Source: Chloroflexota bacterium (GTDB lineage: Bacteria; Chloroflexota; Anaerolineae; UBA4142). Taken from it: DNA of 64,000 bases. The translations under genes were made by a program, and so were the position numbers. The stretch is taken from positions 18,940 through 82,939 of the forward strand of contig JACRPR010000040.1 in assembly GCA_016223105.1 (NCBI GenBank), given 5' to 3'. Position 1 is the first letter of the stretch, and each line of letters opens with the position of its first letter. Shown here in pieces: positions 1 through 64,000 of this stretch. Below the pieces are notes generated by a model. It was not told the origin of the DNA and searched no databases. It saw only the letters and a list, made by a program, of their open reading frames with translations.

Positions 1-210
1 GTGTTGTGGGAATACCGCGTGCAAACGATTGGAAAATTTTACGGCACGCGCGATGAAGACATCGAAGCGACGCTTGATGCATGGGGCGCAGAGGGCTGGG
101 AAGCGGTCAGCGTGTACACGCCCGAAGGAAGCGGCAAAGTAACCATCGTTGCGAAACGCCCGATGACGGAAGAAGATCGGCGACGGCGCGCGCGCGGGCA
201 TTTAGAGTGA
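1..210 (+). CDS. DUF4177-like small protein
   Basis: 69-aa ORF starting with GTG at the window edge. 'WEYRV' and 'LDAWGAEGWEAVSV' fit the DUF4177 pattern. The true start could lie upstream of the window. Confidence 0.55.
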   Translation: MLWEYRVQTIGKFYGTRDEDIEATLDAWGAEGWEAVSVYTPEGSGKVTIVAKRPMTEEDRRRRARGHLE

Positions 211-228
211 ACGTGTGTTTTGAAATTC

Positions 229-278
229 GTGGCGCGGACTTTCGAGCCCGCATCGGCGGCTTGGAAAAGCCGCGCCAC
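229..278. repeat. Family-B palindromic element, core copy 1
   Basis: GTGGCGCGGACTTTCGAGCCCGCATCGGCGGCTTGGAAAAGCCGCGCCAC. The same ~50-nt core recurs at 9511-9561 and, inverted, at 55204-55260 and 60072-60121. Confidence 0.8.
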
Positions 279-293
279 ACTTGGGAGGCAACG

Positions 294-1133
294 ATGTTGT
301 ACTTTGGTTTGGGAATCGGCGGATTATTGATTCTGATCGGACTCGCGACTTATTTTCTCGCGCCGCGCGTTGGACCGAATCCGTTTTTCGGTGTGCGCGT
401 TGGTTACGCGTACGCGAGTCGCGCGGTGTGGGACAAGACGAATCGCGCGGGCGGCATTGCCTTTGCCGGTGTGGGATTGGGAATGATGTTGTTCGCGTTG
501 ATTTTGCAAATGCTCAACATCGCGCCGCGCGACGCGATTTCAGTTCTCACCGGCGCGATGCTGATCGCGCTTCTCGGCGCGACAGTGTGGCTCGTAATGT
601 ACGCGCGCCATCTCGCGCGCGATACCGCGCCGATGCGCGAACTCGCGCCGGTAAAATTTCGCTGGGCGTACCTCGCGCCGGTGCTGAGCACGTTCGCGCT
701 TCTAGTCGCGGTGATGATCTATTTTTATCCGGCATTACCCGCGCAGAAAATGGCGACGCATTTCAACATCACGGAGCAACCGGATGGCTGGATGCCGCGC
801 GATGCGTTCGTCGTTTCGTACCTGGGACTCGCCGCGCTGATCGCGGCGATCAACAGCGTCGTCGTGATCGTCGCGACGCGCGAGCCGTTGATCTCATTCG
901 GACGCTGGGGCGCGCGCTGGCGACTCGATCCCGAACGCGGTTTGATTTACGCCGGGTGCGCGTTCGCGTTCACGAATCTGATCTTTATCGTCGCCTTGCT
1001 CGATGTCGCGTGGTTCAACACGCGCGGCGCGCATTTGTTTTCGCTGGCGCTTTTTCTGTGGATGATCGTGCCGCTGATCACGATCCTGGTCGCGCTGTAC
1101 GTTTGGCTCGGCAGGCGCGCACCGCCGGCATAA
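294..1133 (+). CDS. SdpI/DUF1648 family integral membrane protein
   Basis: ATG at 294 inside ORF 81..1133; the upstream part of that ORF is Arg-rich and spans a repeat. Multiple hydrophobic helices. SdpI-like 'NPFFGVRVGYAYASRAVWDKTNRAGG' and DUF1648-like 'LPAQKMATHFNITEQPDGW'. Confidence 0.75.
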   Translation: MLYFGLGIGGLLILIGLATYFLAPRVGPNPFFGVRVGYAYASRAVWDKTNRAGGIAFAGVGLGMMLFALILQMLNIAPRDAISVLTGAMLIALLGATVWLVMYARHLARDTAPMRELAPVKFRWAYLAPVLSTFALLVAVMIYFYPALPAQKMATHFNITEQPDGWMPRDAFVVSYLGLAALIAAINSVVVIVATREPLISFGRWGARWRLDPERGLIYAGCAFAFTNLIFIVALLDVAWFNTRGAHLFSLALFLWMIVPLITILVALYVWLGRRAPPA

Positions 1134-1138
1134 CCGAT

Positions 1139-1182
1139 TAAAAAACTCGCCCCGACGCGCACGCGTCGGGGCGAGTTTTTTT
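1139..1182. terminator. Bidirectional rho-independent terminator
   Basis: An A-run, then GC-rich perfect inverted repeat CTCGCCCCGACGCG/CGCGTCGGGGCGAG, then a T-run. It sits between convergent genes ending at 1133 (+) and 1186 (-). Confidence 0.85.
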
Positions 1183-1185
1183 GCG

Positions 1186-1716
1186 CTATTTGAGTGTCAA
1201 CAAATACGCGATCAAATCTTCGATTTGTTCCGGCGTGAGAATCTGTGCGAACGTTTGATCCATCGCGCTCGTGCCATCTTTGTTGCGATACATATCGCTG
1301 TCCGGCACGATGTACACATTCGGTTCGAGAATAGATTCGCGCAGGTAGTCGGCGGCGGTTTTGGCTGTGCCGGTGTACGCCGCGGATTTGATGATGCGTT
1401 CGGCTTCCGTCGCAATGTTTCCTAAATTCGGCGCATACTCGCCGCCGGGCAATAGACGATCCGGGTAATGACATTCATTGCACGCGATTTTGGGCGCGGT
1501 AAAAACTTGCGCGCCGCGCGCGGGATCGCCTTTGCTGGTTGCGCGCGTCGCGGTCGTGACCAGCGCGGGCGTGTTCGTCGGTATGACGCGCGTTGCGACC
1601 GGCGGAACCTGGGTCGCGGTCGGCGGAACCGGCGTCGGCGTGGGCGGCGCGGCGCACGCGACCATCAGTGCGACCAACCCAATGCTAAAACCCAAAGGGG
1701 AAAAGATGCGAACCAC
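1186..1716 (-). CDS. c-type cytochrome, probable lipoprotein
   Basis: CNECH heme-binding motif (CXXCH). Signal peptide with lipobox-like LMVAC. Pro/Thr linker. A GTG start at 1716 is preceded by GGAGG; the ORF could alternatively start at ATG 1791. Confidence 0.7.
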   Translation of the reverse strand: MVRIFSPLGFSIGLVALMVACAAPPTPTPVPPTATQVPPVATRVIPTNTPALVTTATRATSKGDPARGAQVFTAPKIACNECHYPDRLLPGGEYAPNLGNIATEAERIIKSAAYTGTAKTAADYLRESILEPNVYIVPDSDMYRNKDGTSAMDQTFAQILTPEQIEDLIAYLLTLK

Positions 1717-1808
1717 ACTGCCTCCATCCAAACGAGAATGTTTCGTGCTGATAATGTAACGCAAAAAATTCGCGTTTGGTTTTATCTTCAAAACCGGGAA
1801 GGTCTGAT

Positions 1809-2078
1809 CTATAAAACGTACACCACTTGATCGTGCGCGCTCAATTCGCGATAGAGTGCGTCGAGTTGTTGCTGACTCTGCGCGAGGATCGTCGCGGTGA
1901 CCGCGAGATACTTGCCGCCGTTGCTCACGCGCGCGGTTACGGCATCCGCGCGCAAATCGGGCGCGTGGCGACGCACGATTTCGATCACGATCAATTCAAA
2001 GTCGCCGGTGTGTTTGCCGATGGCTTTGATTGGAAACCGCGCCGGAAATTCGAGCGCGGGCTGGGGCGGAGGTTTCAT
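1809..2078 (-). CDS. YbeD/DUF493 family protein
   Basis: 'LEFPARFPIKAIGK...IVRRHAP...LYRELS...VVYVL' is collinear with E. coli YbeD. ATG at 2078 is preceded by GGAG and overlaps the upstream stop (ATGA). Confidence 0.85.
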   Translation of the reverse strand: MKPPPQPALEFPARFPIKAIGKHTGDFELIVIEIVRRHAPDLRADAVTARVSNGGKYLAVTATILAQSQQQLDALYRELSAHDQVVYVL

Positions 2079-2635
2079 TGCGCGCTCCGCGATTTTTGCG
2101 GCGCGCTTAACGCGTCCGCGATCTGCACGAGCATTTTCGTCCACGCGATTTTCATTTGCGCGGCGGCGCGCGCATTCGCGAGTTTATTGTGCTGAATCAC
2201 GATTTGGCTTTTCAATTCACCTTTGGCGTAAAACGCGACATCTACGCGACTCGCGCCATTCTTCCACGCGCCGCGCACGGATTTGCGCGCGGTCGTTTTG
2301 CTCACCGCGAGATCGCGCGGCGCGCGCGCTTGCCACGCCGCGAATAATTTTGCAACCGGCACGTTCAACGTTTTGCTCACGCTGATTTGATAACCGTCGG
2401 GCATTTGATGTTGCGCGCGTTTGTGACGCGCCTGCTCATAACCGACCGTAACCATTTGTTGCCACCACGCGCCGACCTGGTGTTGCGCGCGCAAGTACGC
2501 GACGATTTCCGGGTGCGTCATTTTTTTCGCGCCGGCTTGATCGAGAAGCGCGATCCACTCCGCCCAGCCCTTGCCGGTTTTCGCGCGCACCGCGGCGGTG
2601 CCGACGTTGTTGATTTTATCGAATTGATCTTTCAT
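2075..2635 (-). CDS. DUF4287 domain protein
   Basis: ATG at 2635 with RBS GAGAGGAAA. 'TGKGWAEWIALLD...MTHPEIVAYL...GAWWQQMVTVGYEQA' is the DUF4287 signature. The rest of ORF 2075..3106 is antisense to the dehydrogenase gene. Confidence 0.7.
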   Translation of the reverse strand: MKDQFDKINNVGTAAVRAKTGKGWAEWIALLDQAGAKKMTHPEIVAYLRAQHQVGAWWQQMVTVGYEQARHKRAQHQMPDGYQISVSKTLNVPVAKLFAAWQARAPRDLAVSKTTARKSVRGAWKNGASRVDVAFYAKGELKSQIVIQHNKLANARAAAQMKIAWTKMLVQIADALSAPQKSRSAQ

Positions 2636-2745
2636 CGTTTCCTCTCTCGACCCTTGCAAAATTTTCCCACTGATGCAAAGGAACACGGATGAATAAAAAA
2701 TGTTATCCGCGTTCTCTTGTAGCTGTGGGAAAAATATCCGCGCGG

Positions 2746-3795
2746 CTATTGGGATTTTTCTAGTCGCTCTGCCGCGATTTGGCGCGCCGCGTTTTCCGTC
2801 GTGATCTGTTCCGCCGCCGCGATGGCAAACACGCGGCGCAGGACGCGTTGCACCGTGTCGCGCACGCGCTGTTCCGCCTCCGCGCGCGTCCACCCCAACG
2901 CTTCGATCCCGGTAATGCCCATCGCGCCGCCGATGTTGACGACGTAATCGGGCGCGTACAAAATTCCGCGCGCGCGCAAACGCTCTGCGTCGTGCATTTC
3001 CGCGAGTTGATTGTTCGCGCCGCCGACAATCGCGCGGCAATTCAAACGCGCAATCGTCTCGCGATTCAAAATGCCGCCGAGCGCGCACGGCGAAAAAATA
3101 TCGCACGCGGTTGCGTAAATTTTTTCCGGCGCGATCAATTCGATTCCAAGTTCAGCGCGAAAATGTTGGATCGCGCGCGCGTCCACATCGCTAAACAGCG
3201 CGACCGCGTCCGCCTCGCGCAAATGGTGAATCAGCGTGCCGCCAACACTGCCCGCGCCTTGCACAAGCACGCGGCGTCCGCGCAAATCGGACGAACCATA
3301 AAGTTGTTCGCACGCGACCTGGATGCCGGTGAACACACCAAGCGCGGTGATCGGTCCCGAATCACCCGCGCCGCCCGCGCCAGGCGTGCGTCCGAAAACG
3401 TACGGCGCGCCGGTTTCGGCGATCACATCCATATCGCTCGATGCTGTGCCGACATCGGGACCGGTGTAAAACGTTCCGCCGAGTTGATGCACGAGCGCGC
3501 CGTACCGGCGTAGTAAATTCGCGCGTTCACGCGCATCGAAATTTTGCGGAAGCGCGATTACCGCTTTGCCGCCGCCGAACGCGTGCTCCGTGACCGCGAA
3601 CTTGAGCGTCATCGCGCGCGCGAGATTCAACGCGTCTTGCAATGCCAGATCAAAACTGGGATACATTTTCATGCGCGTCCCGCCGCCCGCGGGACCGAGT
3701 CGCGTTGAATGAATCGCGATAATGATCCACGCGCCGGTCGCTTCATCGAATCGAATGACCACATGTTCGCCTTGCCAATGTTTCAACGGTTCCAT
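2746..3795 (-). CDS. Leu/Val/Phe dehydrogenase (Glu/Leu/Phe/Val dehydrogenase family)
   Basis: 'GPAGGGTRM', 'GGGKAVI' and Rossmann 'VLVQGAGSVGG' motifs are typical of leucine dehydrogenase-type enzymes. ATG at 3795 is preceded by TGGAG. Confidence 0.85.
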   Translation of the reverse strand: MEPLKHWQGEHVVIRFDEATGAWIIIAIHSTRLGPAGGGTRMKMYPSFDLALQDALNLARAMTLKFAVTEHAFGGGKAVIALPQNFDARERANLLRRYGALVHQLGGTFYTGPDVGTASSDMDVIAETGAPYVFGRTPGAGGAGDSGPITALGVFTGIQVACEQLYGSSDLRGRRVLVQGAGSVGGTLIHHLREADAVALFSDVDARAIQHFRAELGIELIAPEKIYATACDIFSPCALGGILNRETIARLNCRAIVGGANNQLAEMHDAERLRARGILYAPDYVVNIGGAMGITGIEALGWTRAEAEQRVRDTVQRVLRRVFAIAAAEQITTENAARQIAAERLEKSQ

Positions 3796-3860
3796 TGCAA
3801 CTCCAAATGTGGCGCGGGTGGCTCGCCCGCTTGACATTGCGGGCGAGCCGTCCGCGCGAC

Positions 3861-4496
3861 TTAGTGCGTCAATCCTGGGACGAGCGCGCGCAAGCCGGCG
3901 AAGAAAAATTCCACCGCCATCGCCATCACGATCAAGCCCATCAAACGCAACAACACCTTGTTGCCGCTGTTGCCGAGCCGCGCCATCACACGTTTCGCGC
4001 TAAACAAAAAAACGAACGTCAGCGCGAGCACCACCCCAATCGCGAGAAAAACCAGGATTTGTTTTTCGAGCGCGCGCGCATCGTTCATCAACAAAATCAC
4101 CGTCGTGATCGCGCCTGGTCCGGCGATGAGCGGAATCCCGAGCGGGGTGATCGCGACATCTTCGATATATTCCGCCATCGTCTCTTCGTCGAGTTTACTG
4201 CGCGAGAGGCGCGCCTGGAGCATTTCGTATCCCATAATGAAAAACACAATCCCGCCGACAATGCGAAGACTGTTGACCGAGATGCCGAAAAAATCGAACA
4301 CACTTCGCCCGGTCAGCGCGAACACGATCAGCACGATCAACGCGGTAATCGTCGCGCGCAACGCGACGCGGCGCGATTCGCGCGGCGTGAGATTCGCGGT
4401 CATTGAAATATAAATTGGCAGAGTGCCGAGCGGCTCGATCACCGCGAACAAGGAGACGAACGCGAACGCGCCAAATTGCAAAAGTGAAATGTCCAA
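3861..4496 (-). CDS. MarC family (UPF0056) integral membrane protein
   Basis: 211 aa with 6 hydrophobic segments. 'IEPLGTLPIY' and 'ITPLGIPLIAGPGAITT' are MarC signatures. Confidence 0.85.
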   Translation of the reverse strand: MDISLLQFGAFAFVSLFAVIEPLGTLPIYISMTANLTPRESRRVALRATITALIVLIVFALTGRSVFDFFGISVNSLRIVGGIVFFIMGYEMLQARLSRSKLDEETMAEYIEDVAITPLGIPLIAGPGAITTVILLMNDARALEKQILVFLAIGVVLALTFVFLFSAKRVMARLGNSGNKVLLRLMGLIVMAMAVEFFFAGLRALVPGLTH

Positions 4497-4500
4497 TGTT

Positions 4501-5313
4501 CTACCGCGCGCCGGCGCGTTCCAAAATCGCGATGATGTCCGCGTACCCGCGTTGGCGCGCGTGCGCGAGCGGCGTTACGCGCTGATTGTCCGCAAGATTC
4601 ACATCCGCGCCCGCGTTGACGAGCAAACGCACGACCTCCGTGTGCCGCGCACCGCCGTCGCCGAGAATGATCGCTTCGAGCAGAGCCGTCCAGCCCAGCC
4701 GATTGACGTGATTGATTTTGATCTCGGTCTTGAGCAATTCCTGGATCACCTCGACGTGCCCGCGATGCGCGGCGCGAATCAACCCAGTGCCGTTGTACGA
4801 ATCGGTGCGATGCACGTCCGCGCCGGCTTGCAAGGTGAGTTTCAACAACTCGACGTATCCTTCCGAAGTCGCGATCAGAAATGCGGATTGTTTGGTCGCG
4901 TCCTGAATGTTCACGTCCGCGCCCGCGGCGATCAACACGCGCGCGGTTTTGAGATGATTGCCATACGCGGCGGCGATCAACGCGGTGACGCCATCCGCAT
5001 CGTGCGCGTGCACGTTCGCGCCTTGCGCCAACAATTTTTTTACGACCATCACATCGCCGCGCCGCGCGTTTTCGATCAATGCCATTTCATTTTCTCTCGC
5101 GAGCACGGTCGGCGGCGAGAGCGGGGTTGGCTCCACTGTCGGCGCGACGATAGCCGGTTGCGCGCTGACGCACGCGGAAAGAAACGCGGCGGTCGCGATC
5201 CAAAAAATAATTTGCGCGATTTTGTCATTGCGCGCGAAGCGAAGCAAGCCCCCGCGCGGAGATTTCTCGCGACGCTCGAAATGACAATATTCAGAAATAA
5301 TTCGCGGTTGCAT
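4501..5313 (-). CDS. Ankyrin-repeat lipoprotein
   Basis: Several ANK repeats ('GANVHAHDADGVTALIAAAYGNHLKTARVLIAAGADVN...'). Hydrophobic signal with lipobox LSAC. ATG at 5313. The N-terminal region is encoded by a family-A repeat. Confidence 0.8.
   Translation of the reverse strand: MQPRIISEYCHFERREKSPRGGLLRFARNDKIAQIIFWIATAAFLSACVSAQPAIVAPTVEPTPLSPPTVLARENEMALIENARRGDVMVVKKLLAQGANVHAHDADGVTALIAAAYGNHLKTARVLIAAGADVNIQDATKQSAFLIATSEGYVELLKLTLQAGADVHRTDSYNGTGLIRAAHRGHVEVIQELLKTEIKINHVNRLGWTALLEAIILGDGGARHTEVVRLLVNAGADVNLADNQRVTPLAHARQRGYADIIAILERAGAR
5224..5285. repeat. Family-A palindromic element, copy 1 (degenerate)
   Basis: GTCATTGCGCGCGAAGCGAAGCAAGC...CTCGAAATGAC. It lies inside the 5' end of the ankyrin CDS and encodes 'CHFERREKSPRGGLLRFARND'. 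Confidence 0.75.
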
Positions 5314-5315
5314 CG

Positions 5316-5789
5316 TTACACCTGGCTCGGGATTTTCGCGAGTTCGTCCAGAAAAATTTTGCGATCCGCGTCTTGCTTGATCGCCGCGCCAAGTTCGCGC
5401 GCGCGTGTGTAGTGATGCGCGTGCAACGCCGCGTCGCGATTCACTGCCGCGGCGAATGCCATTTCTGCGTGCGCGAATGCAATGTCCCAATCCGCCGATT
5501 CGTTCTGCGTAAAAAAATCGAGCGACTGCCGCGCGGACTGCAATGCGTGTGCGCCGTCGCCGAGCAACGCGTACACATGCGCGAGCGCAACATCCGCGCG
5601 CGCGGTGTTGATCGGCGCGCCGATCTTTCCCCAATGATACGCCGCCGCGTGCGCGCTGTCGCGCATTTCGCGATCATCGTCCGGCGTGCGCGCGGTTTGC
5701 GCGGCGAGCGACCACGCGCGATTGTTGCACTCGATTGCAAACCAGCGATGCCATTGCGCGATTTGTTCTTGCGTCGGTTGATCTGCCAT
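5316..5789 (-). CDS. Hypothetical helical protein
   Basis: 157-aa ORF with good codon bias and a non-repetitive helical composition. Its stop lies 2 nt from the downstream start. No family recognised. Confidence 0.6.
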   Translation of the reverse strand: MADQPTQEQIAQWHRWFAIECNNRAWSLAAQTARTPDDDREMRDSAHAAAYHWGKIGAPINTARADVALAHVYALLGDGAHALQSARQSLDFFTQNESADWDIAFAHAEMAFAAAVNRDAALHAHHYTRARELGAAIKQDADRKIFLDELAKIPSQV

Positions 5790-5924
5790 TGCTGTACCTC
5801 AACTCAATCGGCGATTAAAAATCGCGGCAACCCAAAGCGAAATCGCCCTGCGGCGATTAATTCCAAATTCCAGCCGACGACGGTCGGCTTTGCCTTGCGT
5901 TGGCGCGAATTTGTTCGCCCGCTT

Positions 5925-6278
5925 TCAAAATGCCGCGACCGCATCGCGCCGATTGGAATGAATTTCCACGAACGATTCAAATCCGGCAATCGTCAGAATT
6001 TTGGAAATGTCCGGCGATGGATTCGCCAATTTCAAGTACGGCGATTTCATTTCATCGGACGCACCCAACATTTTGATCGCCGCGAGAATCACGCGCAAGC
6101 CCGCGCTCGTCAACGAGACCAGCCCGGCGAGATCGAGCAAAAAATAACGCGCGCCAATCGCGTGAGATTGTTTGATCTGATTGTCCAATTGTTCCGCCGT
6201 GCTGAGATTCAGCAATCCTTCCAATTGCAAAACGGTGATCGGCACACGCCCTTGTTCTTGCGCGATGATGATGTTCAT
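5925..6278 (-). CDS. STAS-domain anti-sigma-factor antagonist (SpoIIAA-like)
   Basis: 117 aa. 'LDLAGLVSLTSAGLRVIL' is a typical STAS core containing the phosphorylatable Ser region. Confidence 0.8.
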   Translation of the reverse strand: MNIIIAQEQGRVPITVLQLEGLLNLSTAEQLDNQIKQSHAIGARYFLLDLAGLVSLTSAGLRVILAAIKMLGASDEMKSPYLKLANPSPDISKILTIAGFESFVEIHSNRRDAVAAF

Positions 6279-6320
6279 TTTTCCTCCATAGAATTTTGGA
6301 TTCCAGATTGGTATTTTTGA

Positions 6321-6396
6321 TTGGACACTGATTCACACAGATCAACACAGATCATTCAAAAAAAATCAGTGCGAATCTGCGTGAATCCGTGTCCAA
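6321..6396. other. Imperfect 22-nt inverted repeat downstream of the dehydratase gene
   Basis: TTGGACACTGATTCACACAGAT ... ATCTGCGTGAATCCGTGTCCAA, with an A/T-rich loop. It starts 3 nt after the stop at 6399. Possible terminator or repeat. Confidence 0.4.
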
Positions 6397-6398
6397 TT

Positions 6399-7346
6399 TT
6401 AAATATCAGGTGGTAGGTTTTCGGCTTTGCTTTTCCACTGTTCCAATAAATCGCGAGTGACGCCCGCGCCGCCGCAAACGATGAACACGATCGGCGCGCG
6501 CTTGAGTAAGGGCGCGGCGCGATCATACCCGGCGGCGAGCGCGGCGCCGCACGCGGGTTCGACCAGGACGCGCTGATCGTCCGCGAAACGCAAGCACGCC
6601 TGCACTGCCGCGTGATCGCTGACGACGTGCGAAATGATCGGATGTGCGCGCGCGAGCTCGAGCGCGCGCGGCGCGACGCGGCGCGCGCCGAGCGTCGTCG
6701 CGAGCGAGGTGATGCGGTCGAGCGTTACGAGTTCTCCCGCGCGCAGTGCCGCGGCGAACGATGCCGCGCCTTGCGTCTCGACCGCGATCACCGGCACATC
6801 GCGCCAGTCCAGCGCGCGCATCCCCTCGACAACGCCGCACAACAATCCACCGCCGCCGACCGACAGCACAATCGCGCCCGGCACAATTCCCGCGTCCGCG
6901 ATTTCAGAAATCATCGTCGCGTGCCCGCGCCACACATTCGGATCGTCGAAGGGATGAATGTACGCGGCGCGCTGATCGCGCGCGCGTTCAAGCGCGAACG
7001 CGTGCGCGTCGTCCCAGGAAGCGCCATAGACGATCAACTCGGCGTCCTCGCCGCGAATCAAATCTTGCGCGCGCGGTGAAGTCGTTTGCGGCACGACAAT
7101 CGTCGCGGTCAGCGCCAATCGCCGCGCGGTGAAGGCGACCGCGTACCCGGCATTGCCGCCGGACGCGCAGACGACGCGCATCGCGCCCGCATCGCGCGCG
7201 GCGCGACACGCAAATTCCATCCCGCGCGCTTTGAACGAGCCGCACGGTTGCAATGCTTCCATTTTCAAAAACACCGGTGCGCCGAGCGTAGCGCTGAGCG
7301 CGCGCGATTCCCAAAGCGGCGTTGCATTGTAAATTGAGTTTAGCAT
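6399..7346 (-). CDS. PLP-dependent L-serine/L-threonine dehydratase (SDS/TdcB type)
   Basis: Collinear with eukaryote-type serine dehydratase: 'LKMEALQPCGSFKARG' (PLP lysine), 'SVGGGGLLCGVV' and 'VEPACGAALAA'. Homology begins at ATG 7346. Confidence 0.85.
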   Translation of the reverse strand: MLNSIYNATPLWESRALSATLGAPVFLKMEALQPCGSFKARGMEFACRAARDAGAMRVVCASGGNAGYAVAFTARRLALTATIVVPQTTSPRAQDLIRGEDAELIVYGASWDDAHAFALERARDQRAAYIHPFDDPNVWRGHATMISEIADAGIVPGAIVLSVGGGGLLCGVVEGMRALDWRDVPVIAVETQGAASFAAALRAGELVTLDRITSLATTLGARRVAPRALELARAHPIISHVVSDHAAVQACLRFADDQRVLVEPACGAALAAGYDRAAPLLKRAPIVFIVCGGAGVTRDLLEQWKSKAENLPPDI

Positions 7347-7360
7347 CGGGTGCGCCCACG

Positions 7361-7392
7361 AAAAAAGAGGCAGACGAATTTCTCTGCCTCTT
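7361..7392 (-). terminator. Intrinsic terminator hairpin in the dehydratase leader
   Basis: Minus strand reads AAGAGGCAGAGAAATTCGTCTGCCTCTTTTTT. It ends 15 nt upstream of the ATG at 7346. Confidence 0.7.
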
Positions 7393-7500
7393 GATGAATC
7401 AGTTTGCAATGTGGGTCAGCCAATCCGCGCGCATCGAATTGAAAGGACATTTTGAAATTTCCATTCCGCGTTGTTCGGGCAACGCGTCAAGTGTGGCGAG

Positions 7501-7528
7501 ATTGTACGTGATTTCCGGCAAGTGTCAA
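7501..7528 (-). promoter_or_regulatory. Near-consensus sigma-70 promoter (minus strand)
   Basis: Minus strand reads TTGACA-16 nt-TACAAT. It points toward the dehydratase gene, about 150 nt upstream of its ATG. Confidence 0.6.
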
Positions 7529-7700
7529 GAGGGGATTGCCGCGCGGCAGGGCTTGGTCAAAGTCAGTTCGGGCGAACCCTTGCACTGCCCGCAAGGGCAG
7601 GTGTAAATTCGCGGCAACACAAGGCAATGCCGACCTTCGTCGGCGGGGATCCAAGCGACGAAGGTCGCTTTCGCGATGGGTTGAAGCCGCGCGCCGCCAT

Positions 7701-7729
7701 TTGACACGGCGATAATTTATTACTATATT
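7701..7729 (+). promoter_or_regulatory. Near-consensus sigma-70 promoter for the IclR gene
   Basis: TTGACA-17 nt-TATATT in an AT-rich stretch about 70 nt upstream of the GTG at 7799. It overlaps the inverted repeat GATAAT..ATTATC. Confidence 0.6.
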
Positions 7730-7798
7730 ATCAAATAGAATACGCTATTATCGAACAAGTATTTGCGGCGGCGCGGCTACGCCAAACCAGGAGGTTGA

Positions 7799-8590
7799 GT
7801 GCCACAGCGGTCGAATCGCGAACGCAAAAAAATCGGCGCATTGCAACGCGCGTTCGATATTTTGAATTTGTTCGACGCGCAAACAAAAGAGCTCGGCAAC
7901 ACGGACATTGCACGCGCCGTGCAATTGCACCCGAGCACAGTCGCCGGGTTGATTCACACGCTCGAAGTGAACGGCTATCTCGCGCAAAATCCGGCGACGC
8001 GCAAATACCGGCTCGGACTCAAACTCGTCGAGCGCGCGGCGGTTGCGCTGAATCATCTCGATCTGCGCGAGATCGCGCAACCGTACCTGCGCGCCTTGCG
8101 CGATGAATGTAACGAGAGCGTCAACCTCGCGATCCAAGACGGCGCGGAGGTCGTGTATATCGAACAATTATTTGGCAGTCACGCGCTCGGCATTCGTTCC
8201 GAGATCGGCAAACGCGCGGCATTGCACAGCACCGCGCTCGGCAAAGCGATCCTGGCATGGCGCGCGCCCAAACCTACGCAAGAATTTCTCAAAACGTACA
8301 AACTCACTGCGATCACGCCAAAAACGATCACGCGCCGTGATCAATTTTTGCGCGAGTTGACCCGGACGCGCGCACACGGGTTTGCGCTTGACGACGAAGA
8401 AAATGAAATCGGCGGGCGCTGTATTGCCGCGCCGATATTCGACGCGCGCGGCGCGCCGATTGCGGCGGTCAGTATTGCGGTGCCGATTCAACGCTTCCCC
8501 GATAAAGTGGTGCCACGTCTCGGCGCGCGTGTACGTAAAGTCGCACACGCGATTTCGCAACAACTTGGTTATGCGCCCAAATCGTTTTAG
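7799..8590 (+). CDS. IclR family transcriptional regulator (KdgR-like by context)
   Basis: GTG start preceded by AGGAGG. N-terminal wHTH ('LQRAFDILNLF...ELGNTDIARAVQLHPSTVAGL') and a C-terminal IclR effector domain. It precedes the KDG operon. Confidence 0.9.
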   Translation: MPQRSNRERKKIGALQRAFDILNLFDAQTKELGNTDIARAVQLHPSTVAGLIHTLEVNGYLAQNPATRKYRLGLKLVERAAVALNHLDLREIAQPYLRALRDECNESVNLAIQDGAEVVYIEQLFGSHALGIRSEIGKRAALHSTALGKAILAWRAPKPTQEFLKTYKLTAITPKTITRRDQFLRELTRTRAHGFALDDEENEIGGRCIAAPIFDARGAPIAAVSIAVPIQRFPDKVVPRLGARVRKVAHAISQQLGYAPKSF

Positions 8591-8668
8591 AGATTGGAGA
8601 TTAGAGATTGGAGATTGGAAGGCAGAATCTAATTTCCAACATCCAATTTCCCAACCGAAGGAGAAGTA

Positions 8669-9484
8669 ATGACATACTTTGAATCCGTTCCGAACAAACC
8701 AGGATTGAATTCATTGTCATCGAACGCGTGCCAATTGCTCGATTTCAATTTGCTCGTGTTGGGCGATGGCAAAACGTATCAAGGCGCGAGCGGCAAGCGC
8801 GAAATCTGCGCGGTGATTCTTGGTGGGCGCGCGACGTTCGACATTGGCGACACGCGTTTTGAAAATGTCGGCGCGCGCGCGAATGTTTTTGCCGGCAAAC
8901 CGCACTCGGTTTACCTTCCCGCGCAATCGCAATTCGCGATCACCGCGCGCGGCAATGTCGAAATCGGTTTGTGTAGCGCGCCGAGCGATTTGTCCACCGC
9001 GCCGTACGTGATCGCGTCAGAGCGCGTCGCCAGCGGCGTGTGGGGCGCGGCGAATTTTTCGCGCAACTATCATCAAATCCTCACGCTCGCGAGCCAACCC
9101 GATTTGCCCGCGCAGAGACTCATCGTCGGCGAAACGTTTACGCCGTCCGGGAATTGGAGCACGTTCCCGCCACATCGTCACGAAAAAGATGATCTGCCGC
9201 GCGAAGCGTTTCACGAAGAAATGTATTTCTTTAAGGTTAGCCCCGCCGATGGTTTCGGCATCGCGCGTTATTACAACGACGAACTCGATACCGGCTACAT
9301 CATTCGCGACAACACAATTTTGATGGCACCGAAAGGTTTTCACACGGTCGTCAGCGCGCCAGGTTACACGACGTACTATTTGTGGTTTCTCGCCGGGAAT
9401 CATCGCACGCAAGCGGTCGCGGATGATCCGACGTACGCGTGGGTTGGCAAAACCGTTCCGATGTTGAAAGCGTTGGGACACTAG
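8669..9484 (+). CDS. iolB: 5-deoxy-glucuronate isomerase family protein (IolB-type cupin)
   Basis: Collinear with B. subtilis IolB: 'KREICAVILGG', 'TRFENVGARANVF' and 'GNWSTFPPHRHEKDDLPREAFHEE'. RBS GAAGGAGA. Confidence 0.8.
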   Translation: MTYFESVPNKPGLNSLSSNACQLLDFNLLVLGDGKTYQGASGKREICAVILGGRATFDIGDTRFENVGARANVFAGKPHSVYLPAQSQFAITARGNVEIGLCSAPSDLSTAPYVIASERVASGVWGAANFSRNYHQILTLASQPDLPAQRLIVGETFTPSGNWSTFPPHRHEKDDLPREAFHEEMYFFKVSPADGFGIARYYNDELDTGYIIRDNTILMAPKGFHTVVSAPGYTTYYLWFLAGNHRTQAVADDPTYAWVGKTVPMLKALGH

Positions 9485-9579
9485 ACTTTATCGGAAATAA
9501 ATGAATTGACGTGGCGCGGGCTTTCTAGCCCGCATCCGGCGGCTTGGAAAAGCCGCGCCACATTATTTCCGATAAAGTC
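9484..9579. repeat. Family-B element, full copy with terminal inverted repeats
   Basis: GACTTTATCGGAAATAA...core...TTATTTCCGATAAAGTC. The same ~100-nt unit is inverted at 55185-55287. Confidence 0.85.
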
Positions 9580-9587
9580 TACTGAAC

Positions 9588-9628
9588 CGTGATGCGTGAT
9601 GCGTGAATTTTCACGCATCACGCATCAC
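9588..9628. repeat. Family-E hairpin
   Basis: CGTGATGCGTGATGCGTGAATTTTCACGCATCACGCATCAC, a near-perfect hairpin just upstream of kduD. A related copy lies at 27701-27740 and a half copy at 21250-21265. Confidence 0.8.
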
Positions 9629-9648
9629 TCAAGAATGGAAATTACAAA

Positions 9649-10413
9649 ATGATCCTCGAACAATTCAATCTCACCGGCAAAGTCGCGCTTGTTACCGGCG
9701 CGGCGCAGGGGCTGGGACAAGGAATGGCGCTCGGTCTCGCGGAAGCGGGCGCGGACATTTGCGCGCTGGATCGTTGCAACAGCGACGAAACCGGCGATCT
9801 GGTTACGCAACGCGGGCGACGTTTCTCGCAGTTGTGCGTAGATTTGCGCGCCGGATCCGTCGCGGATTTGCAAGATGCGGTCGCAATGACCGTGCGCGCG
9901 TTGGGACGCGTGGATATTTTGGTGAACAATGCCGGGATCATTCGCCGCGCGCCCGCGCTCGAATTTTCCGAGCAAGACTGGGACGATGTGTTGCAGATCA
10001 ATTTGCGCGCGGTCTTTTTCCTGTCGCAAGCCGCGGCGCGCGAGATGATGAAACAAGGCGGCGGCAAAATCATCAACATCGCTTCGATGTTGTCCTTTCA
10101 AGGCGGCATCATCGTGCCGTCGTACACCGCGGCAAAGAGCGGCGTCGCCGGAATTACGCGCGCGCTCGCGAACGAGTGGGCGAAACACAACATCAACGTC
10201 AACGCGATCGCGCCTGGCTATATGGCAACCGAAAACACCGCGCCGATTCGCGCGGACGCGCAACGCAGTGAATCCATTCTCGCGCGCATTCCCGCCGGAC
10301 GCTGGGGCGAGCCGCGCGATCTGCAAGGCGTCGTTGTGTTCCTCGCGTCGCGCGCGTCCGATTATTTGCACGGCGCGATTGTGCCGGTGGATGGGGGATG
10401 GCTCGCGCGCTAG
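9649..10413 (+). CDS. kduD: 2-dehydro-3-deoxy-D-gluconate 5-dehydrogenase (SDR)
   Basis: 'LTGKVALVTGAAQGLG', 'NNAG' and 'YTAAKSGVAGITRALANEW' are SDR motifs with a KduD-like overall pattern. Operon context supports the call. Confidence 0.8.
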   Translation: MILEQFNLTGKVALVTGAAQGLGQGMALGLAEAGADICALDRCNSDETGDLVTQRGRRFSQLCVDLRAGSVADLQDAVAMTVRALGRVDILVNNAGIIRRAPALEFSEQDWDDVLQINLRAVFFLSQAAAREMMKQGGGKIINIASMLSFQGGIIVPSYTAAKSGVAGITRALANEWAKHNINVNAIAPGYMATENTAPIRADAQRSESILARIPAGRWGEPRDLQGVVVFLASRASDYLHGAIVPVDGGWLAR

Positions 10414-10414
10414 G

Positions 10415-10442
10415 GTAGGGCAAATTTGTAAATTTGCCTTAC
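10415..10442. repeat. Family-D hairpin, copy 1
   Basis: GTAGGGCAAATTTGTAAATTTGCCTTAC, directly after the kduD stop codon. Confidence 0.8.
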
Positions 10443-10459
10443 GAAAACAAAGGAGCACG

Positions 10460-11134
10460 ATGGCAAAGTATTCCCGACTCGAAACCTTGAACGCAATGGT
10501 AGACACCGGACTCGTCCCGGTTTTTTATCACGGCGATCTCGCGATCGCGAAAAAAATTGTCGCCGCATGCGCGCAGGGCGGTGCGCGGTGCATCGAGTTC
10601 ACCAATCGCGGCGACTTTGCGCCGTTCGTGTTCAAAGACCTCGCGGAATTTGTCGCGCGCGAAATTCCAAATGTGATCTTGGGTGTCGGTTCGATTGTGG
10701 ACGCGCCGACTGCATCGTTGTACATCGCGAGCGGCGCGCATTTCGTTGTGGGACCGGTCCTCAACCCGGAAGTTGCGCGCTTGTGCAATCGGCGCAAGAT
10801 TGCGTACGCGCCGGGATGCGCGACCGCGTCGGAAATTTCGCAAGCGGAAGAACTCGGCGTCGAGATCGTCAAAATTTTTCCGGGCGGACTCGTCGGCGGA
10901 CCGGAATTTGTAAAATCCATTCTCGCGCCGATGCCGTGGACGCGCATTATGCCGACCGGCGGCGTCGAGGCAACGCAAGCAAGTGTAACGGCGTGGATAC
11001 AAGCCGGGACTGCCGCGCTCGGCATCGGCTCGAATTTGATCACGAAAGAACGCATCGCGCAAAACAAGTGGGATGAAATCGCGCAAGCAACCGCGCAGGT
11101 GTTGATCTGGATTCGCGAAGCGCGTAGCAAATGA
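10460..11134 (+). CDS. eda: KDPG/KHG aldolase (Eda family)
   Basis: ATG at 10460 with RBS AAGGAG. Collinear with E. coli Eda, including the Schiff-base lysine context 'VKIFPG' and 'PTGGV'. Confidence 0.85.
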   Translation: MAKYSRLETLNAMVDTGLVPVFYHGDLAIAKKIVAACAQGGARCIEFTNRGDFAPFVFKDLAEFVAREIPNVILGVGSIVDAPTASLYIASGAHFVVGPVLNPEVARLCNRRKIAYAPGCATASEISQAEELGVEIVKIFPGGLVGGPEFVKSILAPMPWTRIMPTGGVEATQASVTAWIQAGTAALGIGSNLITKERIAQNKWDEIAQATAQVLIWIREARSK

Positions 11135-11209
11135 GTTTGTTAGTTGGATAGTTGCATAGTTGCCTGCAAACTATCCAACTATGCAACTATTCAACTTGGA
11201 GAAATGACG

Positions 11210-12355
11210 ATGGCTAAAGTTGTAACTTACAAAGAAATCAAACCGGCGGATCAATGTAAATATGACGGCGTCGCGCTCGGCGAAGTGATGATGCGGCTCG
11301 ATCCGTTCGATGTGCCGACCGCGCGCGCGCGCGCCCTGCGCGTGTTTCAAGGCGGCGGCGAAACGAATGTCGCGTGCGGACTCGCGTACACGTTCGGCTT
11401 GCGCGCGGCGATCATCACCGCGCTCGTGGACGACGACATTGGCAAAAACATTCGCAATCAATTGCGCGAATCGAATGTGGACACATCGAAAATAATTTGG
11501 TTCAACACAAAAAATGACGGCACGCGATTTTCGACCGATCAAAAAGGGATGCTGATGAACGGAATCAATTTCACGTTCGTCGGCAAGGGCGTGATTCCAT
11601 CGGACACGCTGTACTATCGCGCGCATACGCCGGTGCGCGAACTGCGCGCGGGCGATGTGAACTGGGACGCGTTGTTCGGCGCTGAAGGCGTGCGCGTGTT
11701 TAGCACTGGCGGAATTTACACTTTGCTTTCGCCAACCTCCGCCGAACTCGCGCGCGAAGCCGTGCAAACAGCGAACGCGTGCGGCACGTTCGTCGCCGCC
11801 GATTTGAATTATCGTTCCAAAGTCGAGCCGAATAAAAATCGCGCGCGCGAAATCAATCGGCAGATCACGCCGCACTTGGGATTTCTCGTCGGCAACGATA
11901 GCGATTTGAATGACGCGCTCGGATACGAAACGAAGGTGGACGCGGATGCGCCATACCAGGAATGGATCGCGGCGTATCAAGAAACAGTGCAACAAGTCGC
12001 GCGCGCTTTTCCAAATCTGTCGCTGATCGGAACGCAGTGGCGCGGTGCGACGAACGCCGACCTGGTTTCGTGGGGCGCGGTGGTGTACGACGCGCGCGAA
12101 AACAAAATGTATCACGCGCCTCTGCGCGAAGATGTGCCGATTGCCGATCGCACCGGCGGCGGCGATTCGTTCGCGTCGGGCGTGCTCGCGGCACTGCTCA
12201 AAGGCAAAGACCTCGCGACGGCAGTGCAGTGGGGCGCGGCGCACGGCATTCTCGTGCAAGAGACGCCGGGCGACACGACGCTGATCGAACAAAAATTAGT
12301 TGAAGCCGAAGTAAAACGCGCCGCGTCGAAAGGCGGCGTGCGCGCGACGCGCTAG
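11210..12355 (+). CDS. PfkB-family sugar kinase, probable 2-keto-3-deoxygluconate kinase
   Basis: ATG at 11210 with RBS GGAGA. 'GGGETNVA' and the C-terminal 'DRTGGGDSFASG' are PfkB signatures. Operon context supports the call. Confidence 0.75.
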   Translation: MAKVVTYKEIKPADQCKYDGVALGEVMMRLDPFDVPTARARALRVFQGGGETNVACGLAYTFGLRAAIITALVDDDIGKNIRNQLRESNVDTSKIIWFNTKNDGTRFSTDQKGMLMNGINFTFVGKGVIPSDTLYYRAHTPVRELRAGDVNWDALFGAEGVRVFSTGGIYTLLSPTSAELAREAVQTANACGTFVAADLNYRSKVEPNKNRAREINRQITPHLGFLVGNDSDLNDALGYETKVDADAPYQEWIAAYQETVQQVARAFPNLSLIGTQWRGATNADLVSWGAVVYDARENKMYHAPLREDVPIADRTGGGDSFASGVLAALLKGKDLATAVQWGAAHGILVQETPGDTTLIEQKLVEAEVKRAASKGGVRATR

Positions 12356-12370
12356 AAAAAACCGGCGCGA

Positions 12371-12414
12371 AAAAAACGCGGCGCGGGTCGTCCAACCCGC
12401 GCCGTGTTTTTTTT
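12371..12414. terminator. Bidirectional rho-independent terminator
   Basis: An A-run, the GC-rich hairpin ACGCGGCGCGGGT...ACCCGCGCCGTGT, then T8. It sits between convergent genes. Confidence 0.8.
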
Positions 12415-12463
12415 GCGCCCGACTTGCCCTCGTCGTACTAGCAGGGCGAAAAGACGCGACGCG

Positions 12464-13651
12464 TCATTCCGCCGGCGCGGACGCGACCACATGAAATTTT
12501 TCCGCATCGCCGTTGTGCACCGTCTCTTCGAACAACGGAAAGTAGCGACCGATCAATGTGTACACGACTGCCATCGCCGACAGCACGCCGAATTGAATCG
12601 CGATCTCCATCCAATGCGGAGTGTATTCGAATCCTGGCGCCGGCTTGAGCGCGAACCACGCCGCGTCAAACCGATTCAGGAAAATTCCAAACAGCACGAA
12701 CAGCGCGCCGATAAGCGTCCACACGCGATTGTGCCGCACCGTTTTCGACATGAACATTACGATGGGGATGGCGCATCCGATGATCAACTCGCTCCAGAAC
12801 AACACGCTGTAGAGATTGGCGGTAAGGAGCAAGCCGATTTCTTCGGCGATGAGCAGTTCGCCGAGTTTCATAATCGCGTAGAAACCGAGCACCCAGGGTA
12901 AGAACCAGCCGAAACTGCCGACGACTTTTTGCGGCAGACTTTGTTTGAACACCCAGTAACTGATCGTCGCGCCGCCGATAATCATCGCGAGTCCGGCGGC
13001 GACCGATGATACGAAAAAGAAAAACGGGATCAGCGGCGTGTACCACAACGGATGCAAGCGTTCCGACATCACGATGAACAGCGAGCCGAGCGACGATTGA
13101 TGCAAGGTCGAAAGTGTCGCGCCGATGATGACGAGCGGCACGGTGATTTTTTTAATCACATCGAGCACGCGTTGCCAACCCAGCCGTTGAAAAAAGACCG
13201 GGCTAAATTCCGAAATCAACACGGTCGTGTACAGCAAAATGCACCACGACACTTCGAACAATGCCGAATTGATATTCGGAAAAATCATAAAGTGATAGAA
13301 CCGATCCCAGCGTCCGAGATCCATCACGAGAATAATCAACACCGAAGCGTAGCCGAGCAAGCCGGTCAACACGGTCGGGCGCGTCGCCGCGTGAAACTCG
13401 TGCATCTGAAAAACATAGACGAGCGTCGCGAGCGTGAACGCGCCGCCGGAAAACGCGACGACGAACAAATCGAAACCGATCCACAAACCCCAGGGATAGC
13501 CGTGATTCAAATTCGTCGTCGTGCCGAGTCCGACCGCGAGCCGATACACGCCGACGCCGAGTCCGAACACGGTGAGCGCGATGAGCACCCACAGCCACGC
13601 CGGGAATGATTTGATTTCGCCGATGAATGTGCGCGCGATTTTTTGTGCCAT
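12464..13651 (-). CDS. NrfD/PsrC-type polytopic membrane anchor subunit
   Basis: 395 aa with about 10 hydrophobic helices. The N-terminal 'YPWGLWIGFDLFVVAFSGG' pattern is typical of NrfD/HybB-type quinone-interacting subunits. It is the last gene of the FDH operon. Confidence 0.75.
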   Translation of the reverse strand: MAQKIARTFIGEIKSFPAWLWVLIALTVFGLGVGVYRLAVGLGTTTNLNHGYPWGLWIGFDLFVVAFSGGAFTLATLVYVFQMHEFHAATRPTVLTGLLGYASVLIILVMDLGRWDRFYHFMIFPNINSALFEVSWCILLYTTVLISEFSPVFFQRLGWQRVLDVIKKITVPLVIIGATLSTLHQSSLGSLFIVMSERLHPLWYTPLIPFFFFVSSVAAGLAMIIGGATISYWVFKQSLPQKVVGSFGWFLPWVLGFYAIMKLGELLIAEEIGLLLTANLYSVLFWSELIIGCAIPIVMFMSKTVRHNRVWTLIGALFVLFGIFLNRFDAAWFALKPAPGFEYTPHWMEIAIQFGVLSAMAVVYTLIGRYFPLFEETVHNGDAEKFHVVASAPAE

Positions 13652-13670
13652 ATCATCCTTTCATTCGTTG

Positions 13671-14465
13671 TTATTTCTCGTGATTCTCCGCCGCGAGATA
13701 TTCGCGAATCACGTTGCGCCGTTTCACCATCCAGTACACACCGCTCAACGCCAACGCCATTCCGAGCGCGATCGTCGGCGTCGCGTGTAGAACCTTGTCG
13801 TTGAGATACACCGGCGTTTCTTTCGGCAGAGTCGGAAAGCCGATCTGCTCGAACGGCACGGACGACAAGTACATCCAACTCGTTCCGCCGACTTCTTCTT
13901 CGCCGTAAATGTGTTTGATGTACGGACTGTTTTTCGCGTACACGCGTTCGCGCGCGACGGTCAACAATTCTTCGCGATTGCCGAATTGAATCGCGCCTGC
14001 CGGACAAGTTTTCGCGCACGCTGGTTTCATTCCCGCGTCGACGCGATCAATGCACATCTCGCATTTTTTGATGAGCGCGAATGTTTGGTCCCACTCGAAC
14101 GTCGGCACGCCGAACGGACACGCGTACATACAATAGCGACAACCGATGCACCGGTTTTCATCGTACACGACCGGACCTTCCGCGCGTTTTTGCAGTGCGC
14201 CGACCGTGCACGCCGCGACACATCCCGGATGTTCGCAGTGCATACATTGACGTTTGACGAACACCCACGCGAGTTTATCTTTCAACTCGACTTCGCGAAA
14301 CTCGATGTTGGTCATTGTTTTCGATGTGAGGCGCGGCGGATTTTGGTACGTGCCGCGATTGCGCGTCAACTCCGCGGGCATATCGTTCCACTGCTTGCAC
14401 GCGACCTGGCATCCGCGACAGCCGATACATTTCGTTAGGTCTACTAACATTCCGTATTGATTCAT
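13671..14465 (-). CDS. Formate dehydrogenase 4Fe-4S iron-sulfur subunit (FdnH/HybA-like)
   Basis: Four Cys clusters: 'CIGCRGCQVACKQWN', 'CMHCEHPGCVAAC', 'CIGCRYCMYACP' and 'CEMC...C'. It has a C-terminal transmembrane helix. Confidence 0.85.
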   Translation of the reverse strand: MNQYGMLVDLTKCIGCRGCQVACKQWNDMPAELTRNRGTYQNPPRLTSKTMTNIEFREVELKDKLAWVFVKRQCMHCEHPGCVAACTVGALQKRAEGPVVYDENRCIGCRYCMYACPFGVPTFEWDQTFALIKKCEMCIDRVDAGMKPACAKTCPAGAIQFGNREELLTVARERVYAKNSPYIKHIYGEEEVGGTSWMYLSSVPFEQIGFPTLPKETPVYLNDKVLHATPTIALGMALALSGVYWMVKRRNVIREYLAAENHEK

Positions 14466-14494
14466 TAGTCACCTTCGGTGAGTGCACTATTGCA

Positions 14495-17400
14495 CTAGAT
14501 TTTCCTCACATCAACCAGAAACGCCTTGTATTCTGGAATCATCGTATTGCCATCGCCGACGTGCGGCGTGATGTCGTTCGCAATGTCGCCGGTCGCGAGA
14601 CCTTGCCAACCGTAATGCCAGGGCATTCCGATTTGCTGAATCGTTTTGCCGTTGATGACAACTGATTGCCAGCGCGCGGTTACATTCGCGATTGCGGTGA
14701 TTTCGCCGCGCGCGGATTGGATGACGACGCGGTCGCCGTTGTTAATGCCTTTTTGCGCCGCGAGTTCTTTGCCGATTTCGATGAACATTTCCGGGTGCGT
14801 TTCCGCGAGCCAGGGCAAGTTGCGACTCATCGCGCCGGCTTGCCAGTGTTCGGTCAAGCGATACGTTGTGCAAACGATGGGGAATTTTTCGAACGTGCCG
14901 ATGTTATCGCCAACGTCCTTGCCCGCGTCCGTCTTCCAAATTTTCACGACCGGATTATTTTGCGTTTTGGACAACGCGTTCGCAACCGGCGATTCAATCG
15001 GTTCGTAATGTTCCGGCAAAGGTCCTTCGTTCAAGCCCTTCGGCGCGAAGAGCCAGCCCTTGCCGTCCGCTTTCATAATGAACGGATCCGTCCCGGCTTG
15101 CGCCGCGAGTGCGGCTCCTGCCGGATCGGCTTTGGTGTTCGGCGCTTTGGTCGCGACGAAATCGGGCACGTCGTAACCGACCCAGGATTTTTTCTCCGCG
15201 TCCCACCAAATCAATTTTTTATTTTCCGCCCACGGCGTTCCATCCGGGCGCGCCGACGCGCGATTGTAGAGGACGTGCCGGTTCGCGGGCCATGCCCAAC
15301 CCCAGTACGGATACATTCCCAATCCGCCCGGGTCTTTTTGGCCGCGTCTCTGCGCCGCCGGTAAAATTTTTCCTTCACCGTCGTCAATCGGCGCGCGATA
15401 GCCGGAATAAATCCACACGCCGCACGCGATTTGATCCGGGTTCGCCGCGCTTGCAATCGTCGCGAAATTCGGAATGAGATTTCCTTTCGCGACAAGCACT
15501 TTGCCGATCGCGTCCTTGATGTCATCGAGCGCGAATCCGTTCATCTCGCGCGCGACGGCTTCGGCGGTCGGCGTGTCGCCGTAATCCCAAACCAGGTCGA
15601 GAATCGGGCGGTCTTTCGCGTCGCTCGAATTTTTGTAGAGCGATTTCAACGTCTTGGCGAGCCGGTCGAGTATCCACAAATCTTCGCGCGCATCGCCGGG
15701 TGCGCTCGCGATTTTTGGTCGCCACTGAATGCGGCGTCCGCTCGAAACGACACTGCCTTCTTTTTCGACCGCGTCCGCGGCGGGAAGCAAAAACACTTCG
15801 GTCTTGATGTCTGCCGAATTCACGCCCGGCGCTTTCCAAAAACTCGCGGTCTCGGTTTCGAACAAATCTATCGCGACGAGCCATTCGAGTTTTTCCAACG
15901 CCTTGCGTTCCATTCGCGAATTCGGACCCGCGACTGCCGGGTTTTGTCCCATGCACACGAGACCTTTGAGCTTGCCGGCGAACATCGTTTCAAAAAGTGA
16001 AATCCAGGAATAATTGCCGGAGGTTTTCGGCAAATAGTTGAACGCGTACTCGTTCTCTTTCGTCGCCGCGTTGCCGAACCACGCTTTCAAAAGCGAAACG
16101 AAAAATTTTGGACCGTTCGCCCAGTATGAAGTGGTATCGTACTTCGCGGTAAACGTCGCGAGGTCGGCTTGCTTGTCGGTCGGCAAACCCAGGTACGCCG
16201 GGAGCGCGTCGAACAGCAAGCCCATATCGGTCGAACCCTGCACGTTCGATTCGCCGCGCAACGCGTTGACGCCGCCGCCGGGCAAACCGATGTTGCCGAG
16301 GAGCAATTGCAAAATGCCCATCGAGCGCACGTTTTGCGTGCCGACGGTGTGTTGTGTTTGACCCATCGCGTACAAAATCGTGCCGGATTTGTCCACCGCG
16401 CCGGTCGCGCAAAATGCTTGTGCGACCGCGAGGAATTTTTCTTTCGGCGTGCCGGCAATTTTTCCGACGAGTTCCGGCGTATAGCGCGCGTAATGTTTTT
16501 TCAAAAGCGCGAACACGCAGTTCGCATCGTCGAGCGACGCGGCTTGCTTTGGCACGCTCACTTCTTTTTCGCCAACCTTGATTTTTTCGGTTTGATATTG
16601 CCACGACGCGTTGCCGTAACTCGCTTTTTCCGCGTCGAATCCGGAAAACAAACCGTCGAGGTCGGCGGGACCTTTGAACTCGGGCGCGATCAACGTGAGC
16701 GCGTTCGTGTACGCTTTGACGTACTCTTCGTTGTAGAGTTTATTTTGAATCGCGTAATTAATCAGTCCGCCGAGAAATACAATGTCCGTGCCGGGACGGA
16801 GCGGCGCGTAAATGTCCGCGCTCGCCGCGCTTCGCGACACGCGCGGATCCACGACGATTAATTTCGCGCCGTGTTCGCGCGCCTGGTTGATCCAAATAAA
16901 AGACGCGGGATGATTTTCCGCCGGGTTGCCGCCGATAATCAAAATCGCGTCGGCGTTTTTAATGTCCACCCAATCGTTCGTCATCGCGCCGCGGCCAAAT
17001 GTGGGGCTGAGACCAGCCACCGTCGCGCTGTGTCAGATCCGCGCCTGGTGTTCGAGATACACCAGCCCGAGCGCGCGCGTGAGTTTCGACGCCGCGTAAC
17101 AATCTTCGCTATTGTTCGCCGCGCCGCCGAGCCACGCAATCGCTTCCGCGCGATTCACCGCGACATTTTTATCGCCGACCTTGAATGTTTTCACGAACGA
17201 TTCATCGCGCGCTTTTTTCACGCGTTGCGCGATTTGTTCGATTGCCCAGTCCCAGGATTTTTCTTCCCACTGAGTCGCGCCGGGCGCGCGATAGCGCACC
17301 TTGCTCAAGCGCAGAGGGCTGTTCGAAAGTTGACGCACCGCGATGGATTTCGGGTCGAGCGCGCCGCGATTGACCGGATTGTCCGGGTCGCCTTCGACGT

Positions 17401-17602
17401 TCGTGATGTGTCCGTGCGCGTCGGTCGCGATGAGCAAGCCGCACCCGCACGAGCAGTACGGACAAATCGTCGCTTGTGAACCGACGGATTTGTGGAGCGG
17501 AGATTTTTCTCCACCGCTATCGGCATGCGTCGCGCCGGGAAGCATCAACGCGCCGCCGAGCGCGGCGGACGTTTGCAGGAACTGACGCCGGGAAAGTTTC
17601 AT
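14495..17602 (-). CDS. fdnG: Formate dehydrogenase alpha subunit, selenocysteine-containing, Tat-exported
   Basis: ORFs 17033..17602 and 14495..17020 are in one frame, joined by TGA at 17033-17035. The junction reads 'LEHQARI-U-HSATVAGLSPTFGRGAMTNDW', matching the FdnG 'ARVUHGPTVASLAPTFGRGAMTN' motif. Tat signal 'SRRQFLQ'. 'CPYCSCGCG' 4Fe-4S motif. Confidence 0.9.
17005..17035 (-). promoter_or_regulatory. UGA(Sec) codon plus candidate SECIS hairpin
   Basis: On the mRNA: UGA CAC AGC GCG ACG GUG GCUGGUCUCAGCC. A 5-bp stem GGCUG/CAGCC with loop GUCU begins about 14 nt after the UGA. Confidence 0.55.
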
Positions 17603-17644
17603 AACGATTCCTCCTGGGATGTGGGCGATTTTCTATGTGGCGAA

Positions 17645-17673
17645 ATTATAAATCGCGCGCGCGCGCATCTCAA
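17645..17673 (-). promoter_or_regulatory. Candidate sigma-70 promoter of the FDH operon
   Basis: Minus strand reads TTGAGA-17 nt-TATAAT, about 45 nt upstream of the AGGAGG RBS and ATG at 17602. Confidence 0.5.
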
Positions 17674-17682
17674 GCAAACGCA

Positions 17683-17711
17683 TACTCATTTTTGCGCGTG
17701 CGACTACTCAT
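17683..17711. promoter_or_regulatory. Two direct TACTCAT heptamers (NarL-type TACYYMT match)
   Basis: TACTCAT at 17683-17689 and 17705-17711, 22 bp apart. They lie just upstream of the candidate fdnG -35 and next to a NarL-family two-component system. Confidence 0.4.
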
Positions 17712-17842
17712 TGCGCGCATCGCGTTGACTACCCACTTGCAACCCGGCTAGGACACGATTTTGACTTGAGAATTTTTCAAAAACACTTGCCAAAAACCGG
17801 GTTATGAAGTATGCTTGAAATGGAAACGCAAAAGGAAATCCA

Positions 17843-18886
17843 ATGCACCGCTTGACGCGCGCGTGGCATCACGCGCCGATTTTCCAAAAAGTTTTTCTGG
17901 CAAACGCCGCGATTATTTTGATTGGCGCGATTGGCGGCACGTTCATCACGCAACAATTGTGGCTGTGGTCGGGTTCGCTGTTGGCATTGTTCTTTGCGAC
18001 CATCGGCACGACGTTGAGTCTCGTCGTCAATTATGTGATTCTTCGCAACGCGCTCAATCCTCTGCATCTCCTCGAACGCACACTCGACCAAATTGATCGC
18101 GGCGACACGACCGTGCGCGCGCCGGTCGAAGCGATTGGCGACCCGGAATTACTGCACCTCGCGCGCGCGCTCAACACGATGCTGGGACGCTTGGCGATTC
18201 ATACGCGGATGATTGAAAAACATCGCGCGCGTTTGCGCGAATTGTCCGGGCGCGTGCTCATCGCGCAAGAGGACGAGCGCAAACGCATCGCGCGCGAATT
18301 GCACGACGACACGAGCGGCGCGCTCGCGCGCGTTCTGCTCAATATCGAAATGTCCGAAGAATTGCTTCCCGCGGAACTGGTCGAACTGCGCGATAAAATT
18401 CAACACACGCGTTTGATTGCCGAGCAAGCGTTGGAAACGGTGCACAAACTCATTTTCGATTTGCGCCCCACGCTGTTGGACGACCTGGGACTCGTCGCGG
18501 CGGTGCGCTGGTACGCGAAAGAAAATTTCGACGCCGCCGGAATTCAATTGCAATTTCACGCGGCGGACGACCTGGGACGCGCCGCGCCGGCAATCGAAAT
18601 CGCGATGTATCGCATCGCGCAAGAAGCGGTAACGAACATCATTCGCCACGCGCGCGCGCGCCACGCGCGCATCGAACTCGCGCGCGCGCAATCGCGCTGG
18701 GTCTTGACGGTGCAAGACGACGGACACGGCTTTGACGCGGGCGACGCCACACACGAGCGCGACGAGGGCGCGCGCTGGGGTTTGTTCGGGATGCAAGAGC
18801 GCGTGCAACTCTTGGGCGGTGCGCTCAACATCACATCCCAGGTCGGCGGCGGCACAACACTTCGCGTCGAAATTCCGGTCGAGTGA
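17843..18886 (+). CDS. Sensor histidine kinase (NarX/DegS-type HisKA_3)
   Basis: Two N-terminal transmembrane helices, a HAMP-like linker, the H-box 'ERKRIARELHDDTSGAL', and HATPase_c motifs ('EAVTNIIRHA', 'DDGHGF', 'GLFGMQER'). Confidence 0.9.
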   Translation: MHRLTRAWHHAPIFQKVFLANAAIILIGAIGGTFITQQLWLWSGSLLALFFATIGTTLSLVVNYVILRNALNPLHLLERTLDQIDRGDTTVRAPVEAIGDPELLHLARALNTMLGRLAIHTRMIEKHRARLRELSGRVLIAQEDERKRIARELHDDTSGALARVLLNIEMSEELLPAELVELRDKIQHTRLIAEQALETVHKLIFDLRPTLLDDLGLVAAVRWYAKENFDAAGIQLQFHAADDLGRAAPAIEIAMYRIAQEAVTNIIRHARARHARIELARAQSRWVLTVQDDGHGFDAGDATHERDEGARWGLFGMQERVQLLGGALNITSQVGGGTTLRVEIPVE

Positions 18887-18936
18887 TTGCCGTCAGGAAA
18901 TCCAAAGTCTGAAATCTGAAATCTGAAATTATCGCG

Positions 18937-19608
18937 ATGTCAAAAATTCGTATTCTCATTTGCGACGACCACACGATTTTGCGCGACGGCATTCGCTTGT
19001 TGCTCGACGCGCAACCGGATATGGAAGTCATCGCCGAAGCCGCCGACGGGCGCGAGGCAGTCGAAAAAGCGCGCGCGCTCAAGCCGGACGTGATTTTGAT
19101 GGATATCGCGATGCCTCTGCTTAACGGCATCGAAGCGACCAAGCAAATTCGGCGCGAGCAACCGGACGCGCGCGTCCTGGTGCTGACGATGTACGAGAAC
19201 GACGAGTACATCGCGCAAATGCTCGAAGCCGGCGCGGCGGGGTACGTGTTGAAAAAAGTCGCGGGCAGTGAATTGGTGTACGCGATTCACGCGGTCGGGC
19301 ACGGCGAAACATTTTTGTATCCCTCGATTACGCGGCGACTCGTCGAAGATTATTTGCGCCGCGTCCAAGCCGGGCAAGAACGCGAAACGTTCGACGGTCT
19401 CACCGACCGCGAGCGCGAAATTTTGCAACTTATCGCGGAGGGACACGCGACGAAAAAAATCGCGGCACTGCTCAACGTGAGCGGGCGCACGGTGCAAAAT
19501 CATCGCGCGCACATTATGGAAAAATTGGGCATGCACAATCGCAGTGAACTGATTCGCTACGCGCTCGAAAAAGGCATCATCGAATTGCCGGTCAAACGCG
19601 CCGAGTAA
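18937..19608 (+). CDS. NarL/LuxR family response regulator
   Basis: REC domain ('ILICDDH', 'DVILMDIAMP') plus a LuxR HTH ('LTDREREILQLIAEGHATKKIAALLNVSGRTVQNHR'). Confidence 0.9.
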   Translation: MSKIRILICDDHTILRDGIRLLLDAQPDMEVIAEAADGREAVEKARALKPDVILMDIAMPLLNGIEATKQIRREQPDARVLVLTMYENDEYIAQMLEAGAAGYVLKKVAGSELVYAIHAVGHGETFLYPSITRRLVEDYLRRVQAGQERETFDGLTDREREILQLIAEGHATKKIAALLNVSGRTVQNHRAHIMEKLGMHNRSELIRYALEKGIIELPVKRAE

Positions 19609-19609
19609 T

Positions 19610-19686
19610 GTCATTTTGAGCGAAGCGACGCAAAGCGTCTCCACCGTCGCGCGCGAGACGCTTTGCGTCGCTTCGCTCGAAATGAC
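19610..19686. repeat. Family-A palindromic element, copy 2 (variant)
   Basis: GTCATTTTGAGCGAAGCGACGCAAAGCGTCTC...GAGACGCTTTGCGTCGCTTCGCTCGAAATGAC. It starts 2 nt after the response regulator stop. Confidence 0.8.
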
Positions 19687-19700
19687 AATTAGAATTATTT

Positions 19701-19734
19701 AGCCGAAGGACACATCGTCCTCCGGCTTTTTTAT
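19701..19734 (+). terminator. Rho-independent terminator
   Basis: AGCCGAAGGACACATCGTCCTCCGGCTTTTTT: a 9-bp stem with 1 mismatch followed by a T-run. Confidence 0.7.
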
Positions 19735-19853
19735 TTGCGCGCCGCGTGATACGTTTTTCGCCGCCGAATGAGTATCTCGTGCAAACGAAATGAATGAGAC
19801 GCCATATTTCAAAAATCGCGTACGCGCCGTAAACTGCAAGCGTCGGAGGAGAA

Positions 19854-20432
19854 ATGTTGGATTCGTCTCTCCGCGATTGGGTCAACCTTCAATCGCATCA
19901 AAACATCAACACCTGTTTCACCTGCGCGAAATGCACGGCGGGCTGTCCGGTCGCGTTCGCGATGGAGTTTGGTCCGCATCGCATTTTGCAAATGGTGCGC
20001 TTTGGAATGAACGACGCCGCGCTCGCGAGCCGCGATATTTGGTTGTGCGCGGGATGCGAAACCTGCGCGACGCGTTGCCCGAACGATGTGGACGTTGCCG
20101 CGCTGATGGACGCGTTGCGCCAAATTTCGCTTGCCAAAAAATCGCGCAACCCCGCGCGCGATATCGCCGACTTTCATCGCGCGTACTTGCTCCTCATCAA
20201 ATTGTTCGGACGCATGCACGAGGCATCGCTGATGATTCTGGTCAAACTGATCACGCGTGATCTGCTCGCGGATATGGGCGCGGGTGTGCAGTTGGTTTTG
20301 AAAGGAAAAATTCCGATTGTGCCGGAACGCATTCGTGGGACAGGTGAAGTGAGCAGAATGTTGAACGCGGAAAAACGTAATTCGCGCGAAGCGTTCGTAA
20401 TTCGTAATTCGCAATTCGGAAATCAAAAATGA
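19854..20432 (+). CDS. hdrC: Heterodisulfide reductase subunit C (HdrC-like)
   Basis: RBS GGAGGA. Two ferredoxin-like motifs, 'CFTCAKCTAGCP' and 'CAGCETCATRCP'. Its stop overlaps the hdrB start (ATGA). Confidence 0.85.
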   Translation: MLDSSLRDWVNLQSHQNINTCFTCAKCTAGCPVAFAMEFGPHRILQMVRFGMNDAALASRDIWLCAGCETCATRCPNDVDVAALMDALRQISLAKKSRNPARDIADFHRAYLLLIKLFGRMHEASLMILVKLITRDLLADMGAGVQLVLKGKIPIVPERIRGTGEVSRMLNAEKRNSREAFVIRNSQFGNQK

Positions 20433-21241
20433 AATTCGCCTATTACCCAGGATGCAGTTTGCACGCGACCGGGTTGGAGTACGACCAATCCACCCGCGCC
20501 GCGTTGTGCGCGCTCGATGTCGAACTCGACGAACTGCGCGATTGGAATTGTTGCGGCGCGTCGTCCGCACACGCACTCGATGCGAACGCCGCGATCCTTC
20601 TCGCCGCGCGCAATCTCGCGCTCGCGCAACGCGCGCATCGCGATGTGATCGCGCCGTGCGCCGCGTGTTTCAATCGGCTCAAAGTTGCGGAGCATATTCT
20701 CAAAACCGATTCGACGCGCCGCGTCGAAATCGAACGCGCGCTCGATTTTTATTACGCCGACGCGACCCAGATTCTCAATCCGATTGACCTGGTCGTGAAT
20801 CACATCGGTTTGCCACGCGTGCGCGCCGCCGTGAAAAATCCGCTCACCGATTTGCGCGTCGTCCCACACATCACGCAATTCGACGATCCCGAACATCCGC
20901 GCGCGCTCGATCAACTCCTCTCCGCCATTGGCGCACAGCCATGCGAGTGGGCGGATGCGACGCATTGTTGCGGCGGCTCGCTCTCGCTGACGCGCGCGAA
21001 CATCGTCATCAAACTCGTGGATGACCTGGTCGCGCACGCGCGCGATGTCAACGCGCAAGCCATCGTTACCGCGTGCCCGCTTTGCCAAATCAATCTCGAA
21101 ATGCGTCAGACGCGCGCGGACAAATTGCCGATTGTGTATTTCACCGAATTGATGGGACTCGCGTTCGGATTAAAAGAATCGCGCAAGTGGTGGGGCAAGC
21201 ATCTCATCAATCCGCGCGAATTGGTGAGCCGGTATCAGTGA
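20429..21241 (+). CDS. hdrB: Heterodisulfide reductase subunit B (HdrB-like, two CCG domains)
   Basis: 'YYPGCSL...NCCGAS...APCAACF' and '...HCCGGSL...TACPLCQ' are duplicated CCG (Cys-rich) motifs. Confidence 0.85.
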   Translation: MKFAYYPGCSLHATGLEYDQSTRAALCALDVELDELRDWNCCGASSAHALDANAAILLAARNLALAQRAHRDVIAPCAACFNRLKVAEHILKTDSTRRVEIERALDFYYADATQILNPIDLVVNHIGLPRVRAAVKNPLTDLRVVPHITQFDDPEHPRALDQLLSAIGAQPCEWADATHCCGGSLSLTRANIVIKLVDDLVAHARDVNAQAIVTACPLCQINLEMRQTRADKLPIVYFTELMGLAFGLKESRKWWGKHLINPRELVSRYQ

Positions 21242-21271
21242 AACGTAAAACGTGATGCGTGATGGGAGCAT

Positions 21272-21354
21272 GTCATTGCGAGGAGCGATTTTTGCGACGA
21301 AGCAATCTCCGAACGGTGCGTGGGGATTGCTTCGCACAGAACGCTCGCAATGAC
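21272..21354. repeat. Family-A palindromic element, copy 3
   Basis: GTCATTGCGAGGAGCGATTTTTGCGACGAAGCAATCTCC...GGGGATTGCTTCGCACAGAACGCTCGCAATGAC, between hdrB and the next gene. Confidence 0.85.
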
Positions 21355-21366
21355 AAGAGTCGCGAT

Positions 21367-22758
21367 ATGTTAAACGATTCAACTAACCAACTATCCAACC
21401 ATCCAACTAACCAACCAACCGGCGCAGTCCTGGTTGTCGGCGCGGGGATTGGCGGAATGCAAGCATCGCTCGATCTCGCGGACGCCGGTTTTAAGGTGTA
21501 CTTGCTCGACCGCGCGCCCGCGATTGGCGGACGAATGGCGCAACTCGACAAAACATTTCCGACGAACGATTGCGCGATGTGCATCATGTCGCCGAAACTC
21601 GTCGAGACCGGACGCCATCTCAACATCGAAATCATCACGACCGCCGATTTGGAAAAAGTTGAAGGCGAGCCGGGAAATTTCACCGCGACGATTCGCGAGC
21701 ATCCGCGTTACGTTGATCTTTCGAAATGCACCGGGTGCGGCGATTGCGCGGCGAAATGTCCGATCACTTTGCCGGATGAATTTAATACCGGGATGAGCGC
21801 GCGCAAAGCGATTTACAAATTGTATCCGCAAGCGATTCCGAACGCGTTCGCGATTGAAAAGCGCGGCATCGCGCCGTGTCGCGACGCGTGCCCCGCGCAT
21901 CAACGCGCGATGGGTTATATCGCGCTGATTCGCGAACGCCGGTTCGCCGACGCGTATCGCGTGATCAAAGAAGACAATCCGTTTCCCTCGATTTGCGGAC
22001 GCGTCTGCATCGCGAAATGCGAGACCGCGTGCAATCGCGCGCAGTTCGATGCGCCGGTTGCGATTCGCGATTTGAAACGTTTCGTCGCGGATTGGGCGTG
22101 GAATCAGTCAGCAGTCAACAGTCAACAGTCAACAGTCGTCAGTCAACAGTCGTCAGTCAATTCCCAATTACCACTTACCAATTACCAGGTCGCAATCATT
22201 GGCTCCGGTCCCGCCGGGATGACCTGCGCGGCAGACCTGGTGCGACAAGGTTATGGCGTTACCGTGTTCGAAGCGTTGCCGGTCGCGGGCGGAATGATGC
22301 GCGTCGGCGTGCCGAATTTTCGCTTGCCGTACGACCGCGTGCAAAAAGAGATTGACGACATTCTCGCGCTTGGCGTCGAACTAAAATTGAACACGCGCAT
22401 TGATGATGTCGAAAAACTTTTCGTGGATGGATTCGATGCGGTCTTCTTCGCGGCTGGTTCACATCGCGCGCGCAAACTGCCGATCCCCAACGCGAATCAT
22501 CCCGACGCGATCCTCTCGTTGGATTTGTTGCGCGATACGAGTTTGGGAATTTCAGAATCAGGGAATCCCCAATCTGAAATCTGCAATTTGAAATCTAAAG
22601 TTGCGAATCGCCGCGTCCTGGTTTTGGGCGGCGGCGCAGTCGCGGTGGACGCGGCGACGACCGCGCGACGACTCGGCGCGTTCAGCGTTGCGATGGCTTG
22701 CCTCGACGCGCGCGCGACAATGCCCGCGACAAAAGAGGATTTGGCGCAAGCTGACTAA
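21367..22758 (+). CDS. HdrL-like giant fusion, N-terminal part (QmoA-like HdrA FAD domain, ferredoxin, NfnB/GltD Fe-S and first Rossmann domain)
   Basis: ATG at 21367 lies after the repeat. 'VVGAGIGGMQASLDLADAGFKVYLLDR...GGRMAQLDKTFPTNDCAMCIMSPK' is HdrA-type. 'CTGCGDCAAKCP'. 'CRDACPA...NPFPSICGRVCIAKCETACNR' and 'VAIIGSGPAGMTCAADL' are GltD/NfnB-type. It ends at an in-frame TAA (22756-22758) in the middle of a conserved domain. Confidence 0.8.
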   Translation: MLNDSTNQLSNHPTNQPTGAVLVVGAGIGGMQASLDLADAGFKVYLLDRAPAIGGRMAQLDKTFPTNDCAMCIMSPKLVETGRHLNIEIITTADLEKVEGEPGNFTATIREHPRYVDLSKCTGCGDCAAKCPITLPDEFNTGMSARKAIYKLYPQAIPNAFAIEKRGIAPCRDACPAHQRAMGYIALIRERRFADAYRVIKEDNPFPSICGRVCIAKCETACNRAQFDAPVAIRDLKRFVADWAWNQSAVNSQQSTVVSQQSSVNSQLPLTNYQVAIIGSGPAGMTCAADLVRQGYGVTVFEALPVAGGMMRVGVPNFRLPYDRVQKEIDDILALGVELKLNTRIDDVEKLFVDGFDAVFFAAGSHRARKLPIPNANHPDAILSLDLLRDTSLGISESGNPQSEICNLKSKVANRRVLVLGGGAVAVDAATTARRLGAFSVAMACLDARATMPATKEDLAQAD

Positions 22759-23013
22759 GAGGGCATTGCGATTTATCCGTCGCGATCGTTCAAACGCGTC
22801 GTCGTCGAAAATGGAAAAATCACCGGCGTCGAATGTGTCAACGTCAAATCGTTCGCGTTCGATAAAGATGGACGACTTGCGCTCGAAACACATCCGAACA
22901 CCGAACACCTTCTCGAATGTGACACGGTAATTTTCGCGATTGGGCAAGGTCCCGATCTCGCGCCGATTCAAAATTCGCAAGGCGCGCAACAAACGCCGCG
23001 GCGCACGCTCGCG

Positions 23014-25968
23014 GTGAATCCCGAAACGCTTGCAACCGGGCGACCTGGTTTGTTCGCCGGCGGCGACGCGGTTACCGGCGTTGGTTTCATCATTGACGCG
23101 ATTGCCGCCGGACATCGCGCCGCAAATTCGATTCAGACATATCTCAGTCGTCGGTCAACAGTCAACAGTCAACAGTTACCAATTACCAATTCAGTCGTGA
23201 AATTATCGCGCGACGAAATCACCGCGCGCGTTGAAACCGGCAAGGTAACAAAACGCGAGCGTGTCGAACGGAAATGGATTGATGCCGGGACGCGCGTGCA
23301 CTCGTTCGAAGAATTTGCATTGCCGATGTCGGAAGAGGAAGCGGTCGCGGAGGCGCAACGCTGTCTCGAATGTGGTGTGTGTTCCGAGTGCCTCGAATGT
23401 GTGTACGCGTGTCGCGCTGGCGCGGTCAATCACGCGGCGATTGAAGCGACGCGTGAACTGCAAGTCGGCGCGGTGATTCTCACACCTGGTGTCGAGCCGA
23501 TTGATTTACGTGCCCCTTCGACTTCGCTCAGGGTGGGCTATCGTCCCGAGTACGGTTACGGGCGTTACCCGAACGTCGTTACGTCGCTCGAGTTCGAACG
23601 CTTTTTGTCCGCAACCGGTCCGACCCAGGGTGTTGTCGCGCGACCGAGCGATGGCGCGCATCCGAAAAAAATCGCGTGGATTCAATGCGTTGGTTCGCGC
23701 GATTGCGCGCGCGACCAGGGCTATTGCTCTTCGATTTGTTGTATGTACGCGACGAAAGAAGCGGTCATTGCGCGCGAGCATAGCGCGGAGATCGCGCCGA
23801 CAATTTTTTATCTCGACATTCGCGCGTACGGCAAAGAGTTCGACCGCTACATCGAGCGCGCGAAAAACCAGGGCGTCCGTTACATTCGCTCGATGGTCAG
23901 CGCGATTGAACCTGGTGCGAACGGAAATTTGAATGTGCGTTACGCGCTCGACGATGGACCCAAGACCGAAGAATTTGAAATGGTCGTGTTGTCGGTCGGC
24001 GTGAAACCGAGCGCGGAAACGCGCGCGCTCGCGCAACGCCTCGGCATCGCGTTGAATGAGTACGGTTTCACGGAATCCATTTCGTTCGCGCCAACCGCGA
24101 CCTCGCGACCTGGTATTTTTGTCGCGGGCACATTCCGCGAACCGAAAGATATTCCAGAGACGGTCATCGAAGCATCCGCCGCCGCCGCGTGCGCGTCGCA
24201 ATTGCTCGCGTCCGCGCGTGGAACGCTCGCGCGCGTCAAAACGTATCCGCCCGAACGCGACGTGGCGGAAGAAGAACCGCGCGTCGGCGTGTTCGTGTGT
24301 CATTGCGGCATCAACATTGGCGGAGTCGTGCGCGTGCCGGAAGTCGTCGAGTTTGCAAAGACGTTGCCGGGTGTCGTGTACGCGGAACACAATCTCTACA
24401 CCTGTTCGCAAGATACGCAAGCGCGTATCAAGGCGCGCATCGAAGAAAATCATCTGAATCGCGTCGTCGTCGCGAGTTGCACGCCGCGCACGCACGAGCC
24501 CTTGTTCCAGGATACATTGCGCGAAGCGGGATTGAACCCTCACCTGTTCGAACTCGCGAATATCCGCGAGCAAGACGCGTGGGTGCATCGCGGCGATCGC
24601 GACGCGGCGACGCGCAAAGCGCAAGACCTGGTCGCGATGATGGTCGCGCGCGCGCAACACGACTCGCCGTTGTATCGCCTCGTGTTCGACATCAATCCGC
24701 GCGCGCTCGTGATCGGCGGCGGATTTGCCGGAATGACTGCGGCGTTGACGATTGCGGAACAGGGGCACGATGTTTTCCTGGTCGAGCGCGACGCCGAGCT
24801 GGGCGGACACGCGCGGCACATTCAGTTTGCAGTGAACGGTGAACAGTCAACAGTCAACTGTGTGGATGTGCAAGCAATGTTGCACGACACGATTGCGCGT
24901 GTGATGGAACATCCGCGCGTGCACGTTTACACGCGCGCAGAAATCAATGATGTTGCCGGTTATGTCGGACGATTTGTTTCGCGGATTCACCTCGCGGATG
25001 AAGACGCGAACATCGCGCTCGATCACGGCGCAATCGTCGTCGCGACCGGCGCGCGCGCCGCGACGCCGCGCGAGTATTTGTATGGCATGGACAACCGCGT
25101 GATCACTCAGCAAGATTTGGAATCGCTGATCATCAATCGAAAATCAGAAATCGAAAATCAAAAATCAATCGTGATGATTCAATGCGTCGGCTCACGCGAC
25201 GAATCGCGCGCGTACTGCTCGCGCATTTGCTGTCAACAGGCAATCAAGAACGCGCTCAAGTTGAAGGAACTGAATCCGCAAACGCAAATCGTCGTGTTGT
25301 ATCGCGACCTGCGCGCGTACGGCTTCAAAGAAGATTTGTATCGCCGCGCGCGCGAGCAAGGTGTTTTGTTTCTGCCGTACGAATTGGATGCCAAGCCGAA
25401 CGTCGCAATCGCGAATGACAAACTGCGCGTTACTGCGCGCGCCGCGTTCGCTCCGAATGGAAAAATCGAACTCGAACCCGACCTGGTTGTGTTGAGCGCG
25501 GGCATCGAGCCGAACGATAACGCGCCGCTCGCGCAACTCTTAAAAGTGCCGCTGACCCAGGATGGATTTTTTCTCGAAGCGCACGCGAAACTGCGCCCGC
25601 TCGATTTCGCCGCCGATGGAATTTTTCTCGCCGGACTCGCGCACTCGCCGCGCGCGCTCGACGAATCGATCGCGCAAGCGCAAGGCGCGGCGATTCGCGC
25701 CGTCGCGCTCTTGTCACAAAAACAACGCGAAGCCGTCGCGACCGTCGCGACCGTGAACGAACGCCTGTGCGCGGGATGCGGCTTGTGTGTCGAGATGTGT
25801 CCGTACGGCGCGCGCGCGCTCGACGCGGACGCGCACATCGCGCAAGTGAACGCGGCGCTGTGCCAGGGTTGCGGCGCGTGCGTAACCGCGTGTCCGAACG
25901 GCGCATCGCAACAACGCGCGTTCGAAATGCCGCAAGTGTTTGCGATGATTGAAAACGCAGTCGCGTAA
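23014..25968 (+). CDS. HdrL-like giant fusion, C-terminal part (end of NfnB/GltD domain, HdrA middle region, complete second HdrA)
   Basis: Same frame as 21367..22758. Homology is continuous from codon 22759 ('EGIAIYP...DTVIFAIGQ...GLFAGGDAVTG'). No ATG/GTG/TTG occurs in frame before the GTG at 23014. 'QCVGSRD...YCSSICCMY', 'VFVCHCGINI', 'ASCTPRTHE', and a terminal 2x[4Fe-4S] ('CAGCGLCVEMCP', 'CQGCGACVTACP'). Confidence 0.8.
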   Translation: MNPETLATGRPGLFAGGDAVTGVGFIIDAIAAGHRAANSIQTYLSRRSTVNSQQLPITNSVVKLSRDEITARVETGKVTKRERVERKWIDAGTRVHSFEEFALPMSEEEAVAEAQRCLECGVCSECLECVYACRAGAVNHAAIEATRELQVGAVILTPGVEPIDLRAPSTSLRVGYRPEYGYGRYPNVVTSLEFERFLSATGPTQGVVARPSDGAHPKKIAWIQCVGSRDCARDQGYCSSICCMYATKEAVIAREHSAEIAPTIFYLDIRAYGKEFDRYIERAKNQGVRYIRSMVSAIEPGANGNLNVRYALDDGPKTEEFEMVVLSVGVKPSAETRALAQRLGIALNEYGFTESISFAPTATSRPGIFVAGTFREPKDIPETVIEASAAAACASQLLASARGTLARVKTYPPERDVAEEEPRVGVFVCHCGINIGGVVRVPEVVEFAKTLPGVVYAEHNLYTCSQDTQARIKARIEENHLNRVVVASCTPRTHEPLFQDTLREAGLNPHLFELANIREQDAWVHRGDRDAATRKAQDLVAMMVARAQHDSPLYRLVFDINPRALVIGGGFAGMTAALTIAEQGHDVFLVERDAELGGHARHIQFAVNGEQSTVNCVDVQAMLHDTIARVMEHPRVHVYTRAEINDVAGYVGRFVSRIHLADEDANIALDHGAIVVATGARAATPREYLYGMDNRVITQQDLESLIINRKSEIENQKSIVMIQCVGSRDESRAYCSRICCQQAIKNALKLKELNPQTQIVVLYRDLRAYGFKEDLYRRAREQGVLFLPYELDAKPNVAIANDKLRVTARAAFAPNGKIELEPDLVVLSAGIEPNDNAPLAQLLKVPLTQDGFFLEAHAKLRPLDFAADGIFLAGLAHSPRALDESIAQAQGAAIRAVALLSQKQREAVATVATVNERLCAGCGLCVEMCPYGARALDADAHIAQVNAALCQGCGACVTACPNGASQQRAFEMPQVFAMIENAVA

Positions 25969-25988
25969 AACGTAAAATGGAGTACGCA

Positions 25989-26405
25989 ATGTCGGACAAT
26001 AATCACGAACCTCGCATCGTCGCGTTTCTGTGTAATTGGTGCACGTACACCGGCGCGGATTTAGCCGGCACATCGCGTCTGCAATATCCGCCGAACGTTC
26101 GCATCATTCGATTGATGTGTAGTGGCGCGGTGGATCCGGTGTATGTGTTAAAGCCACTGCTCGACGGCGCGGATGGCGTGTTGATTGGCGGCTGTCATCC
26201 CGGCGATTGTCATTATCAATCCGGGAATTACAAAGCGCGCCGGCGTTTCGCGGTTTTGCAAGAAACGCTCGACGAACTGGGTTTCGATAAAGACCGTGTG
26301 TGGTTGCGCTGGATTAGCGCGAGCGAAGGCGCGCAATTCGCGGACACAATTCGAGAAATGACCGCGATGTTGAAAAGCAAGTTGGATAGTGCGATAGTTG
26401 GTTAG
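25989..26405 (+). CDS. MvhD/FlpD-like (methyl-viologen-reducing hydrogenase delta subunit family)
   Basis: 'EPRIVAFLCNWCTYTGADLAG...IRLMCSGAVDP...GADGVLIGGCHPGDCHY' is the MvhD signature. ATG at 25989 is preceded by GGAG; the alternative ATG is at 25977. Confidence 0.85.
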   Translation: MSDNNHEPRIVAFLCNWCTYTGADLAGTSRLQYPPNVRIIRLMCSGAVDPVYVLKPLLDGADGVLIGGCHPGDCHYQSGNYKARRRFAVLQETLDELGFDKDRVWLRWISASEGAQFADTIREMTAMLKSKLDSAIVG

Positions 26406-26483
26406 TTGGTTAGTTGCCTAGTCGCGATTGATGGCAACTATCAAACTATCAAACCATACAACTATTCAACTAGGAAACAAACG

Positions 26484-26969
26484 ATGCCAGGGCTGAATCA
26501 AGTTGATGTTAAACACATCGAAAGAATTTTGAATATCGTGTTGGACGACGCGCGTCCGCCGGTGGGACGGTGTCGTTTGCTGTCGAGCGGATTCGCGCCG
26601 TATCACACTTTGCAACTCGCGGAAAATGTTTCTGGATTCAAAGGATGTATCGGTTGCGGCAATTGCATTGACGCGTGCCCAATGCTCGCGCGCGAACCGC
26701 GTCGCCGCGCGCGCACGCCGCAACGCACCTCGTTCGCGCTCGAAGCGTTGGTCGCGGACGATTGCGACCGGTGCGATAACTGTGTCCTGGTTTGTCCGCA
26801 AGTGGACACGACCATCAAACAGTACATCGTCAATACCAGGATGGTCGAGGGGATGGCGCGACTCGTAAAAAATTTAGAGCGCGAAGAATTTTTGATTTTC
26901 GATTTCTGGTTTACAAATTCTGGAGTCGAGCGTTTACGCGGTTATTCGCCCGGACCAACAACCCGCTAA
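26484..26969 (+). CDS. 4Fe-4S dicluster ferredoxin-domain protein
   Basis: 'CIGCGNCIDACP' and 'CDRCDNCVLVCP'. ATG at 26484. The last ~15 codons are supplied by a family-C repeat. Confidence 0.65.
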   Translation: MPGLNQVDVKHIERILNIVLDDARPPVGRCRLLSSGFAPYHTLQLAENVSGFKGCIGCGNCIDACPMLAREPRRRARTPQRTSFALEALVADDCDRCDNCVLVCPQVDTTIKQYIVNTRMVEGMARLVKNLEREEFLIFDFWFTNSGVERLRGYSPGPTTR

Positions 26970-26981
26970 AGCGTCGAGTCC
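26922..26981. repeat. Family-C element, single unit
   Basis: GGAGTCGAGCGTTTACGCGGTT...CAACAACCCGCTAAAGCGTCGAGTCC. Confidence 0.85.
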
Positions 26982-27017
26982 AAGAATCGTAAATCGAAAA
27001 TCGAAAATGGAGTTGTG

Positions 27018-27698
27018 ATGGACGACCAGAAATTCATCAACATTTTCATAATGGACAAACACTATCGCGTCCCGGCATCGCTGACGATTATGCGCGCGTT
27101 CGAGTACGCCGGGTACAAGATGATTCGCGGCGTGGGTTGTCGCGGCGGATTTTGCGGCGCGTGCGCGACGGTCTATCGAATGAGCGGCGATAGCAAATTG
27201 TCCGTCGCGCTCGCATGCCAAACCGTCGCGCAAGACGGGATGCGGCTCGCGCAAATTCCATCGTTCCCCGCGAACAAGATGCGGTACGATTTCGCGTCGC
27301 TCGATGCGGACGGCGCGCGCTTGCTGGAAATTTATCCCGAACTGGAATTGTGTAAAGGATGCAACACTTGCACCAAAGCATGTCCCCAGGAATTGCAAGT
27401 GATGGAATATGTCGCGGCAGGTTTGCGCGGCGACATCGCGCAAATGGCGGATTTGAGTTTCGATTGTATCGTGTGCGGATTGTGCACCGTGCGTTGTCCC
27501 GGCGAACTCGCGCCGTACAACATCGCACTGCTCGCGCGGCGCATTTACGGCGCGCGCCTCGCGCCACGCGCGCGGCATCTTGAATCGCGCGTCGCCGAAA
27601 TTCGCGCGGGCAAATGGGATGCGGCAGTGCGCGAGTTGAAAACGTTGCCGCTGGATGAGTTGAAGCGGCGGTACAACGAACGCGAGATTGAAACGTAA
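27018..27698 (+). CDS. SdhB/FrdB-like iron-sulfur protein (2Fe-2S plus two 4Fe-4S-type motifs)
   Basis: 'GCRGGFCGACATV' resembles the SdhB 2Fe-2S motif. 'CKGCNTCTKACP' and 'CIVCGLCTVRCP'. GGAG lies 5 nt upstream of the ATG at 27018. Confidence 0.7.
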   Translation: MDDQKFINIFIMDKHYRVPASLTIMRAFEYAGYKMIRGVGCRGGFCGACATVYRMSGDSKLSVALACQTVAQDGMRLAQIPSFPANKMRYDFASLDADGARLLEIYPELELCKGCNTCTKACPQELQVMEYVAAGLRGDIAQMADLSFDCIVCGLCTVRCPGELAPYNIALLARRIYGARLAPRARHLESRVAEIRAGKWDAAVRELKTLPLDELKRRYNEREIET

Positions 27699-27700
27699 AA

Positions 27701-27740
27701 CGTGATGCGTGATACGTGAATTTCACGCATCACGTATCAC
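27701..27740. repeat. Family-E hairpin, copy 2
   Basis: CGTGATGCGTGATACGTGAATTTCACGCATCACGTATCAC. Confidence 0.8.
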
Positions 27741-27754
27741 TGTCAAGGTGTACG

Positions 27755-28807
27755 ATGGACTTTACTTTGTCCGAAGAACTGCAAATGATTCGCGACATGG
27801 CGCGCGATTTTGTAATGAACGAGTTACTGCCGATTGAGCGCGAGGTGCTCGTGCGCGACGCGCAACCGGGCGGCGCGCGTCCTGAGCAAAGTCGAAGGAT
27901 GCCGATTCCGCGTGAGAAAATGGTCGCGCTGAAAACGAAAGCGGTCGAGCAAGGGTTGTGGGCGATGAACGCGCCGGAGGAATTTGGCGGCGGCGGGTTG
28001 AGCGCGCTGGGCGGATGTTTGGTCGCGGAAGAACTTGGCAAGTCGTTTGTGGATTTCGATTTTGGTGATGTGCCGCCGCAATTGTTCGACGCGAACGCCG
28101 AGCAACGCGAGAAATTTTTGAAACCGATAATTGCCGGTGAAAAAGAAATTGCATTTGCCGCGCGCGAACCGGACGGCGATGAAATCACCACGCGCGCGAC
28201 GCACGATGCCGAGGGCTGGGAATTGAACGGCATAAAAATCGCGGTGCAAGCCGATCTGTTTTTGGTCATCGCGCAAACGGACGCGGGCGCGACGTGCTTT
28301 ATCGTCGAACACCAAGTTACCCAAGACGGAAAATTGGTTTTGCAAAAAACGCGCGTGCCCGATTCAAACGTGCTGGGCGAAATCGGTGGCGCGTTCGCGC
28401 TCGGCAAAAAATATCGGAACGCAAATTTGGTGCGCGCAGGGGCGCGCAAGGTTGGCGTTGCATCGCGCTTGTTGGAACTGAGCGCGCAGTACGCGCGCGA
28501 TTGGAAAGCGTTGGGACAATCGCTCGCGGTGCGCCCCGCCGTGCAACGCTGGCTCGCGGAAATGGCAATCGAAATTGACGCGGCGCGCTGGCTCATTTAT
28601 CGCGCGGCAGTCGCGAATGATGCGAACCAGGACGCCAAAGCCGACGCGATGCGCGCGCACTTGTTCGCCTCCGAAACCGCGCAACGCGCGCACGACCGCA
28701 CGATTGAAATTTACGGCGGACCCGCGCCAATGATGCCGCGCGTCAATCGCGATGAACAAATTTTAGAACTCGAACGATTTCAAATTGCGAATAGTTTGAT
28801 GCAATAA
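27755..28807 (+). CDS. Acyl-CoA dehydrogenase family protein (short, divergent)
   Basis: 'FTLSEELQMIRDMARDFVMNELLP', 'GLWAMNAPEEFGGGGL' and 'RWLIYRAA' follow the ACAD N-terminal, middle and C-terminal pattern. 350 aa. Confidence 0.75.
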   Translation: MDFTLSEELQMIRDMARDFVMNELLPIEREVLVRDAQPGGARPEQSRRMPIPREKMVALKTKAVEQGLWAMNAPEEFGGGGLSALGGCLVAEELGKSFVDFDFGDVPPQLFDANAEQREKFLKPIIAGEKEIAFAAREPDGDEITTRATHDAEGWELNGIKIAVQADLFLVIAQTDAGATCFIVEHQVTQDGKLVLQKTRVPDSNVLGEIGGAFALGKKYRNANLVRAGARKVGVASRLLELSAQYARDWKALGQSLAVRPAVQRWLAEMAIEIDAARWLIYRAAVANDANQDAKADAMRAHLFASETAQRAHDRTIEIYGGPAPMMPRVNRDEQILELERFQIANSLMQ

Positions 28808-28875
28808 TTTTCGATTGCCGATTTTCAATTTTCGATTCTGAAAAACGCAAATCGAAAATAACCCGGAGGTGTGCG

Positions 28876-29964
28876 ATGACAACTCGAATGATGTTGAATG
28901 TGAAAAACAATGACACACTCGACACGGTGCGCGATTTTTTGAAATCGCTGTTGGAATTGCGCGTTGTGGAAATGTTGCTCGTGCCGCTCGAAGTGCCGAC
29001 CGCCGACCGCGTAACGCCGATTCTGGTGCAAGACCCGCAAGACCTGAACACGGCGAACCCGCTCGCGCCGGTGATGCGCGTCAACACCGCGGCGGTCATT
29101 GCGCGTTTGCAACGCGGCGACGGCGCGCATCGCATCGGCGCGGTTCTGCGTCCGTGCGAATTGCGCGCGACGATTGAACTCGCCAAGTACGGGCGCGTCA
29201 ATCTCGACCGGCTGATGCTCATCGGCATTGATTGTATGGGCACGTACGAGTCGAACGATTACGCGCAAATCGCGCGCGCCTCCACGCGCAATCAATCGCC
29301 GACCGATGAAATGTTGCGCTGGACGCGGCAAGGTCCGATCGCGCCGTATCGTTTGCGAAACGCGTGCCAAATGTGCGAACAGTTCATCCCCGAAAATGCC
29401 GACATCGCGATTGACCTGGTCGGCATGAATGTGCGCGAGCGTTTGATGATCGAAGCGCGCGATGATCTCGCGGAAAATTTGCATTTGCCGGTCGGCGATG
29501 TGAGCGGACGCGATAAAGCGGTGGCGCGTTTGCATTTGATTCGCCATCATCGCCGCGAAAAAGCGACGACCGACGCGATGCAAATGTTGAAAGATATTCC
29601 GGCATTGCTGGGTCTCATCGCGCCGTGCACGGCGTGCGCGGAATGTGTCGAGTCGTGCCCGTTCTGCGATACAAACGCGTTCACGCCCAAGCCCGCGCAA
29701 GAAGCGCACACCGATCGTCTGCGCGATTGGCCCTCGGGCGAAACCTGGTCGGCGCGTGGACACGCGCTTGGACCGATTGGCGATTTGATCGCGTGGGGAC
29801 GCCGCGCCGCGTCGTGCGTGCAATGCGGAATGTGCGAATCGGCTTGCCCGCGCGATGTGCCGCTCACCGCGTTGCAAAGCGTCCTGGGTCGGCGCGTGCA
29901 AGAAGAATTTCATTACATCCCAGGTCGAAGCGTTACCGAAAAATTGCCGTGGGCGGTGGCATAA
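28876..29964 (+). CDS. FrhB/FdhB-family (F420 hydrogenase/dehydrogenase beta-like) Fe-S protein, paralog 1
   Basis: 'RPCELRATIEL...LIGIDCMGT', 'C..C..FIPENADIAIDLVG', and C-terminal 'CTACAECVESCP...CVQCGMCESACP'. RBS GGAGG. Confidence 0.55.
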   Translation: MTTRMMLNVKNNDTLDTVRDFLKSLLELRVVEMLLVPLEVPTADRVTPILVQDPQDLNTANPLAPVMRVNTAAVIARLQRGDGAHRIGAVLRPCELRATIELAKYGRVNLDRLMLIGIDCMGTYESNDYAQIARASTRNQSPTDEMLRWTRQGPIAPYRLRNACQMCEQFIPENADIAIDLVGMNVRERLMIEARDDLAENLHLPVGDVSGRDKAVARLHLIRHHRREKATTDAMQMLKDIPALLGLIAPCTACAECVESCPFCDTNAFTPKPAQEAHTDRLRDWPSGETWSARGHALGPIGDLIAWGRRAASCVQCGMCESACPRDVPLTALQSVLGRRVQEEFHYIPGRSVTEKLPWAVA

Positions 29965-30054
29965 ATTCGTAATTCTTAATTCTAAATTCGTAATTCAAAA
30001 TCGCGCGAATTGAATTGCGAATTCCGAATTCCGAATTAAGAATTTGAGGTCGCT

Positions 30055-31173
30055 ATGACAACTCGCGGTTTGTGGCAAGTCAACAACAACGACCCGCTCG
30101 GCGCGACGCGCGATTTTCTGCGCGCGTTGCTCGACCAAAAAATTGTGGCGGCGTTGCTCGTGCCGATGCACGGCGCGCGCGATGCGGTGATGCCCGCGCT
30201 CGTCAAACATTCGTCGCGGCTCGACCGCGCGGATCCGTTCGCGCCGGTGATGGCGTTCAATTCCGCGCGCCTCGTCGCGATGCTCACGCGCGAGAGCATC
30301 AATGTAAAAATTGGCGTTGTGCTCCGCGCGTGTGAAATTCGCGCGCTGATCGAACTCGTGAAATTTCATCAAGCGAAACTCGACAACACGGTGATAATCG
30401 GCGTGGATTGTTTTGGCACGCTCGATTTTGCGAAATACCAGGACGCGCGCGATGCAATGCCGGATTTGCCCGCGCGATTTTTCGCGCAAGCGCGCAACGG
30501 CAACGTCGCGGGACTCGCGTGGCGCGACGCGTGCGCGACGTGCGAATATCCGACGCCAGCGCACGCGGATATCGCGATCGGTTTTATCGGCATAGACAAT
30601 TCGCAAATGCTCGTTATCGAAACGCGTCCAGAGATCGCGGAGCAACTCGATCTGCACGCGGATTCGACCGGCGCGGAAGCGCGCAACGCGGTGCTGGCGA
30701 ATTTGATCACCCTGCGAACCACCGCGCGCGATGAAACGATCAAGCAATTTCACGATGCGATGCGCGCGAACGGTGGCGCGGCGAGTTATTTCGCCAACTG
30801 TCTTGAATGTACCAATTGCATGAACGCGTGTCCGATTTGTTATTGCAAAGAATGTTTCTTTCGCACCGCGAACGCGGAACACGCGCCGCGCGAATTATTG
30901 CGCTCCGCCGAACGGCACGGCGCGCTCACGATGCCACCCGACGCGGTGTTGTTTCAACTCACGCGCCTCAATCACATGGCGACGAGTTGCGTCGGATGCG
31001 GAATGTGCCAAGCCGCGTGTCCGCAAAACATTCCACTCACCGCGCTGTTTCGCGCGGTCGGCGCGCGCGCGCAGAAAATTTTTGATTACGCACCAGGTCG
31101 CGATGTGAATGAGAAACCGCCGTTTATGGAATTTCGGCGGGACGAGTTGTTGCAGATTGGGGAAAGCCGGTAA
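30055..31173 (+). CDS. FrhB/FdhB-family Fe-S protein, paralog 2
   Basis: Collinear with 28876..29964: 'MTTRxxxxVxNNDxL', 'RACEIRALIEL...IIGVDCFGT', 'ADIAIGFIG' and 'CLECTNCMNACPICYC...CVGCGMCQAACP'. Confidence 0.55.
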   Translation: MTTRGLWQVNNNDPLGATRDFLRALLDQKIVAALLVPMHGARDAVMPALVKHSSRLDRADPFAPVMAFNSARLVAMLTRESINVKIGVVLRACEIRALIELVKFHQAKLDNTVIIGVDCFGTLDFAKYQDARDAMPDLPARFFAQARNGNVAGLAWRDACATCEYPTPAHADIAIGFIGIDNSQMLVIETRPEIAEQLDLHADSTGAEARNAVLANLITLRTTARDETIKQFHDAMRANGGAASYFANCLECTNCMNACPICYCKECFFRTANAEHAPRELLRSAERHGALTMPPDAVLFQLTRLNHMATSCVGCGMCQAACPQNIPLTALFRAVGARAQKIFDYAPGRDVNEKPPFMEFRRDELLQIGESR

Positions 31174-31217
31174 ATGATTTTCGATTTTTGATTTTAGATT
31201 TGACGATTGTGCGAGAC

Positions 31218-31278
31218 CTGGATTCGACGCTTTAGCGGGTTGTTCGCTTGCGATCGAACCGCGTAAACGCTCGACTCC
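31218..31278. repeat. Family-C element, single unit (inverted)
   Basis: CTGGATTCGACGCTTTAGCGGGTTGTTCG...CCGCGTAAACGCTCGACTCC. Confidence 0.85.
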
Positions 31279-31338
31279 AATATTCCCGAACAGTGTGATC
31301 GTTAAATCGAAAATCAAAAATCGGCAATTGGATGAACT

Positions 31339-32682
31339 ATGCCAAACAGCGCACTCGTAATCGGCGGCGGTATCGCCGGAATTCAAACCGCGCTCGATAT
31401 CGCGGATGCCGGGTTTCATGTGTATCTCGTCGAAAAAGAACCGAGCGTCGGCGGGCGAATGGCGCAACTCGACAAAACATTTCCGACGCTCGATTGTTCC
31501 GCGTGCATCCTCACGCCGAAAATGGTGGATGTCGCGCGCCATCCCAACATCGAACTCATTACGTACTCTGAAGTTTGCAATATCACAAATGGCGCAAGTG
31601 ACTTTTACGCGACAATCAAAAAGAAACCGCGTTACGTTGACACCAACAAATGTACCGGTTGCGGCAGTTGTGCGGAGGCGTGTCGTTTGAAGGGACGCGT
31701 GACCGATACGTTCAACGCGGGGATGGGCAAACGTTCCGCGATCTATGTTCCGTTTCCGCAAGCCGTTCCGCTCAAGTACACCGTGGATCCGACGCAATGC
31801 GTTTATCTCACGCGCGGCGTGTGCGGCAAAACGTTTTTGTGCAAAGACGCGTGCAAAGCGGACGCGATTGATTTCACGCAAAAAGAAGAAATCGTCGAGT
31901 TGAATGTCGGCGCGATTGTCGTCGCGACCGGGTTCGATCCGTTCGACGCCGCACTCAAACCGGAACTGGGTTACGGAATTTATCCGAACGTCATCACGTC
32001 TCTGCAATTTGAACGCTTGTCGTCCGCGTCTGGTCCGACTGCCGGAAAAATTTTGTTGAACGGCAAAGAACCGCGCGAGGTCGTGTTCGTGCAATGCGTC
32101 GGCTCGCGCGATGTGACGACCGGCAATCTGTATTGCTCGCGCGTTTGCTGTATGATTACCGCGAAGCACGCGCACCTGGTCAAAGATAAAATTCATGACG
32201 CGAACGTTACGATTTTTTACGCGGACATGCGCGCGTTCGGCAAAGGGTTTGAAGAATTTTACGACCGCGTGCGCGCGGAAGGCGTCAACTATCGGCGCGG
32301 ATACGTTTCCGAAATTTACGCCGCCGGCGGGCAGACGCCCAAACGCGATGGCAAACTTGTCGTGCGTTCCGAAGACACGCTCATCGGCAAGCCCATCGAA
32401 ACGACTGCCGATCTGGTCGTGTTGAGCGTCGGTCTCGTGCCGCGCGTCGAAACGAACACGCTCGCGCAGATTTTACAGCTCACAAATTCTAGCGACGGTT
32501 TTCTGGCGGAGGCGCATCCGAAAATGTTGCCGGTGGACACAAAAATAAACGGTGTTTACCTCGCGGGCGTCGCGCAAGGGCCGAAAGATATTCCCGACGC
32601 GGTCGCGCACGCGAAGGCGGCGGCGAGCGCGGCGATTGTGCGCTTACGCAGTCGTCAGTCGTCAGTCGCCAGTCAACAGTGA
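31339..32682 (+). CDS. QmoA-like short HdrA (FAD domain only)
   Basis: 'VIGGGIAGIQTALDIADAGFHVYLVEKEPSVGGRMAQLDKTFPTLDCSACILTPKM', 'CTGCGSCAEAC' and 'VQCVGSRD...YCSRVCCM'. It lacks the N-terminal CHCG domain and the C-terminal ferredoxin. Confidence 0.85.
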   Translation: MPNSALVIGGGIAGIQTALDIADAGFHVYLVEKEPSVGGRMAQLDKTFPTLDCSACILTPKMVDVARHPNIELITYSEVCNITNGASDFYATIKKKPRYVDTNKCTGCGSCAEACRLKGRVTDTFNAGMGKRSAIYVPFPQAVPLKYTVDPTQCVYLTRGVCGKTFLCKDACKADAIDFTQKEEIVELNVGAIVVATGFDPFDAALKPELGYGIYPNVITSLQFERLSSASGPTAGKILLNGKEPREVVFVQCVGSRDVTTGNLYCSRVCCMITAKHAHLVKDKIHDANVTIFYADMRAFGKGFEEFYDRVRAEGVNYRRGYVSEIYAAGGQTPKRDGKLVVRSEDTLIGKPIETTADLVVLSVGLVPRVETNTLAQILQLTNSSDGFLAEAHPKMLPVDTKINGVYLAGVAQGPKDIPDAVAHAKAAASAAIVRLRSRQSSVASQQ

Positions 32683-32716
32683 ACAGTGAACTGTTGACTG
32701 ACTACTTGGAGTTAAA

Positions 32717-33835
32717 ATGTTCGACACGGAATCACTCGTCCAACAATACGAACTGACCGCATGTATTCAATGCGGCAAATGCACCGGCGGTTGTCCGATC
32801 GCGCTCAAGAGCGCGTTGAATCCGCGCGCACTCGTCTATCAAATGTTACGCGGCGAAGAATTTGAACTCGTGTCGCGCGGCGAGTTGTGGGATTGCACGA
32901 CGTGCGCGACGTGCGGCTTGCGTTGTCCCAAAGGCGTCAAAGCGGTTGACCTGATTATCGCGTTGCGCGCGCAGTGGATCGAAAGCGGAAAAATTCCGAC
33001 GACGCTTCGCGCACCGCTCACCGCGACGTTGAACCAGGGCAACCCGCTCGTCTTGCCACGCGAAGATCGCTCGCTGTGGGCGGATGGCTTGAACGTCAAA
33101 AATGTCGCGGATGGCGCGGGGATCGCAATGTTCACTTGTTGCGAAAACGCGTACGACCCGCGCGTGCAAGCGATGCCGCGCGCGCTCGTGAATTTGTTAC
33201 GCGCGGCGAACCAGGATTTCGGTACGCTCGGTCTCGACGAGCAATGTTGCGGCAGTGAAGTGCGGCGCATCGGCGAAGCCGGTTTGTTCGAATACTTGCG
33301 CGACGACAACCTCGAAAAATTTCGCGCCGCGCGCGTATCGAAAATGGTAACAACTTCGCCGCATTGTTTCAACGTTTTCAAAAACGAGTACGGCAAACAC
33401 GCAATCCCGGTTGAACATTACACGCAAACGCTCGCGCATTTGATCGCGGACGGCGCGCTGAAATTTTCAAAAAAGTTTCAAGCGACGATCACGTACCAAG
33501 ACCCGTGCTTTCTCGGCAAGCAAAATGGAATTTACGATGAGCCGCGCGCGATTTTGAAAGCGATCCCCGGCGCAAAGTTTGTCGAGATGGATCGCTCGCG
33601 CGAACGAAGCGTATGTTGCGAGGGCGGCGGCGGGCGAATGTGGCTCGAAGGCACGAATAGCCAAGTCCGACTCGCGAACGATCGCATCGCGCACGCGCTC
33701 GACACCGGCGCGAACATTCTCGCGACCGCGTGCCCGTTCTGTTTTCTTACCTTGAGCGACGCGGTGATCGCGACCGGCAACGAAGAAAAAATCAAGGTGA
33801 TGGATATTCTCCAAATTGCGAATGCGGCAATCTGA
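32717..33835 (+). CDS. HdrD-like Fe-S protein (fused HdrC-like ferredoxin plus two CCG domains)
   Basis: 'CIQCGKCTGGCP', 'CTTCATCGLRCP', then 'FTCCENAY...CCGSE' and 'DPCFLG...VCCEGGGG...TACPFC'. Confidence 0.8.
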   Translation: MFDTESLVQQYELTACIQCGKCTGGCPIALKSALNPRALVYQMLRGEEFELVSRGELWDCTTCATCGLRCPKGVKAVDLIIALRAQWIESGKIPTTLRAPLTATLNQGNPLVLPREDRSLWADGLNVKNVADGAGIAMFTCCENAYDPRVQAMPRALVNLLRAANQDFGTLGLDEQCCGSEVRRIGEAGLFEYLRDDNLEKFRAARVSKMVTTSPHCFNVFKNEYGKHAIPVEHYTQTLAHLIADGALKFSKKFQATITYQDPCFLGKQNGIYDEPRAILKAIPGAKFVEMDRSRERSVCCEGGGGRMWLEGTNSQVRLANDRIAHALDTGANILATACPFCFLTLSDAVIATGNEEKIKVMDILQIANAAI

Positions 33836-33854
33836 ATTATGATTTAGGATTGTG

Positions 33855-33915
33855 TTGGATTCGACGCTTTAGCGGGTTGTTGGTCAAGCGAGTAACCGCG
33901 TAAACGCTCGACTCC
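33855..33915. repeat. Family-C element, single unit (inverted)
   Basis: TTGGATTCGACGCTTTAGCGGGTTGTTGG...CCGCGTAAACGCTCGACTCC. Confidence 0.85.
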
Positions 33916-33983
33916 ATCACTTGCGTTCCGCATAATCGGATTTTGCGCGCACACCAAATCATAAATCGAAAATCGAAAATGCT

Positions 33984-35915
33984 ATGAAATCCCAAATCGG
34001 CGTTTACATTTGTCATTGCGGTTTGAATATCGCGAACACGGTGGACGTGGAGCAGGTGCGCGAGTTTGCGCGCATCTTGCCGAACGTCGCGATCGCGCGC
34101 AACTATACGTATATGTGCTCCGACCCAGGTCAAGCGTTGATCACGAACGACATTCGCGACCTGGGATTGACGCACGTCGTCGTCGCGTCGTGTTCGCCGC
34201 GGATGCACGAGCCAACTTTTCGCGCGACGATCCATAAAGCCGGGTTGAATCCGTACGTGTTAGAGATGGCGAACATTCGCGAGCAATGTTCCTGGGTTCA
34301 TTCGGATCGCACGCTCGCGACACTCAAGGCGATGGATTTGATCGCGTCGGCGGTTGCGAAGGTCGCTCTGCTCGTGCCATTGCAAGAGCGCGAGGTCAAG
34401 GTCACTCAATCTGCGCTCGTGATCGGCGGCGGTATCGCGGGAATGACTGCCACGCTCGATATTGCGAACGCCGGCTTCCAGGTTTGTCTCGTCGAAAAGC
34501 AAACACACCTCGGCGGACGCGTCGCGCAACTCGACACAACATTCCCAACCCAGGAACGCGTCGCCGATTTGCTCGCGCCCGTGTTGCGCGCGATAACGAC
34601 GCATCCCAACATTCGCGTCATTACGAACGCGGACGTTGAAAAAGTGGATGGGTTCATCGGCAATTTTCGCGCGACGATTCGCGCGCGCCCGACGTTCGTT
34701 GACGCGATGAAATGCGACGCGTGCGGGAAATGCGTGGACGCGTGCCCGGTGAATGTGCCGGACGCGTTCGACGCGAATCTCACGACGCGCCGCGCGATCT
34801 ATCGCGCGCCGGATGCGCGATTCGTGATCGACGCGCGCGCGTGTTCGTTTGTGCAGGATCGCGTCTGCCGATCCGATCCACGTTGCGCGGCGGTGTGTGA
34901 TCGCAACGCGATTGATTTTTCGCAAACCGAAAATCTGGTCGAGATCAACATCGGCGCGATCATCGTCGCGACCGGTGCGGCAACTTTCGACGCGACGAAA
35001 AAACCGGAACTGGGATTCGGCACGTACTCGAACGTGATCACCTCGTTGCAATTCGAGCGGCTTGCCGCGCGCCAGGAATTGCAATCGGTGAAGGATGTCG
35101 TGTTCGTCTCCTGCGTCGGCTCGCGCGATGCGACGACCGGCAATACCTATTGCTCGCGCGTCTGTTGTATGGTCAACGCGAAACAAGCGCGGCGCATCCA
35201 GGAAAAATTTCCCGACGCGCGCGTAACTGTGTTTTACGCGGACGTGCGCGCGTTCGGCAAAGGGCACGAAGAATTTTACGACGCGGTTCGCAAAACCGGC
35301 GTGCGCTATCGGCGCGGGTACGTGTCCGAAATTTTCGCCGCAGGCGGGCAGACGCCCAAACGCGATCAAAAATTGATCGTGCGCGCGGAAGACACGCTGA
35401 TTCAAAAACCAATCGAAGTTTCTGCCGACCTGGTTGTGCTGGGAATCGGAATGACGCCGCGCGCGGAGACGAACGAAATCGCGAATGTGCTGGGCTTGCC
35501 GCGTTCGGGCGATGGATTTTTGTTGGAGATTCATCCGAAACTGCGCCCGGTCGAAACCGCGGTGGATGGAGTTTTTCTCGCGGGCGCGTGCCAGGGACCA
35601 AAAGACATCGTGGACACGATCGCGCAAGCGCGCGCGGCGGCATCGTCCGCGTTCGCGTCGTTGTGTCGCGGGCAAGTGAAAATCGAATCCGCGACCGCGC
35701 GCGTGGATGAAGAGGTGTGCGCGGGTTGCGGCTTGTGCGTCGCGACGTGTCCGTACGGCGCGCCCGCATTGATCGCGCGCACGGGCACTGCGCGCGTAAA
35801 CCAGGTCTTGTGTAAAGGATGCGGCGCGTGCGAAGCCGCGTGTCCATCGAAAGCGATCCAGGTGATGCAATGCACACCGCGCCAAGTGCTTGCCCAGATC
35901 GCGGTGTTGGCGTAG
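33984..35915 (+). CDS. hdrA: Full-length HdrA-like flavoprotein (N-terminal CHCG domain, FAD domain, C-terminal 2x[4Fe-4S])
   Basis: 'GVYICHCGLNI', 'ASCSPRMHE', 'LVIGGGIAGMTATLDIANAG', 'SCVGSRD...YCSRVCCM', 'CAGCGLCVATCP' and 'CKGCGACEAACP'. The usual 'DKTFPTxDCxxC' site reads 'DTTFPTQERVADLL'. Confidence 0.85.
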   Translation: MKSQIGVYICHCGLNIANTVDVEQVREFARILPNVAIARNYTYMCSDPGQALITNDIRDLGLTHVVVASCSPRMHEPTFRATIHKAGLNPYVLEMANIREQCSWVHSDRTLATLKAMDLIASAVAKVALLVPLQEREVKVTQSALVIGGGIAGMTATLDIANAGFQVCLVEKQTHLGGRVAQLDTTFPTQERVADLLAPVLRAITTHPNIRVITNADVEKVDGFIGNFRATIRARPTFVDAMKCDACGKCVDACPVNVPDAFDANLTTRRAIYRAPDARFVIDARACSFVQDRVCRSDPRCAAVCDRNAIDFSQTENLVEINIGAIIVATGAATFDATKKPELGFGTYSNVITSLQFERLAARQELQSVKDVVFVSCVGSRDATTGNTYCSRVCCMVNAKQARRIQEKFPDARVTVFYADVRAFGKGHEEFYDAVRKTGVRYRRGYVSEIFAAGGQTPKRDQKLIVRAEDTLIQKPIEVSADLVVLGIGMTPRAETNEIANVLGLPRSGDGFLLEIHPKLRPVETAVDGVFLAGACQGPKDIVDTIAQARAAASSAFASLCRGQVKIESATARVDEEVCAGCGLCVATCPYGAPALIARTGTARVNQVLCKGCGACEAACPSKAIQVMQCTPRQVLAQIAVLA

Positions 35916-35936
35916 GGCAAATTTCCAATTTGCCAC
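35912..35936. repeat. Family-D hairpin, copy 2
   Basis: GTAGGGCAAATTTCCAATTTGCCAC. The TAG inside it is the hdrA stop codon. Confidence 0.8.
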
Positions 35937-35952
35937 ACAGACAGGAGTCAAA

Positions 35953-36171
35953 ATGGTTTGCCTCGAATTAACGGTGCGCGAAGCGGAATTGATGCATCGC
36001 ATTGTGAACAACCATCTCGCGGAAGTGCGCGCGGAAATTACCGCCGGCAAAATTGTGGATCTCGATGATCTGCTCACGTTTGAAGAGACCGCGCTCGCAC
36101 ACATTTTGGATGTGCTTTCCAAACAAGGCACGGGTTGTTGCGCCGAGCAGTACGGCGGCTATCCCGAATGA
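35953..36171 (+). CDS. Small hypothetical protein (72 aa), tandem paralog 1
   Basis: ATG at 35953 with RBS CAGGAG. Helical. 'LELTVREAELMHRIVNNHLAEVRAEI'. Confidence 0.55.
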   Translation: MVCLELTVREAELMHRIVNNHLAEVRAEITAGKIVDLDDLLTFEETALAHILDVLSKQGTGCCAEQYGGYPE

Positions 36172-36184
36172 AAGGACGTGCAAG

Positions 36185-36400
36185 ATGTTCAATCTCGAAT
36201 TGAGTCCGCGCCAAGCCGCGGTGCTTCACAAAATTCTGCAATCGTATCATTCCGATTTGCAATTGGAAATTTCGGATATGGACATTGAGGGTTTGAGTGA
36301 AGTGCTCATCGCCGAAGAAAACGCGGTCAATCAAATTCTCGCAGAGTTGGACGCGGCAGGTTTCGCGTTGACGATGGAAACCGGCGAATACGCGGGTTGA
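36185..36400 (+). CDS. Small hypothetical protein (71 aa), tandem paralog 2
   Basis: ATG at 36185 with RBS AAGGA. 'LELSPRQAAVLHKILQSYHSDLQLEI' aligns with the preceding ORF. Confidence 0.55.
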   Translation: MFNLELSPRQAAVLHKILQSYHSDLQLEISDMDIEGLSEVLIAEENAVNQILAELDAAGFALTMETGEYAG

Positions 36401-36406
36401 ATCGCG

Positions 36407-36865
36407 ATGGAAAATTCCGCGCGCAAAATTCTCGCGGTGCTCGGCGGACTCGGCACGCTTGTTCACGCGGAGCACACCGCCGAACTCGCGTGCCATTTGT
36501 GCGAAGGGCGCAGAGCCGACCTGGTTTTGGGTTACCCGATTATCGTCCCGCTCACCGCCGCGCTCGATGCGCGCTTGCCGACCCAGGAACGCGCGGCGCA
36601 GGACGCGATTGAATGTGGCTTGCGCGCGGTCGCGCAACGCAATTGTCGCGCGACAATCCATGTCGTGCGTCATCGCGATCCGGCGGAGGCGATCCTCGAA
36701 CTCGCGCGCGATGAACGCGCGGATGTCATTGTGCTGGGCATTCACGTCAATCCGAACGTCCCGCGCGATTATGATCGCGCTGAAACCGCCGAGGACGAAA
36801 TTTTGCGCCGCGCCGAATGTGAAGTGATTATAGACCGCGAACCGTTGTTAATTTCAGATGTATGA
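36407..36865 (+). CDS. Universal stress protein (UspA family)
   Basis: 152 aa. 'ILAV...', 'AILELARDERADVIVLG' and a C-terminal 'ILRRAECEVI' Usp-like pattern. Confidence 0.7.
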   Translation: MENSARKILAVLGGLGTLVHAEHTAELACHLCEGRRADLVLGYPIIVPLTAALDARLPTQERAAQDAIECGLRAVAQRNCRATIHVVRHRDPAEAILELARDERADVIVLGIHVNPNVPRDYDRAETAEDEILRRAECEVIIDREPLLISDV

Positions 36866-36887
36866 TTTCAGATTCCAAATTTTTACC

Positions 36888-36961
36888 GTCATTGCGAGCG
36901 AAGCGAAGCAATCCCCAATTTGCTACGCGGAGATTGCTTCGCATAAACCGCTCGCAATGAC
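36888..36961. repeat. Family-A palindromic element, copy 4
   Basis: GTCATTGCGAGCGAAGCGAAGCAATCCCCAA...GGAGATTGCTTCGCATAAACCGCTCGCAATGAC. Confidence 0.9.
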
Positions 36962-36987
36962 ACACTGAAATCTGAAATGGAGTTGCA

Positions 36988-38595
36988 ATGTACACACCAG
37001 AAATGCGCGAATCCATCGCGAAGGTGGAAGCGAGCCGCGCGCGCCGAATGAGCGAACGGCATCCCAGTCTCGCGCCGGACGAACGCCAGGACATTCTCAA
37101 AAAATTTCATCCCGATTTTATCGCGGACGCATTTCGCGCGCTCCGCGTCGGCGCGAATCGCGGCGACAAAACGCCGAACGAACTCGCGGACGTGCTCGAA
37201 GCGCGTTCGCCGATTGACTCGCCCGCGTTCGACTTGAATCGCGTGGACATCGAAACCGATGTGTTGATTATCGGCGGCGGCGGCGCAGGCGCGTGCGCGG
37301 CTCTGCTCGCGCAACAAGCCGGTGCGCGCGTTCTGCTCGCGACCAAATTGCGTTTCGGCGACGCGAACACGATGATGGCGCAAGGCGGCATCCAAGCCGC
37401 CGACAAGGAAAACGATTCGCCCGCGCAACATTATCTCGATGTGATCGGCGGCGGCGGATTCGCGAACGATCCCGACCTGGTGGATGCGCTCGTGAGCGAC
37501 GCGCCGATGGTGATCGCGTGGCTCGAATCGCTTGGCGTGATGTTCGAGAAAACGCGCGACGGCGAAATGGTAACGATTCACGGCGGCGGCACATCGCGCA
37601 AACGGATGCACTTTAGCCGCGATTATTCCGGCGCGGAAATTATGCGCGTCCTGCGCGATGAAGTCCGCAATCGCGATTCGATTCGCGTAATTGAATTTGC
37701 GCCGGCAATCGAACTCGTACTCAACTCGCGCGGACAGTGCGCGGGTGCGATTTTGCAAAACATCGAAACCGGCGAGCATTTGCTCGCGCGCGCGAAAACG
37801 ACAATCATCGCGACCGGCGGATCGGGGCGTTTGCATTATCAAAATTTTCCAACGACGAATCATTACGGCGCGACCGCCGATGGACTCGTGCTGGCGTATC
37901 GCGCCGGCGCGAAACTCGCGTTCATTGACACGATGCAATATCATCCGACCGGCGCGGCGTATCCCGAACAAATCCTGGGACAACTCGTTACCGAAAAAGT
38001 GCGCGGACTCGGCGCGCAAGTGTGCAATGCGGATGGCGAACAATTTGTCTATCCGCTCGAAACGCGCGATGTCGAATCCGCCGCATTCATTCGCGAATGT
38101 CGCGAACGCGGGCGCGGCATCAAAACGCCGACCGGACAATTCGGTGTGTGGCTCGACGCGCCGTTGATTGATCGGTTGCGCGGCGTGGGCACCATCGCGA
38201 AAGAATTACCGGCAATGGTGCGCCAATACAAACGTTTTGGAATTGACCTGGTCAAAGAACCGATCCTGGTTTATCCGACTCTGCATTATCAAAACGGCGG
38301 CGTCGCGATCAAACCGGATGGCGCGACGAGCGTGCCGAATTTATTTGTCGCCGGCGAAGCATCGGGCGGCGTGCATGGGCGCAATCGTTTGATGGGCAAC
38401 AGTTTGCTCGATGTGTGTGTGTTCGGTCGCCGCGCCGGGATCGCGGCGGCGGAACGCGCGCGTGAATACCAGGATGGCGCCGCGCTCACGTTCGATCATC
38501 TCGCGCGCTGGGAACGCGCGCGCGCGGACGCCGGTTTGAACGATGGCATCGTCGCGCCGATCCTGTTGCCGGATTACACGCGGCACGGGCGCTGA
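36988..38595 (+). CDS. FAD-dependent succinate dehydrogenase/fumarate reductase flavoprotein-like oxidoreductase (TfrA/NadB-like)
   Basis: 'DVLIIGGGGAGACAAL', 'ANTMMAQGGIQAA', 'HPTG' and 'GLFVAGEASGGVHGRNRLMGNSLLD' are SdhA/FrdA-family motifs. RBS GGAG. Confidence 0.8.
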   Translation: MYTPEMRESIAKVEASRARRMSERHPSLAPDERQDILKKFHPDFIADAFRALRVGANRGDKTPNELADVLEARSPIDSPAFDLNRVDIETDVLIIGGGGAGACAALLAQQAGARVLLATKLRFGDANTMMAQGGIQAADKENDSPAQHYLDVIGGGGFANDPDLVDALVSDAPMVIAWLESLGVMFEKTRDGEMVTIHGGGTSRKRMHFSRDYSGAEIMRVLRDEVRNRDSIRVIEFAPAIELVLNSRGQCAGAILQNIETGEHLLARAKTTIIATGGSGRLHYQNFPTTNHYGATADGLVLAYRAGAKLAFIDTMQYHPTGAAYPEQILGQLVTEKVRGLGAQVCNADGEQFVYPLETRDVESAAFIRECRERGRGIKTPTGQFGVWLDAPLIDRLRGVGTIAKELPAMVRQYKRFGIDLVKEPILVYPTLHYQNGGVAIKPDGATSVPNLFVAGEASGGVHGRNRLMGNSLLDVCVFGRRAGIAAAERAREYQDGAALTFDHLARWERARADAGLNDGIVAPILLPDYTRHGR

Positions 38596-38597
38596 AC

Positions 38598-38623
38598 GTA
38601 GGGCAAATTTCTAATTTGCCCGG
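38598..38623. repeat. Family-D hairpin, copy 3
   Basis: GTAGGGCAAATTTCTAATTTGCCCGG, 3 nt after the flavoprotein stop. Confidence 0.8.
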
Positions 38624-38633
38624 ACGTGAGAAA

Positions 38634-38966
38634 ATGATTATGCCAGACGTAAATCCGCTCGTCGCGATTCGCGACCAGGAACGCGCACTCGCGCAAAAAA
38701 TTCGCGCGGCGCAAGAACGCGCCACTGCGCGCATTGCCGACGCGCGCGCGCGCGCGGACGCGCTCAAACAAACTGCGGAACGCGAAGGAGTGCGCGATGC
38801 GGACGCGCTCTATCAAGCCGGTTTGGAACGCGCGCGGGCACAAGCCGGTGAAATCGAAAAAAATGGTCAAGCGCAATCCGTCGCGCGCGCGGACGCGGGG
38901 CGCGCGCATTTAGCACGCGCGGTCGAATCCATCATCGCATTTGTTTTGCCGCGCGTTGAAAAATGA
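38634..38966 (+). CDS. V/A-type ATPase peripheral-stalk subunit (G/H-like)
   Basis: About 110-aa Ala/Arg/Glu-rich coiled coil ('AQKIRAAQERATARIADARARADALKQTAERE'). It is the first gene of the V-ATPase operon, as in the Thermus atpG position. Confidence 0.55.
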   Translation: MIMPDVNPLVAIRDQERALAQKIRAAQERATARIADARARADALKQTAEREGVRDADALYQAGLERARAQAGEIEKNGQAQSVARADAGRAHLARAVESIIAFVLPRVEK

Positions 38967-38995
38967 ATCAACCATTTGTCATTTGAGAATTTACG

Positions 38996-40873
38996 ATGAT
39001 TGTCCCAATGTCCAAAATCCAAATCATCGGCACGCGCGCCGAACTCGATGCGACGGTGCGCGTCTTGCACGATGCGGGGGTCGTGCAGATCGAAGAAAAA
39101 CCGGCGGCGGTCGACGCGTTGATCCTGGATGCGCGCGCGGCGCATCAACGCGACGGAATCACCGCGCTCGTTACGCGGCTCGATGCGTTGCTCGCGCTAT
39201 TGCCCGTGGTCGCGCCAACGCAAATCGCGCGCCGCGATGATGTGGACGTGTTGATCGGACAAGTGAAAGCCGCGCTCGCACAACTCGACGCGCCCGCGCA
39301 AAACCTGGCGCGGCGACGCGATGATCTCGAAGCCGATCGCGTTACGTTGCCGCGTTATGCCAAGACGATGCGCCAACTGATGCCGCTGTCGGCTGAACTT
39401 GCGCTAATGCAAAATTACGAAACGGTCGCGCTATTGGTGGATCGCAAATTTAGCGCGGTGATCGAAATGGTGCGCGCGGAATTGCCCGCGCTGACGAACG
39501 ATGAATTTGAAATGGTGTCGCGTGAAGTGGATCGCGACACGACCGCCGCGCTCTTAGTTTTTCCGCGCGCACACTCGACTGCGATCCACACCTTGCTCGG
39601 TCGCGAAAGTATTACGCAAGTGCGTTTGCCGGATGAGTTGGTCAATGTTCCTTTCAAAGAAGCGTTGGCGACGATTCAAGCGCGGCTCGCCGCGATTCCG
39701 GCGGAAGCGGAAAAAATTCAACACGAATTGCACGCGCTCGCGCGTGAGTGGCGCGCGCGGCTCGCCGCGTGGCGCGCGGTTCTGCGCGATCGCTTGCGTG
39801 AGATCGAGGTGCGCGAAAAATTCGGCGCGACCGAGTACGCGTTTGTCGCCGTCGGTTGGATGCCGCAAAAAAATGTTTCGGCGTTGCGCGATGCGTTGGC
39901 GCGCGCGGTCGGCGAAAATGTTTTGCTCGACGAATTGCCGCTCACCGCGCACGAACGCGAACACGCCCCGGTCGTGCTGGACAATCCGCGCGTCGCGCGA
40001 CCGTTCGAGTTTTTGGTGCGCTTGATGGCACTGCCGCGTTACGGCACGATTGACCCGACGCCGATCATGGCGATCTTTTTACCGATTTTTTTCGGAATGA
40101 TTTTGGGCGATGTCGCGTACGGCGCGCTCGTGCTCGGCGGCGTGATCTATTTTTTGCGGAAACCAAAATCGGACGGCATGCGAAATTTGCTCACGATCAT
40201 GCTCTATTGCGCGTTGTGGTCAATCGCGTTTGGATTTGTGTACGGCGAATTTTTCGGCGAACTGGGCGAGCACATCGGACTGCATCCGTACTTTCCGCGC
40301 GGCGAAGCGGTTGTTCCGCTTTTTGCATTTTCGATTGCGTTCGGCATCGTGCAAATCGCGCTCGGGTTCGCGCTCGGAATTTATCAAGCGATCAAATTGC
40401 ATCAACGCAACGAACTGCTCGACCGCATCGCCAAAGTGATCGCGCTGATCGCGATTTTAGCAATGGTCGCCGCGTCGTCTGGCGCGTTGCCGAAAGAAAT
40501 GTTCACGCCCGCGCTCGCGCTGTTGATCGTCGGCACAGTGTTGTTGATGTACACGCTCGGTTGGATCGGTCTCTTGCTCGCGCCGATTGAAATTCTCGGC
40601 GTGGTCGGCAACATTTTGTCGTACTTGCGGCTCGCCGCGATTGGATTGTCGTCGGTGTATCTCGCAATGGTCGCGAACAAACTCGCCGGCATTTTCGGCA
40701 ATGTGATCATCGGCGGCATCGTCGCCGGCTTGTTTCACGCGCTCAATCTCGCGCTCGGAATTTTGAGTCCGACGATTCAATCACTGCGTTTGCATTACGT
40801 TGAATTTTTTGGAAAATTTTTTGAAGGCGGCGGCGTGGAGTTTAAACCATTTCGACGCGAAGGAATTGGATGA
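38996..40873 (+). CDS. atpI: V/A-type ATPase subunit I (a-subunit)
   Basis: 625 aa. Soluble N-terminal half plus a polytopic C-terminal half with 'LSYLRLAAIGLSSVYLA' (conserved Arg) and 'LRLHYVEFFGKFF'. Confidence 0.9.
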   Translation: MIVPMSKIQIIGTRAELDATVRVLHDAGVVQIEEKPAAVDALILDARAAHQRDGITALVTRLDALLALLPVVAPTQIARRDDVDVLIGQVKAALAQLDAPAQNLARRRDDLEADRVTLPRYAKTMRQLMPLSAELALMQNYETVALLVDRKFSAVIEMVRAELPALTNDEFEMVSREVDRDTTAALLVFPRAHSTAIHTLLGRESITQVRLPDELVNVPFKEALATIQARLAAIPAEAEKIQHELHALAREWRARLAAWRAVLRDRLREIEVREKFGATEYAFVAVGWMPQKNVSALRDALARAVGENVLLDELPLTAHEREHAPVVLDNPRVARPFEFLVRLMALPRYGTIDPTPIMAIFLPIFFGMILGDVAYGALVLGGVIYFLRKPKSDGMRNLLTIMLYCALWSIAFGFVYGEFFGELGEHIGLHPYFPRGEAVVPLFAFSIAFGIVQIALGFALGIYQAIKLHQRNELLDRIAKVIALIAILAMVAASSGALPKEMFTPALALLIVGTVLLMYTLGWIGLLLAPIEILGVVGNILSYLRLAAIGLSSVYLAMVANKLAGIFGNVIIGGIVAGLFHALNLALGILSPTIQSLRLHYVEFFGKFFEGGGVEFKPFRREGIG

Positions 40874-40874
40874 T

Positions 40875-40944
40875 GTCATTGCGAGCGAAGCGAAGCAATC
40901 CCCGCGCGACGGATTGGAGATTGCTTCACTTCGCTCGCAATGAC
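40875..40944. repeat. Family-A palindromic element, copy 5
   Basis: GTCATTGCGAGCGAAGCGAAGCAATCCCCGCG...GGAGATTGCTTCACTTCGCTCGCAATGAC, immediately after the atpI stop. Confidence 0.9.
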
Positions 40945-40962
40945 AGTGCGAAGGAGGTTACG

Positions 40963-41178
40963 ATGATGCAGGATCCGCAAGCACAATTGGTGCAAATGTA
41001 CATCGAAGAATTTTTGCGCGAAAAAAATCACACCTGGGACAGCGTGTGTCATCTCGCGGACAAAGCCGAGGCGAAACGCTTGATGATCGAGGCGTCCACC
41101 TACGCGGCGATCAAAGCCGCAGAGGTCGGCGCGCGCGCGAACGTCATTCACGAATTGCACGGCACGGTGCAGATGTAG
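40963..41178 (+). CDS. Orphan small protein (71 aa) inside the V-ATPase operon
   Basis: ATG at 40963 is preceded by a strong RBS, AAGGAGG. Non-repetitive helical sequence 'MMQDPQAQLVQMYIEEFLREKNHTWDSVCHLADKAEAKRL...'. No family recognised. Confidence 0.5.
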   Translation: MMQDPQAQLVQMYIEEFLREKNHTWDSVCHLADKAEAKRLMIEASTYAAIKAAEVGARANVIHELHGTVQM

Positions 41179-41203
41179 GGCAAATTTATAAATTTGCCTG
41201 ACG
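41175..41203. repeat. Family-D hairpin, copy 4
   Basis: GTAGGGCAAATTTATAAATTTGCCTGAC. The TAG inside it is the stop of the orphan ORF. Confidence 0.8.
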
Positions 41204-41217
41204 ACCTGGGAGGCGAT

Positions 41218-41433
41218 ATGGAAACAGGTTTGCTCGCGATTGGCGCGGGACTCGCAGTGGGCTTGGCGGCGATTGGCACCGGACTCGCGCAAGGGCGCAT
41301 CGGTTCGGCGGGCGCGGGCGCGATTGCCGAAAAGCCGGAACTCGTCGGCACGATGATCATTTTGCTCGCGATTCCCGAAACGATGATCATCCTGGGATTC
41401 GCGGTCGCCGCGATCATTTTGCTCGTCAAGTAA
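41218..41433 (+). CDS. atpK: V/A-type ATPase proteolipid subunit K (single hairpin, 71 aa)
   Basis: RBS GGGAGG. Two Gly/Ala-rich helices. 'GLAQGRIG' in helix 1 and the carboxylate motif 'AIPETMIILG' in helix 2. Confidence 0.85.
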   Translation: METGLLAIGAGLAVGLAAIGTGLAQGRIGSAGAGAIAEKPELVGTMIILLAIPETMIILGFAVAAIILLVK

Positions 41434-41510
41434 TTTCAAATTTCATATTTCAAATTGCAAATTAACAATCTGAAATTTGAAATTTGAAATCTGAAATTGT
41501 TGGAGGATGC

Positions 41511-42101
41511 GTGCCTCTCGCAAATATCCTGCGCGCGATGCAAACGCAAGCCGATGCGGAGATCGCGCGCATCACGGACGCGGCGGAGTGCGAAGCGGAG
41601 CAGTTGATCGCCGAAGCCGAAACACAGGCGACCGCGATTCGCGCGCGGCATCGCGCGCGTGTCGAGCCACTGCTCGCGACGGAAGCCGCGGCGATTTTGA
41701 ATCGCGCGAAACTCGGCGCGTTGCGCGAGTTGGCGAACGCGCGCGAACACTTGTTGAACGACGCGTTCGCGCAGGCGCACGCGCAACTCGCGTCCATGCG
41801 CGGGTCGAACCACTACGCCGCGATTTTTCGCGCGCTCGCGCGCGAGGCGATTCAGAATTTGAACGGCGATCTCGTCGCGCGCGTCGATCCGCGCGATGTC
41901 GCGCTCGCGCACGCGACCTTGACCGCGCTCAACGCGAATGTCGCGATTGAGACCGCGCCGATTCCGCTCGGCGGACTCGAACTGCACACGCGCGACGGGC
42001 GCATCGTGATCGTCAACACGTTGTCCGCGCGGCTCGAACGCGCGCGCGAAACGTTGCGCGGTCCGGTCGCGCGGATTCTGGTGGGAGAGATTGAGAGATA
42101 A
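41511..42101 (+). CDS. atpE: V/A-type ATPase subunit E
   Basis: GTG at 41511 follows GGAGG. N-terminal long helix ('AEIARITDAAECEAEQLIAEAETQA') and a C-terminal globular part. Operon position supports the call. Confidence 0.75.
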   Translation: MPLANILRAMQTQADAEIARITDAAECEAEQLIAEAETQATAIRARHRARVEPLLATEAAAILNRAKLGALRELANAREHLLNDAFAQAHAQLASMRGSNHYAAIFRALAREAIQNLNGDLVARVDPRDVALAHATLTALNANVAIETAPIPLGGLELHTRDGRIVIVNTLSARLERARETLRGPVARILVGEIER

Positions 42102-42144
42102 AGAGATTCGCAGAGCGTCTCTCAATCTCTTAATCTCTTGAATT

Positions 42145-43227
42145 ATGGATACCGACTACGATTACCCCAACGCGCGTCTGCGCGCGATGAAAAGTCGTCT
42201 GCTCACGCGCGCGCAGTACGCGGAATTATTGGAAGCCGCGAACGTCGAAGCGGTCGTCGCGCAACTCGCGCACACCGCGTATCAGGACGCGATTAACGCC
42301 GCGCTCGTCAAGGCGAGCGGCTGGGACTGTTTGTCCCAAGCCCTACGTCGCGATTTCGCGGACACGCTCGCGCGCATCACGACATTTTTTCGCGACACGC
42401 CGCAACACTTGTGGAAAATTTTGATCGCGCGCTGGGAAATTTTTAACATCAAAACAATTTTGCGCGGACAACAACATCACATTCCGGCGGACCAAGTTTT
42501 AGCCGCGCTGATTCCCGCGGGCGATTTGCGCGAATCCGATTTTCACCGGCTCGCGCAACAAACGTCCGTGCGCGCGGTGGTGGATTTGCTCGCGACCTGG
42601 AATCACGCGTGCGCGCGCGCCTTGCTCGACGCGATGCCGCGTTACGCGGAACACACCGATCTCGCGGAACTCGAACTCGCGCTCGACCGCGCGCGGTACA
42701 ATATCGCGTTCAAAGAACTCGCGCCGCTGGACGACGCGAACGCGGAAATCGTGCGCGCGGTTCTGCGCGATGAAATTGACGCGACGAACATTCTGACGAC
42801 TTTGCGTTTGAGCGCGGCGAGCAGTGCGCGATTGGTCGAACGGTACGGCAACGCGTCGCCCGCGCCGTTGCTGATCGCCGGCGGCGGAAGCGCGGCGCAA
42901 TTTTTAATCGCGCAAAAAGAAATTCCGAGCGTCGAGCAAATCGCGCGCGCGTTGCGCGACACACTGTTTGGCGATGCGCTCGCGCGCGCGGCGACGCGCT
43001 ACGAAACGACGCGCGCTCTCGCCGCGTTTGAAGACGAACTCGAAACGCAACTCGCGCGGCAACAAATCGCGTTCTTCAAACGCGATCCGCTTTCGATTGG
43101 GATCGCGATCGCGTATCTCGCCGCGCGTGTCAACGAAATTCGCAATCTGCGCGTGATCGGGCGCGGCAAAGCCGGCGAGTGGACGCGCGACGCGATTGAA
43201 AAGGAATTGTTGCTGTGGCACGATTGA
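42145..43227 (+). CDS. atpC: V/A-type ATPase subunit C (d-subunit family)
   Basis: 360 aa. 'YPNARLRAMKSRLL', 'WEIFNIKTILRG' and 'EIRNLRVI' are typical of the V0 d/C subunit. Confidence 0.85.
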   Translation: MDTDYDYPNARLRAMKSRLLTRAQYAELLEAANVEAVVAQLAHTAYQDAINAALVKASGWDCLSQALRRDFADTLARITTFFRDTPQHLWKILIARWEIFNIKTILRGQQHHIPADQVLAALIPAGDLRESDFHRLAQQTSVRAVVDLLATWNHACARALLDAMPRYAEHTDLAELELALDRARYNIAFKELAPLDDANAEIVRAVLRDEIDATNILTTLRLSAASSARLVERYGNASPAPLLIAGGGSAAQFLIAQKEIPSVEQIARALRDTLFGDALARAATRYETTRALAAFEDELETQLARQQIAFFKRDPLSIGIAIAYLAARVNEIRNLRVIGRGKAGEWTRDAIEKELLLWHD

Positions 43228-43553
43228 CGATCATCACGAATCCAACGCTCGCGCCCGGCTTTGCGCTCGCCGGTGTCCAAGTGATCGCCGCGGAGAGCGA
43301 TGCGGTCGCGCGGCGCGCGCTCGCGCGGTTGCTCGACGAAGGTGAAGCCGGGATCATTGCGCTCGACGCGCCGTACTTGGCTTCGCTCGATTACGCGACC
43401 GCGCGGCGGATTGATGAACTCGTCAAGCCGGTCGTCGTCGCTCTGCCGGTCGGCGCGCACGTTTTGCCGGAGCAACGGCGCAGTCGCCAAATCGCGGAAC
43501 TGATTCGCCGCGCGATTGGAATTCGGATGACGTTTCGGGAGAATGAACAGTGA
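43215..43553 (+). CDS. atpF: V/A-type ATPase subunit F
   Basis: 112 aa with a GTG start overlapping the atpC end. 'GFALAGV' pattern and operon position support the call. Confidence 0.75.
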   Translation: MARLTIITNPTLAPGFALAGVQVIAAESDAVARRALARLLDEGEAGIIALDAPYLASLDYATARRIDELVKPVVVALPVGAHVLPEQRRSRQIAELIRRAIGIRMTFRENEQ

Positions 43554-43618
43554 ACAGTGGGCAGTGAACAGTGAACCGTTGACTGACGACTGTTGACTGT
43601 TCACTGCAATGAGGGAAT

Positions 43619-45535
43619 ATGCGCGGAGCAATCACTCGCGTCGCCGGTCCGGTTGTCGTCGCGGAAAATTTGATCGGCGCGCAGATGTATGAAGTCGTGC
43701 GCGTCGGCGCGCTCGGTTTGATCGGCGAAGTGATTCGCATCGAAGGCGACGGCGCGACGATCCAGGTGTACGAAGACACCGCGGGTTTGCGCGTCGGCGA
43801 TCCGGTCGCGGCGAGCGGCGCGCCACTGCAAGTCGAACTCGCGCCCGGTTTGTTGGGATCGATCTTCGATGGAATCCAACGTCCGCTCCCGGTTTTGCGC
43901 GATCAGACCGGCGATTTTATCGCGCGTGGCGTAACCGCGCCCGCGTTGGATCGCGCGGTCAAATGGCAATTCACACCGATCGCGCGCGCAGGCGATGTAC
44001 TCGAACCGGGTGATCTGATCGGCAGTGTGCCGGAGACCGCGCAGATCGCGCATCGCGTCCTGGTTCCGCCGAATACGCGCGGCACGCTCATCGAAATCAA
44101 CGCGGGCGCGTTTTCGATTGACGAGCCAATCGGAATTTTGCAGAACGACGGCGCGCGGATCGAAATCAAACTCGCGCAGAAATGGGCGGTGCGAAGTGCG
44201 CGACCGTACGCGCGCAAACTCGATCCCGATACGCCGCTCATCACCGGGCAACGCGTGATTGATTCATTTTTTCCGGTAACGAAAGGCGGCACCGCGATCA
44301 TTCCCGGCGGATTCGGTTCCGGCAAAACGGTCGCGGAGCAAACGCTCGCGAAATGGGCGGACGCGGACATTGTGATTTACGTTGGATGCGGCGAGCGCGG
44401 CAACGAGATGACCGACGTGCTCGAAGAATTTCCGCAGTTGATCGACGCGCGCACGAACGAGCCGTTGATGCGCCGGACAATTTTGATCGCGAACACTTCG
44501 AATATGCCGGTTGCCGCGCGCGAAGCATCCATCTACACCGGCATCACGCTTGCGGAATTTTATCGCGATATGGGGTACGATGTCGCGTTGATGGCGGACT
44601 CGACTTCGCGCTGGGGCGAAGCATTGCGCGAAATTTCCGGACGACTCGAAGAAATGCCGGGCGAGGAAGGTTATCCCGCGTATCTCGCGACGCGGCTCGC
44701 GGATTTTTACGAACGCGCCGGACGCGTGATCGCGCTCGGCAAAGATGCGCGCGTCGGATCGGTTACGGTGATCGGCGCGGTCTCGCCGCCGGGCGGAGAT
44801 TTTTCGGAACCGATGACGCAAAATAGTTTGCGCGTCGCCGGCGCGTTTTGGGGACTCGATACCGGGCTGGCGCGGCGGCGGCATTTTCCGGCGATCAATT
44901 GGATCACGAGTTATTCGCTGTACGATTTACGCAAATGGTTTGTCGAAAATGTCGCGAGCGATTGGGAAGCGCAGACCGGCGAAGCGATGGCGTTGTTGCA
45001 AGAAGAAACCAAGTTGATGGAAATTGTGCAACTCGTTGGAAGCGACGCGCTCGCGGAAGATCAAAAAGCGTTACTGCAATCTGCGCGGATGGTGCGCGAA
45101 GATTATTTGCAACAATTCGCGTTTCACGAGATTGACGCGTTTTGTCCGCCGCACAAACAGTACTGGATGTTGCGCGTGATTCTCGCGTTTCAGCGCGAGT
45201 TGATGCGCGCGATCAAACGGAGCGCGTTGCTCGACCGCGTGATCAAAACGGAAACGCCGGTCGCGCCGCCGAATAATGAAAACGGCGCGAGTCGCGCGCA
45301 AGAGCCGGTGCCGAGCAAAGCGCAAGAACAAATCGCGGGCGAGTTCGCGCAATCGCTCGCGCCGGGCGGCGTGCCGATGACCTCAACGGATCACGGCGCG
45401 CTTTTGGAACGCGCGCTCGCGTTGCCGATCGTCGCGGAAATTGCGCGGATGAAAGAGTGGAAGCACGCGGAAGCCGAATCGCGCGCGCGCGCGTTGATCG
45501 AGCAAATCGAACGCGAGGTTGGCGCGTTGCGTTGA
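43619..45535 (+). CDS. atpA: V/A-type ATPase catalytic subunit A
   Basis: Walker A 'GGFGSGKTV', 'VYVGCGERGNEM' and 'ALMADSTSRWAEALREIS'-type motifs. It has an extended Ala/Pro-rich insertion near the C-terminus. Confidence 0.95.
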   Translation: MRGAITRVAGPVVVAENLIGAQMYEVVRVGALGLIGEVIRIEGDGATIQVYEDTAGLRVGDPVAASGAPLQVELAPGLLGSIFDGIQRPLPVLRDQTGDFIARGVTAPALDRAVKWQFTPIARAGDVLEPGDLIGSVPETAQIAHRVLVPPNTRGTLIEINAGAFSIDEPIGILQNDGARIEIKLAQKWAVRSARPYARKLDPDTPLITGQRVIDSFFPVTKGGTAIIPGGFGSGKTVAEQTLAKWADADIVIYVGCGERGNEMTDVLEEFPQLIDARTNEPLMRRTILIANTSNMPVAAREASIYTGITLAEFYRDMGYDVALMADSTSRWGEALREISGRLEEMPGEEGYPAYLATRLADFYERAGRVIALGKDARVGSVTVIGAVSPPGGDFSEPMTQNSLRVAGAFWGLDTGLARRRHFPAINWITSYSLYDLRKWFVENVASDWEAQTGEAMALLQEETKLMEIVQLVGSDALAEDQKALLQSARMVREDYLQQFAFHEIDAFCPPHKQYWMLRVILAFQRELMRAIKRSALLDRVIKTETPVAPPNNENGASRAQEPVPSKAQEQIAGEFAQSLAPGGVPMTSTDHGALLERALALPIVAEIARMKEWKHAEAESRARALIEQIEREVGALR

Positions 45536-45606
45536 TTTATGATTGCTGATTTATGATTTATGATTTCAGCGTGCGCGCCGCGTGTTTCAGAATGGAACTT
45601 GCGAAA

Positions 45607-45746
45607 GGAATCGAGCGTTTACGCGGTTGTTCACTGATACACGCAACCCGCTAATGAGTTTTGATTTTCAAATTCGGTAGTCATTTAGAGTCGAGCGTTT
45701 ACGCGGTTGTTCGATTGGACAAACAACCCGCTGAAGCGTCGAATCC
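45607..45746. repeat. Family-C element, tandem double unit
   Basis: Two C units are joined by the spacer CTAATGAGTTTTGATTTTCAAATTCGGTAGTCAT. A near-identical ~140-nt copy lies at 63524-63663. Confidence 0.9.
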
Positions 45747-45822
45747 AGCAATCGGATTTATGATTTTGAAACGCGCACAGTTCAAATCAGAAATCATAAA
45801 TCAGAAATCCTAAATCTGAAAT

Positions 45823-47220
45823 ATGGATACGCAAACTTCTCTTCTCACGAAGCATTACCGCACGCTCTCGTACATTTCCGGTCCGCTCGTGTTTGTCGAG
45901 CGCGTCGCGAATGTGGGGTACGGCGAAATCGTTACGATCACCGGCGCGGATGGCGCGCCGCGCGCGGGGCAAGTGCTCGAAGTGAATCGCGAGCGCGCGG
46001 TCGTCCAGGTTTTCACCGGCACGCGCGGACTCGACGCGGACACGACGCGCGCGCATTTCACCGGCAACGTCGCGCGGCTCGGCGTCGCGATGGAAATGCT
46101 GGGACGCACGCTCAACGGCGCGGGGCAACCGCTCGACGGCGGACCCGCGGTGATCCCGGAAAAATTTTTGGATATTCACGGCGAACCGATCAATCCGTAC
46201 GCGCGCGATCATCCTTCCGAATTTATTCAAACCGGGATTTCCGCGATTGATGGATTGAACACGCTCGTGCGCGGACAAAAACTGCCAATCTTTTCCGGTT
46301 ATGGTTTACCCGCGAACGAAATCGCCGCGCAAATCGCGATGCACGCGCGCGTGCTGGGCACATCCGAAAAATTCGCGGTCGTGTTCGCCGCGCTCGGCAT
46401 CACGCATCGCGAAGCATCGTTTTTCATCCAGCGTTTCGAGACGAGCGGCGCGCTCGACCGCACCGTGTTGTTTTTGAATCTCGCGGACGATCCGACGATT
46501 GAACGACTCATCACGCCGCGCGCCGCGCTGACGACTGCCGAGTATCTCGCATTTGATCAAGGTTTGCATGTGCTGGTGATCATTACCGATATGACGAATT
46601 ATTGCGAGGCATTGCGCGAGGTCGCAAACGCGCGCGAGCAAGTGCCGGGGCGGCGCGGTTATCCCGGCGATCTCTACACCGATCTCGCGACGATCTACGA
46701 ACGCGCGGGACGGATCAAAGACAAACCCGGTTCGATCACGCAGTTGATCATTTTGAATATGCCGGACGACGACATCACGCATCCGATTCCTGATCTCACC
46801 GGGTACATCACCGAAGGGCAAATCGTCTTGTCGCGCGATTTGCACCGGCGCGGCATTTATCCGCCGATTGATCCTCTGCCGTGTTTGTCGCGCTTGATGA
46901 ACGCGGGCATCGGCGCGGGTAAAACGCGCGCGGATCATCGCGGCGTCGCGGATCAACTCTATTCGTTTTACGCGCAAGGGCGCGATCTGCGCCGGCTCGT
47001 CGCGATCATCGGCGAAGCCGGGTTGGGCGCGGCGGATCGCAAGTATCTCGCGTTCGCGGATCGGTTCGAACAAGAATTTATCGGGCAGGGCGACACGAAT
47101 CGCGCGATTGAAGACACGTTGAACCTGGGTTGGGAATTATTGCGCGCGTTTCCGGCGAATGAGTTGAAGCGGATTAAGCGGGAACATATCGTAAAGTATG
47201 GGAAGGGAGAGAGGGGATGA
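45823..47220 (+). CDS. atpB: V/A-type ATPase subunit B
   Basis: 465 aa. 'GQKLPIFSG', '[12 protein letters not shown]' and '[21 protein letters not shown]' are B-subunit motifs. Confidence 0.95.
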
Positions 47221-47452
47221 GAGGGCGTAGAGGGTAGAGAAGGTAGAGAGGGTAAAGAGGGCTTGCGCCTTTTTCGCCTTCTCTGCCTTTTATCACTTCT
47301 CATGCCTTCTACGCCTTCTTCACCCTTCTGGGTTTTGGTTCTTTGGGAATGATTGGGGTAGCATAGCCCCTTGTGGGCGTAGGAATCGGAAAAGACGCGC
47401 ACAAGGCGCTATGCTACACGACCAACCCCACTCAAAACTAAAGAACCTGGGT
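47221..47452. repeat. Two long imperfect hairpins filling the atpB-atpD spacer
   Basis: A purine-rich arm GAGGGCGTAGAGGGTAGAGAAGGTAGAGAGGG faces a pyrimidine-rich arm (47221-47330). A second hairpin pairs GGTTCTTTGGGAATGATTGGGGTAGCATAGC with GCTATGCTACACGACCAACCCCACTCAAAACTAAAGAACC (47337-47450). Confidence 0.7.
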
Positions 47453-47458
47453 TTTCAA

Positions 47459-48103
47459 ATGGAAAACACAAGCCCGACGCGCATGGAATTGCTCGCGGTC
47501 AAAGCGCAAATCGGTTTGGCGGAACAAGGGCGCGATCTGCTGAAAGAAAAACGCAACGCGCTGATGAAAGAATTTTTAAAGATCGCGGATGCCGTGATGC
47601 GCGATAGCGATGAGTTGGAGCAAGCGGTCGCGGATGCGCGGCACGCGCTCGCGCGCGCGGAGGCGTTGGATGGCGCGGAAGCGGTGCGCTCCGCATCGTT
47701 CGCCGCGCGGCACGAATTGGCGCTCACGGTCGAGGGCGCGTTCGTGATGGGTGTGCCGGTGCCAATCATCGAAACGACGAGCGCGGCGCGCGGCGCATTG
47801 GATCGCGGGTACAGTTTGCCGGGAACGTCCGCGCGGATTGACCTGGTTGCGGAACGGTTTGAAGAAGCGGTGGATGTGCTGATCGAACTCGCGGCGAGCG
47901 AATTGCGTTTGCGGCGTTTGGCGAACGAGATTCAAAAAACGAGTCGGCGTGTGAACGCGTTGGAAAATATCCTACTGCCGCGTTTGTCCACGCGCCGCGC
48001 GTACATCGAAATGGTGTTGGAAGAACGCGCGCGCGAAGATTTGTTTCGCTTGAAAACGGTCAAGCGCGCGATTCAGCGCAAGCGAACAACAAACGCCACC
48101 TGA
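47459..48103 (+). CDS. atpD: V/A-type ATPase subunit D
   Basis: 'PTRMELLAVKAQIGLAEQGRDLLKEKRNAL' and the C-terminal 'LENILLPRL...ERAREDLFRLK' are typical of subunit D. ATG at 47459. Confidence 0.9.
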   Translation: MENTSPTRMELLAVKAQIGLAEQGRDLLKEKRNALMKEFLKIADAVMRDSDELEQAVADARHALARAEALDGAEAVRSASFAARHELALTVEGAFVMGVPVPIIETTSAARGALDRGYSLPGTSARIDLVAERFEEAVDVLIELAASELRLRRLANEIQKTSRRVNALENILLPRLSTRRAYIEMVLEERAREDLFRLKTVKRAIQRKRTTNAT

Positions 48104-48131
48104 GCGAAACCGGTCAGGTGGCGTTCGTTTT
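48091..48131. terminator. Hairpin terminator after the ATPase operon
   Basis: AACGCCACCTGA...TCAGGTGGCGTT (12-bp stem that includes the atpD stop) followed by CGTTTTC. It sits between convergent genes. Confidence 0.6.
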
Positions 48132-48277
48132 CACGCCAGCAACAGCGCGAGCGCGATGATGATTCCGATGATCGCGACAATCGCGAGCACGATCAGCGCA
48201 CAGCCCTTGACGCCGTACTTTTCGTACAGTTCGCCAATGTCCATAATCGTGTCGAGCAAATCTCCGAGTGCGCCCAT
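48131..48277 (-). CDS. Small membrane protein (48 aa), uncertain
   Basis: ATG at 48277 with strong RBS AAGGAGA. The C-terminal hydrophobic helix is 'ALIVLAIVAIIGIIIALALLLA'. It overlaps the 3' end of ORF 48193..48651 in another frame. Confidence 0.45.
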   Translation of the reverse strand: MGALGDLLDTIMDIGELYEKYGVKGCALIVLAIVAIIGIIIALALLLA

Positions 48278-48651
48278 TGAATCTCCTTTTTGGCGTTGAC
48301 GAGCAGAACGAGTTTCTGATTTCCTTTGGTCACATAAAGCAAACACTGAATCACATCGTCGGGGCGAATGGCTTGCGCCGCCTTAGTCTCCAACAACAAA
48401 CGATCTTTTTTATCCCAGCACACAAAATCGACGCGGCGTTTGGTAACCGTGACCCCGTCATACACAATTGGAATCTGAACCTCGCGCTCGAACTCGACGC
48501 CGAACTTGGGCAACGCGATTTCCAGCGCGCGCTGGTAATCCACTTCCATACAATAAATGCCCAATTGCCGCTGAACGTCAATGCACGCGCCGATCACTTG
48601 GTACGAGAGCGGTTCAAACTGGTGTTTCTTGCCTTGAATCCGTGGTTCCAC
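48193..48651 (-). CDS. GxxExxY-family protein (PD-(D/E)XK-like)
   Basis: GTG start. 'LSYQVIGACIDVQRQLG...EVDYQRALEIALPKFGVEFEREVQIPIVYDG...RRVDFVCWD...LLETKA' follows the GxxExxY family pattern. The last ~30 codons look non-homologous. Confidence 0.7.
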   Translation of the reverse strand: MEPRIQGKKHQFEPLSYQVIGACIDVQRQLGIYCMEVDYQRALEIALPKFGVEFEREVQIPIVYDGVTVTKRRVDFVCWDKKDRLLLETKAAQAIRPDDVIQCLLYVTKGNQKLVLLVNAKKEIQWAHSEICSTRLWTLANCTKSTASRAVR

Positions 48652-48700
48652 ATTTCCCCCTTTCGCGGTTTTCGTGTTTTCGCGTTTTCGTGTTTCGCGG

Positions 48701-51700
48701 TTATCGCGTCTTTTCGTGAGTTTCGTGATCCAAGATTTTGATCTCCTCCTCGGTCAACCCGTACAACCGATACACCAACTCGTCAATCTCGCGTTCCATT
48801 GCCGACGTGTCCGCTTCGGGATTGCGTTTCTTTGCGGACAGGATGCGGTCAACGCGCGCGATGATGGGGGCTTGCTGATCTGGATATTCAATTACGCTCT
48901 TGGGAATTGGTATTTGTGTGACATAGTAATCAATAAAGTGCATTGTTCTGATGGCGCGGTTATAAACGAAATTGTAGGCATACCAATTTGTGAAGACAGA
49001 ATGGAAATATGCCATTACAAATTTGGGCGTCAGGCGTTTATCGTTTATTTTGATTTCCACGCAAGTATCGTTGAACAAACGTCCTTGTTCATCAAGAAAC
49101 ATTGCAATGATAATGTGCGGTTGGGGATTTTGAACGTGAGCAATGATTTCTTGCGCGATTAGTTTCTCGTGACCATAATCATCAATAAATTTTCTCGCCA
49201 CACTGCGTTTGAGATAACGCAAGTTGGGTTTCAATGCATAGCGGACAATATCTACGCCTTTTACACACGGATGATTGCCTTCCGATTCAAAAGTCAAATG
49301 TGATGTGATATTAGAAATACCAATCTCTGCCCGTATAAAGGCAGAAGTATTTTCAACTGAACGACGTTTGATTTTTTCAATTAGCGGTTGCGAATAAAGT
49401 CCTTTGTAAATTTGCGCGTTTCTTAAATCCTCCGTGAAAATTGAGGGCAAAGCAAACTTACCAAAGACGCGGATCGAATTGCCTCGATTGTCCAAACATC
49501 CAATCGCAATTTCGCGCTCTGGTGTGGTTTTGCTTTTGACAACACTAAACGCAACTTGTTCCAAAAGCACTTTTTCAAATGCTTGGCTAGCATCCATTAA
49601 AAAAGCAAGCGCGTTTTGGAGCCAAAGTTTCCGAACATTCGTCCACGATTCGCCATACAACGATTTTTTCGGAATGATGAAGGTTAGCGCGCCTTGAGAG
49701 TGTACTAATTTGCCAAACGAGACCACGATAAAAACTTCTGCCACATCACCCGACGGAAATTCAATTCCGCGCTCCTTGCGGAAATATTTTTTCTCCTCTG
49801 GCGTCAGAACATTTCGGAAACCGTATGGCGGATTCCCAATGACAACATCAAATCCCTGTTTTCGGTGAAACACTTCGGAAAATAAAATTTCGAAATCGAA
49901 AAGGTGTTTGCCGTTCGTCAGGTCGTCAATCAATTCTTCAATCTCGCGTTTGTACGCGTCTTTTTTCGACTTGTCCGTCGCGTCAAAAAAGAGCGGCTTG
50001 AGTTCTTCCAATCGTTTGAACAAACGATGATTGAATAGATTTTTTTCCACGCCCAACAGCGAATTGCCCGCGACAATTTTGTAATCCAAATTCGGCAAGG
50101 GCTTGATTTCCCGCACATCCTCTTCGTCCACCACGAGCGAAAGCCACAAACGCAGTTTCGCAATCTCCACCGCGCCCGCATCAATGTCCACGCCGTACAA
50201 ACAATTCTGAATCGCGTGGCGTTTGAAATGGTACGAGACCCTAAAGGTTTCCGAAACCTTTAGGGTCTGGTCTTGCAAGTACGGCGTCAACGCATTCCGC
50301 GCGCGCACGATCTCAGTCATCATTCCGACCGGGAACGCGCCCGAACCGACGGCGGGATCGCACACCGCGATATTTGCCAACGCCTCATCAATCGCTTGCG
50401 CGTTCGGCTCAATGCTCTTGGGCATTTTGATTTTGTATTCCGCCGGCACGGATTCGTAATGCGAAATCTGTTCGCCCAAATGCACAAACGTTTCGAGGTC
50501 GGCGCGGCTGACTGTCATTGCGAGCGGTTTTTGCGAAGCAATCTCCGCGTCGCTAGTTGGGGATTGCTTCGCTTCGCTCGCAATGACAGTCGCCAGATAA
50601 TTGATCAAACTTTCCTGACACATGTACGCGACGATTTCGCGCGGCGTGTAGAACGCGCCCAGCCCCTTGCGCCGATTGTCCTCGATCAAATTTTCAAACA
50701 CCTTGCCCAGCATTTCGGGATCAATCGCCACTTCTTTTTCGAGCGGCTCGGCTTCGTTCACCGTAAAGTTGTAACGATCAAACACATCGAGAATGCCGGT
50801 GCCGCTGATCATTTCGTCCACCCGTTTGGTGTTAAAAAACAAATCGTTCGGAATCACGATTTCGGTTGCGCGCCAATCGTAATCGCCGATCGGTTCGAAC
50901 AAGCCGCCGTTGAGAAACGGGATGCGGCAGTTGAACCGCTGGCACCAATCGTCCGCGTCGCGCTTGACCGCGAGCGATTCGTAAAACAGCGGTTCGAGAA
51001 CATCGTTGAAAAAATTGGCGTGCGCGCCGAATTCACCGCGCGCGAGTCGCCGCATAAAATCGCGCGGACCCGCGCCCCAGTTCTGTCCGCGTTGCACACC
51101 CAGCCAACCCTTTTTCTGGACGAAATACAAAAAGACGATTTGCCCCAGCAATTTCTTGGCGAAATCCACCGGGCTGATATTTTTCGCAGTGAACTCGTCG
51201 CGCACGCGCTTGTCCTGGTTCACCAACTTGGCGAGATATTTGGAAATCGCGTCGAACAATTCGACATAGCGCGCGAAAAATTCTTTCGTGACCGCTTCGA
51301 CGCTGAACGCGTCCTCGATCTGCGCGAGCGTGGGATCGTTCGCGGTGTCCTGGAGCAAATCGAGAAAACGCATTTGCGCGGTGTGGCACGCTTCGCCCGC
51401 GCCGACGATGTACGAAAAGCGGCGCGCCGGCGTCAACCGGGTTTCGACGCCGATTTTGCCCGCGGCGGTTGCGGTCATCGCGTATTCCATTTTGACGTAC
51501 GAAAAGCGCCACTGCGTTTCGCTCGGCGACACGAACGCGACGAGCGCGGCGTCCTTGTCGTCGCGTTCCTTGAGATGATCGGCGACGAAATTGCGAATCG
51601 CGGTGCGCGCGCGTTCGAGTTTGGAATCGCGCGTGAGATGCACGATCAACACGTCGAGCGTTTCTTGTTCCGGCGAAGTGTACGTGCCGAGTCGCTCAAA

Positions 51701-51871
51701 GCGCGCGACGTGTTCCTTGAACGCGTCTTTGACGTATTGGCTGTTGTGCGCGAACGCTTTCGATTCGTCGAGACGATTGAGCAATTCGCGCGTCAGTTGC
51801 AAGAAACGCGCGCGATCAAACGCGGCGGTAAATGTTTCGCGGACGATGGCTTGGGCTTGGGTGCGGTTCAT
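48701..51871 (-). CDS. Eco57I/PglX-like N6-adenine DNA methyltransferase with C-terminal specificity domain
   Basis: 1056 aa with RBS GAGGAGA. 'FLYFVQKKGWLG', 'IPFLNGGLFE', SAM motif 'LGAFYTPREIVAYM...DPAVGSGAF' and catalytic 'VIGNPPYG'. The C-terminal third (48.7-49.9 kb) is AT-rich. Two palindromic repeats are inserted in frame. Confidence 0.85.
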   Translation of the reverse strand: MNRTQAQAIVRETFTAAFDRARFLQLTRELLNRLDESKAFAHNSQYVKDAFKEHVARFERLGTYTSPEQETLDVLIVHLTRDSKLERARTAIRNFVADHLKERDDKDAALVAFVSPSETQWRFSYVKMEYAMTATAAGKIGVETRLTPARRFSYIVGAGEACHTAQMRFLDLLQDTANDPTLAQIEDAFSVEAVTKEFFARYVELFDAISKYLAKLVNQDKRVRDEFTAKNISPVDFAKKLLGQIVFLYFVQKKGWLGVQRGQNWGAGPRDFMRRLARGEFGAHANFFNDVLEPLFYESLAVKRDADDWCQRFNCRIPFLNGGLFEPIGDYDWRATEIVIPNDLFFNTKRVDEMISGTGILDVFDRYNFTVNEAEPLEKEVAIDPEMLGKVFENLIEDNRRKGLGAFYTPREIVAYMCQESLINYLATVIASEAKQSPTSDAEIASQKPLAMTVSRADLETFVHLGEQISHYESVPAEYKIKMPKSIEPNAQAIDEALANIAVCDPAVGSGAFPVGMMTEIVRARNALTPYLQDQTLKVSETFRVSYHFKRHAIQNCLYGVDIDAGAVEIAKLRLWLSLVVDEEDVREIKPLPNLDYKIVAGNSLLGVEKNLFNHRLFKRLEELKPLFFDATDKSKKDAYKREIEELIDDLTNGKHLFDFEILFSEVFHRKQGFDVVIGNPPYGFRNVLTPEEKKYFRKERGIEFPSGDVAEVFIVVSFGKLVHSQGALTFIIPKKSLYGESWTNVRKLWLQNALAFLMDASQAFEKVLLEQVAFSVVKSKTTPEREIAIGCLDNRGNSIRVFGKFALPSIFTEDLRNAQIYKGLYSQPLIEKIKRRSVENTSAFIRAEIGISNITSHLTFESEGNHPCVKGVDIVRYALKPNLRYLKRSVARKFIDDYGHEKLIAQEIIAHVQNPQPHIIIAMFLDEQGRLFNDTCVEIKINDKRLTPKFVMAYFHSVFTNWYAYNFVYNRAIRTMHFIDYYVTQIPIPKSVIEYPDQQAPIIARVDRILSAKKRNPEADTSAMEREIDELVYRLYGLTEEEIKILDHETHEKTR
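50236..50268. repeat. Perfect 15+15 palindrome inside the methyltransferase CDS
   Basis: GACCCTAAAGGTTTC-C-GAAACCTTTAGGGTC encodes 'TLKVSETFRVS'. Half-sites of the same word flank the helicase-MTase spacer (51891-51905 and 51970-51984). Confidence 0.85.
50514..50587. repeat. Family-A palindromic element, copy 6, in-frame inside the methyltransferase CDS
   Basis: GTCATTGCGAGCGGTTTTTGCGAAGCAATCTCC...GGGGATTGCTTCGCTTCGCTCGCAATGAC encodes 'VIASEAKQSPTSDAEIASQKPLAMT'. Confidence 0.9.
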
Positions 51872-51890
51872 TGGGTCTCCTCATTCGAAA

Positions 51891-51984
51891 GACCCTAAGG
51901 GTTTCTTTGGTAGAGAATTCGACTGACCGGGCAAGGCACTTTGGTTGACAAGGTGGCCGGTCAGGCAAGGAAACCCTTAGGGTC
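51891..51984. repeat. Split inverted repeat in the helicase-MTase spacer
   Basis: GACCCTAAGGGTTTC (51891-51905) and GAAACCCTTAGGGTC (51970-51984) bracket an inner CTGACCGG/CCGGTCAG inverted repeat. Confidence 0.75.
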
Positions 51985-54900
51985 TGCTTCTACACCAAAT
52001 ACGACGACAGAATCACCTGCCGCGCGCCGAGCGATTGCGCGGCTTGTTGCGCGCGCGCCTGCTGCAACTGGCTGCGCAGACGCTCCGCCGCCTCGGCGAG
52101 ACGCGCTTCGCTCGTCGGATCGTCGACGGTCGTCGGCGGTGAAACCGTGATAGCGGCGAAGCTCGCGCGCCTTGAGTCGTTTGAGAATGTACGCGTCGTT
52201 CGCGCCGCCGCGCGTTTTCGGCGTCGCGTCGTCTTGCTCCGTGCTGGTCGCCTGTTCGAACGCGTGTTTGTTCTTGGCAAGCAAATCGTAAAAATCCGGC
52301 GGAATGATTGCGCGCTTTTCATTCTGATCAGCGGGGCGCAATAATTTTGCCGCCGCGAAAAAATCCAACTCGCTCGGTTCGTCCACGCCCGGCGTCGCAA
52401 GATAAAATTTATCGAGCCGACCTTGACGGAGGTACGAAAGTAGCGCGGGCGGCTCGCCCGCTGGCAGGCGAGCCGCCTGCGCTACGTGCCGCGTTGATCG
52501 CGCCTTGAGCGGCAAACGTTTGATGCGCTTGAACAATTCCGCCTGCGTGTCGCGCACCGCGCGAATTTCGGTGAGATATTCCAGTTCGCTTTCTTCTGCG
52601 CCGTCTTCGCCGGTGAGCGTCTTTTTGGAATTGAGTTTCGCAAACAGGTCGAACGATTTGATCTCTTCGCCGTCGGTGAGCAGGCGCGCGTCCGCGCCCA
52701 GCATTTCGATGAACGATTCGATTTTCGCTTCCGCCGATTCTTTCAACTTGATTTGATTGTTGCTCTCTTCGGTCGGGAAAAAGTTGTACGTGTGAATCGT
52801 GTCAAAGGTCGTGTCCACGCGATTGACGCGCCCGACGCGTTGAATGAGCCGCGTCGGATTCCACGGAATGTCGTAATTGACGACGATGTTCGAGCGATGC
52901 AAGTTGACGCCTTCCGCCAACACTTCGGTCGCGACGAGAATGCGAAAATCGTCGCGCGGATGAAACGCGCGCGCGTCGAAATTGGCGATCACTTGTTTAC
53001 GCACCGCTTCATCCGAACTGCCGGTGTACAACAGCGTCTTGGGTTCGACCTCTTTGATCAAGCGTCCCGCGAGATAGTCCGCCGTCTCTTGCGATTCGGT
53101 AAAGATAATCACCTTGCCTTTTTTCAACGGCTTGCCGCGCGCGAACAATTCGCAAAACGCTTCCCATTTGGGATCGCGTTGGATCGGCGTCCACAGTGTT
53201 TCGATGCGGCGCAATAATTTCAGGTCGGCTTGCAAATCGCGAATGAACTCGGGCGCGAAATCGCGCGCGGCGAAACGTTCTGCTTTGCCCTCCGCCAAAA
53301 GATTTTCGACGGCTTGCTCGTCGCCTTGCTCCAGCCAATCGAAAAGTTTGTTCGCGTGTTTCTCGCTGATGTACACGTTGCCCTGGCGATACGCGGCGAT
53401 CACGCGCGCGTACGATTGGATAAAGCGCGCCAACGTTTTGCGAAATGCAAAGAAACTGCTCTCTAAACGTTTGACGATCAAAATCTTCATGAACTTGGCG
53501 AGGTTGCGCTGATGTTGCACCGCGCGCGCATCCTGGCGACCTTGATAGTACGCCATCGGTTGATAACGCGCGTAGGAAAATTTTTGCGTGAGCAGTTCGA
53601 TCGTTTCGTCGAACACGGCGTTCTCGGTCGGATTGAATTTATAGTACAACGCGATGGGATCGGCGACCTCCGGAAATTGCAAACCCTGTGCGCGCAAATC
53701 GGCGCCATAGTATGTGACGATCTCACTCCGCGTGCGGCGAATCATCAGATATTTCAGCACGCGCTCGCGCGTGAGCCGCGCGTTGTCTTGCACGGTTTGA
53801 AAATAGCGCGCGCGGTCGTGTTGGCGATCCAACCCTTTGAGCGCGCCGGCGAGTCCGCCGAAAAATCCTTGCAGGTTGCGAACGTTTGGAATCGTGCTGG
53901 TCTTGCTGTTCTGAAATAATTTGATCTGGCTCAAAATATCTTGGGGTGAATTGTTGAGCGGCGTCGCCGAAACCAGGATCACGCGCTTGCCGCGACAGAT
54001 CTGCGCGAGCATTTCGTACGATTGCGTGGACTCGGTGCGAAAGCGATGCGACTCGTCAATGAACACGTTCGCGTACTTGGCGGTGTCGCGTGCGAGCAGG
54101 TCGGACAATTTGCCGATGGATTCAAAATCGGTGTGCGGCACGCGAAAATCGCCGAACACGTTGACCCAAGAACCGCGATTGTCTTTGTCCAAAAGATGCG
54201 GCGGCGCGATCACGAGCGAGCGTCCATCGAGTTGTTGCGCGAGCAATGCCGCCATATATGTCTTGCCCAAGCCGACGACATCCGCGAGAAACACGCCGCC
54301 GTACTCTTCGAGAACTTTGCGCGCGCTCAACACGGCTTCTTCCTGGTATTTCAATCGCTTGAATCCGTCGGGGACGTACAAACCTTCCAACTCGGCGGGG
54401 CGATTCAACTCGCCGCGAAAATATTCGTACAGAAATTTCAAGTAGAGTTCGTACGGGGTGAAATGCGCGTACGGCGAACGCTGGTTGATCGTATCGGCGT
54501 ACGGTTTGCTCACGTCCACGGCGGTCGCCCACAGTTCGTTGAATTTCGCCAGCGCGAAATCATAATCCGCGCGCTGTTTCAACTCGACGTTAAATTCGAG
54601 CTGGTCTTGCAAGCCGGCTTGCGTGAGATTGCTCGACCCGGTAATAACGCGCCCGGCATCGCGGTCGCCTTCATTAAACGTCATAATGTACACTTTGGCG
54701 TGAAGGTTATGTTCGGGGATCGCTTTGATTTCGAGTTTGCCGTCGCGTAGCCACTCGACAAATTTGAGGACGCCGGTTTCAAGCGCGGCAGTGTCCGGCG
54801 CGTTCTCCAATTCGGCAAGCGCGGCGCGCGCGATCTGTTCTTGCGTCGCCGCGTGCGAGGCGAACGGCAATTCGCGTTGCGCGTTCTGGATCAAATCGTG

Positions 54901-55101
54901 CACGGAGCGATCGGTTTGCAAGCCAACCAAAATGCGAATCTTGGCGACGTTTTCCAACGACGGGTAGAGTTTGTAGAAACCGCTGATAAAAAAATACCCG
55001 ACAAGACAATCGAATTGGCGCGTGTCGGCGCGGAGCAAATCCGCGAACCGTTCGCGCAAGGTCTTGCCGGGTTCGTTCGTGAGAAAGGTGAGATCGGACA
55101 T
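51961..55101 (-). CDS. PLD-nuclease-domain / SNF2-family helicase fusion protein
   Basis: The N-terminal HKD motif is 'HAKVYIM...GSSNLTQAGL'. Helicase motifs are 'LADVVGLGKT', 'FIDESHRFR', 'LVSATPLNN', 'ATEVLAEGVNL' and 'WNPTRLIQRVGRVNR'. RBS AAGGA. The last ~55 codons look out of frame; the alternative frame ends at 51990. Confidence 0.85.
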   Translation of the reverse strand: MSDLTFLTNEPGKTLRERFADLLRADTRQFDCLVGYFFISGFYKLYPSLENVAKIRILVGLQTDRSVHDLIQNAQRELPFASHAATQEQIARAALAELENAPDTAALETGVLKFVEWLRDGKLEIKAIPEHNLHAKVYIMTFNEGDRDAGRVITGSSNLTQAGLQDQLEFNVELKQRADYDFALAKFNELWATAVDVSKPYADTINQRSPYAHFTPYELYLKFLYEYFRGELNRPAELEGLYVPDGFKRLKYQEEAVLSARKVLEEYGGVFLADVVGLGKTYMAALLAQQLDGRSLVIAPPHLLDKDNRGSWVNVFGDFRVPHTDFESIGKLSDLLARDTAKYANVFIDESHRFRTESTQSYEMLAQICRGKRVILVSATPLNNSPQDILSQIKLFQNSKTSTIPNVRNLQGFFGGLAGALKGLDRQHDRARYFQTVQDNARLTRERVLKYLMIRRTRSEIVTYYGADLRAQGLQFPEVADPIALYYKFNPTENAVFDETIELLTQKFSYARYQPMAYYQGRQDARAVQHQRNLAKFMKILIVKRLESSFFAFRKTLARFIQSYARVIAAYRQGNVYISEKHANKLFDWLEQGDEQAVENLLAEGKAERFAARDFAPEFIRDLQADLKLLRRIETLWTPIQRDPKWEAFCELFARGKPLKKGKVIIFTESQETADYLAGRLIKEVEPKTLLYTGSSDEAVRKQVIANFDARAFHPRDDFRILVATEVLAEGVNLHRSNIVVNYDIPWNPTRLIQRVGRVNRVDTTFDTIHTYNFFPTEESNNQIKLKESAEAKIESFIEMLGADARLLTDGEEIKSFDLFAKLNSKKTLTGEDGAEESELEYLTEIRAVRDTQAELFKRIKRLPLKARSTRHVAQAARLPAGEPPALLSYLRQGRLDKFYLATPGVDEPSELDFFAAAKLLRPADQNEKRAIIPPDFYDLLAKNKHAFEQATSTEQDDATPKTRGGANDAYILKRLKARELRRYHGFTADDRRRSDERSASRRGGGASAQPVAAGARATSRAIARRAAGDSVVVFGVEADPKGFLA

Positions 55102-55184
55102 TTGCGATTTCCTTTTTGAAAAAACAAAAACCCGCTCTGGTGTTATACCAACGCGGGCGATACGATTTCCGCGCTCGATTCATT

Positions 55185-55287
55185 AGACATTATCGGAAAT
55201 AACGTGGCGCGGCTTTTCCAAGCCGCCGAATGCGGACTACGCTCTGCGAGCCCGCGCCACATCAATTCATTTATTTCCGATAAAGTC
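55185..55287. repeat. Family-B element, full copy with terminal inverted repeats (inverted)
   Basis: AGACATTATCGGAAATAA...core...TTATTTCCGATAAAGTC, 84 nt upstream of the helicase start. Confidence 0.85.
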
Positions 55288-55482
55288 TATTTTACAATAG
55301 AATCACGCGAGCGCAAAATGTCGAAATCCATATTTCTCGTAGAAACCTGGATTTTTACGCGCACCGCACCTCTTTATCAAATCCCGGCTCCCCAAAAATT
55401 TTTCCGTCAGCGACAACCGCGCGCCGCGCGCGCGACCATATCCGCAAACGCGTTTCAGCGTCATACAAATTGAGGGCGTATT

Positions 55483-56763
55483 ATGCGGATGGATGATTTG
55501 CCGGATTCGTTTGATCCCGATCTGGAAAAAATTCTGGGGCGTCTCGACGCGGTCCCTGCGCGCGATCCGCAAGCCGTCGCGCGCGGCAGAGCCGGTTTTC
55601 TCGCGCGCGCCGAACGCTTGCGCCCGCGCCCGCGTCCCAAAAATTTTTGGATGGCGTTAGGACACTGGCAATTTGCCGCGCTGAAAGTTGCGTGCGTCAT
55701 CCTGGGAATTATGTGTAGCGCGAGCGCGGCAAGCGTGTATGCCGCGCAAGATGCATTGCCCGACGAGCCGCTCTACGCGGTGAAAATTTGGAGCGAGGAT
55801 TTTCAACTCGCGCTGAGCGGCGATGTCGAAGCGCGCGCGAATTTATTTTTGGAACTCGCGAATCGGCGCGCGCGCGAAATGTCCGCGTTGAGCGCGCGCG
55901 GCGACGCGCCGACCGACGCGGTGCTGGCGCGTCGCCAAACGCAAATCGAACGCGCCTTGCAACTCGCCGCCGAGATGGACGAGCCGAGAATGACGCGCGT
56001 GTTGACGCACGCGCATCAAGCGCTCGCGCAACAATTGCAAACACTCGACGACGCGTCATCGCCGCCGCTTGAACGCGCGCGCGCGACGATTTCCCAGGAA
56101 TTAACCTTGACCGAACAGGGCTTGGATAATCTCGCGGGCTTTCGAACCTGGACGCGCGAGTGGCTCAAGCCGGGCGCGCCGTCGGTGTTGGATTGCGCGG
56201 CGGGCGATTTGGCTTGCCCAACGTTGCCGCCGATTCCAACACGCGTACTGACCAGCACCGCGATCCCGCGCGCAACCGATGCGCCGACACCGCGCATTAT
56301 TCCGGCGACGCAACCGCCCACACTCATACCGCCGCCGCCAACTAGCGTAACGCGTCAGACGCCGGAACCGGCGGCAACGCCTTCGCCGGTTCCGCCGCCG
56401 ACCGCGATTCCGACAACAATTTTGCCGACCGCGTCGCGCGTGCCGACTGCGCGCGTTTCACCCACCGCGCCAACTTTTCCGACGATGCCGGTGTTCCCAA
56501 CAATGCCGGTTTTTCCAACTCCGCCGACTTTTCCAACGATGCCGGTCTTTCCGACTCCGCCAATTTTTCCAACAATGCCGGTCTTTCCAACCGCGCCAAA
56601 CATTCCTACTGTTCCGAACGTTCGAACTGTTTTGCCAAACCCGACCGCAATTCAACTTCCGCAATGGACGCCGCCGCCACCACCGCCGATTCCACAGCCG
56701 CCCAAATTCACGACGCCGCCGGTCATTCCAACTCCTCCAACATTCGCGACCCCGCGCCGATAA
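55483..56763 (+). CDS. DUF5667-type membrane protein with Pro-rich repetitive C-terminus (anti-sigma-like)
   Basis: One transmembrane helix. 'DEPLYAVKIWSEDFQLAL' is a DUF5667-like helical region. The C-terminal half contains PT/PP repeats including 'PTMPVFPT' x4. Confidence 0.65.
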   Translation: MRMDDLPDSFDPDLEKILGRLDAVPARDPQAVARGRAGFLARAERLRPRPRPKNFWMALGHWQFAALKVACVILGIMCSASAASVYAAQDALPDEPLYAVKIWSEDFQLALSGDVEARANLFLELANRRAREMSALSARGDAPTDAVLARRQTQIERALQLAAEMDEPRMTRVLTHAHQALAQQLQTLDDASSPPLERARATISQELTLTEQGLDNLAGFRTWTREWLKPGAPSVLDCAAGDLACPTLPPIPTRVLTSTAIPRATDAPTPRIIPATQPPTLIPPPPTSVTRQTPEPAATPSPVPPPTAIPTTILPTASRVPTARVSPTAPTFPTMPVFPTMPVFPTPPTFPTMPVFPTPPIFPTMPVFPTAPNIPTVPNVRTVLPNPTAIQLPQWTPPPPPPIPQPPKFTTPPVIPTPPTFATPRR

Positions 56764-56800
56764 AATCGTAACGCGAAAAAAATCGGTGACTGTTCAATCT

Positions 56801-56860
56801 GTCATGCTGAGCGAAGCGAAGCATCGCGCGCGGTCGCGCGCGAGACCCTTCGCTTCGCGC
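56801..56860. repeat. Family-A element, copy 7 (variant, truncated)
   Basis: GTCATGCTGAGCGAAGCGAAGCATCGCGCG...GAGACCCTTCGCTTCGCGC. The right terminus is missing. Confidence 0.6.
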
Positions 56861-56885
56861 GCCACGTTGAATCGCGTTGCGCGCG

Positions 56886-56921
56886 AAAAAACAGAGGGAT
56901 GGTTCTTCAACCATCCCTCTG
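56886..56921 (-). terminator. Rho-independent terminator
   Basis: Minus strand reads CAGAGGGATGGTTGAAGAACCATCCCTCTGTTTTTT, 40 nt downstream of the stop at 56961. Confidence 0.85.
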
Positions 56922-56960
56922 CAAACATATCGCTGGCACTGTTACCGCAACACCTGGGAA

Positions 56961-58034
56961 TTATTTCCCTCCCATCGCGCCGGATTGTCCGAACGGCGCG
57001 TTGCTATTTCCGCTCGTTCCGCGGATGACGATCTGCGCCGCGGTGATGCTTCCATTCGTTTGCAAATACCCTTTCACTTCGACGATGGAACCCACGCGCG
57101 CAGGACCATTCACGATTTGGGTTTGCAGGGTAACATTCACTTGGCGTCCACTCACGATCCACGTTCCGACCGTACCCGAACCGGGCAACGTTTGGACGAC
57201 GCCGTAGAATTTGATGTACTTGTTCGTGGGCGGCGGCGGCGGCGCGGCGCGCACAATGATTTCGGTTGCATTCACCGAGCCGTTCGTTTGCAGTACGCCT
57301 TTCACTTGAACGAACGCGCCGACCTGGGCTGTTGCGCGACTCTCATCAACTGTGGTCGCGGCAGAAACGTTCACCTTGATTCCACTCACATTCCACTCGC
57401 CAATCAAACCACCGCTCGGCAAACTTTCAATCTTGCCCATAAACGTTACCGGTTTGCCGACGCCTTGCGGAATGAATACGACGCTCACCAGAGTCGCGTC
57501 AACCGAGTTGTCACTTTTGAGTGTGCCTTCGACTTTGATGAACGCGCCGACGACGACCTTGCCTTTGGTTTCGTCAATCGTCGTGGTGCTGGCAACGTGA
57601 ATCGTTACCACTTGATTCACCGGCACTTGGACGGTCCAATCGCCGACCAGGTTTGCGGAACCCGGCAACGTTTTCACAACGCCAAAAAGTTTCACCTTGT
57701 CGCCGACGCCCGCGACGACATCAATGTACGTCCCGTCCACTGAACCGTCCGCGAGGGGCCACCCTTGCACGGCAACGAGCGCGCCGACCGCGACCGCGCC
57801 GCGCGCTTGATTGATGAATGTGCCCGCCGTAACGTGAACAATCGTATTGTTCACGCGCCAATCGCCGATAAAGCCGGGCGTGTTCGGCAATGTGTTGATG
57901 ACGCCAAAGAAATAAGTGCCGACGCGCCACTCGTCATCCGCCACGGCGACTTGAGTTGGAGCCGCACCGAACGCGATCGCGCACAGGAGCAAAAGCATCA
58001 CGCTCAACCAGCGAATGTTTAAAAATGTTTTCAT
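56961..58034 (-). CDS. Secreted protein with about 5 tandem DUF5666-like repeats
   Basis: It has a signal peptide. A ~70-aa unit recurs about 5 times: 'G.V..LP....G.W.V.G..V.V...T.I.......G..V.V.G.....GS..A..I'. RBS GAGGAGG. Confidence 0.75.
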   Translation of the reverse strand: MKTFLNIRWLSVMLLLLCAIAFGAAPTQVAVADDEWRVGTYFFGVINTLPNTPGFIGDWRVNNTIVHVTAGTFINQARGAVAVGALVAVQGWPLADGSVDGTYIDVVAGVGDKVKLFGVVKTLPGSANLVGDWTVQVPVNQVVTIHVASTTTIDETKGKVVVGAFIKVEGTLKSDNSVDATLVSVVFIPQGVGKPVTFMGKIESLPSGGLIGEWNVSGIKVNVSAATTVDESRATAQVGAFVQVKGVLQTNGSVNATEIIVRAAPPPPPTNKYIKFYGVVQTLPGSGTVGTWIVSGRQVNVTLQTQIVNGPARVGSIVEVKGYLQTNGSITAAQIVIRGTSGNSNAPFGQSGAMGGK

Positions 58035-58125
58035 CGCTCAACCTCCTCTTGAAACCAGACCACGCGCGCAAGCGCATCTACTCACTTGTTATGACGCCAA
58101 AGCATGCGCTTGGATACGCGGCGTT

Positions 58126-58851
58126 TTATTGAACGCTGAACCGGATCGCGTGTTGCAGAATGTTATTCGTAAAAATGTCCACGCGATACAAACCGGCAAT
58201 TGGAATCGGACCGTGCGTGAAATCCACGAACACTTCGCCGGCTTCGGTGATCCATTCGATTGGGGTCGCGAGCAGGGTGTTGGGTGGTGCGGCAGTGCCA
58301 ACGTCAACCGTGAACCACGCGGCTTTGAGGATGGTTTGCGCCGGCGCATTTTGCAATGCCACAATCGCGTGCACAACCGCGTTGCGCGAAAATGTTGTCG
58401 TCGGATTGATCGGCGCGCCGGTGCCCAAGTCCACGCCGATTGCGGTAACAACATTTTTGATCACGCTCGGCGGTTTCGTCGCGGATGCAGTTGGGGTTGG
58501 TGTTGGCGCAAGACGCGTGGCAGTTGGCGTCGTGGTGCGCGTCGCGGTTGGATTTGGGCGCGGCGTGAGCGTTGCCGTGCGCGTGGCAATCGGCGTCCCG
58601 GTTTTCGTCGGCGTGTTCGATGCTCGCGGCGTTGCGGTGCTTGCGCGCGCAATCGTCGCGCCAGGTTGCGTTGGCGGAACCAACGTGCTGGTCGCGATCA
58701 ACGCGATGGCAGTTGGCGCCGCGGTGATGGTCTCCGCTTCAGCCGGCTCCTCTACGATTTCTTCCGGCGCGATGTCGCCACGCGCGAACGTTTGACACGA
58801 TAGCGCGAGAATGATCAATCCAATGAGCGGCAGATAGGATCCGCGGCGCAT
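58126..58851 (-). CDS. Lipoprotein with Thr/Pro-rich linker and C-terminal beta-rich domain
   Basis: ATG at 58851. Signal with lipobox 'LALSC'. Linker of the form 'TATPRASNTPTKTGTPIATRTATLTPRPNPTATRTTTPT'. Confidence 0.65.
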   Translation of the reverse strand: MRRGSYLPLIGLIILALSCQTFARGDIAPEEIVEEPAEAETITAAPTAIALIATSTLVPPTQPGATIARASTATPRASNTPTKTGTPIATRTATLTPRPNPTATRTTTPTATRLAPTPTPTASATKPPSVIKNVVTAIGVDLGTGAPINPTTTFSRNAVVHAIVALQNAPAQTILKAAWFTVDVGTAAPPNTLLATPIEWITEAGEVFVDFTHGPIPIAGLYRVDIFTNNILQHAIRFSVQ

Positions 58852-58868
58852 AACATTCCCCCAACTGA

Positions 58869-60038
58869 TTAATAACACGCGATGACGTTCACATCGTCAA
58901 TAAAGAAACTGGTTTCATCGCTTCCATCAGTGGTCGCGGAAAAAACAATGCGAATCGTTTGTCCGGCAAAAGCCGGTGAAACTGGGATCACCAATTCCGC
59001 CCACGCCGAATTCACATCGCCATCGTAGAAGGTGTATAACGTTTGAAGCACGGTTCCATTCGCATCGGTGATCTGCACATCGAGCCAGTCGTTGATGAAC
59101 GGCATACTCTCGCTCGTGGTCACGCGCCACCAAAAGCGCACTTGCAAACTCCACGCGCTTGCCGGCACGGTGAACGTTTGCCACACACTTTCTTGCACAA
59201 CATTGTCGCCGCCGAGCCACGCTTTCCACGAGCCGCTGTGCGCGGGCGTCGGAAATGGAATCGCCGAGTTGTCGAGAATTTCGCTGAACTTGTTACTGCT
59301 CGTTTGCCAATACGCGTTCGGTAAACCGGCTTCGAAACTACTGTCGCTAATCAGTTGAATCGGACTACAAATCGGTGTATTGGTCGGCGTCGGTGTATTC
59401 GTCGGCGTGTGCGTCGCAGTGCTTGTGGATGTTGGTGTATTCGTCGGCGTGTGCGTCGCGGTGTTTGTGGATGTTGGTGTGTGCGTTGGCGTGTGAGTCG
59501 CGGTGTTTGTGGATGTCGGTGTATTTGTTGGCGTGTGCGTCGCGGTGTTTGTGGATGTTGGTGTATTTGTTGGCGTGTGCGTCGCGGTGCTTGTGGATGT
59601 CGGTGTATTTGTTGGCGTGTGCGTCGCGGTGTTTGTGGATGTCGGTGTGTGTGTTAGCGTGATCGTTCCAGTGCTCGTAGATGTTGGTGTGTTGGTTGCT
59701 GTGCTTGTCGCGGTATTTGTTGATGTTGATGTATTCGTCGCGGTATTTGTTGATGTTGATGTATTCGTCGCGGTACTTGTTGATGTTGATGTATTCGTCG
59801 CCGTACTCGTTGGTGTGCGCGTGGATGTCGCGGTGCTTGTCCGGGTTGGTGATGGCGTGGGTGAGACGGTGGGTTGAGAAATGAGCGTTACGTTCACCTG
59901 GATCGCGGGAAGGAAAATGAGATAGGTAGGTTCTGCCGCGTGCGCGATTTGAATCGGGGCGCGAAGCGATTGCAGGATCAATCCAGCGATGGATAAAGTG
60001 ACGTAAATAAAAATCAGATACCAGAAGAAACGACGCAT
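58869..60038 (-). CDS. Membrane-anchored or secreted protein with long Thr/Pro/Asn tandem repeats and a C-terminal jelly-roll-like domain
   Basis: N-terminal hydrophobic helix. About 190 aa of '[14 protein letters not shown]'-type repeats. A non-repetitive C-terminal domain of about 165 aa follows. Confidence 0.7.
59380..59870. repeat. Coding tandem repeat (about 42-bp period, degenerating to shorter periods)
   Basis: The plus strand repeats GTGGATGTTGGTGTATTCGTCGGCGTGTGCGTCGC(A/G)GTG(C/T)TT many times. This corresponds to the Thr/Pro/Asn repeats of CDS 58869..60038. Confidence 0.9.
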
Positions 60039-60054
60039 GGTTTCTCCTTAGAAA

Positions 60055-60135
60055 GTGTTTTGAAATTGACTGTGGTGCGGCTTTTCCAAGCCGCCGATGC
60101 GGGCTGGAAAGCCCGCGCCACGAATTTCAAAACAC
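60055..60135. repeat. Family-B element with a different pair of terminal inverted repeats
   Basis: GTGTTTTGAAATT...core...GAATTTCAAAACAC. The left-arm word GTTTTGAAATTC also precedes copy 1 at 216-228. Confidence 0.8.
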
Positions 60136-60176
60136 TCTCTTTCGACTGGTCAGGTCGTAAGCGTTCAGCCCCATCC

Positions 60177-60275
60177 GTCATTGCGAGCGGTTTTTGCGAA
60201 GCAATCCCCGACTTGGTCGATCCGGACTTGCAACGCGGAGATTGCTTCGTCGCAAAAACCGCTCCTCGCAATGAC
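60177..60275. repeat. Family-A palindromic element, copy 8 (long form)
   Basis: GTCATTGCGAGCGGTTTTTGCGAAGCAATCCCC...GGAGATTGCTTCGTCGCAAAAACCGCTCCTCGCAATGAC. Confidence 0.9.
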
Positions 60276-60296
60276 ACCTGAACGGTTACGTCAGGT

Positions 60297-60854
60297 CTAA
60301 TGTTCTTGCAACATCTTTCGCAGAGCGATCACGGCGCGATGTTGCAACGCCTTGATCGCGCCGGGCGGTTTGTCCAATGCCAGCGCGATTTCGTTCGTCT
60401 CCCAGCCCTCGTAAAAACGCAATAGCACCACTTGACGCTGATCGCTCGTCAAGTGCATCAACGCGTTTCGCACTAACGTTTGGTCATCGTGATCGGCGAT
60501 CACTTGATCGAGATCGAGCGCGGCTTCATCCGCGCGCGCGGCGTCCAGCGCGAGGCACGGCGGCGTCGGTCGTCGCCAGCGATCGGTGATCCAATTGTGC
60601 GCGACCCGGTAAAGATAGGCGCGTAAATGATCGTGTGGTCCTCCGCCGTTATGCACCACACACAACAAACGATTGAACACTTCGGCGACACATTCTTCCG
60701 CTTGATCGGCATTGCCTAACAAGCGCCTGGCATAGCGGTACAATTCCAAATTGTAGTGATCATAGATTTCCGCCAGGGCTTGCCGATCAAATTGACGCGC
60801 CCGTCGCATAATCTCCTGTTCAGAATTCACTGCCGCTGTCCATTCGCGAGCCAT
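60297..60854 (-). CDS. ECF-type RNA polymerase sigma-70 factor
   Basis: Region 2 ('ALAEIYDHYNLELYRYARRLL...AEECVAEVF') and region 4 ('LTSDQRQVVLLRFYEGWETNEIALALDKPPGAIKALQHRA'). Confidence 0.85.
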   Translation of the reverse strand: MAREWTAAVNSEQEIMRRARQFDRQALAEIYDHYNLELYRYARRLLGNADQAEECVAEVFNRLLCVVHNGGGPHDHLRAYLYRVAHNWITDRWRRPTPPCLALDAARADEAALDLDQVIADHDDQTLVRNALMHLTSDQRQVVLLRFYEGWETNEIALALDKPPGAIKALQHRAVIALRKMLQEH

Positions 60855-61012
60855 TCATCCGAACGACTCGCCTCCACCTCGCCCGCGCGGTCGAACAAGC
60901 CAGTCCAAGCGCGCGCGCGTTCATCGCGTCGAAACGTGAACTGGCTGGTCGAATTTTTGTTCGCGCCCCGCGCGATGATGTAGCCGACGGACGCCGTTCT
61001 GTCGGGATCGGA

Positions 61013-61912
61013 TTAGCGCGCGGGTTCATCCCGGCGTCGGATGAAAATCACAACGCCAAACCACAATACCATCGCGACCATCGCCAATGTCAAGATCAAT
61101 GGTTGGCGATTCCCGGCATTGTCATTTGCCGATTGAAAACTCGATAGCGTAACGCGCGTCGGCACGCCGCCGGCAACGTTGAACACCTGGAGCGGAGTGG
61201 TTTGATCAACGAATGTGATTGTGACCGGATTCCATGGGAGAGTTGGGATGATGACGTGGGAAATGGCGAAGCGGATGTCAACCAACCCGCGACAATTGTT
61301 GGTGTCCATATCATCCGGCGGCAGTTCGTTGACCGGCACGCCCCACTCGACAAACGCGGTCGAGCCGACGCGTTCGCCAAATTCCGGTCCCGGCGAGCCA
61401 GTCCCGGGCAAGATAAAACACTGACCACTTGCGGGGTAAGTGCCTTGACAAACCAGCGTCTGATCGTTTGGACCATTGGAGCGGTTGCTGAGCGAGTAAG
61501 AAATTTTTCGATCATGCACTTCGTTGTCTAGCCCATCGCGATCGCAATCAATGATCGCGGTTACCGCGCGGGTTGAGTTGCTCGGCAGGTTCAACGCCGG
61601 CGCGGTGCGCGTCTCGATCATAAAGTTGAGTGACGACGCGGTTGTTGTTACCGCGCTCGTTGCCACCCACGCGTTGATAATGTCTTCCGTCCCGGTAATC
61701 ACATCGCTTGCCGGATCGGTTTGAAACACCGGGACACCGCTCCAATCCGCGGTCGAGTTGTCGTCGGTGTTGATCGGATAGAACGCCGCCAATACGACCG
61801 AGACGGTTGCCAACACTGCGAACAGCACGTTGAGCGTGATGAAACTGATTCGCAATGCGCGTTTGAAATCGTGCGTTTGAGAAAACATTGCAACCTCCTT
61901 TGGTTGATCCAT
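61013..61912 (-). CDS. Hypothetical exported protein with N-terminal anchor and C-terminal TM-plus-RRR tail
   Basis: 299 aa. Hydrophobic segments at both ends ('LILTLAMVAMVLWFGVVIFIRRRDE'). It lies upstream of, and on the same strand as, the ECF sigma gene. The start may be ATG 61888. Confidence 0.55.
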   Translation of the reverse strand: MDQPKEVAMFSQTHDFKRALRISFITLNVLFAVLATVSVVLAAFYPINTDDNSTADWSGVPVFQTDPASDVITGTEDIINAWVATSAVTTTASSLNFMIETRTAPALNLPSNSTRAVTAIIDCDRDGLDNEVHDRKISYSLSNRSNGPNDQTLVCQGTYPASGQCFILPGTGSPGPEFGERVGSTAFVEWGVPVNELPPDDMDTNNCRGLVDIRFAISHVIIPTLPWNPVTITFVDQTTPLQVFNVAGGVPTRVTLSSFQSANDNAGNRQPLILTLAMVAMVLWFGVVIFIRRRDEPAR

Positions 61913-61968
61913 TTGTTTGTGCGTTGATCGGTTCCACTTTCATCTTCGATTGACTTACCTCCTGGTTT

Positions 61969-62721
61969 TCAACTCGTGTGTGTTTGCCATTCCCACTTTT
62001 CGATTTGACAGTCATTTCCTTCGATGGCGAGCGTCGCCGCGAAATCCGGCGCGGGCGATAAATCGTACAGCGACCAATCCCGCGCGGCATCGGGATCGCC
62101 GTTCACGCGCAGGAGCATCGCCGCCATTCCCGGCATCAGCGACACATCGAACGCGTTCAACGGCAAGCTCAAACCCAGCCCGCGCGCTTTGACGAACGCT
62201 TCTTTGCGCGTCCAGCAATTGAAAAATGCTGGAACTTGCAACGCGCGCGGCAGGGCGCGCAAAATCGCCACTTCGGTCGGCGAAAAAAACCGTTCGGCAA
62301 TCGCCATCTCTGCGCGCGCCGGGTTGATCCATTCGAGATCAATTCCAATCGCGCGCGCGCGGGTGATCGCGTACAACGCGAGTCCGTTTGAATGAGACAA
62401 GTTAAATTCAATCGCCGCATCGTCCTGGTTTTGCCCTAGTGCCGGTTTGCCGTACGCGTTGTAGTCGAACCGCAATTGCGCCGGATCGCAATCAAGATAG
62501 CGACTGAGAATGATTCGCAAAATGCCGCGCGTCGCGATGAACCAATCGCGATCCCGCGCAAAGCAAAACCGCGCGGCGCGTGCCCGTTCGTCCTCCGTCA
62601 ACACGCGGAAACAATTTTGCAACTCGGCGCGCGCTAAATCCAAGCGCGCGCGCCACACCTGCGCCTGGTCGCGCTCAAGGCGCAACACAGCCGGCGGCTT
62701 GCACCACATCGGCAATTCCAT
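61969..62721 (-). CDS. Sfp-type 4'-phosphopantetheinyl transferase
   Basis: 'FNLSHSNGLALYA', 'IGIDLE' and 'WTRKEAFVKARG' are PPTase motifs. ATG at 62721 overlaps the upstream gene end. Confidence 0.85.
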   Translation of the reverse strand: MELPMWCKPPAVLRLERDQAQVWRARLDLARAELQNCFRVLTEDERARAARFCFARDRDWFIATRGILRIILSRYLDCDPAQLRFDYNAYGKPALGQNQDDAAIEFNLSHSNGLALYAITRARAIGIDLEWINPARAEMAIAERFFSPTEVAILRALPRALQVPAFFNCWTRKEAFVKARGLGLSLPLNAFDVSLMPGMAAMLLRVNGDPDAARDWSLYDLSPAPDFAATLAIEGNDCQIEKWEWQTHTS

Positions 62722-63502
62722 TCGCGGGGTTGACCGCGTGATTTCGCAACACGGGTTCCAATTCTTGCGCGAGCGCGTGCAACAGCGCGGCGCGCGTCGT
62801 GTTGATGAAAAAATGATCGCCGGGCAATAAACGCGCGCTGAAGGTCGCGTTTGTCTGCGCGCGCCACGCGACGAGTTCTGCGCGACTGACGTACGCATCC
62901 GCGACGCCGCCGAACGCGCTGATCGGACAAGCGAGCGGCGCGCGCGGTTCGTAGCGGTACGTTTCGCAAATCGCAAAATCCGCGCGCAGAACCGGCAAAA
63001 TAATTTCGAGCAATTCGGGGTTGTCGAGAACCTGGGACGGCGTGCCATTAAACTCGCGCAATTTCGCGATGAACTCGGCGTGTGGCAACGCGTGGATCGG
63101 TGGATTGCGATCCGGCAACTGCGGCGCGCCGTGTCCCGAAACGATCAGATGCGCCGGGCTGATCTGAAAATGTTCGCGCAAATAACGCGCGAGTTCAAAA
63201 CTCAACAGCGCGCCCATACTGTGCCCAAAGAACGCGAACGGTTGATCGAAATAATCATAGAGCGCGGACGCGACCGCGCGCACAAGCGGCGCAAGTTGCG
63301 TGAACGGCGGCTCGGCAAGCCGCGCGCCGCGCCCGGGCAATTGCACCGGGCAAACCGCGATCTCCGCCGGCAACTCGGCTTGCCACGCGTGAAACAGCGC
63401 GGCGTTACCGCCCGAGTACGGAAAACAAAACAAGCGCAGACGCGCGCGCGGCGCGGCGCGCGTAATCTGAAGCCAGGGATTGGCGGTGAAAAAATTTTGC
63501 AT
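62675..63502 (-). CDS. Type II thioesterase (alpha/beta hydrolase)
   Basis: 'LFCFPYSGGNAALF', 'GHSMGALLSFELA' (GxSxG) and 'GDHFF'. ATG at 63502. Confidence 0.85.
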   Translation of the reverse strand: MQNFFTANPWLQITRAAPRARLRLFCFPYSGGNAALFHAWQAELPAEIAVCPVQLPGRGARLAEPPFTQLAPLVRAVASALYDYFDQPFAFFGHSMGALLSFELARYLREHFQISPAHLIVSGHGAPQLPDRNPPIHALPHAEFIAKLREFNGTPSQVLDNPELLEIILPVLRADFAICETYRYEPRAPLACPISAFGGVADAYVSRAELVAWRAQTNATFSARLLPGDHFFINTTRAALLHALAQELEPVLRNHAVNPANGIADVVQAAGCVAP

Positions 63503-63523
63503 TGTGCAGTCCTTGTTTATGAA

Positions 63524-63663
63524 TGGCGTCGAGCGTTTACGCGGTGGCTGGTTGGCGCGACCACCCGCTAATGAGTTTTGCTTTTCAAATTCGGTAATCA
63601 TCTGGAATCGAGCGTTTACGCGGTTGTTCGGTCGGACAAACAACCCGCTAAAGCGTCGAATCC
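63524..63663. repeat. Family-C element, tandem double unit, copy 2
   Basis: Near-identical to 45607-45746, including the spacer CTAATGAGTTTTGCTTTTCAAATTCGGTAATCAT. Confidence 0.9.
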
Positions 63664-63678
63664 AGCAATCGCGAAAAA

Positions 63679-64000
63679 TCATTGCCGATTTTGACTTTCA
63701 ATCGCCGATGCTTCGCGCAGTGCCGGCGCGTCCTGGTTTTCAAACGCGAGAAACATTCGAAACTCGCGGCGCATCGCGATCAACAGCGAGAGCGCGAATA
63801 AAATCGCGCCGCAACTTGCATAAATCAGCGGAATGTTTTGATCGAGCGCGTCCGCGACGATGCCGGTCAAGCCCATCGCGATTGGGGTGATGCTTCCGGC
63901 AATCGTCGCGAGAAATCCAAACACGCGTCCACGAATTTCGCCCGGCGTCGTGATTTGCAACAGCGTCGTAATGAGAATGCCGACCAAGCCGCCCACGCCG
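63679..64000 (-). CDS. MFS transporter, C-terminal fragment (continues beyond the window)
   Basis: The frame stays open to the window end. Hydrophobic helices ('GRVFGFLATIAGSITPIAMGLTGIVADAL') resemble EntS/MFS_3-type exporters. Confidence 0.6.
   Translation of the reverse strand, partial: GVGGLVGILITTLLQITTPGEIRGRVFGFLATIAGSITPIAMGLTGIVADALDQNIPLIYASCGAILFALSLLIAMRREFRMFLAFENQDAPALREASAIESQNRQ

Follow-up and report, generated by a model that had tools for sequence, protein, structure and literature searches.

The GTAG-tagged REP superfamily (Di Nocera, De Gregorio and Rocco 2013, BMC Genomics 14:522) takes in the SMAG repeats of S. maltophilia and the REPs of Pseudomonas and E. coli. Its members have a 5' GTAG beside a stem-loop with a stem of 6-13 bp and a loop of 2-4 nt, include G-T pairs in the stem, and occur in many dispersed copies as singletons, dimers or clusters, lying between co-directional genes, close to where the upstream ORF ends. 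They are associated with genes for REP-associated tyrosine transposases (RAYT, or TnpA_REP). GTAG REPs occur in Chloroflexi among other phyla and lie near the 3' ends of upstream ORFs, where their TAG supplies stop codons (Di Nocera et al. 2013, PMC3733652). The RAYT is an HUH/Y1 protein, and a RAYT gene with its flanking cognate GTAG REPs is known as a REPtron (Nunvar et al. 2010; Ton-Hoang et al. 2012; Corneloup et al. 2021). The GTAG motif is required for RAYT activity and helps to choose the cleavage site (Corneloup et al. 2021, PMC8266576).

We examined four short hairpins in a 64-kb stretch of DNA, called the window here, and found that the repeat to which they belong shares with the superfamily the GTAG head beside a short stem-loop, G-T pairs in stems, a position at the 3' ends of genes with TAG as a stop codon, singletons, dimers and clusters, presence in Chloroflexota and an association with RAYT genes. 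The four elements are very probably singleton copies of a GTAG-tagged REP family that was most likely spread by a RAYT. A GTAG-headed REP whose TAG doubles as a stop codon is already described for this class of repeat. The family differs from classical GC-rich REPs in that its stem, GGCAAATT/AATTTGCC, is AT-rich in the centre. It also differs from the many REP families that are mostly dimers, since the copies in the window are all single and in one orientation.

Anatomy and position of the four copies

The repeat is a 27-28-nt unit of the form GTAGGGCAAATT-N3-4-AATTTGCC-NNAC, with four copies in the window, all on the + strand. It comprises a 5' GTAG head, an 8-9-bp stem, a variable loop of 3-4 nt and a degenerate CTAC-like tail. 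Searching the window with GTAGGGCAAATTTNNAATTTGCC and allowing up to three mismatches, we obtained matches at 10415, 35912, 38598 and 41175, and a fifth that was the reverse reading of the palindrome at 35912. The chance expectation is 0, as no match to GTAGGGCAAATTTNNAATTTGCC was found in any of 100 dinucleotide-preserving shuffles, and this confirms the four positions reported in a first-pass annotation of the sequence. That annotation also correctly gave all copies a leading GTAGGG, which occurs four times on the + strand of the window, always inside a copy, and a conserved stem with a variable loop (TGTA, TCC, TCT and TATA in copies with an 8-9-bp core). The length given there, 25 nt, is corrected here to 27-28 nt. 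A degenerate NNAC tail mirrors the GTAG head; it reads TTAC, ACAC, GGAC and TGAC in the window and CTAC or CCAC in relatives.

Copy 1 (10415..10442, + strand; GTAGGGCAAATTTGTAAATTTGCCTTAC) lies between an SDR/KduD-like ORF (9649-10413), whose TAG stop at 10411-10413 is 1 nt before the GTAG, and a KDPG aldolase gene with its ATG at 10460. Copy 2 (35912..35938, +; GTAGGGCAAATTTCCAATTTGCCACAC) contributes its own TAG at 35913-35915 as the stop codon of an HdrA-like gene (33984..35915, +) encoding Pfam domains Pyr_redox_2, Fer4 and others, and the next ATG is at 35953. An exact look-up of the HdrA-like protein returned no record. Copy 3 (38598..38625, +; GTAGGGCAAATTTCTAATTTGCCCGGAC) is found 2 nt past the TGA of an FAD flavoprotein gene (36988-38595) and 8 nt before the start of V-ATPase subunit G at 38634. 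The TAG of copy 4 (41175..41202, +; GTAGGGCAAATTTATAAATTTGCCTGAC), at 41176-41178, is the stop of a small ORF that is followed by the V-ATPase subunit K start at 41218. In all four cases the copy begins 0-2 nt after the stop codon or has its TAG in common with it: two TAGs are the actual stop, as the first reading of the sequence held, and the other two stops are 1 and 2 nt upstream. All four are singletons that are intergenic or overlap a stop (4 per 64 kb), and no second, inverted REP arm of the kind seen in REPINs lies within 100 nt of any of them.

The small ORF (40963..41178, +; about 71 aa, MMQDPQAQLV...), whose frame is terminated by copy 4, had been taken for an orphan. It is a conserved small gene with homologues called as genes of 70 aa in locus L110 and 78 aa in L114, between subunits I and K. 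A longer 102-aa ORF (40870-41178) begins inside a GTCATTGCGAGCGAAGC repeat, and its apparent N-terminus is this repeat in translation. When metagenomes were scanned for a pattern from the 3' end of this ORF, just two loci matched.

The following start codons lie 8-17 nt past the copy ends, each preceded by a Shine-Dalgarno-like purine run. This upholds the observation that the next gene is closely downstream. That it always belongs to the same operon may not be true of copy 3, which could separate two transcription units. The V-ATPase operon in L114 and L116 begins with subunit G and has different upstream neighbours.

The sequences after the hairpins (TTACGAAAACAAAGG, ACACAGACAGGAG, CGGACGTGAGAAA and TGACGACCTGGGAGG) contain no T-run, in agreement with the earlier view that these are not classical terminators. 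The stable palindromes at gene ends could still suggest a terminator or attenuator that lacks a U-tract, or an operator palindrome bound in duplex DNA by a dimeric protein. Both are scarcely conceivable, given that a start codon and ribosome-binding site follow within 8-17 nt, that terminators would not have a common sequence across unrelated genes and phyla, and that an array of 13 copies at one related locus, L020, is unlike an operator. Changes in the stem argue against them as well. For the change from GGG/CCC to GGA/TCC, 24 oriented copies were compensated versus 4 uncompensated, in a count for which copies were selected on the invariant core only; covariation among hairpins preselected for pairing was judged circular and was left out of the evidence. 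These compensatory changes point to an element that pairs as a hairpin and not to a fixed duplex site.

The window units have 8-12 paired positions and fall in the range of short palindromes (20-50 nt) expected of a GTAG-tagged REP. Predicted RNA folding energies are -13.4, -8.1, -11.4 and -9.6 kcal/mol for copies 1 to 4, and the DNA folds range from -6.9 to -8.8 kcal/mol (-7.6 kcal/mol for copy 1). Folding z-scores of the four copies against shuffles are -3 to -6. Copy 1 forms a 12-bp hairpin that includes one G-U pair.

Dispersal, gain and loss in related genomes

Exact matches to the repeat were found at 109 or more loci in about 54 assemblies, mostly Chloroflexota MAGs, with several per genome. 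Nearly the same sequence is present in several Chloroflexota classes and in a few MAGs labelled as other phyla, a wider spread than that of most described REP families. We did not find the stem GGCAAATT/AATTTGCC in the text or available supplements of Di Nocera et al. 2013, and the family may be one of those whose 24 consensus sequences that paper shows in a figure. A literature search by repeat sequence returned primers alone.

Among the listed loci the repeat takes the form of singletons, inverted doublets, MITE-like units and tandem arrays, and perfect 27-28-nt palindromes of the type GTAG..CTAC occur among relatives. The inverted doublets (GTAG-hairpin-spacer-hairpin-CTAC) form a self-complementary MITE-like unit of about 98 nt at no fewer than 12 loci (L054 and 11 others). 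They resemble REPINs (Bertels and Rainey 2011) in this respect and differ from them in that the two hairpins, GGCAAATT and GCGCAATT, are not identical and that the copies in the window are single. Inverted dimers and clusters of the BIME type were seen in related genomes only. Tandem arrays were seen at L020 (58-nt period, 13 copies) and L023. We considered whether the L020 array is a CRISPR and rejected this, because two hairpins alternate within each 58-nt period and unique spacers are missing. Elsewhere copies lie inside genes, on their 5' side or around a transposase gene, and both orientations occur. Clustering of the ORFs around the 109 loci revealed no recurrent neighbour gene, which is expected for dispersed repeats.

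Copies 1, 3 and 4 are missing from the same site in relatives of 85-91% identity. L129, which is the same strain, has copy 1; the corresponding spacer of L130-L134 lacks it, and in L133 this empty spacer is 15 nt long. Copy 2 has an orthologous copy in L110, GTAAGGCAAATTTCCAATTTGCCCCAC, whose TAA is the called stop. Copy 3 is found at the same site in L128 with another loop and tail and is absent from L110 and L127. Copy 4 is absent from L110, L127 and L128; in all three the corresponding codon is TAA, and the sequence beyond it is unrelated. Conversely, V-ATPase subunit I of L110 ends with an additional copy that is missing from the window. The same spacers in other lineages contain unrelated palindromic repeats or nothing, and a copy after the RNase J gene is kept in both L050 and L109. 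An association with the lagging strand was dropped because GC skew was uninformative on replication direction.

These patterns bear on whether the hairpin is instead an RNA element dedicated to stop codons and kept there by selection, which tunes termination, translational coupling or the 3'-end stability of specific cistrons. Such a role would account for four copies that are all sense-oriented and at or 0-2 nt past stops, for the G-U pair that lengthens the stem of copy 1, for the hdrA copy kept in L110 with its stop preserved as TAA, and for the RNase J copy common to L050 and L109; the stop-proximal REPs of E. coli, which reportedly lower expression of the upstream gene, also speak for it. 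Selection for a function could likewise account for hdrA and RNase J copies that are conserved between lineages at orthologous sites. However, three of the four sites are empty in close relatives with the same gene order, the spacers of other lineages hold other palindromes or none, the repeat also lies within and upstream of genes, forms arrays, surrounds a transposase gene and is found in both orientations, and an Rfam 15 scan of the whole window gave 0 matches at the gathering score. We therefore consider a dedicated RNA element quite improbable and regard any RNA effect as a by-product or later co-option. The occurrence of the same sequence in so many unrelated contexts argues against a stop-linked RNA element, one of the early suggestions, as its primary identity. 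The other early suggestion, an insertion-prone repeat with TAG in its target, is essentially right: the presence/absence polymorphism and a flanked RAYT gene favour insertion. It differs in one detail, as the TAG is part of the element's own conserved GTAG head.

A RAYT gene flanked by the repeats

By reading the ORF between two repeat copies at locus L081, we identified a gene (4725-5408) predicted to encode a REP-associated tyrosine transposase. The protein matches the curated NCBIfam model NF047646 (REP_Tyr_transpos) at 89 bits versus a cut-off of 80, matches Pfam Y1_Tnp, contains the motif NHGHVV and has E. coli TnpA_REP (4ER8) as its best PDB match (E = 1.6e-6). The flanking repeats, GTAGGGCAAATTGCCAATTTGCC and GTAGGGCAAATTGACAATTTGCCCTAC, have the same stem as the copies in the window. 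Homologues with 59-72% identity occupy the same place downstream of metH in L117, L119, L121 and L124, where they are flanked by REPs of the class xxCAAATT-N3-AATTTGxx that have compensated stem-base variants and keep the GTAG. In all, five MAGs have a RAYT gene 3' of metH with flanking REPs of this class.

This arrangement corresponds to the REPtron, with the exact window stem in L081, and is particularly like the short-perfect-palindrome group in having a RAYT gene flanked by cognate GTAG REPs at one syntenic site. Unlike E. coli TnpA_REP (165 aa), the putative RAYTs are about 215 aa long with an N-terminal extension. The REPtron is known here from genes of related MAGs alone, and its REP TAG ends both metH and the RAYT gene. 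The fixed site after metH fits a domesticated transposase, inherited vertically as a single-copy gene. Neither a RAYT nor a metH gene is present in the 64-kb window. A regular expression for the HUH and tyrosine motifs had no match in the window or any of the loci and was too strict, since the RAYT has NHGHVV.

We also considered whether the repeat is a non-autonomous derivative of IS200/IS605 type, that is, a palindrome-associated element or MITE moved by a classical multi-copy TnpA and not by a domesticated RAYT. In favour of this, some genomes have the hairpin as part of longer repeats (about 89 and 98 nt), and in L021 and L036 there are ORFs for other kinds of Y1-like transposase close to copies. 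We nevertheless find this origin very improbable: the transposase that is flanked on both sides passes the curated RAYT cut-off, its single syntenic position after metH in five MAGs is unlike a mobile IS, and no large gene, such as one the size of TnpB, recurs beside the copies at the 109 loci.

Spread by a RAYT thus remains the preferred reading. Single-stranded DNA hairpins of the family would be propagated by this HUH/Y1 transposase, a step that we infer from biochemistry in E. coli, S. maltophilia and Marinomonas and from the REPtron architecture in related genomes. As in the systems studied, the RAYT would recognise the hairpin together with the GTAG tetranucleotide. Copies would then survive where they are harmless, just beyond the 3' ends of genes.

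Stop codons, transcripts and possible consequences for the host

With TAG in its head, a copy that adjoins an ORF end or overlaps it can provide the stop codon while the protein is unchanged. Among independently called genes, the REP TAG ends metH in four of the five MAGs and the RAYT gene in four of the five, and it also terminates V-ATPase subunit I in L110. In a frame-resolved count over a wider sample, 22 of 152 oriented copies among the matches listed had an open frame of at least 100 codons ending exactly on the TAG, and Pfam domains were present in all 10 of the TAG-ended ORFs tested. The frame GTA-GGG gave 25 long open frames too, a mix of intragenic copies and spurious ORFs. Where orthologues lack the element, their TAA occupies the codon position at which the REP supplies the stop.

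Inserted copies would be transcribed in polycistronic mRNAs as moderately stable hairpins of -8 to -13 kcal/mol. These may protect the upstream cistron from 3' exonucleases or, because they begin 0-6 nt past the stop, may slow termination; an influence on the stability of the mRNA or on termination of translation is plausible. In E. coli, REP/BIME sequences stabilise the 3' ends of upstream cistrons. When a REP in E. coli lies no more than about 15 nt from a stop codon, it reportedly lowers expression of the upstream gene, and the mechanism is said to be ribosome stalling and trans-translation. The repeats described here resemble those of E. coli in placing a hairpin inside operons directly past stops, well within 15 nt. 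Unlike E. coli REPs, they form shorter and weaker hairpins and are known from their sequence only, and the host is an uncultured Chloroflexota bacterium with an RNase set that differs from that of E. coli.

It is possible, and in our judgement distinctly unlikely, that the accumulation at stop codons goes beyond passive tolerance and reflects either a preference of RAYT insertion for GTA/TA(A/G) or co-option of the repeats as intercistronic devices in Chloroflexota. If co-opted, they would set the relative output of neighbouring genes, such as those for V-ATPase subunits, HdrA or metH and RAYT, through termination-coupled melting of the hairpin or through 3'-end protection. In that case, lasting selection for a function in the host would underlie the near-identity of the repeat across several classes, and even in MAGs labelled as other phyla, together with the fixed metH-RAYT-REP order.

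The main relevance of the finding is to the annotation of uncultured Chloroflexota and to an understanding of their genome structure. Genuine stop codons come from these repeats, as do spurious extensions of ORFs. The repeats probably also break metagenome assemblies, since most of the contigs with a RAYT gene have a length of only about 1 kb. The transposase clade is well defined and has a constant site beside metH, which provides a clean system for RAYT-REP co-evolution outside Proteobacteria. If the overlap with stop codons were to prove targeted or functional, the link between REPs and translation in E. coli would extend to a distant phylum.

GTAG-headed palindromes at gene ends in the window

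A mismatch-tolerant search of the window found the motif at 10415, 35912, 38598 and 41175, in all four cases on the + strand, and no match occurred in 100 dinucleotide-preserving shuffles. On this strand GTAGGG occurs at four places, all of them the elements themselves. Each is a GTAG-headed palindromic repeat (REP) of 27-28 nt, not 25 nt as first described, when a degenerate NNAC tail that mirrors the GTAG head is included. Pfam identified the genes in these regions as encoding an SDR protein, a KDPG aldolase, an HdrA-like protein, an FAD flavoprotein, and V-ATPase subunits G, I and K. From the sequence and ORF table, the TAG of the REP head is the stop codon of both the HdrA-like gene (33984-35915, +) and a small ORF ending at 41178 (+). 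The SDR/KduD-like gene (+) ends on its own TAG 1 nt upstream of the copy at 10415 and the flavoprotein gene (+) ends on a TGA 2 nt upstream of the copy at 38598. These results confirm the first-pass annotation, which placed four copies on or just after stop codons, with the TAG being the actual stop in two cases and the stop lying slightly upstream in the other two.

For isolated copies the predicted folding energies (kcal/mol) range from -8.1 to -13.4 in the RNA form and from -6.9 to -8.8 in the DNA form. None of the four is directly followed by a T-run, in agreement with the earlier remark that a U-tract is absent. The following start codon is 8-17 nt from the end of the REP, with a purine-rich ribosome-binding site there.

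The window contains other repeats. A second family (GTCATTGCGAGCGAAGCGAAGCAATC) has five arms where 0 are expected by chance, at 5224-5249 (+), 36888-36913 (+), 40875-40944 (an inverted pair), and 50562-50587 (-). The inverted pair begins 2 nt past the stop (TGA) of V-ATPase subunit I and, when translated, forms a false N-terminus (..RAKRSNP..LLHFARND..) of ORF 40870-41178. A GC-rich palindrome, GTAGCGCGGGCGGCTCGCCCGCTGGCAGGCGAGCCGCCTGCGCTAC, at 52441-52486 (related arm at 3820-3849) starts with GTAG and ends with CTAC, and appears to be a further, distinct REP-like element with a GTAG tag in this genome. There is also a perfect 19-bp hairpin, GTGATGCGTGATGCGTGAA-TT-TTCACGCATCACGCATCAC, just upstream of the SDR gene (9589-9628), a 15-bp hairpin, AGACCCTAAAGGTTT-CCG-AAACCTTTAGGGTCT, at 50236-50268, and a run of CAGTCAA/CAGTCGT heptamers followed by ATTACCA-like repeats at 22105-22190.

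Distribution, stem pairing and stop codons across genomes

Scanning one genome per species with the pattern GTAGGGCAAATT-N2-6-AATTTGCC returned at least 109 loci from about 54 assemblies. Most are from Chloroflexota MAGs (Anaerolineae, Caldilineae, Chloroflexia, Thermoflexia, Ardenticatenaceae, and Ca. Aquidulcis); a few assemblies among the matches listed are labelled Caldithrix, Bacteroidales, Desulfobacterales or Mannheimia. No recurrent gene family adjoins the REP copies among these matches. The commonest form listed is GTAGGGCAAATTGCCAATTTGCCC(C/T)AC, frequently perfectly palindromic between its GTAG and CTAC ends. The listed REPs occur as singletons and in several composite forms: an inverted doublet (GTAG-hairpin-spacer-second hairpin-CTAC) within a self-complementary unit of ~98 nt at 12 or more loci, an 89-nt repeated unit at 7 or more loci, and a tandem array of 13 copies with a 58-nt period at one locus (L020). 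In a further composite unit, ..GATGAAAATG-N6-REP-CATTTTCGAAGGAG-N6-ATG, an outer 7-bp stem encloses the REP directly 5' of a ribosome-binding site and start codon. This unit was found at 10 or more loci (L019, L022, L032, L036, L037, L072, L077, L092, L102, L107) and several times per genome, as in MAG H23_303.

When sites were chosen solely by the invariant core CAAATT..AATTTG, the stem-base triplets GGG/CCC were replaced by compensated GGA/TCC in 24 oriented copies versus 4 with uncompensated changes among the matches listed. Pairing of the REP stem therefore matters.

Copies also occur inside genes. In L021, a MAG locus labelled Bacteroidales, GTAGGGCAAATTCATGAATTTGCCCTAC at 3934-3961 is in frame in a Y1-transposase-like ORF (3686-4183, -) and encodes VGQIHEFAL, read as GTA-GGG-CAA. 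A long frame is open in this phase at 25 oriented copies among the matches listed.

The association with stop codons could have been a coincidence of the four copies in the window. Counting 152 oriented copies in the at least 109 loci, we found 22, among the matches listed, in which a frame that is open for 100 codons or more ends exactly on the head TAG. All ten ORFs tested from this group contain Pfam domains, some of which reach the C-terminus (e.g., RNase J, aminotransferase, MFS transporter). Thus, the stop-codon link is a general property of the family, which counters coincidence. It is already in the literature on GTAG-tagged REPs: Di Nocera et al. 2013 (PMC3733652) distinguish 24 families from several phyla including Chloroflexi, place most of the repeats between co-directional or convergent genes, just past where the upstream ORF ends, and note that the TAG supplies stop codons.

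Gain and loss at orthologous sites

The strain of the window is also present in the reads of SRR12113394. In relatives at 85-91% identity gene order is kept but the elements are not. After hdrA, the relative L110 keeps the REP as a GTAA variant in which TAA is the stop. The copy after the flavoprotein gene is present in L128 and absent from L110 and L127, and that after the small ORF is absent from all three, where the same codon reads TAA. The end of V-ATPase subunit I carries the GTCATTGCGAGCGAAGCGAAGCAATC inverted pair in the window, a REP variant with its TAG as the stop in L110 and L127, and neither in L128. In the kduD-eda spacer the REP is absent from five relatives (L130-L134). These differences indicate that copies come and go over short evolutionary spans.

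The kduD-eda spacer is a bare 15 nt in L133. The other four relatives have unrelated palindromic repeats in place of the REP (L130-L132, 1101-1200; L134, 1134-1200), such as TTGGAAATTGGAAGTTGGA...TCCAACTTCCAACGTCCAA, as independent hits by different small repeats. Several kinds of small palindrome land in the intercistronic spacers of these genomes.

A REP-associated transposase beside metH

Chloroflexota MAG CFX11 (L081) has two REP copies 717 nt apart with an ORF (4725-5408) between them. This ORF matches the NCBIfam model for REP-associated tyrosine transposase, or RAYT (NF047646; 89 bits, cut-off 80), and Pfam Y1_Tnp, and its best solved-structure match is E. coli TnpA_REP (4ER8). The TAG of the left REP ends an upstream gene with a methionine synthase activation domain and that of the right REP ends the transposase gene itself. 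A search at E <= 1e-10 yields 2441 homologues of this protein, many with the JGI name RayT. Contigs with these homologues are ~1 kb in most cases, as if flanking repeats break assemblies.

Four further homologues with 59-72% identity were retrieved from other MAGs (L117, L119, L121, and L124; gene at 1501-2148). In all five Chloroflexota MAGs the RAYT gene is immediately 3' of metH, encoding B12-dependent methionine synthase. GTAG REPs of the same class are on at least one side of each of the four further genes, with lineage-specific compensated stems (CGCAAATT, GACAAATT, AACAAATT, GGCAAGAT); L119 has no REP downstream of the RAYT gene. According to the gene calls in the databases, metH stops on the REP TAG in four of five MAGs, and the RAYT gene does so in four of five. 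This layout is the REPtron arrangement, a RAYT gene with flanking REPs, which is the defining trait of REP/RAYT systems. The constant place beside metH is compatible with a vertically inherited, domesticated transposase.

Two readings had been offered for the window copies. Turnover at orthologous sites and the REPtron in related MAGs support the insertion-prone repeat, with the TAG being part of the element's own head; the data can be explained without a dedicated stop-codon-linked RNA element. The elements belong to the GTAG-tagged REPs with a cognate RAYT, known here from related MAGs, and as far as we checked the literature this family in this lineage had not been described. Effects on mRNA are plausible by analogy with E. 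coli, where REPs give 3' protection to upstream cistrons and where, reportedly in work by Liang et al. in 2015, a REP no more than about 15 nt from the stop reduces translation; copies might act likewise through 3' protection or reduced translation near the stop.

RAYT activity requires the GTAG motif, which is also involved in cleavage-site choice (Corneloup et al. 2021, PMC8266576). Judging from other systems, the RAYT would mobilise REPs as single-stranded hairpins, and copies would survive mainly at harmless sites. Because the head carries a TAG, a copy may share the last nucleotides of an ORF and leave the protein unchanged.

Follow-up and report, generated by a model that had tools for sequence, protein, structure and literature searches.

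Which electron donors and acceptors are connected by an Hdr-type gene cluster found in uncultured anaerobic Chloroflexota is the question raised by the locus considered here, located in a window of 64,000 nucleotides of a Chloroflexota genome. The cluster occupies positions 19854-38595 of the plus strand as an operon-like array of co-directional genes for Fe-S and flavin proteins, with repeats filling its intergenic gaps as had been noticed in the preliminary description. Upon recount, it comprises 16 genes (17 ORFs), all on the plus strand, instead of the 19 reported initially, and its character as a cluster of redox cofactor proteins was confirmed except for three genes, which encode two tiny proteins and a Usp. 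The motif-based domain calls were all backed by Pfam, NCBIfam or PDB matches in a profile-HMM check (the HdrA2 model, for example, scored 560-744 bits), the NCBIfam matches all falling below the equivalog cut-offs.

A synteny check showed that the order of the cluster genes is kept in relatives represented by metagenome-assembled genomes of Chloroflexota, and for the wider comparison 83 related FdhB/FrhB-like loci were used, which together with the window yielded 1114 ORFs. The flanks are as described earlier, a Sec-FDH-like gene on one side and a V/A-type ATPase operon, beginning 20 nt past the last cluster gene, on the other. The FDH is of the molybdopterin type with a TAT signal and a TGA(Sec) codon, it is encoded on the strand opposite to the cluster, and a two-component system (17843-19608) lies in between. 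The functional links suggested for formate and these neighbors found no support: the FDH is periplasmic, divergent, served by Fer4_11 and NrfD subunits of its own and not found beside the cluster in relatives, and the ATPase adjoins the cluster in only one close relative. Neither flank is a conserved partner.

The division of the cluster into two sets was borne out and proved sharper than claimed, each set containing a complementary HdrA pair: one HdrA lacks the N-terminal domain and carries the Cys194/Cys197 motif, and the other has the N-terminal CHCG domain and lacks the motif. These are two heterodimer-type pairs, one of them fused with an NfnB-like NAD(P)H module, and they reproduce the heterodimer logic of the HdrA of ANME, in which HdrA heterodimers, HdrA-NfnB fusions and FrhB-only clusters were described (PMC9012536).

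Set 1 opens with an HdrC-like 2x[4Fe-4S] protein of 192 aa (19854..20432; Pfam Fer4_17 3e-10, Fer4_8; NCBIfam HdrC 9e-18, below the cut-off), the C-terminus of which extends into a heptamer tract (20394-20418), and an HdrB-like protein of 270 aa with two CCG domains (20429..21241; Pfam CCG 5e-22 in two stretches; NCBIfam HdrB 8e-36, SdhE 4e-35). Alignment of the hdrB-like gene with homologs showed that, in this sequence only, 30 bp have been lost in frame between 20863 and 20864. The residues thereby removed, 'SYYGCLLVRP', contain a Cys that 98% of 59 homologs share; judging from the sequence, the HdrB-like protein of this genome is devoid of one cluster ligand. The fused double HdrA follows (21367..25968, alternative start GTG 21259; delineated by Pfam, NCBIfam and a motif map). 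Its unit 1 has no N-domain, bears the Cys197 motif and accommodates within the inserted-ferredoxin domain an NfnB/GltD-like module of ~430 aa (Fer4_20 and Pyr_redox_2; PDB 9bov_A, 9n5u_A, 4ylf_B and 5jca_L at 1e-63 to 1e-70), and unit 2 is full length. The "giant polypeptide" of the preliminary description stands as to its domain make-up, but not as a single open frame in this genome, where an in-frame TAA at 22756-22758 splits the gene inside the GltD-like domain; the position is occupied by Gln in the five closest relatives, and intact ORFs of ~1480-1540 aa exist in relatives. Set 1 (hdrB-like and fused hdrA) may be inactivated in this genome. The set closes with an MvhD/ElpC-like [2Fe-2S] connector of 142 aa (25977..26405; Pfam FlpD 7e-54), which keeps five Cys in 98-100% of 63 homologs and accompanies an FdhB/FrhB-like gene in 80 of the 83 loci.

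Set 2 begins with two FdhB/ElpB-like paralogs, of 362 aa (28876..29964) and 372 aa (30055..31173), both matching Pfam FrhB_FdhB_C above the cut-off (7e-8 and 1e-6, respectively), with no N-terminal FrhB domain detected in the Pfam search. The first is restricted to the clade possessing the ACAD-like gene discussed below; by sequence it matches PDB 9t1s_M, 7bkb_E and 8rvu_E, and its AF2 model (pLDDT 79) is nearest in Foldseek to the FdhB of Fdh-Hdr-Fmd (7bkb_E, TM 0.71) and the ElpB of Elp-Hdr (8rvu_E, TM 0.70). The second is the ortholog of the widespread copy and keeps the CPxCxCxxC motif, sharing 36% identity with the first and 43-48% with its counterpart in other Chloroflexota loci. Downstream are a "QmoA-like" HdrA core of 447 aa (31339..32682; NCBIfam HdrA2 560 bits at profile positions 140-560), which lacks the N-terminal domain as well as the C-terminal ferredoxin domain and shows the Cys194/197 motif as 'FPTLDCSAC', an HdrD/TfrB-C-like protein of 372 aa with 2x[4Fe-4S] and two CCG domains (32717..33835; Pfam CCG 3e-27, Fer4_8; NCBIfam TfrB 3e-47, positions 126-487), and a full-length HdrA of 643 aa (33984..35915; PDB 5odc_A 9e-198) with the inserted and C-terminal ferredoxin domains. 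In the alignment the latter reads 'TFPTQERVADLL' opposite 'TFPTNDCSIC' of M. wolfeii.

With regard to the terminal acceptor, an acyl-CoA substrate had been considered on account of an acyl-CoA-dehydrogenase-fold protein of 350 aa (27755..28807; Pfam ACAD N- and C-terminal domains; best PDB matches Bcd 5ol2_C at 1e-26, 4l1f and CarC 6fah). Such an acceptor is doubtful, because the YEG motif with the canonical catalytic Glu is missing in all 10 orthologs and the gene occurs in only ~12 of the 83 loci. A 2x[4Fe-4S] ferredoxin gene (26484..26969, 161 aa from ATG 26484, the ORF opening with TTG 26406; Pfam Fer4_10, Fer4_7) accompanies it in ~10 loci, and the ACAD-like/ferredoxin/second FdhB-like unit is best explained as a clade-specific add-on.

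The conserved terminal enzyme is a non-covalent-FAD SdhA/TfrA-like flavoprotein with an SdhB-like Fe-S partner. The latter, of 227 aa (27015..27698; [2Fe-2S] and 2x[4Fe-4S]; Pfam Fer2, weak, and Fer4_9), weakly matches TfrB residues 19-89, and its dicluster domain is HdrC-like (weak PDB matches 7bkb_C and 8rvu_c); none of the 12 Cys of the protein varies among 39 orthologs. According to profile matches, TfrB is split here, with the SdhB-like protein corresponding to its N-terminus and HdrD to positions 126-487. The flavoprotein, of 535 aa (36988..38595; Pfam FAD_binding_2 8e-70; NCBIfam TfrA 1e-102, 344 bits against a cut-off of 718), has PDB matches exclusively among Sdh/Frd/NadB. Since HPT, TE..R, RD, HYxNGG and NRLxGNSL are invariant in 30 orthologs and the covalent-FAD His is replaced by Asn in all 30, it is predicted to combine non-covalent FAD with a complete dicarboxylate active site. 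In the H44 mutants of E. coli FrdA, loss of this His is reported to abolish succinate oxidation and to preserve fumarate reduction; both the invariant residues and the Asn thus speak for the fumarate-reducing direction.

Across the 83 loci, the HdrA–MvhD–FdhB-like module has a single recurrent partner of non-Hdr type, the SdhB-like/SdhA-like pair: the SdhB-like gene occurs in 39-40 and the SdhA-like gene in 30-33 loci (18 and 17, respectively, of the 33 loci that extend 8 kb or more to either side), usually separated by 27-90 nt, and no other non-Hdr family appears in more than 11 loci. The pair is attached to the module in Anaerolineae, Dehalococcoidia, one Thermodesulfobacteriota and one Methanocellales genome. 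This conserved partner points to fumarate; the absence of SdhAB from about half of the FdhB-like/MvhD/HdrA loci suggests that the module itself is generic.

The locus is best explained as encoding, in anaerobic Chloroflexota, an Hdr-type system with several flavins, built either as one complex or as two sub-complexes coupled to each other. Tentatively, and at somewhat less than even probability, we regard it as a soluble fumarate reductase that works without quinones and by flavin-based electron bifurcation, with NAD(P)H and/or F420H2 as the donors. Solubility is suggested by the finding that no hydrophobic 19-mer in the cluster proteins reaches transmembrane-like values. Electron pairs would be taken from NAD(P)H at the NfnB-like insert, from a hydride donor such as F420H2 at the FdhB-like FAD with onward transfer through MvhD, or by both routes, and would arrive at the bifurcating FAD of HdrA. 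From there the high-potential electron would pass via HdrC/HdrD-type diclusters and the SdhB-like protein to the SdhA-like FAD, where fumarate would be converted to succinate (E0' about +30 mV), and the low-potential electron via the HdrA ferredoxin domains to ferredoxin, so that two NAD(P)H (or F420H2), fumarate and oxidized ferredoxin would give succinate and reduced ferredoxin. The subunit contacts assumed in this scheme have gene order as their sole basis. If the scheme is correct, the enzyme would likely serve energy conservation or a reductive TCA branch.

The building blocks have mostly published precedents. The donor arm (FdhB/ElpB-like and MvhD) is Elp-like: in Elp-Hdr, F420H2 is oxidized at ElpB and electrons pass via an MvhD homologue to the HdrA FAD (PMC12350162). 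tfrAB genes interspersed with flxABCD-hdrABC in rTCA clusters (PMC6315080) are a precedent for joining Hdr with fumarate reductase. The Hdr–SdhAB pairing itself was not found in the literature searched, nor was any paper describing the cluster.

The bifurcating fumarate reductase leaves the CCG domains unexplained if no thiol takes part, and the stop within the NfnB-like domain and the missing HdrB ligand in this genome also speak against it. A thiol would have a role if an HdrABC-type bifurcating enzyme reduced a disulfide (either a heterodisulfide of low molecular weight or the dithiol of a protein such as a lipoyl or DsrC-like carrier) and a split thiol:fumarate reductase, composed of HdrD or HdrCB with the SdhB-like and SdhA-like proteins, re-oxidized it with fumarate, a diffusible couple replacing a continuous Fe-S wire. 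Complete CCG Cys motifs are kept by most HdrB-like and HdrD-like homologs, HdrD matches TfrB at 3e-47, the HdrC-HdrB-SdhB-SdhA order in Dehalococcoidia loci is effectively a split Tfr, and a lipoate-protein ligase gene lies upstream in two relatives, L004 and L005, with L005 additionally encoding a GcvH-like protein and a further HdrD. Nevertheless, we consider this unlikely. Four loci (L074, L085, L086 and L088, in the last of which the SdhA-like gene extends beyond the locus end) have HdrA, MvhD, FdhB-like, SdhB-like and SdhA-like genes and no CCG protein, which argues for direct Fe-S wiring and not for a thiol shuttle; the LplA/GcvH adjacency is confined to two close relatives, with none within this window, where HdrB is moreover one ligand short, and Chloroflexota are not known to have a CoM or CoB context.

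It is ambiguous where along the electron path SdhB/SdhA belong, as the adjacency to the FdhB-like gene in ~10 loci would equally fit the position of FdhA/ElpA. In these loci, which include the Methanocellales genome where F420 is expected, the order MvhD-FdhB-like-SdhB-SdhA is direct, with gaps of 11-300 nt, and in solved complexes FdhB/ElpB sits between FdhA/ElpA and MvhD and binds both (PMC12350162). The pair might then form a donor arm SdhA-SdhB-FdhB-like-MvhD-HdrA acting as a confurcating sink, from reduced ferredoxin with NAD(P)H or a thiol via the HdrA FAD and MvhD to fumarate, or FdhB-like/SdhBA might be an F420H2 (or NAD(P)H):fumarate reductase merely sharing Hdr subunits. We assign this a low probability: dropping a confurcated pair to +30 mV would waste most of the free energy, SdhB is not beside the FdhB-like gene in Dehalococcoidia or in this window, and its HdrC-like dicluster domain suits the HdrC position equally. 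Quite improbable, in our opinion, is a mere redox gene island of independent, co-located and perhaps co-regulated enzymes (Hdr modules, the ACAD-like unit and SdhAB-like proteins), the last being an anabolic soluble fumarate reductase or an aspartate oxidase. It would accommodate the differing architectures of the lineages, the shifting SdhA position within the window's clade, the loci without SdhAB, the unrelated kinase, RuBisCO-like and CBS genes interposed in L085 and the uninformative promoter/terminator scans; however, the linkage of SdhB/SdhA with the module spans the four lineages named above, no further non-Hdr family recurs comparably, and aspartate oxidases work without an Fe-S partner, while the SdhB-like partner here keeps all its Cys.

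The three remaining genes are present as described before. Those of the tiny proteins, of 72 aa (35953..36171) and 71 aa (36185..36400), known from the ORF listing, are paralogs with 32% identity, the second having no Pfam or NCBIfam match, and such small genes are present in L005 and L004 too. The Usp family protein of 152 aa (36407..36865; Pfam Usp 9e-8) has counterparts encoded beside FrhB-like genes in six other loci (cluster c15).

The cluster at 19854-38595 comprises 16 genes, all on the + strand, instead of the 19 counted in the preliminary description. They encode an HdrC-like protein (19854-20432), an HdrB-like protein (20429-21241), a fused HdrA-NfnB-HdrA protein (21367/21259-25968), MvhD (25977-26405), a ferredoxin (26484-26969), an SdhB-like protein (27015-27698), an ACAD-like protein (27755-28807), the FdhB-like proteins 1 (g8, 28876-29964) and 2 (30055-31173), a short HdrA core (g10, 31339-32682), an HdrD-like protein (g11, 32717-33835), a full-length HdrA (g12, 33984-35915), two tiny proteins (35953-36171 and 36185-36400), a Usp (36407-36865) and an SdhA/TfrA-like flavoprotein (g15, 36988-38595). 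The genes from the HdrC-like one to mvhD, without their successors, form Set 1, and the FdhB-like genes with g10, g11 and g12 form Set 2. The family assignments made earlier were all backed by Pfam and NCBIfam; since every NCBIfam score lay under the respective equivalog cut-off, the proteins are to be regarded as divergent relatives, not orthologs, of the named enzymes. The g8 protein is identical to MBI5649944.1 (‘MAG: Chloroflexi bacterium’) of an uncultured Chloroflexota. Transmembrane-like segments were found in none of the cluster proteins, a promoter/terminator scan was uninformative (11 and 39 predictions, close to the 9.1 and 43.4 of shuffled sequence), and a gathering-level Rfam scan over the entire window gave no match.

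When a genome set with a single representative for each species was scanned using the FdhB-like alignment, 80 loci emerged; the genome of the window does not represent its species in this set, and the best locus shows 67% identity. Nearly all of them belong to Anaerolineae or Dehalococcoidia, the remaining ones coming from one genome each of Aerophobetes, Thermodesulfobacteriota, Deltaproteobacteria, Fibrobacterota and Methanocellales. The gene-order search called for in the preliminary description showed that the order of the window is kept in its close relatives L004, L005 and L010-L013. Among 83 related loci, for which tblastn and a de novo clustering of ORFs gave the family counts, HdrA occurs in essentially all and MvhD in 80, followed by the SdhB-like (39-40) and SdhA-like (30-33) proteins, the ACAD-like protein (about 12) and the ferredoxin (about 10), while no other non-Hdr family exceeds 11 loci. 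Where at least 8 kb was available on both sides, the SdhB-like and SdhA-like genes were present in 18/33 and 17/33 loci, respectively, and the gap between them is usually 27-90 nt. A recurrent layout in Dehalococcoidia is HdrC-HdrB-HdrA:Nfn-HdrA-HdrA (about 1000 aa)-MvhD-FdhB-HdrC-HdrB-SdhB-SdhA; one in Anaerolineae ends with HdrA (997 aa)-MvhD-FdhB-HdrA (445 aa)-HdrD-HdrA (563 aa)-SdhB-SdhA; and a minimal layout consists of HdrA-MvhD-FdhB-SdhB-SdhA. In one Anaerolineae locus (L085, 5815-9401), genes for an FGGY-type sugar kinase, a RuBisCO-like and a CBS/ACT protein were recognized by eye between fused hdrA and mvhD. An LplA gene (LplA-B_cat) lies 5' of the cluster in L004 (1-380) and L005 (1-2562), in the latter together with a GcvH-like and an extra HdrD-like gene, which recalls sHdr-LbpA systems; a lipoyl carrier as a general feature was discarded, LplA and GcvH-like genes being absent from the window and the other 80 loci.

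Structure matches of g15 are confined to Sdh, Frd and NadB. In 30 orthologs the motifs HPT, TE..R, (P/T)RD, HYxNGG and NRLxGNSL are invariant, and the covalent-FAD His of Sdh/Frd is always replaced by Asn, so that by its motifs g15 has the fumarate active site and the non-covalent FAD of a TfrA. Non-covalent FAD fits fumarate reduction, not succinate oxidation. With 344 bits on NCBIfam TfrA, where the cut-off is 718, g15 is not an equivalog. For the SdhA-like protein, over 120 clusters with identities of 70-92% are present in the database. All 12 Cys residues of the SdhB-like protein are invariant; they make up a [2Fe-2S] motif and a pair of CxxCxxCxxxCP motifs. The protein is similar to the TfrB N-terminal half, and TfrB positions 126-487 are matched by the HdrD-like g11. 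A single-chain TfrB is not found here: its parts are split between the SdhB-like (27015-27698) and HdrD-like (32717-33835) genes, 5 kb apart, and the TfrB score is 161 bits against a cut-off of 385. Judging from the sequences, the cluster holds all the putative parts of a split thiol:fumarate reductase in g15, the SdhB-like and the HdrD-like proteins. Two other assignments do not fit. A type E (CCG-anchored) SQR does not agree with the Asn found in all orthologs at the covalent-FAD His, nor was an SdhF gene or an anchor seen; the HdrB-like protein scored 122 bits on NCBIfam SdhE, against a cut-off of 500. AprAB/Qmo was rejected in view of the lack of QmoC or any other transmembrane protein in the cluster and of AprA structure matches at E < 1e-10.

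The closest structures to the ACAD-like protein are Bcd and CarC, which serve as butyryl-CoA and caffeyl-CoA dehydrogenase in bifurcating complexes with Etf, and the cluster would share with Bcd-EtfAB and CarCDE an exergonic branch in which a C=C bond is reduced. Unlike these systems, the locus has no etf (EtfAB) genes, and the catalytic ‘YEG’ Glu is missing in 10/10 orthologs of the ACAD-like protein, for which reason its being a genuine enoyl-CoA reductase is doubted; its ‘TEPxxGSD’ motif is degenerate and its middle domain shortened. Its gene never occurs without those of the ferredoxin and the SdhB-like protein and a second one of the FdhB-like type, and the protein is treated here as a clade-specific accessory.

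By sequence, the FdhB-like proteins match only the FdhB-type subunits of Hdr supercomplexes (9t1s_M, 7bkb_E and 8rvu_E). The AF2 model gave its best matches with 7bkb_E and 8rvu_E (TM 0.70-0.71 over 404-408 columns) and matched more weakly FrhB, Fsr and HCAR, the last being a non-F420 member of the fold. Pfam detected the C-terminal FrhB_FdhB domain and not the N-terminal one; the predicted fold is that of the FrhB/FdhB/ElpB family. MvhD is there as well (7e-54). Of the donor module, only the FdhB/ElpB-like half is represented; neither hydrogenase nor FdhA/ElpA genes were found in the cluster. In the Elp-Hdr complex, F420H2 is oxidised at the FAD of ElpB and the electrons pass through the MvhD homologue ElpC to HdrA's bifurcating FAD (PMC12350162). 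Given this path and the FdhB-type matches, the FdhB-like/MvhD pair of the window looks like an Elp-type arm devoid of ElpA.

The features of HdrA, namely a thioredoxin-reductase-like FAD domain, the HA4 Cys motif and ferredoxin domains, were all found, with NCBIfam HdrA2 scores of 744, 560 and 743 bits. The g12 protein aligns over its full length with residues 5-644 of M. wolfeii HdrA (5odc_A, 9e-198); it possesses the N-terminal CHCG domain and carries TFPTQERVADLL at the site of the archaeal ‘TFPTNDCSIC197’ (Cys197 in M. wolfeii numbering). Complementarily, g10 is devoid of the N-terminal and the C-terminal ferredoxin domains and keeps ‘FPTLDCSAC’. The fused HdrA repeats this complementarity within one chain, its unit 1 having Cys197 and the NfnB-like insert without the N-domain, and its unit 2 having the N-domain without Cys197. 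The NfnB-like part is a domain only (Fer4_20 with FAD- and NADPH-binding folds), similar to solved NfnB/GltD-type domains at 1e-62 to 1e-70 (4ylf_B, 2e-64; 5jca_L, 1e-62). It thus resembles NfnAB in this domain and differs from it in the subunit composition, as no NfnA partner (PyrK-like FAD/[2Fe-2S]) occurs among the annotated ORFs of the cluster. Paralogs of the two sets are only 32-55% identical, which excludes a recent duplication; as judged from this divergence, the sets are old paralogs. A 7-aa insertion, ‘AAGGQTP’, is common to g10 and g12 (32239-32418 and 35257-35436) and occurs in none of their orthologs, and the surrounding tract of ~60 nt is ~93% identical, compared with 71% overall; together these suggest gene conversion between the two paralogs in this genome. 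As for the CCG proteins (with the Cys-rich domain of HdrB/HdrD), the second motif of g11 is complete and the first incomplete, partly as assessed by eye, and the two complete motifs with 10 Cys typical of HdrB are not present in the window, the first Cys of the second motif of the HdrB-like protein being gone.

This Cys, kept in 98% of 59 homologs, was lost through a 30-bp in-frame deletion between 20863 and 20864 that removed ‘SYYGCLLVRP’ in comparison with the two nearest relatives of the hdrB-like gene; the HdrB-like proteins of the closest relatives have all 10 CCG Cys. The fused hdrA is also affected: an in-frame TAA (22756-22758) breaks the GltD/NfnB-like domain in its NAD(P)H-binding part. 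The five closest relatives have Gln at this position (‘...EQVEQEGI...’), so that a single C-to-T change accounts for the stop. The giant polypeptide envisaged earlier is borne out as an architecture, uninterrupted ORFs of 1480-1540 aa existing in ~10 other genomes, and is split in the window itself. Look-ups of the exact proteins for both fused-hdrA halves and the hdrB-like gene returned no matches, and the exact DNA pattern around the TAA was absent from the JGI metagenomes searched. As neither allele was found in an independent assembly, they reflect either real lesions by which the population has lost the function of Set 1, or mistakes in the genome assembly. The genome may thus carry a damaged copy of the cluster, which makes an intact relative, e.g., L010, a better starting point for expression.

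Flavin-based electron bifurcation is the source of low-potential ferredoxin in many anaerobes; only a handful of bifurcating enzyme classes have been proven. Considering the composition of the cluster, we propose as a plausible, if still tentative, mechanism a soluble HdrA-based bifurcation coupling hydride donors, fumarate and ferredoxin. Hydride would enter as NAD(P)H at the NfnB-like insert and/or as F420H2 or a similar donor at the FAD of the FdhB-like protein, and from there pass to MvhD; the electron pair would be bifurcated at the HdrA FAD, the high-potential electron moving over clusters of the HdrC/HdrD type and through the SdhB-like protein, then to the FAD of the SdhA-like protein and on to fumarate, and the low-potential one to ferredoxin. 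The link between the Hdr part and the reductase could instead be a thiol shuttle, in keeping with thiol:fumarate reductase; against this stand the four minimal-type loci (L074, L085, L086 and L088), which have no CCG protein within the locus, and a direct Fe-S wire is accordingly favoured. Alternatively, SdhBA might occupy the binding place of FdhA/ElpA, a possibility supported by the frequent adjacency of FdhB and SdhB genes.

With still more reserve, and rather as a possibility than as an expectation, the cluster can be seen as representing an undescribed HdrA-based bifurcating class, in which a non-covalent-FAD SdhA/SdhB-type fumarate reductase would form the exergonic branch, replacing or extending HdrBC, and would be fed by the Elp-like FdhB/MvhD arm and by the NfnB module of a self-heterodimerising fused HdrA. 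Such a class would occur widely among anaerobic Chloroflexota that have not been cultured, with sporadic transfers into other phyla, a methanogen being among the recipients, and would let these quinone-poor anaerobes use NAD(P)H or F420H2, together with fumarate, to obtain reduced ferredoxin.

The cluster shares with the complexes of the Fdh-Hdr-Fmd/Elp-Hdr type (7bkb, 8rvu) the FdhB/ElpB-like protein and the MvhD-type [2Fe-2S] connector beside HdrA, as well as HdrA, HdrB and HdrC homologs, g12 matching M. wolfeii HdrA in full length. It differs in the lack of an FdhA/ElpA homolog, in the SdhAB-like enzyme as a conserved partner, in having two unlike HdrA partners, one of them fused and with the NfnB insert, and in the bacterial host, which is not known to have a CoM-S-S-CoB pathway. 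The five-subunit NADH-fumarate reductase of Hydrogenobacter, which may include Hdr-like and GltD-like subunits, was dropped as a comparator, since an Aquifex ortholog table labels just FrdD as ‘nox’ and FrdE as ‘dmsB2’. Further precedents come from ANME-1/ANME-2 archaea, where an NfnB-like insertion lies in the inserted ferredoxin domain of HdrA (~500 aa there, ~430 aa in the window), tandem or fused HdrA proteins show complementary N-domain and Cys197, from which HdrA heterodimers were inferred by Chadwick et al. (2022), and some Hdr clusters have FdhB/FrhB without FdhA (PMC9012536). The fusion order is reversed in comparison with ANME, the Cys197 unit preceding the N-domain unit in the window; the host is bacterial; SdhA/SdhB-like and ACAD-like partners are not reported in that work, and the physiology proposed there is heterodisulfide confurcation (PMC9012536).

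With regard to the reductase, Methanothermobacter TfrAB (Heim et al., 1998, cited in PMC6315080) likewise has a soluble fumarate reductase flavoprotein with non-covalent FAD. The cluster contains the full Fe-S and CCG complement of TfrB, and the best NCBIfam models of g15 and g11 are TfrA and TfrB. In Methanothermobacter TfrB is one polypeptide, whereas in the cluster its parts are divided between the SdhB-like protein and HdrD (or HdrC and HdrB); moreover, the cluster scores do not reach half the equivalog cut-offs, g15 is extended by 88 aa at the N-terminus and short at the C-terminus, and the genes are embedded among those of HdrA, MvhD and FdhB-like proteins. In tubeworm symbionts and Thioflavicoccus, tfrAB genes are interspersed with flxABCD-hdrABC in rTCA clusters, and for the vent symbionts an NADH-driven joint reduction of fumarate and ferredoxin was proposed (PMC6315080; PMC13147460). 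There, too, a soluble AB-type fumarate reductase is genomically associated with a bifurcating Hdr module, but the donor is FlxABCD instead of an NfnB insert or an FdhB-like/MvhD arm, and the context is that of rTCA genes in Gammaproteobacteria.

No account of an HdrA-MvhD-FdhB-SdhAB cluster was found in the full-text literature searched, which settles for this literature the concern that it had been described before; a prior description elsewhere is possible. Neither fumarate nor Sdh is mentioned in a survey of HdrA neighbourhoods in archaea (PMC12054007), a preprint lists, without analysing it, succinate dehydrogenase among the STRING partners of bacterial HdrA, and papers on Chloroflexi report HdrABC-MvhD-MetVF and HdrBCA-MvhD-FdhBA, not the present cluster (PMC5736913). 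All the parts are of known kinds, and for several aspects of the design there are precedents in archaea; what is new is that an SdhAB-type enzyme is coupled in a conserved manner, and broadly within Chloroflexota. If the proposal is true, an Hdr-type complex with fumarate as the high-potential acceptor would be a new entry among the bifurcating classes, would explain fumarate reduction without a membrane quinol enzyme in abundant sediment and groundwater Chloroflexota, and would open the Hdr–Tfr coupling that was proposed in vent symbionts to testing in a far larger group. In addition, the locus clearly exemplifies, in a bacterium, the asymmetric HdrA design (heterodimeric or fused) and an Elp-like donor arm, which have so far been discussed for archaea.

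The flanking genes, which the preliminary description had tied to the cluster, are apparently not its partners. On the 5' side, a HisKA_3/NarL two-component pair (17843-19608, +) is preceded by genes on the - strand (12464-17602) for a periplasmic, selenocysteine formate-dehydrogenase-N-like molybdopterin oxidoreductase with a TAT signal and its partner subunits, a Fer4_11 protein followed by an NrfD-type membrane protein. Its in-frame TGA (17033-17035) falls in the FdnG-type motif ‘HQARI-U-HSATV’; no SECIS-type Rfam match was obtained for this gene. As the enzyme is TAT-exported, has its own Fer4_11/NrfD partners, is divergent, and its adjacency to the cluster is not conserved, the formate link was dropped. 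On the other side, a complete V/A-type ATPase operon (38616-48103) begins 20 nt past the stop of the SdhA-like gene, with G-like, I, likely c, E, C, F, A, B and D subunits, the likely c subunit (40870-41178) having no Pfam match; among the relatives, an ATPase adjoins the cluster in L004 only.

Nearly all the intergenic spacers contain paired reverse-complementary arrays of short tandem repeats with a period of 7, sometimes 8 or 9, and a different unit in each spacer (29962-30048, 26376-26476, 31174-31323 and 43540-43610; further 9588-9628, 11141-11196, 42085-42139, 45533-45566/45784-45822 and 47204-47319). The pairs fold into long hairpins of -29 to -55 kcal/mol, with z-scores of -4 to -6.1 against shuffles and no Rfam family match; they could be intercistronic processing/stability elements or a mobile repeat class. 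Similar heptamer tracts inside ORFs (21380-21420, 22105-22187, 22570-22596, 23154-23191, 24830-24862, 25135-25168 and 32649-32691; at homologous positions of L005, 3296-3331, 3772-3796 and 4334-4371) are read as low-complexity linkers, e.g., SAVNSQQSTVVSQQSSVNSQ and ‘RKSEIENQKS’. The unit being 7 nt, a change in copy number alters the reading frame, and the L005 fused hdrA shifts frame exactly in the tract matching 22570-22596 of the window.

Downstream, a low-GC stretch (48701-55101, -; 46% at 48-50 kb against ~57% elsewhere) encodes an Eco57I/MmeI-type restriction-modification fusion protein and an SNF2/PLD-domain helicase and is probably an acquired defence island. It is followed by tandem repeats within ORFs, with periods of 18/36/54 nt (56468-56599) and 42/30/60 nt (59392-59840) and TRF scores of up to 445, the hosts being the repetitive-protein ORFs 55483-56763 (+) and 58869-60038 (-). 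Near the other end of the window, a gene for an ankyrin-repeat protein (4501-5634, -; Ank_2, 3e-33) adjoins those for a MarC membrane protein and a Glu/Leu/Phe/Val dehydrogenase, and a cytochrome c gene is located at 1186-1791.

Follow-up and report, generated by a model that had tools for sequence, protein, structure and literature searches.

A single in-frame TAA interrupts an otherwise intact hdrL gene in a Chloroflexota bacterium

The interrupted frame and its gene cluster

In a 64,000-nucleotide stretch of Chloroflexota DNA from contig JACRPR010000040.1 (hereafter the window), the initial annotation described an HdrA-NfnB-HdrA (HdrL-like) reading frame of about 1530 codons with a single in-frame TAA. 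Such a stop could mark a recently inactivated gene, an error in the sequence, or a break that is tolerated or even programmed. Translation of positions 21367-25968 (forward strand, frame 1) yielded 1534 codons and exactly two stops, as had been described: the natural TAA terminator at 25966-25968 and an internal TAA at 22756-22758 (codon 464, in the context GCT GAC TAA GAG GGC), the latter being the sole break in a frame of 1533 codons. The ORF list accordingly divides this frame into two entries (21259..22758 and 23014..25968). As tblastn with orthologs returned a single HSP (77-78% identity) running uninterrupted across the stop, we can conclude that hdrL is a coding frame rather than a chance ORF. 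The features of the locus are as follows.

19854..20432, + strand: hdrC-like 2x[4Fe-4S] gene (Pfam Fer4_17/Fer4_8); ATGA overlap with the next gene; N-terminal part 45-49% identical to the fused HdrCB of relatives
20429..21241, + strand: hdrB-like gene with two CCG domains (Pfam CCG x2); 84% nucleotide identity to the gene upstream of hdrL in the closest relative, L089
21367..22755, + strand: first 463 codons of hdrL, encoding the HdrA N-terminal FAD/4Fe-4S part, Fer4_20, the start of the GltD/NfnB-like FAD-binding region and the first half of the NAD(P)H Rossmann domain
21380-21420, 22105-22187 and 22571-22596: three heptamer tandem arrays upstream of the stop
22756..22758, + strand: in-frame TAA at codon 464, from translation; no stop at the aligned codon in homologs
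22759..25968, + strand: remaining 1069 codons of hdrL and the natural TAA, encoding what is left of the NAD(P)H domain and of HdrA, the FAD 'GGD' motif, another HdrA-like module and a 2x[4Fe-4S] domain at the C terminus
23014..23016, + strand: GTG, first canonical in-frame start after the stop; no Shine-Dalgarno (SD)-like motif; 85 NAD(P)H-domain residues lost
23154..23191, 24830-24862 and 25135-25168, + strand: heptamer arrays downstream of the stop, in frame
25977..26405, + strand: intact mvhD (FlpD) immediately downstream of hdrL (Pfam FlpD, E = 7e-54); 90-93% identical to orthologs
26484..31173, + strand: rest of the syntenic cluster, all intact relative to orthologs, with two ferredoxin-like genes (to 26969; 27015-27698), an acyl-CoA-dehydrogenase-like gene (to 28807) and two FrhB-like genes (28876-29964; 30055-31173)
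31339..35915, + strand: paralogous Hdr-like genes (HdrA-like 31339-32682, HdrBC-like 32717-33835, HdrA-like 33984-35915)

The HdrL-like assignment proved to be right (Pfam, alignment to solved chains and the mvhD neighbor; PMC2702500). Upstream of the stop, Pfam detected FAD_oxidored/Fer4 followed by Fer4_20 (2.6e-21) and Pyr_redox_2 of the GltD/NfnB module, while Pyr_redox_2, a second FAD module and the C-terminal 2x[4Fe-4S] domain were found downstream. The resulting layout is an HdrA N-terminal part, a GltD/NfnB NAD(P)H module, the rest of HdrA and a second HdrA; a 448-aa HdrA-like paralog can be aligned twice, first to 21424-21900 plus 23374-24165 and then to 24703-25734. HdrL residues ~170-600 align end to end with the large subunit of NfnB/NfnI and with GltD (4YLF_B, 5JCA_L and 2VDC_G; E = 1e-44 to 1e-64, with 2e-64 for NfnB 4YLF_B), a span that takes in the Fer4_20 clusters, the Rossmann motifs for FAD and NAD(P)H and the 'MPA....EEG' stretch that holds the stop. 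In this alignment the stop column is the Glu of '...MPA....EAEEEG...', so the stop cuts within the NfnB-like module and leaves the FAD 'GGD' motif downstream. The module is inserted into an HdrA scaffold here, whereas it is a separate subunit in NfnB/GltD, and two repeat-derived insertions within it have no counterpart in the solved NfnB/GltD structures.

The locus is reminiscent of HdrL from Desulfobacterium autotrophicum HRM2 and Syntrophobacter fumaroxidans, likewise a large, soluble HdrA-like protein with a GltD/NfnB-type NAD(P)H module, with mvhD directly after its gene in a cluster containing hdrB/C-like and FeS genes (PMC2702500; PMC5947623). At hdrL loci in general, mvhD follows (PMC2702500), and an NAD(P)H-linked (con/bi)furcating redox activity has been proposed for HdrL (PMC2702500, PMC5947623). 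The window gene differs from these in its two HdrA-like modules, its clade-specific low-complexity linkers and the TAA; some D. autotrophicum HdrL proteins use Sec (TGA), which is unrelated to the TAA in the window. Thus, the locus encodes HdrA-like FAD/FeS modules and a GltD/NfnB-like module with Fer4_20 and has mvhD directly downstream, as do HdrL-type fusions, except that the TAA at 22756-22758 prevents it from being encoded as one uninterrupted polypeptide. We know of no HdrL for which a biochemical function has been shown.

The stop column in homologs and the codons that follow it

Intact HdrL homologs of ~1500 aa number in the thousands, mostly from Chloroflexota (best identity 78%), and every full-length example is an uninterrupted protein of ~1450-1590 aa. 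A stop at the column of codon 464 was found in 0/120 homologous proteins and 0/81 homologous DNA loci, so that aligning the orthologs, as the initial annotation had proposed, placed a sense codon everywhere. Which residue it encodes was predicted only in part. Glu had been expected, with GAA to TAA as the change, and Glu is indeed the family majority (74/120 homologs) as well as the residue in L089 (GAA) and in most other relatives (GAA/GAG). The 15 closest full-length homologs all have Gln instead (CAA or CAG), and a degenerate codon-pattern search recovered just two clade members, L087 and L088, whose codons (CAA and CAG, respectively) also encode Gln. Since relatives carry CAA, CAG and GAA/GAG, a single base change accounts for the TAA, and given the Gln of the closest full-length homologs, CAA to TAA is as parsimonious as GAA to TAA; from the alignment, the ancestral codon may have been CAA rather than GAA. 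The stop was correctly placed inside a conserved Rossmann domain, although its column varies among homologs (E, Q, D, A, R, H, K and G) and is not a strictly conserved residue. This variability suggests that the C-terminal end of the MPA....EEG motif, where the column lies, is a surface position.

No ortholog is split at this column into halves with their own starts, let alone with a downstream start and ribosome-binding site (RBS), which was one of the observations that had been named as capable of overturning the initial interpretation. Of 120 shorter database homologs, a single one (P0143, which is L089) has its end near the column, and no homolog begins directly behind it. Within hdrL, scanning 22759 to 23013 found no in-frame ATG, GTG or TTG, leaving only non-canonical ATT codons near the stop, and no SD-like motif was present upstream of GTG 23014. 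As was anticipated, a clean two-gene split would therefore cost part of the NAD(P)-binding domain, with a start at GTG 23014 dropping 85 residues.

The remaining 3.2 kb had been described as intact and motif-rich, and this description was amply supported. All near-invariant family columns downstream of the stop are retained (247/247), identity to the clade is 0.775 downstream versus 0.789 upstream, the same as among the relatives themselves, and orthologs align up to 25965. There are no frameshifts in hdrL, and the three slippage-prone heptamer arrays after the stop are still in frame. The decay or relaxed constraint typically found after the stop in a nonsense pseudogene was thus absent. Because 1069 downstream codons show no decay at all, the event is either very recent or an error. 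It should be noted that these flawless codons would be predicted by recent inactivation and equally by a sequence error or by continued translation.

Explanations for the internal stop

The initial annotation offered three options, of which a recent nonsense mutation and an assembly or sequencing error gained support, while readthrough was opposed by the unshared stop, the normal use of TAA as a terminator and the lack of RNA structure. We somewhat favor the first, namely that a single-base substitution to TAA in an otherwise intact hdrL has created a very young pseudogene (a null allele), rather than a recoded or split gene. Under this model, one base of a Gln (CAA) or Glu (GAA) codon would have changed in the window lineage, with the TAA allele being either fixed or only a population variant, and translation would halt after codon 463. 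The predicted fragment would end halfway through the NAD(P)H domain and contain neither the FAD 'GGD' motif nor the two HdrA modules, while the other 3.2 kb would have no usable start; it is because of this truncation and the missing start that hdrL would qualify as a very young pseudogene, and HdrL protein is presumably not made. The locus resembles the 'internal stop' pseudogenes of PGAP annotation, which likewise have one in-frame stop at a position that is sense in orthologs, no restart signal (here, no downstream start plus RBS for a functional second product) and a stop codon that is normal elsewhere. Unlike ordinary nonsense pseudogenes, it has no further decay, meaning that it is either extremely young or not real. 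Overall, the stop looks like a very recent knock-out or a base-call error, both of an ordinary kind, and not like a recoding signal.

The second explanation, which we consider doubtful but worth taking seriously, is that the TAA stems from a sequencing, polishing or consensus error or from a minority allele picked by the assembler, with hdrL being an intact 1533-codon gene with Gln or Glu at codon 464. Consistent with an error, hdrL is perfect but for one base (247/247 columns, equal identity on either side, no frameshifts), and public assemblies of the relatives often contain broken hdrL and frhB genes: P0129 and P0133 are frameshifted pieces on contigs of 939 kb and 181 kb, and the L081 frhB-like gene is split. 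However, the errors in these relatives are indels, and substitution errors are rare inside long contigs. The rest of the window is also free of signs of poor assembly, as the other genes of the ~20 kb syntenic cluster are all intact relative to orthologs and an independent 1456-bp Logan contig from SRR12113394, matched via the frhB-like gene, is 100% identical to the window, the stop lying outside it. A local anomaly (recombination patch or paralog collapse) was rejected, since the window's private substitutions near the stop exceed the gene-wide median only slightly and do not form an outlier. Searches for a second assembly over the stop (exact-protein look-ups, DNA pattern scans and protein searches) found none: both hdrL fragments and mvhD had no exact-protein matches, an exact DNA pattern with N at the stop had no match in metagenome_contigs, protein searches centered on the stop returned no same-strain fragment, and nothing closer than 76% identity appeared in the genome_contigs scan. 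A full-text literature search found no paper for SRR12113394. On balance, the base at 22756 is probably real and not a consensus error.

The third explanation derives from L089, the closest relative, represented by a short metagenome contig. Over the first 463 codons, the window and L089 share 89% amino acid and 85% nucleotide identity (omega 0.19), and in each of these two sister lineages (dS 0.33) a TAA falls within one and the same stretch of 8 codons, that of L089 lying 7 codons upstream of the window's stop column. L089 reads MPATK(stop)DLDHVDEEC, while the window reads MPATKEDLAQAD(stop)EG. A second TAA only 7 codons away counts against independent random hits and makes coincidence unlikely, so one could imagine that the break is tolerated or programmed in the window/L089 sublineage, either through UAA readthrough, to a useful extent, by a near-cognate Gln, Glu, Lys or Tyr tRNA or through termination-reinitiation yielding two polypeptides. 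Candidate reinitiation codons are ATT 22765 and ATT 22771, behind an SD-like AAGAGGG at 22757-22763, which places a GAGG motif 8 nt before ATT 22771. The lack of visible decay and the variable column at the C-terminal end of the MPA....EEG motif would also fit. Several results nonetheless render this explanation improbable. The two stops are at different codons and therefore not inherited, whereas a programmed recoding signal would be expected at one shared codon across orthologs. Behind its own stop, L089 lacks both an SD and a canonical start, and its near-invariant 'EG' Gly is changed to Cys; both stop and change lie in the noisy tail of the contig, where private changes (mostly >T) are in 5-fold excess, which also counts in favor of the error explanation. 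The GAGG motif is accounted for by the conserved Glu-Gly codons, the stop position does not coincide with the end or start of any other database protein, and TAAG is an efficient terminator context in E. coli. TAA furthermore ends hdrL itself and its neighbors, the RNA fold at the stop is unremarkable (z = -0.23), no Rfam match was found there even at E<=1, and no tRNA, suppressors included, is present in the window. We regard as more improbable still the specific version in which the loop after 'MPATK' in the NAD(P)H domain is a break point and HdrL is a recoded or split flavin-based electron-bifurcation enzyme made by UAA readthrough or by two-polypeptide reinitiation at a non-canonical start.

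The initial annotation had pointed out that TAA encodes neither Sec nor Pyl, and the site has neither a TGA or TAG codon nor a downstream stimulatory RNA element. Selenocysteine recoding, as in fdhA of the same window (TGA 17033-17035), also places an in-frame stop inside a conserved redox enzyme, but Sec insertion relies on a TGA at a catalytic, conserved site accompanied by a SECIS hairpin, whereas the hdrL codon is a TAA at a variable, unshared position with no structure. Lastly, genome-wide reassignment of TAA to an amino acid such as Gln, which is how UAA is read in known reassignments in other organisms and which would suit the Gln of the closest clade, is effectively refuted, as TAA ends about 19/57 called genes in the window (hdrL included), ortholog alignments stop exactly at the TAA of hdrL and of four downstream operon genes, and no other gene of the window has an in-frame TAA.

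Implications for the HdrL locus

We recommend annotating the locus as one hdrL gene carrying an internal stop, be it a pseudogene or a candidate sequencing error, instead of as two genes, and metabolic reconstructions should not assume a working HdrL-MvhD module before the base is checked. Beyond annotation, the stop matters little. A real TAA would amount to a natural knock-out of a widespread, biochemically uncharacterized Chloroflexota HdrL complex and would suggest that this complex is dispensable in the window strain; given the premature TAA in both lineages, hdrL may be dispensable throughout the window/L089 sublineage. The Hdr-like paralogs at 31339..35915 could buffer its loss. Wider interest would arise only if the break were tolerated or programmed and shared with the sister lineage, which has a low probability. 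Immediately upstream, we also considered whether hdrC and hdrB represent a second broken gene, given the fused HdrCB of the relatives. This was rejected, as both genes are complete and joined by an ATGA overlap, and a separate hdrB also exists in L089.

Reading frame and architecture of hdrL

Translation of window positions 21367-25968 (+) revealed one internal stop in 1534 codons, the TAA at 22756-22758 (GCT GAC TAA GAG GGC), and the only other stop in the frame is the terminal TAA at 25966-25968. Both the translation and the ORF listing bear out the initial annotation, which had described a sole in-frame TAA breaking an HdrL-like frame: the frame was called as two ORFs (21259..22758 and 23014..25968), and no in-frame ATG, GTG or TTG lies between the stop and 23014. 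Nor was a Shine-Dalgarno-like motif found upstream of the GTG at 23014; such motifs are present at several neighbour genes (e.g., starts 19854, 27015, 28876, 30055, 32717, and 36988). According to Pfam, the part 5' of the stop starts with a FAD/4Fe-4S module followed by Fer4_20 and Pyr_redox_2, the GltD/NfnB signature, while the part 3' of it holds the remaining Pyr_redox_2, another FAD module, and 2x[4Fe-4S] at the C-terminus. The solved chains of NfnB (4YLF_B, 2e-64), NfnI (5JCA_L), and GltD (2VDC_G) align end-to-end with hdrL residues ~170-600, which places the stop in the column of the Glu preceding 'EG' in '...MPA....EAEEEG...'; this column belongs to the NAD(P)H Rossmann domain and precedes the FAD 'GGD' motif. 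A 448 aa HdrA-like paralog matches both flanks of the NfnB insert as well as the C-terminal third of hdrL, so the architecture is HdrA(N)-NfnB-HdrA(C)-HdrA2.

Upstream of the gene lie hdrC-like and hdrB-like genes, and mvhD (FlpD, 7e-54) begins 8 nt after it. In both fusion type and mvhD co-location it thus fits the published HdrL, where a large fusion of the HdrA/glutamate-synthase-like type carries an NAD(P)H site and is encoded together with mvhD (PMC2702500; PMC5947623). The family is very large, with 7986 proteins at E <= 1e-50. Nearly all of the best 120 of these are uninterrupted at ~1450-1590 aa, the two shorter ones being contig-truncated pieces; top identity is 78%, and labels from named sources are Chloroflexota, Anaerolineae and similar. 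Gene family, operon setting, and type of event are already known; the finding is an ordinary one that matters mainly for annotation.

Origin and age of the internal TAA

We lean toward a genuine nonsense substitution of very recent date, with hdrL inactivated in the strain as a whole or in part of its population. Among the best 120 of the 7986 homologs, the stop column holds Glu in 74, Gln in 24, Asp in 18, and Ala in 4; the full-length homologs nearest in sequence (about 73-78% identity) carry Gln. None of 81 homologous DNA loci has a stop there; CAA (L082 and L087) or CAG stands in the closest full-length loci, mostly GAA or GAG in the more distant ones, and A, D, R, H, K, and G are likewise tolerated. 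The closest relative overall, the short metagenome contig L089, covers only the N-terminal part (85% nt and 89% aa identity) and has GAA at this codon. TAA is therefore one substitution away from either plausible ancestor.

Beyond the stop, hdrL is well preserved. Mean identity to its clade is 0.775 downstream of the stop versus 0.789 upstream, a pattern that clade members also show among themselves, and the near-invariant columns of the 120 homologs are kept in 247 of 247 cases 3' of the stop, with 1 deviation in 21 on the 5' side. There are no frameshifts, and three heptamer tandem arrays 3' of the stop are all in frame even though slippage would shift it. Private substitutions near the stop only mildly exceed the gene-wide median. 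In the N-terminal part, the window and L089 differ by a dS of 0.33 with an omega of 0.19, indicating that purifying selection acted on hdrL for nearly all of its history. Given this lack of decay, the TAA is of very recent origin, spurious, or without effect. If hdrL is indeed lost, the Hdr-like paralogs at 31339-35915 could buffer its absence.

A spurious stop would be a consensus or sequencing error, the main rival, which we regard as possible though clearly the less probable reading. Every other gene of the ~20 kb syntenic cluster is intact relative to orthologs. In assemblies of relatives, broken hdrL and frhB genes occur as frameshifts on very long contigs (database proteins P0129 and P0133), and the homologous locus L081 has a split frhB-like gene. 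Over 29781-31236 the window matches a Logan contig from run SRR12113394 at 100% identity, and public reads therefore include the same strain; exact-protein, DNA-pattern, and protein searches found no public contig covering the hdrL stop.

The L089 stop and the improbable case for recoding

Among 120 shorter database homologs, the only protein ending near the stop column is P0143, the L089 protein, and none starts just after it. On this 1777-bp JGI contig (JGI 3300024300, Ga0233420_10028017), the hdrL frame likewise ends in a TAA, at 1738-1740, which precedes the window's stop by 7 codons (MPATK*DLDHVDEECIAI versus MPATKEDLAQAD*EGIAI) and lies 37 nt before the contig end. The last 10 codons carry 5 private changes, against a rate near 0.1 per codon in the remainder; T is the new base in three of the five, among them a G>T creating the TAA and a G>T that replaces the near-invariant 'EG' Gly with Cys. 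This pattern is compatible with a low-quality contig tail and also with decay behind a real stop. The L089 stop is either an artefact of the contig end or a further inactivation that arose on its own. The coincidence of two stops so close together faintly suggests that hdrL is dispensable in the window/L089 sublineage.

That coincidence is also the only hint of a tolerated or programmed break, that is, of readthrough or termination-reinitiation, which we consider improbable and unsupported. Against a programmed break, no canonical start or Shine-Dalgarno motif follows either stop, and the two stops occupy different codons and so were not inherited. For the 141 nt spanning the window's stop, predicted folding is no more stable than that of shuffled sequences (z = -0.23), and no Rfam match occurs at the site even at E <= 1 on 22500-23100.

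Selenocysteine is used by this organism, in a Tat-signal (RRQFLQ) molybdopterin formate dehydrogenase alpha subunit at 14495-17602 (-), called as two ORFs of 189 aa and 841 aa, with TGA at 17033-17035 in the motif HQARI-U-HSATV. However, that is a TGA at a conserved position in another gene, whereas the hdrL stop is TAA. Reassignment of TAA can for practical purposes be discounted, as TAA is a stop codon in this organism: a rough codon-usage gene call gave 25 TGA, 19 TAA, and 13 TAG terminators, and orthologs of hdrL and of four genes 3' of it align right up to the respective TAA. No other long same-frame ORF pair in the window is split by TAA in the manner of a broken gene, and no tRNA gene lies in the window.

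Repeat arrays and neighbouring loci

Six in-frame heptamer or octamer tandem arrays lie inside hdrL (21380-21420, 22105-22187, 22571-22596, 23154-23191, 24830-24862, and 25135-25168) and code for linkers of low complexity, QSTVNSQQ, LPITN, and SEICNLKS among them, at sites coinciding with gaps in solved NfnB structures. Sister sequences have other heptad-like peptides of other lengths at the same sites, so the linkers are hypervariable and slippage-prone. Upstream, the hdrC-like and hdrB-like genes are separate in the window (19854-21241, ATGA overlap) and in L089, while the 77%-identity clade (compared in L081-L085) has a single fused HdrCB gene of 403-412 aa, whose similarity to the window genes is limited to the N-part; the upstream partner was apparently replaced in the window/L089 sublineage.

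In intergenic spacers, tandem copies of a 7-9 nt unit precede tandem copies of its reverse complement (9582-9634, 11136-11200, 26376-26476, 29960-30048, 42080-42144, 43540-43610, 47200-47322, and many more), forming long, near-perfect hairpins (z = -4 to -9.1) whose unit differs from locus to locus. A strict count gave 13 period-7 arrays versus 0.1 in shuffles. Such arrays likewise occur in the closest hdrL clade (L081, L082, L087, and L088); we found no Rfam match for the hairpins and no paper describing them in Chloroflexi. The remaining loci include:

38996-47220, V/A-type ATPase operon encoding subunits I, C/AC39, A, and B, immediately 3' of the Hdr-like gene cluster
48701-51871 (-), Eco57I-like restriction-modification methylase, in the low-GC island
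51961-55101 (-), SNF2/PLD-domain helicase, in the low-GC island

The island spans 48000-55101 (GC 0.46 versus about 0.57) and is probably a horizontally acquired defence locus. Tandem repeats with longer periods lie within ORFs at 56468-56599 (18, 36, and 54 nt) and 59392-59840 (42, 30, and 60 nt), which probably encode repeat proteins.
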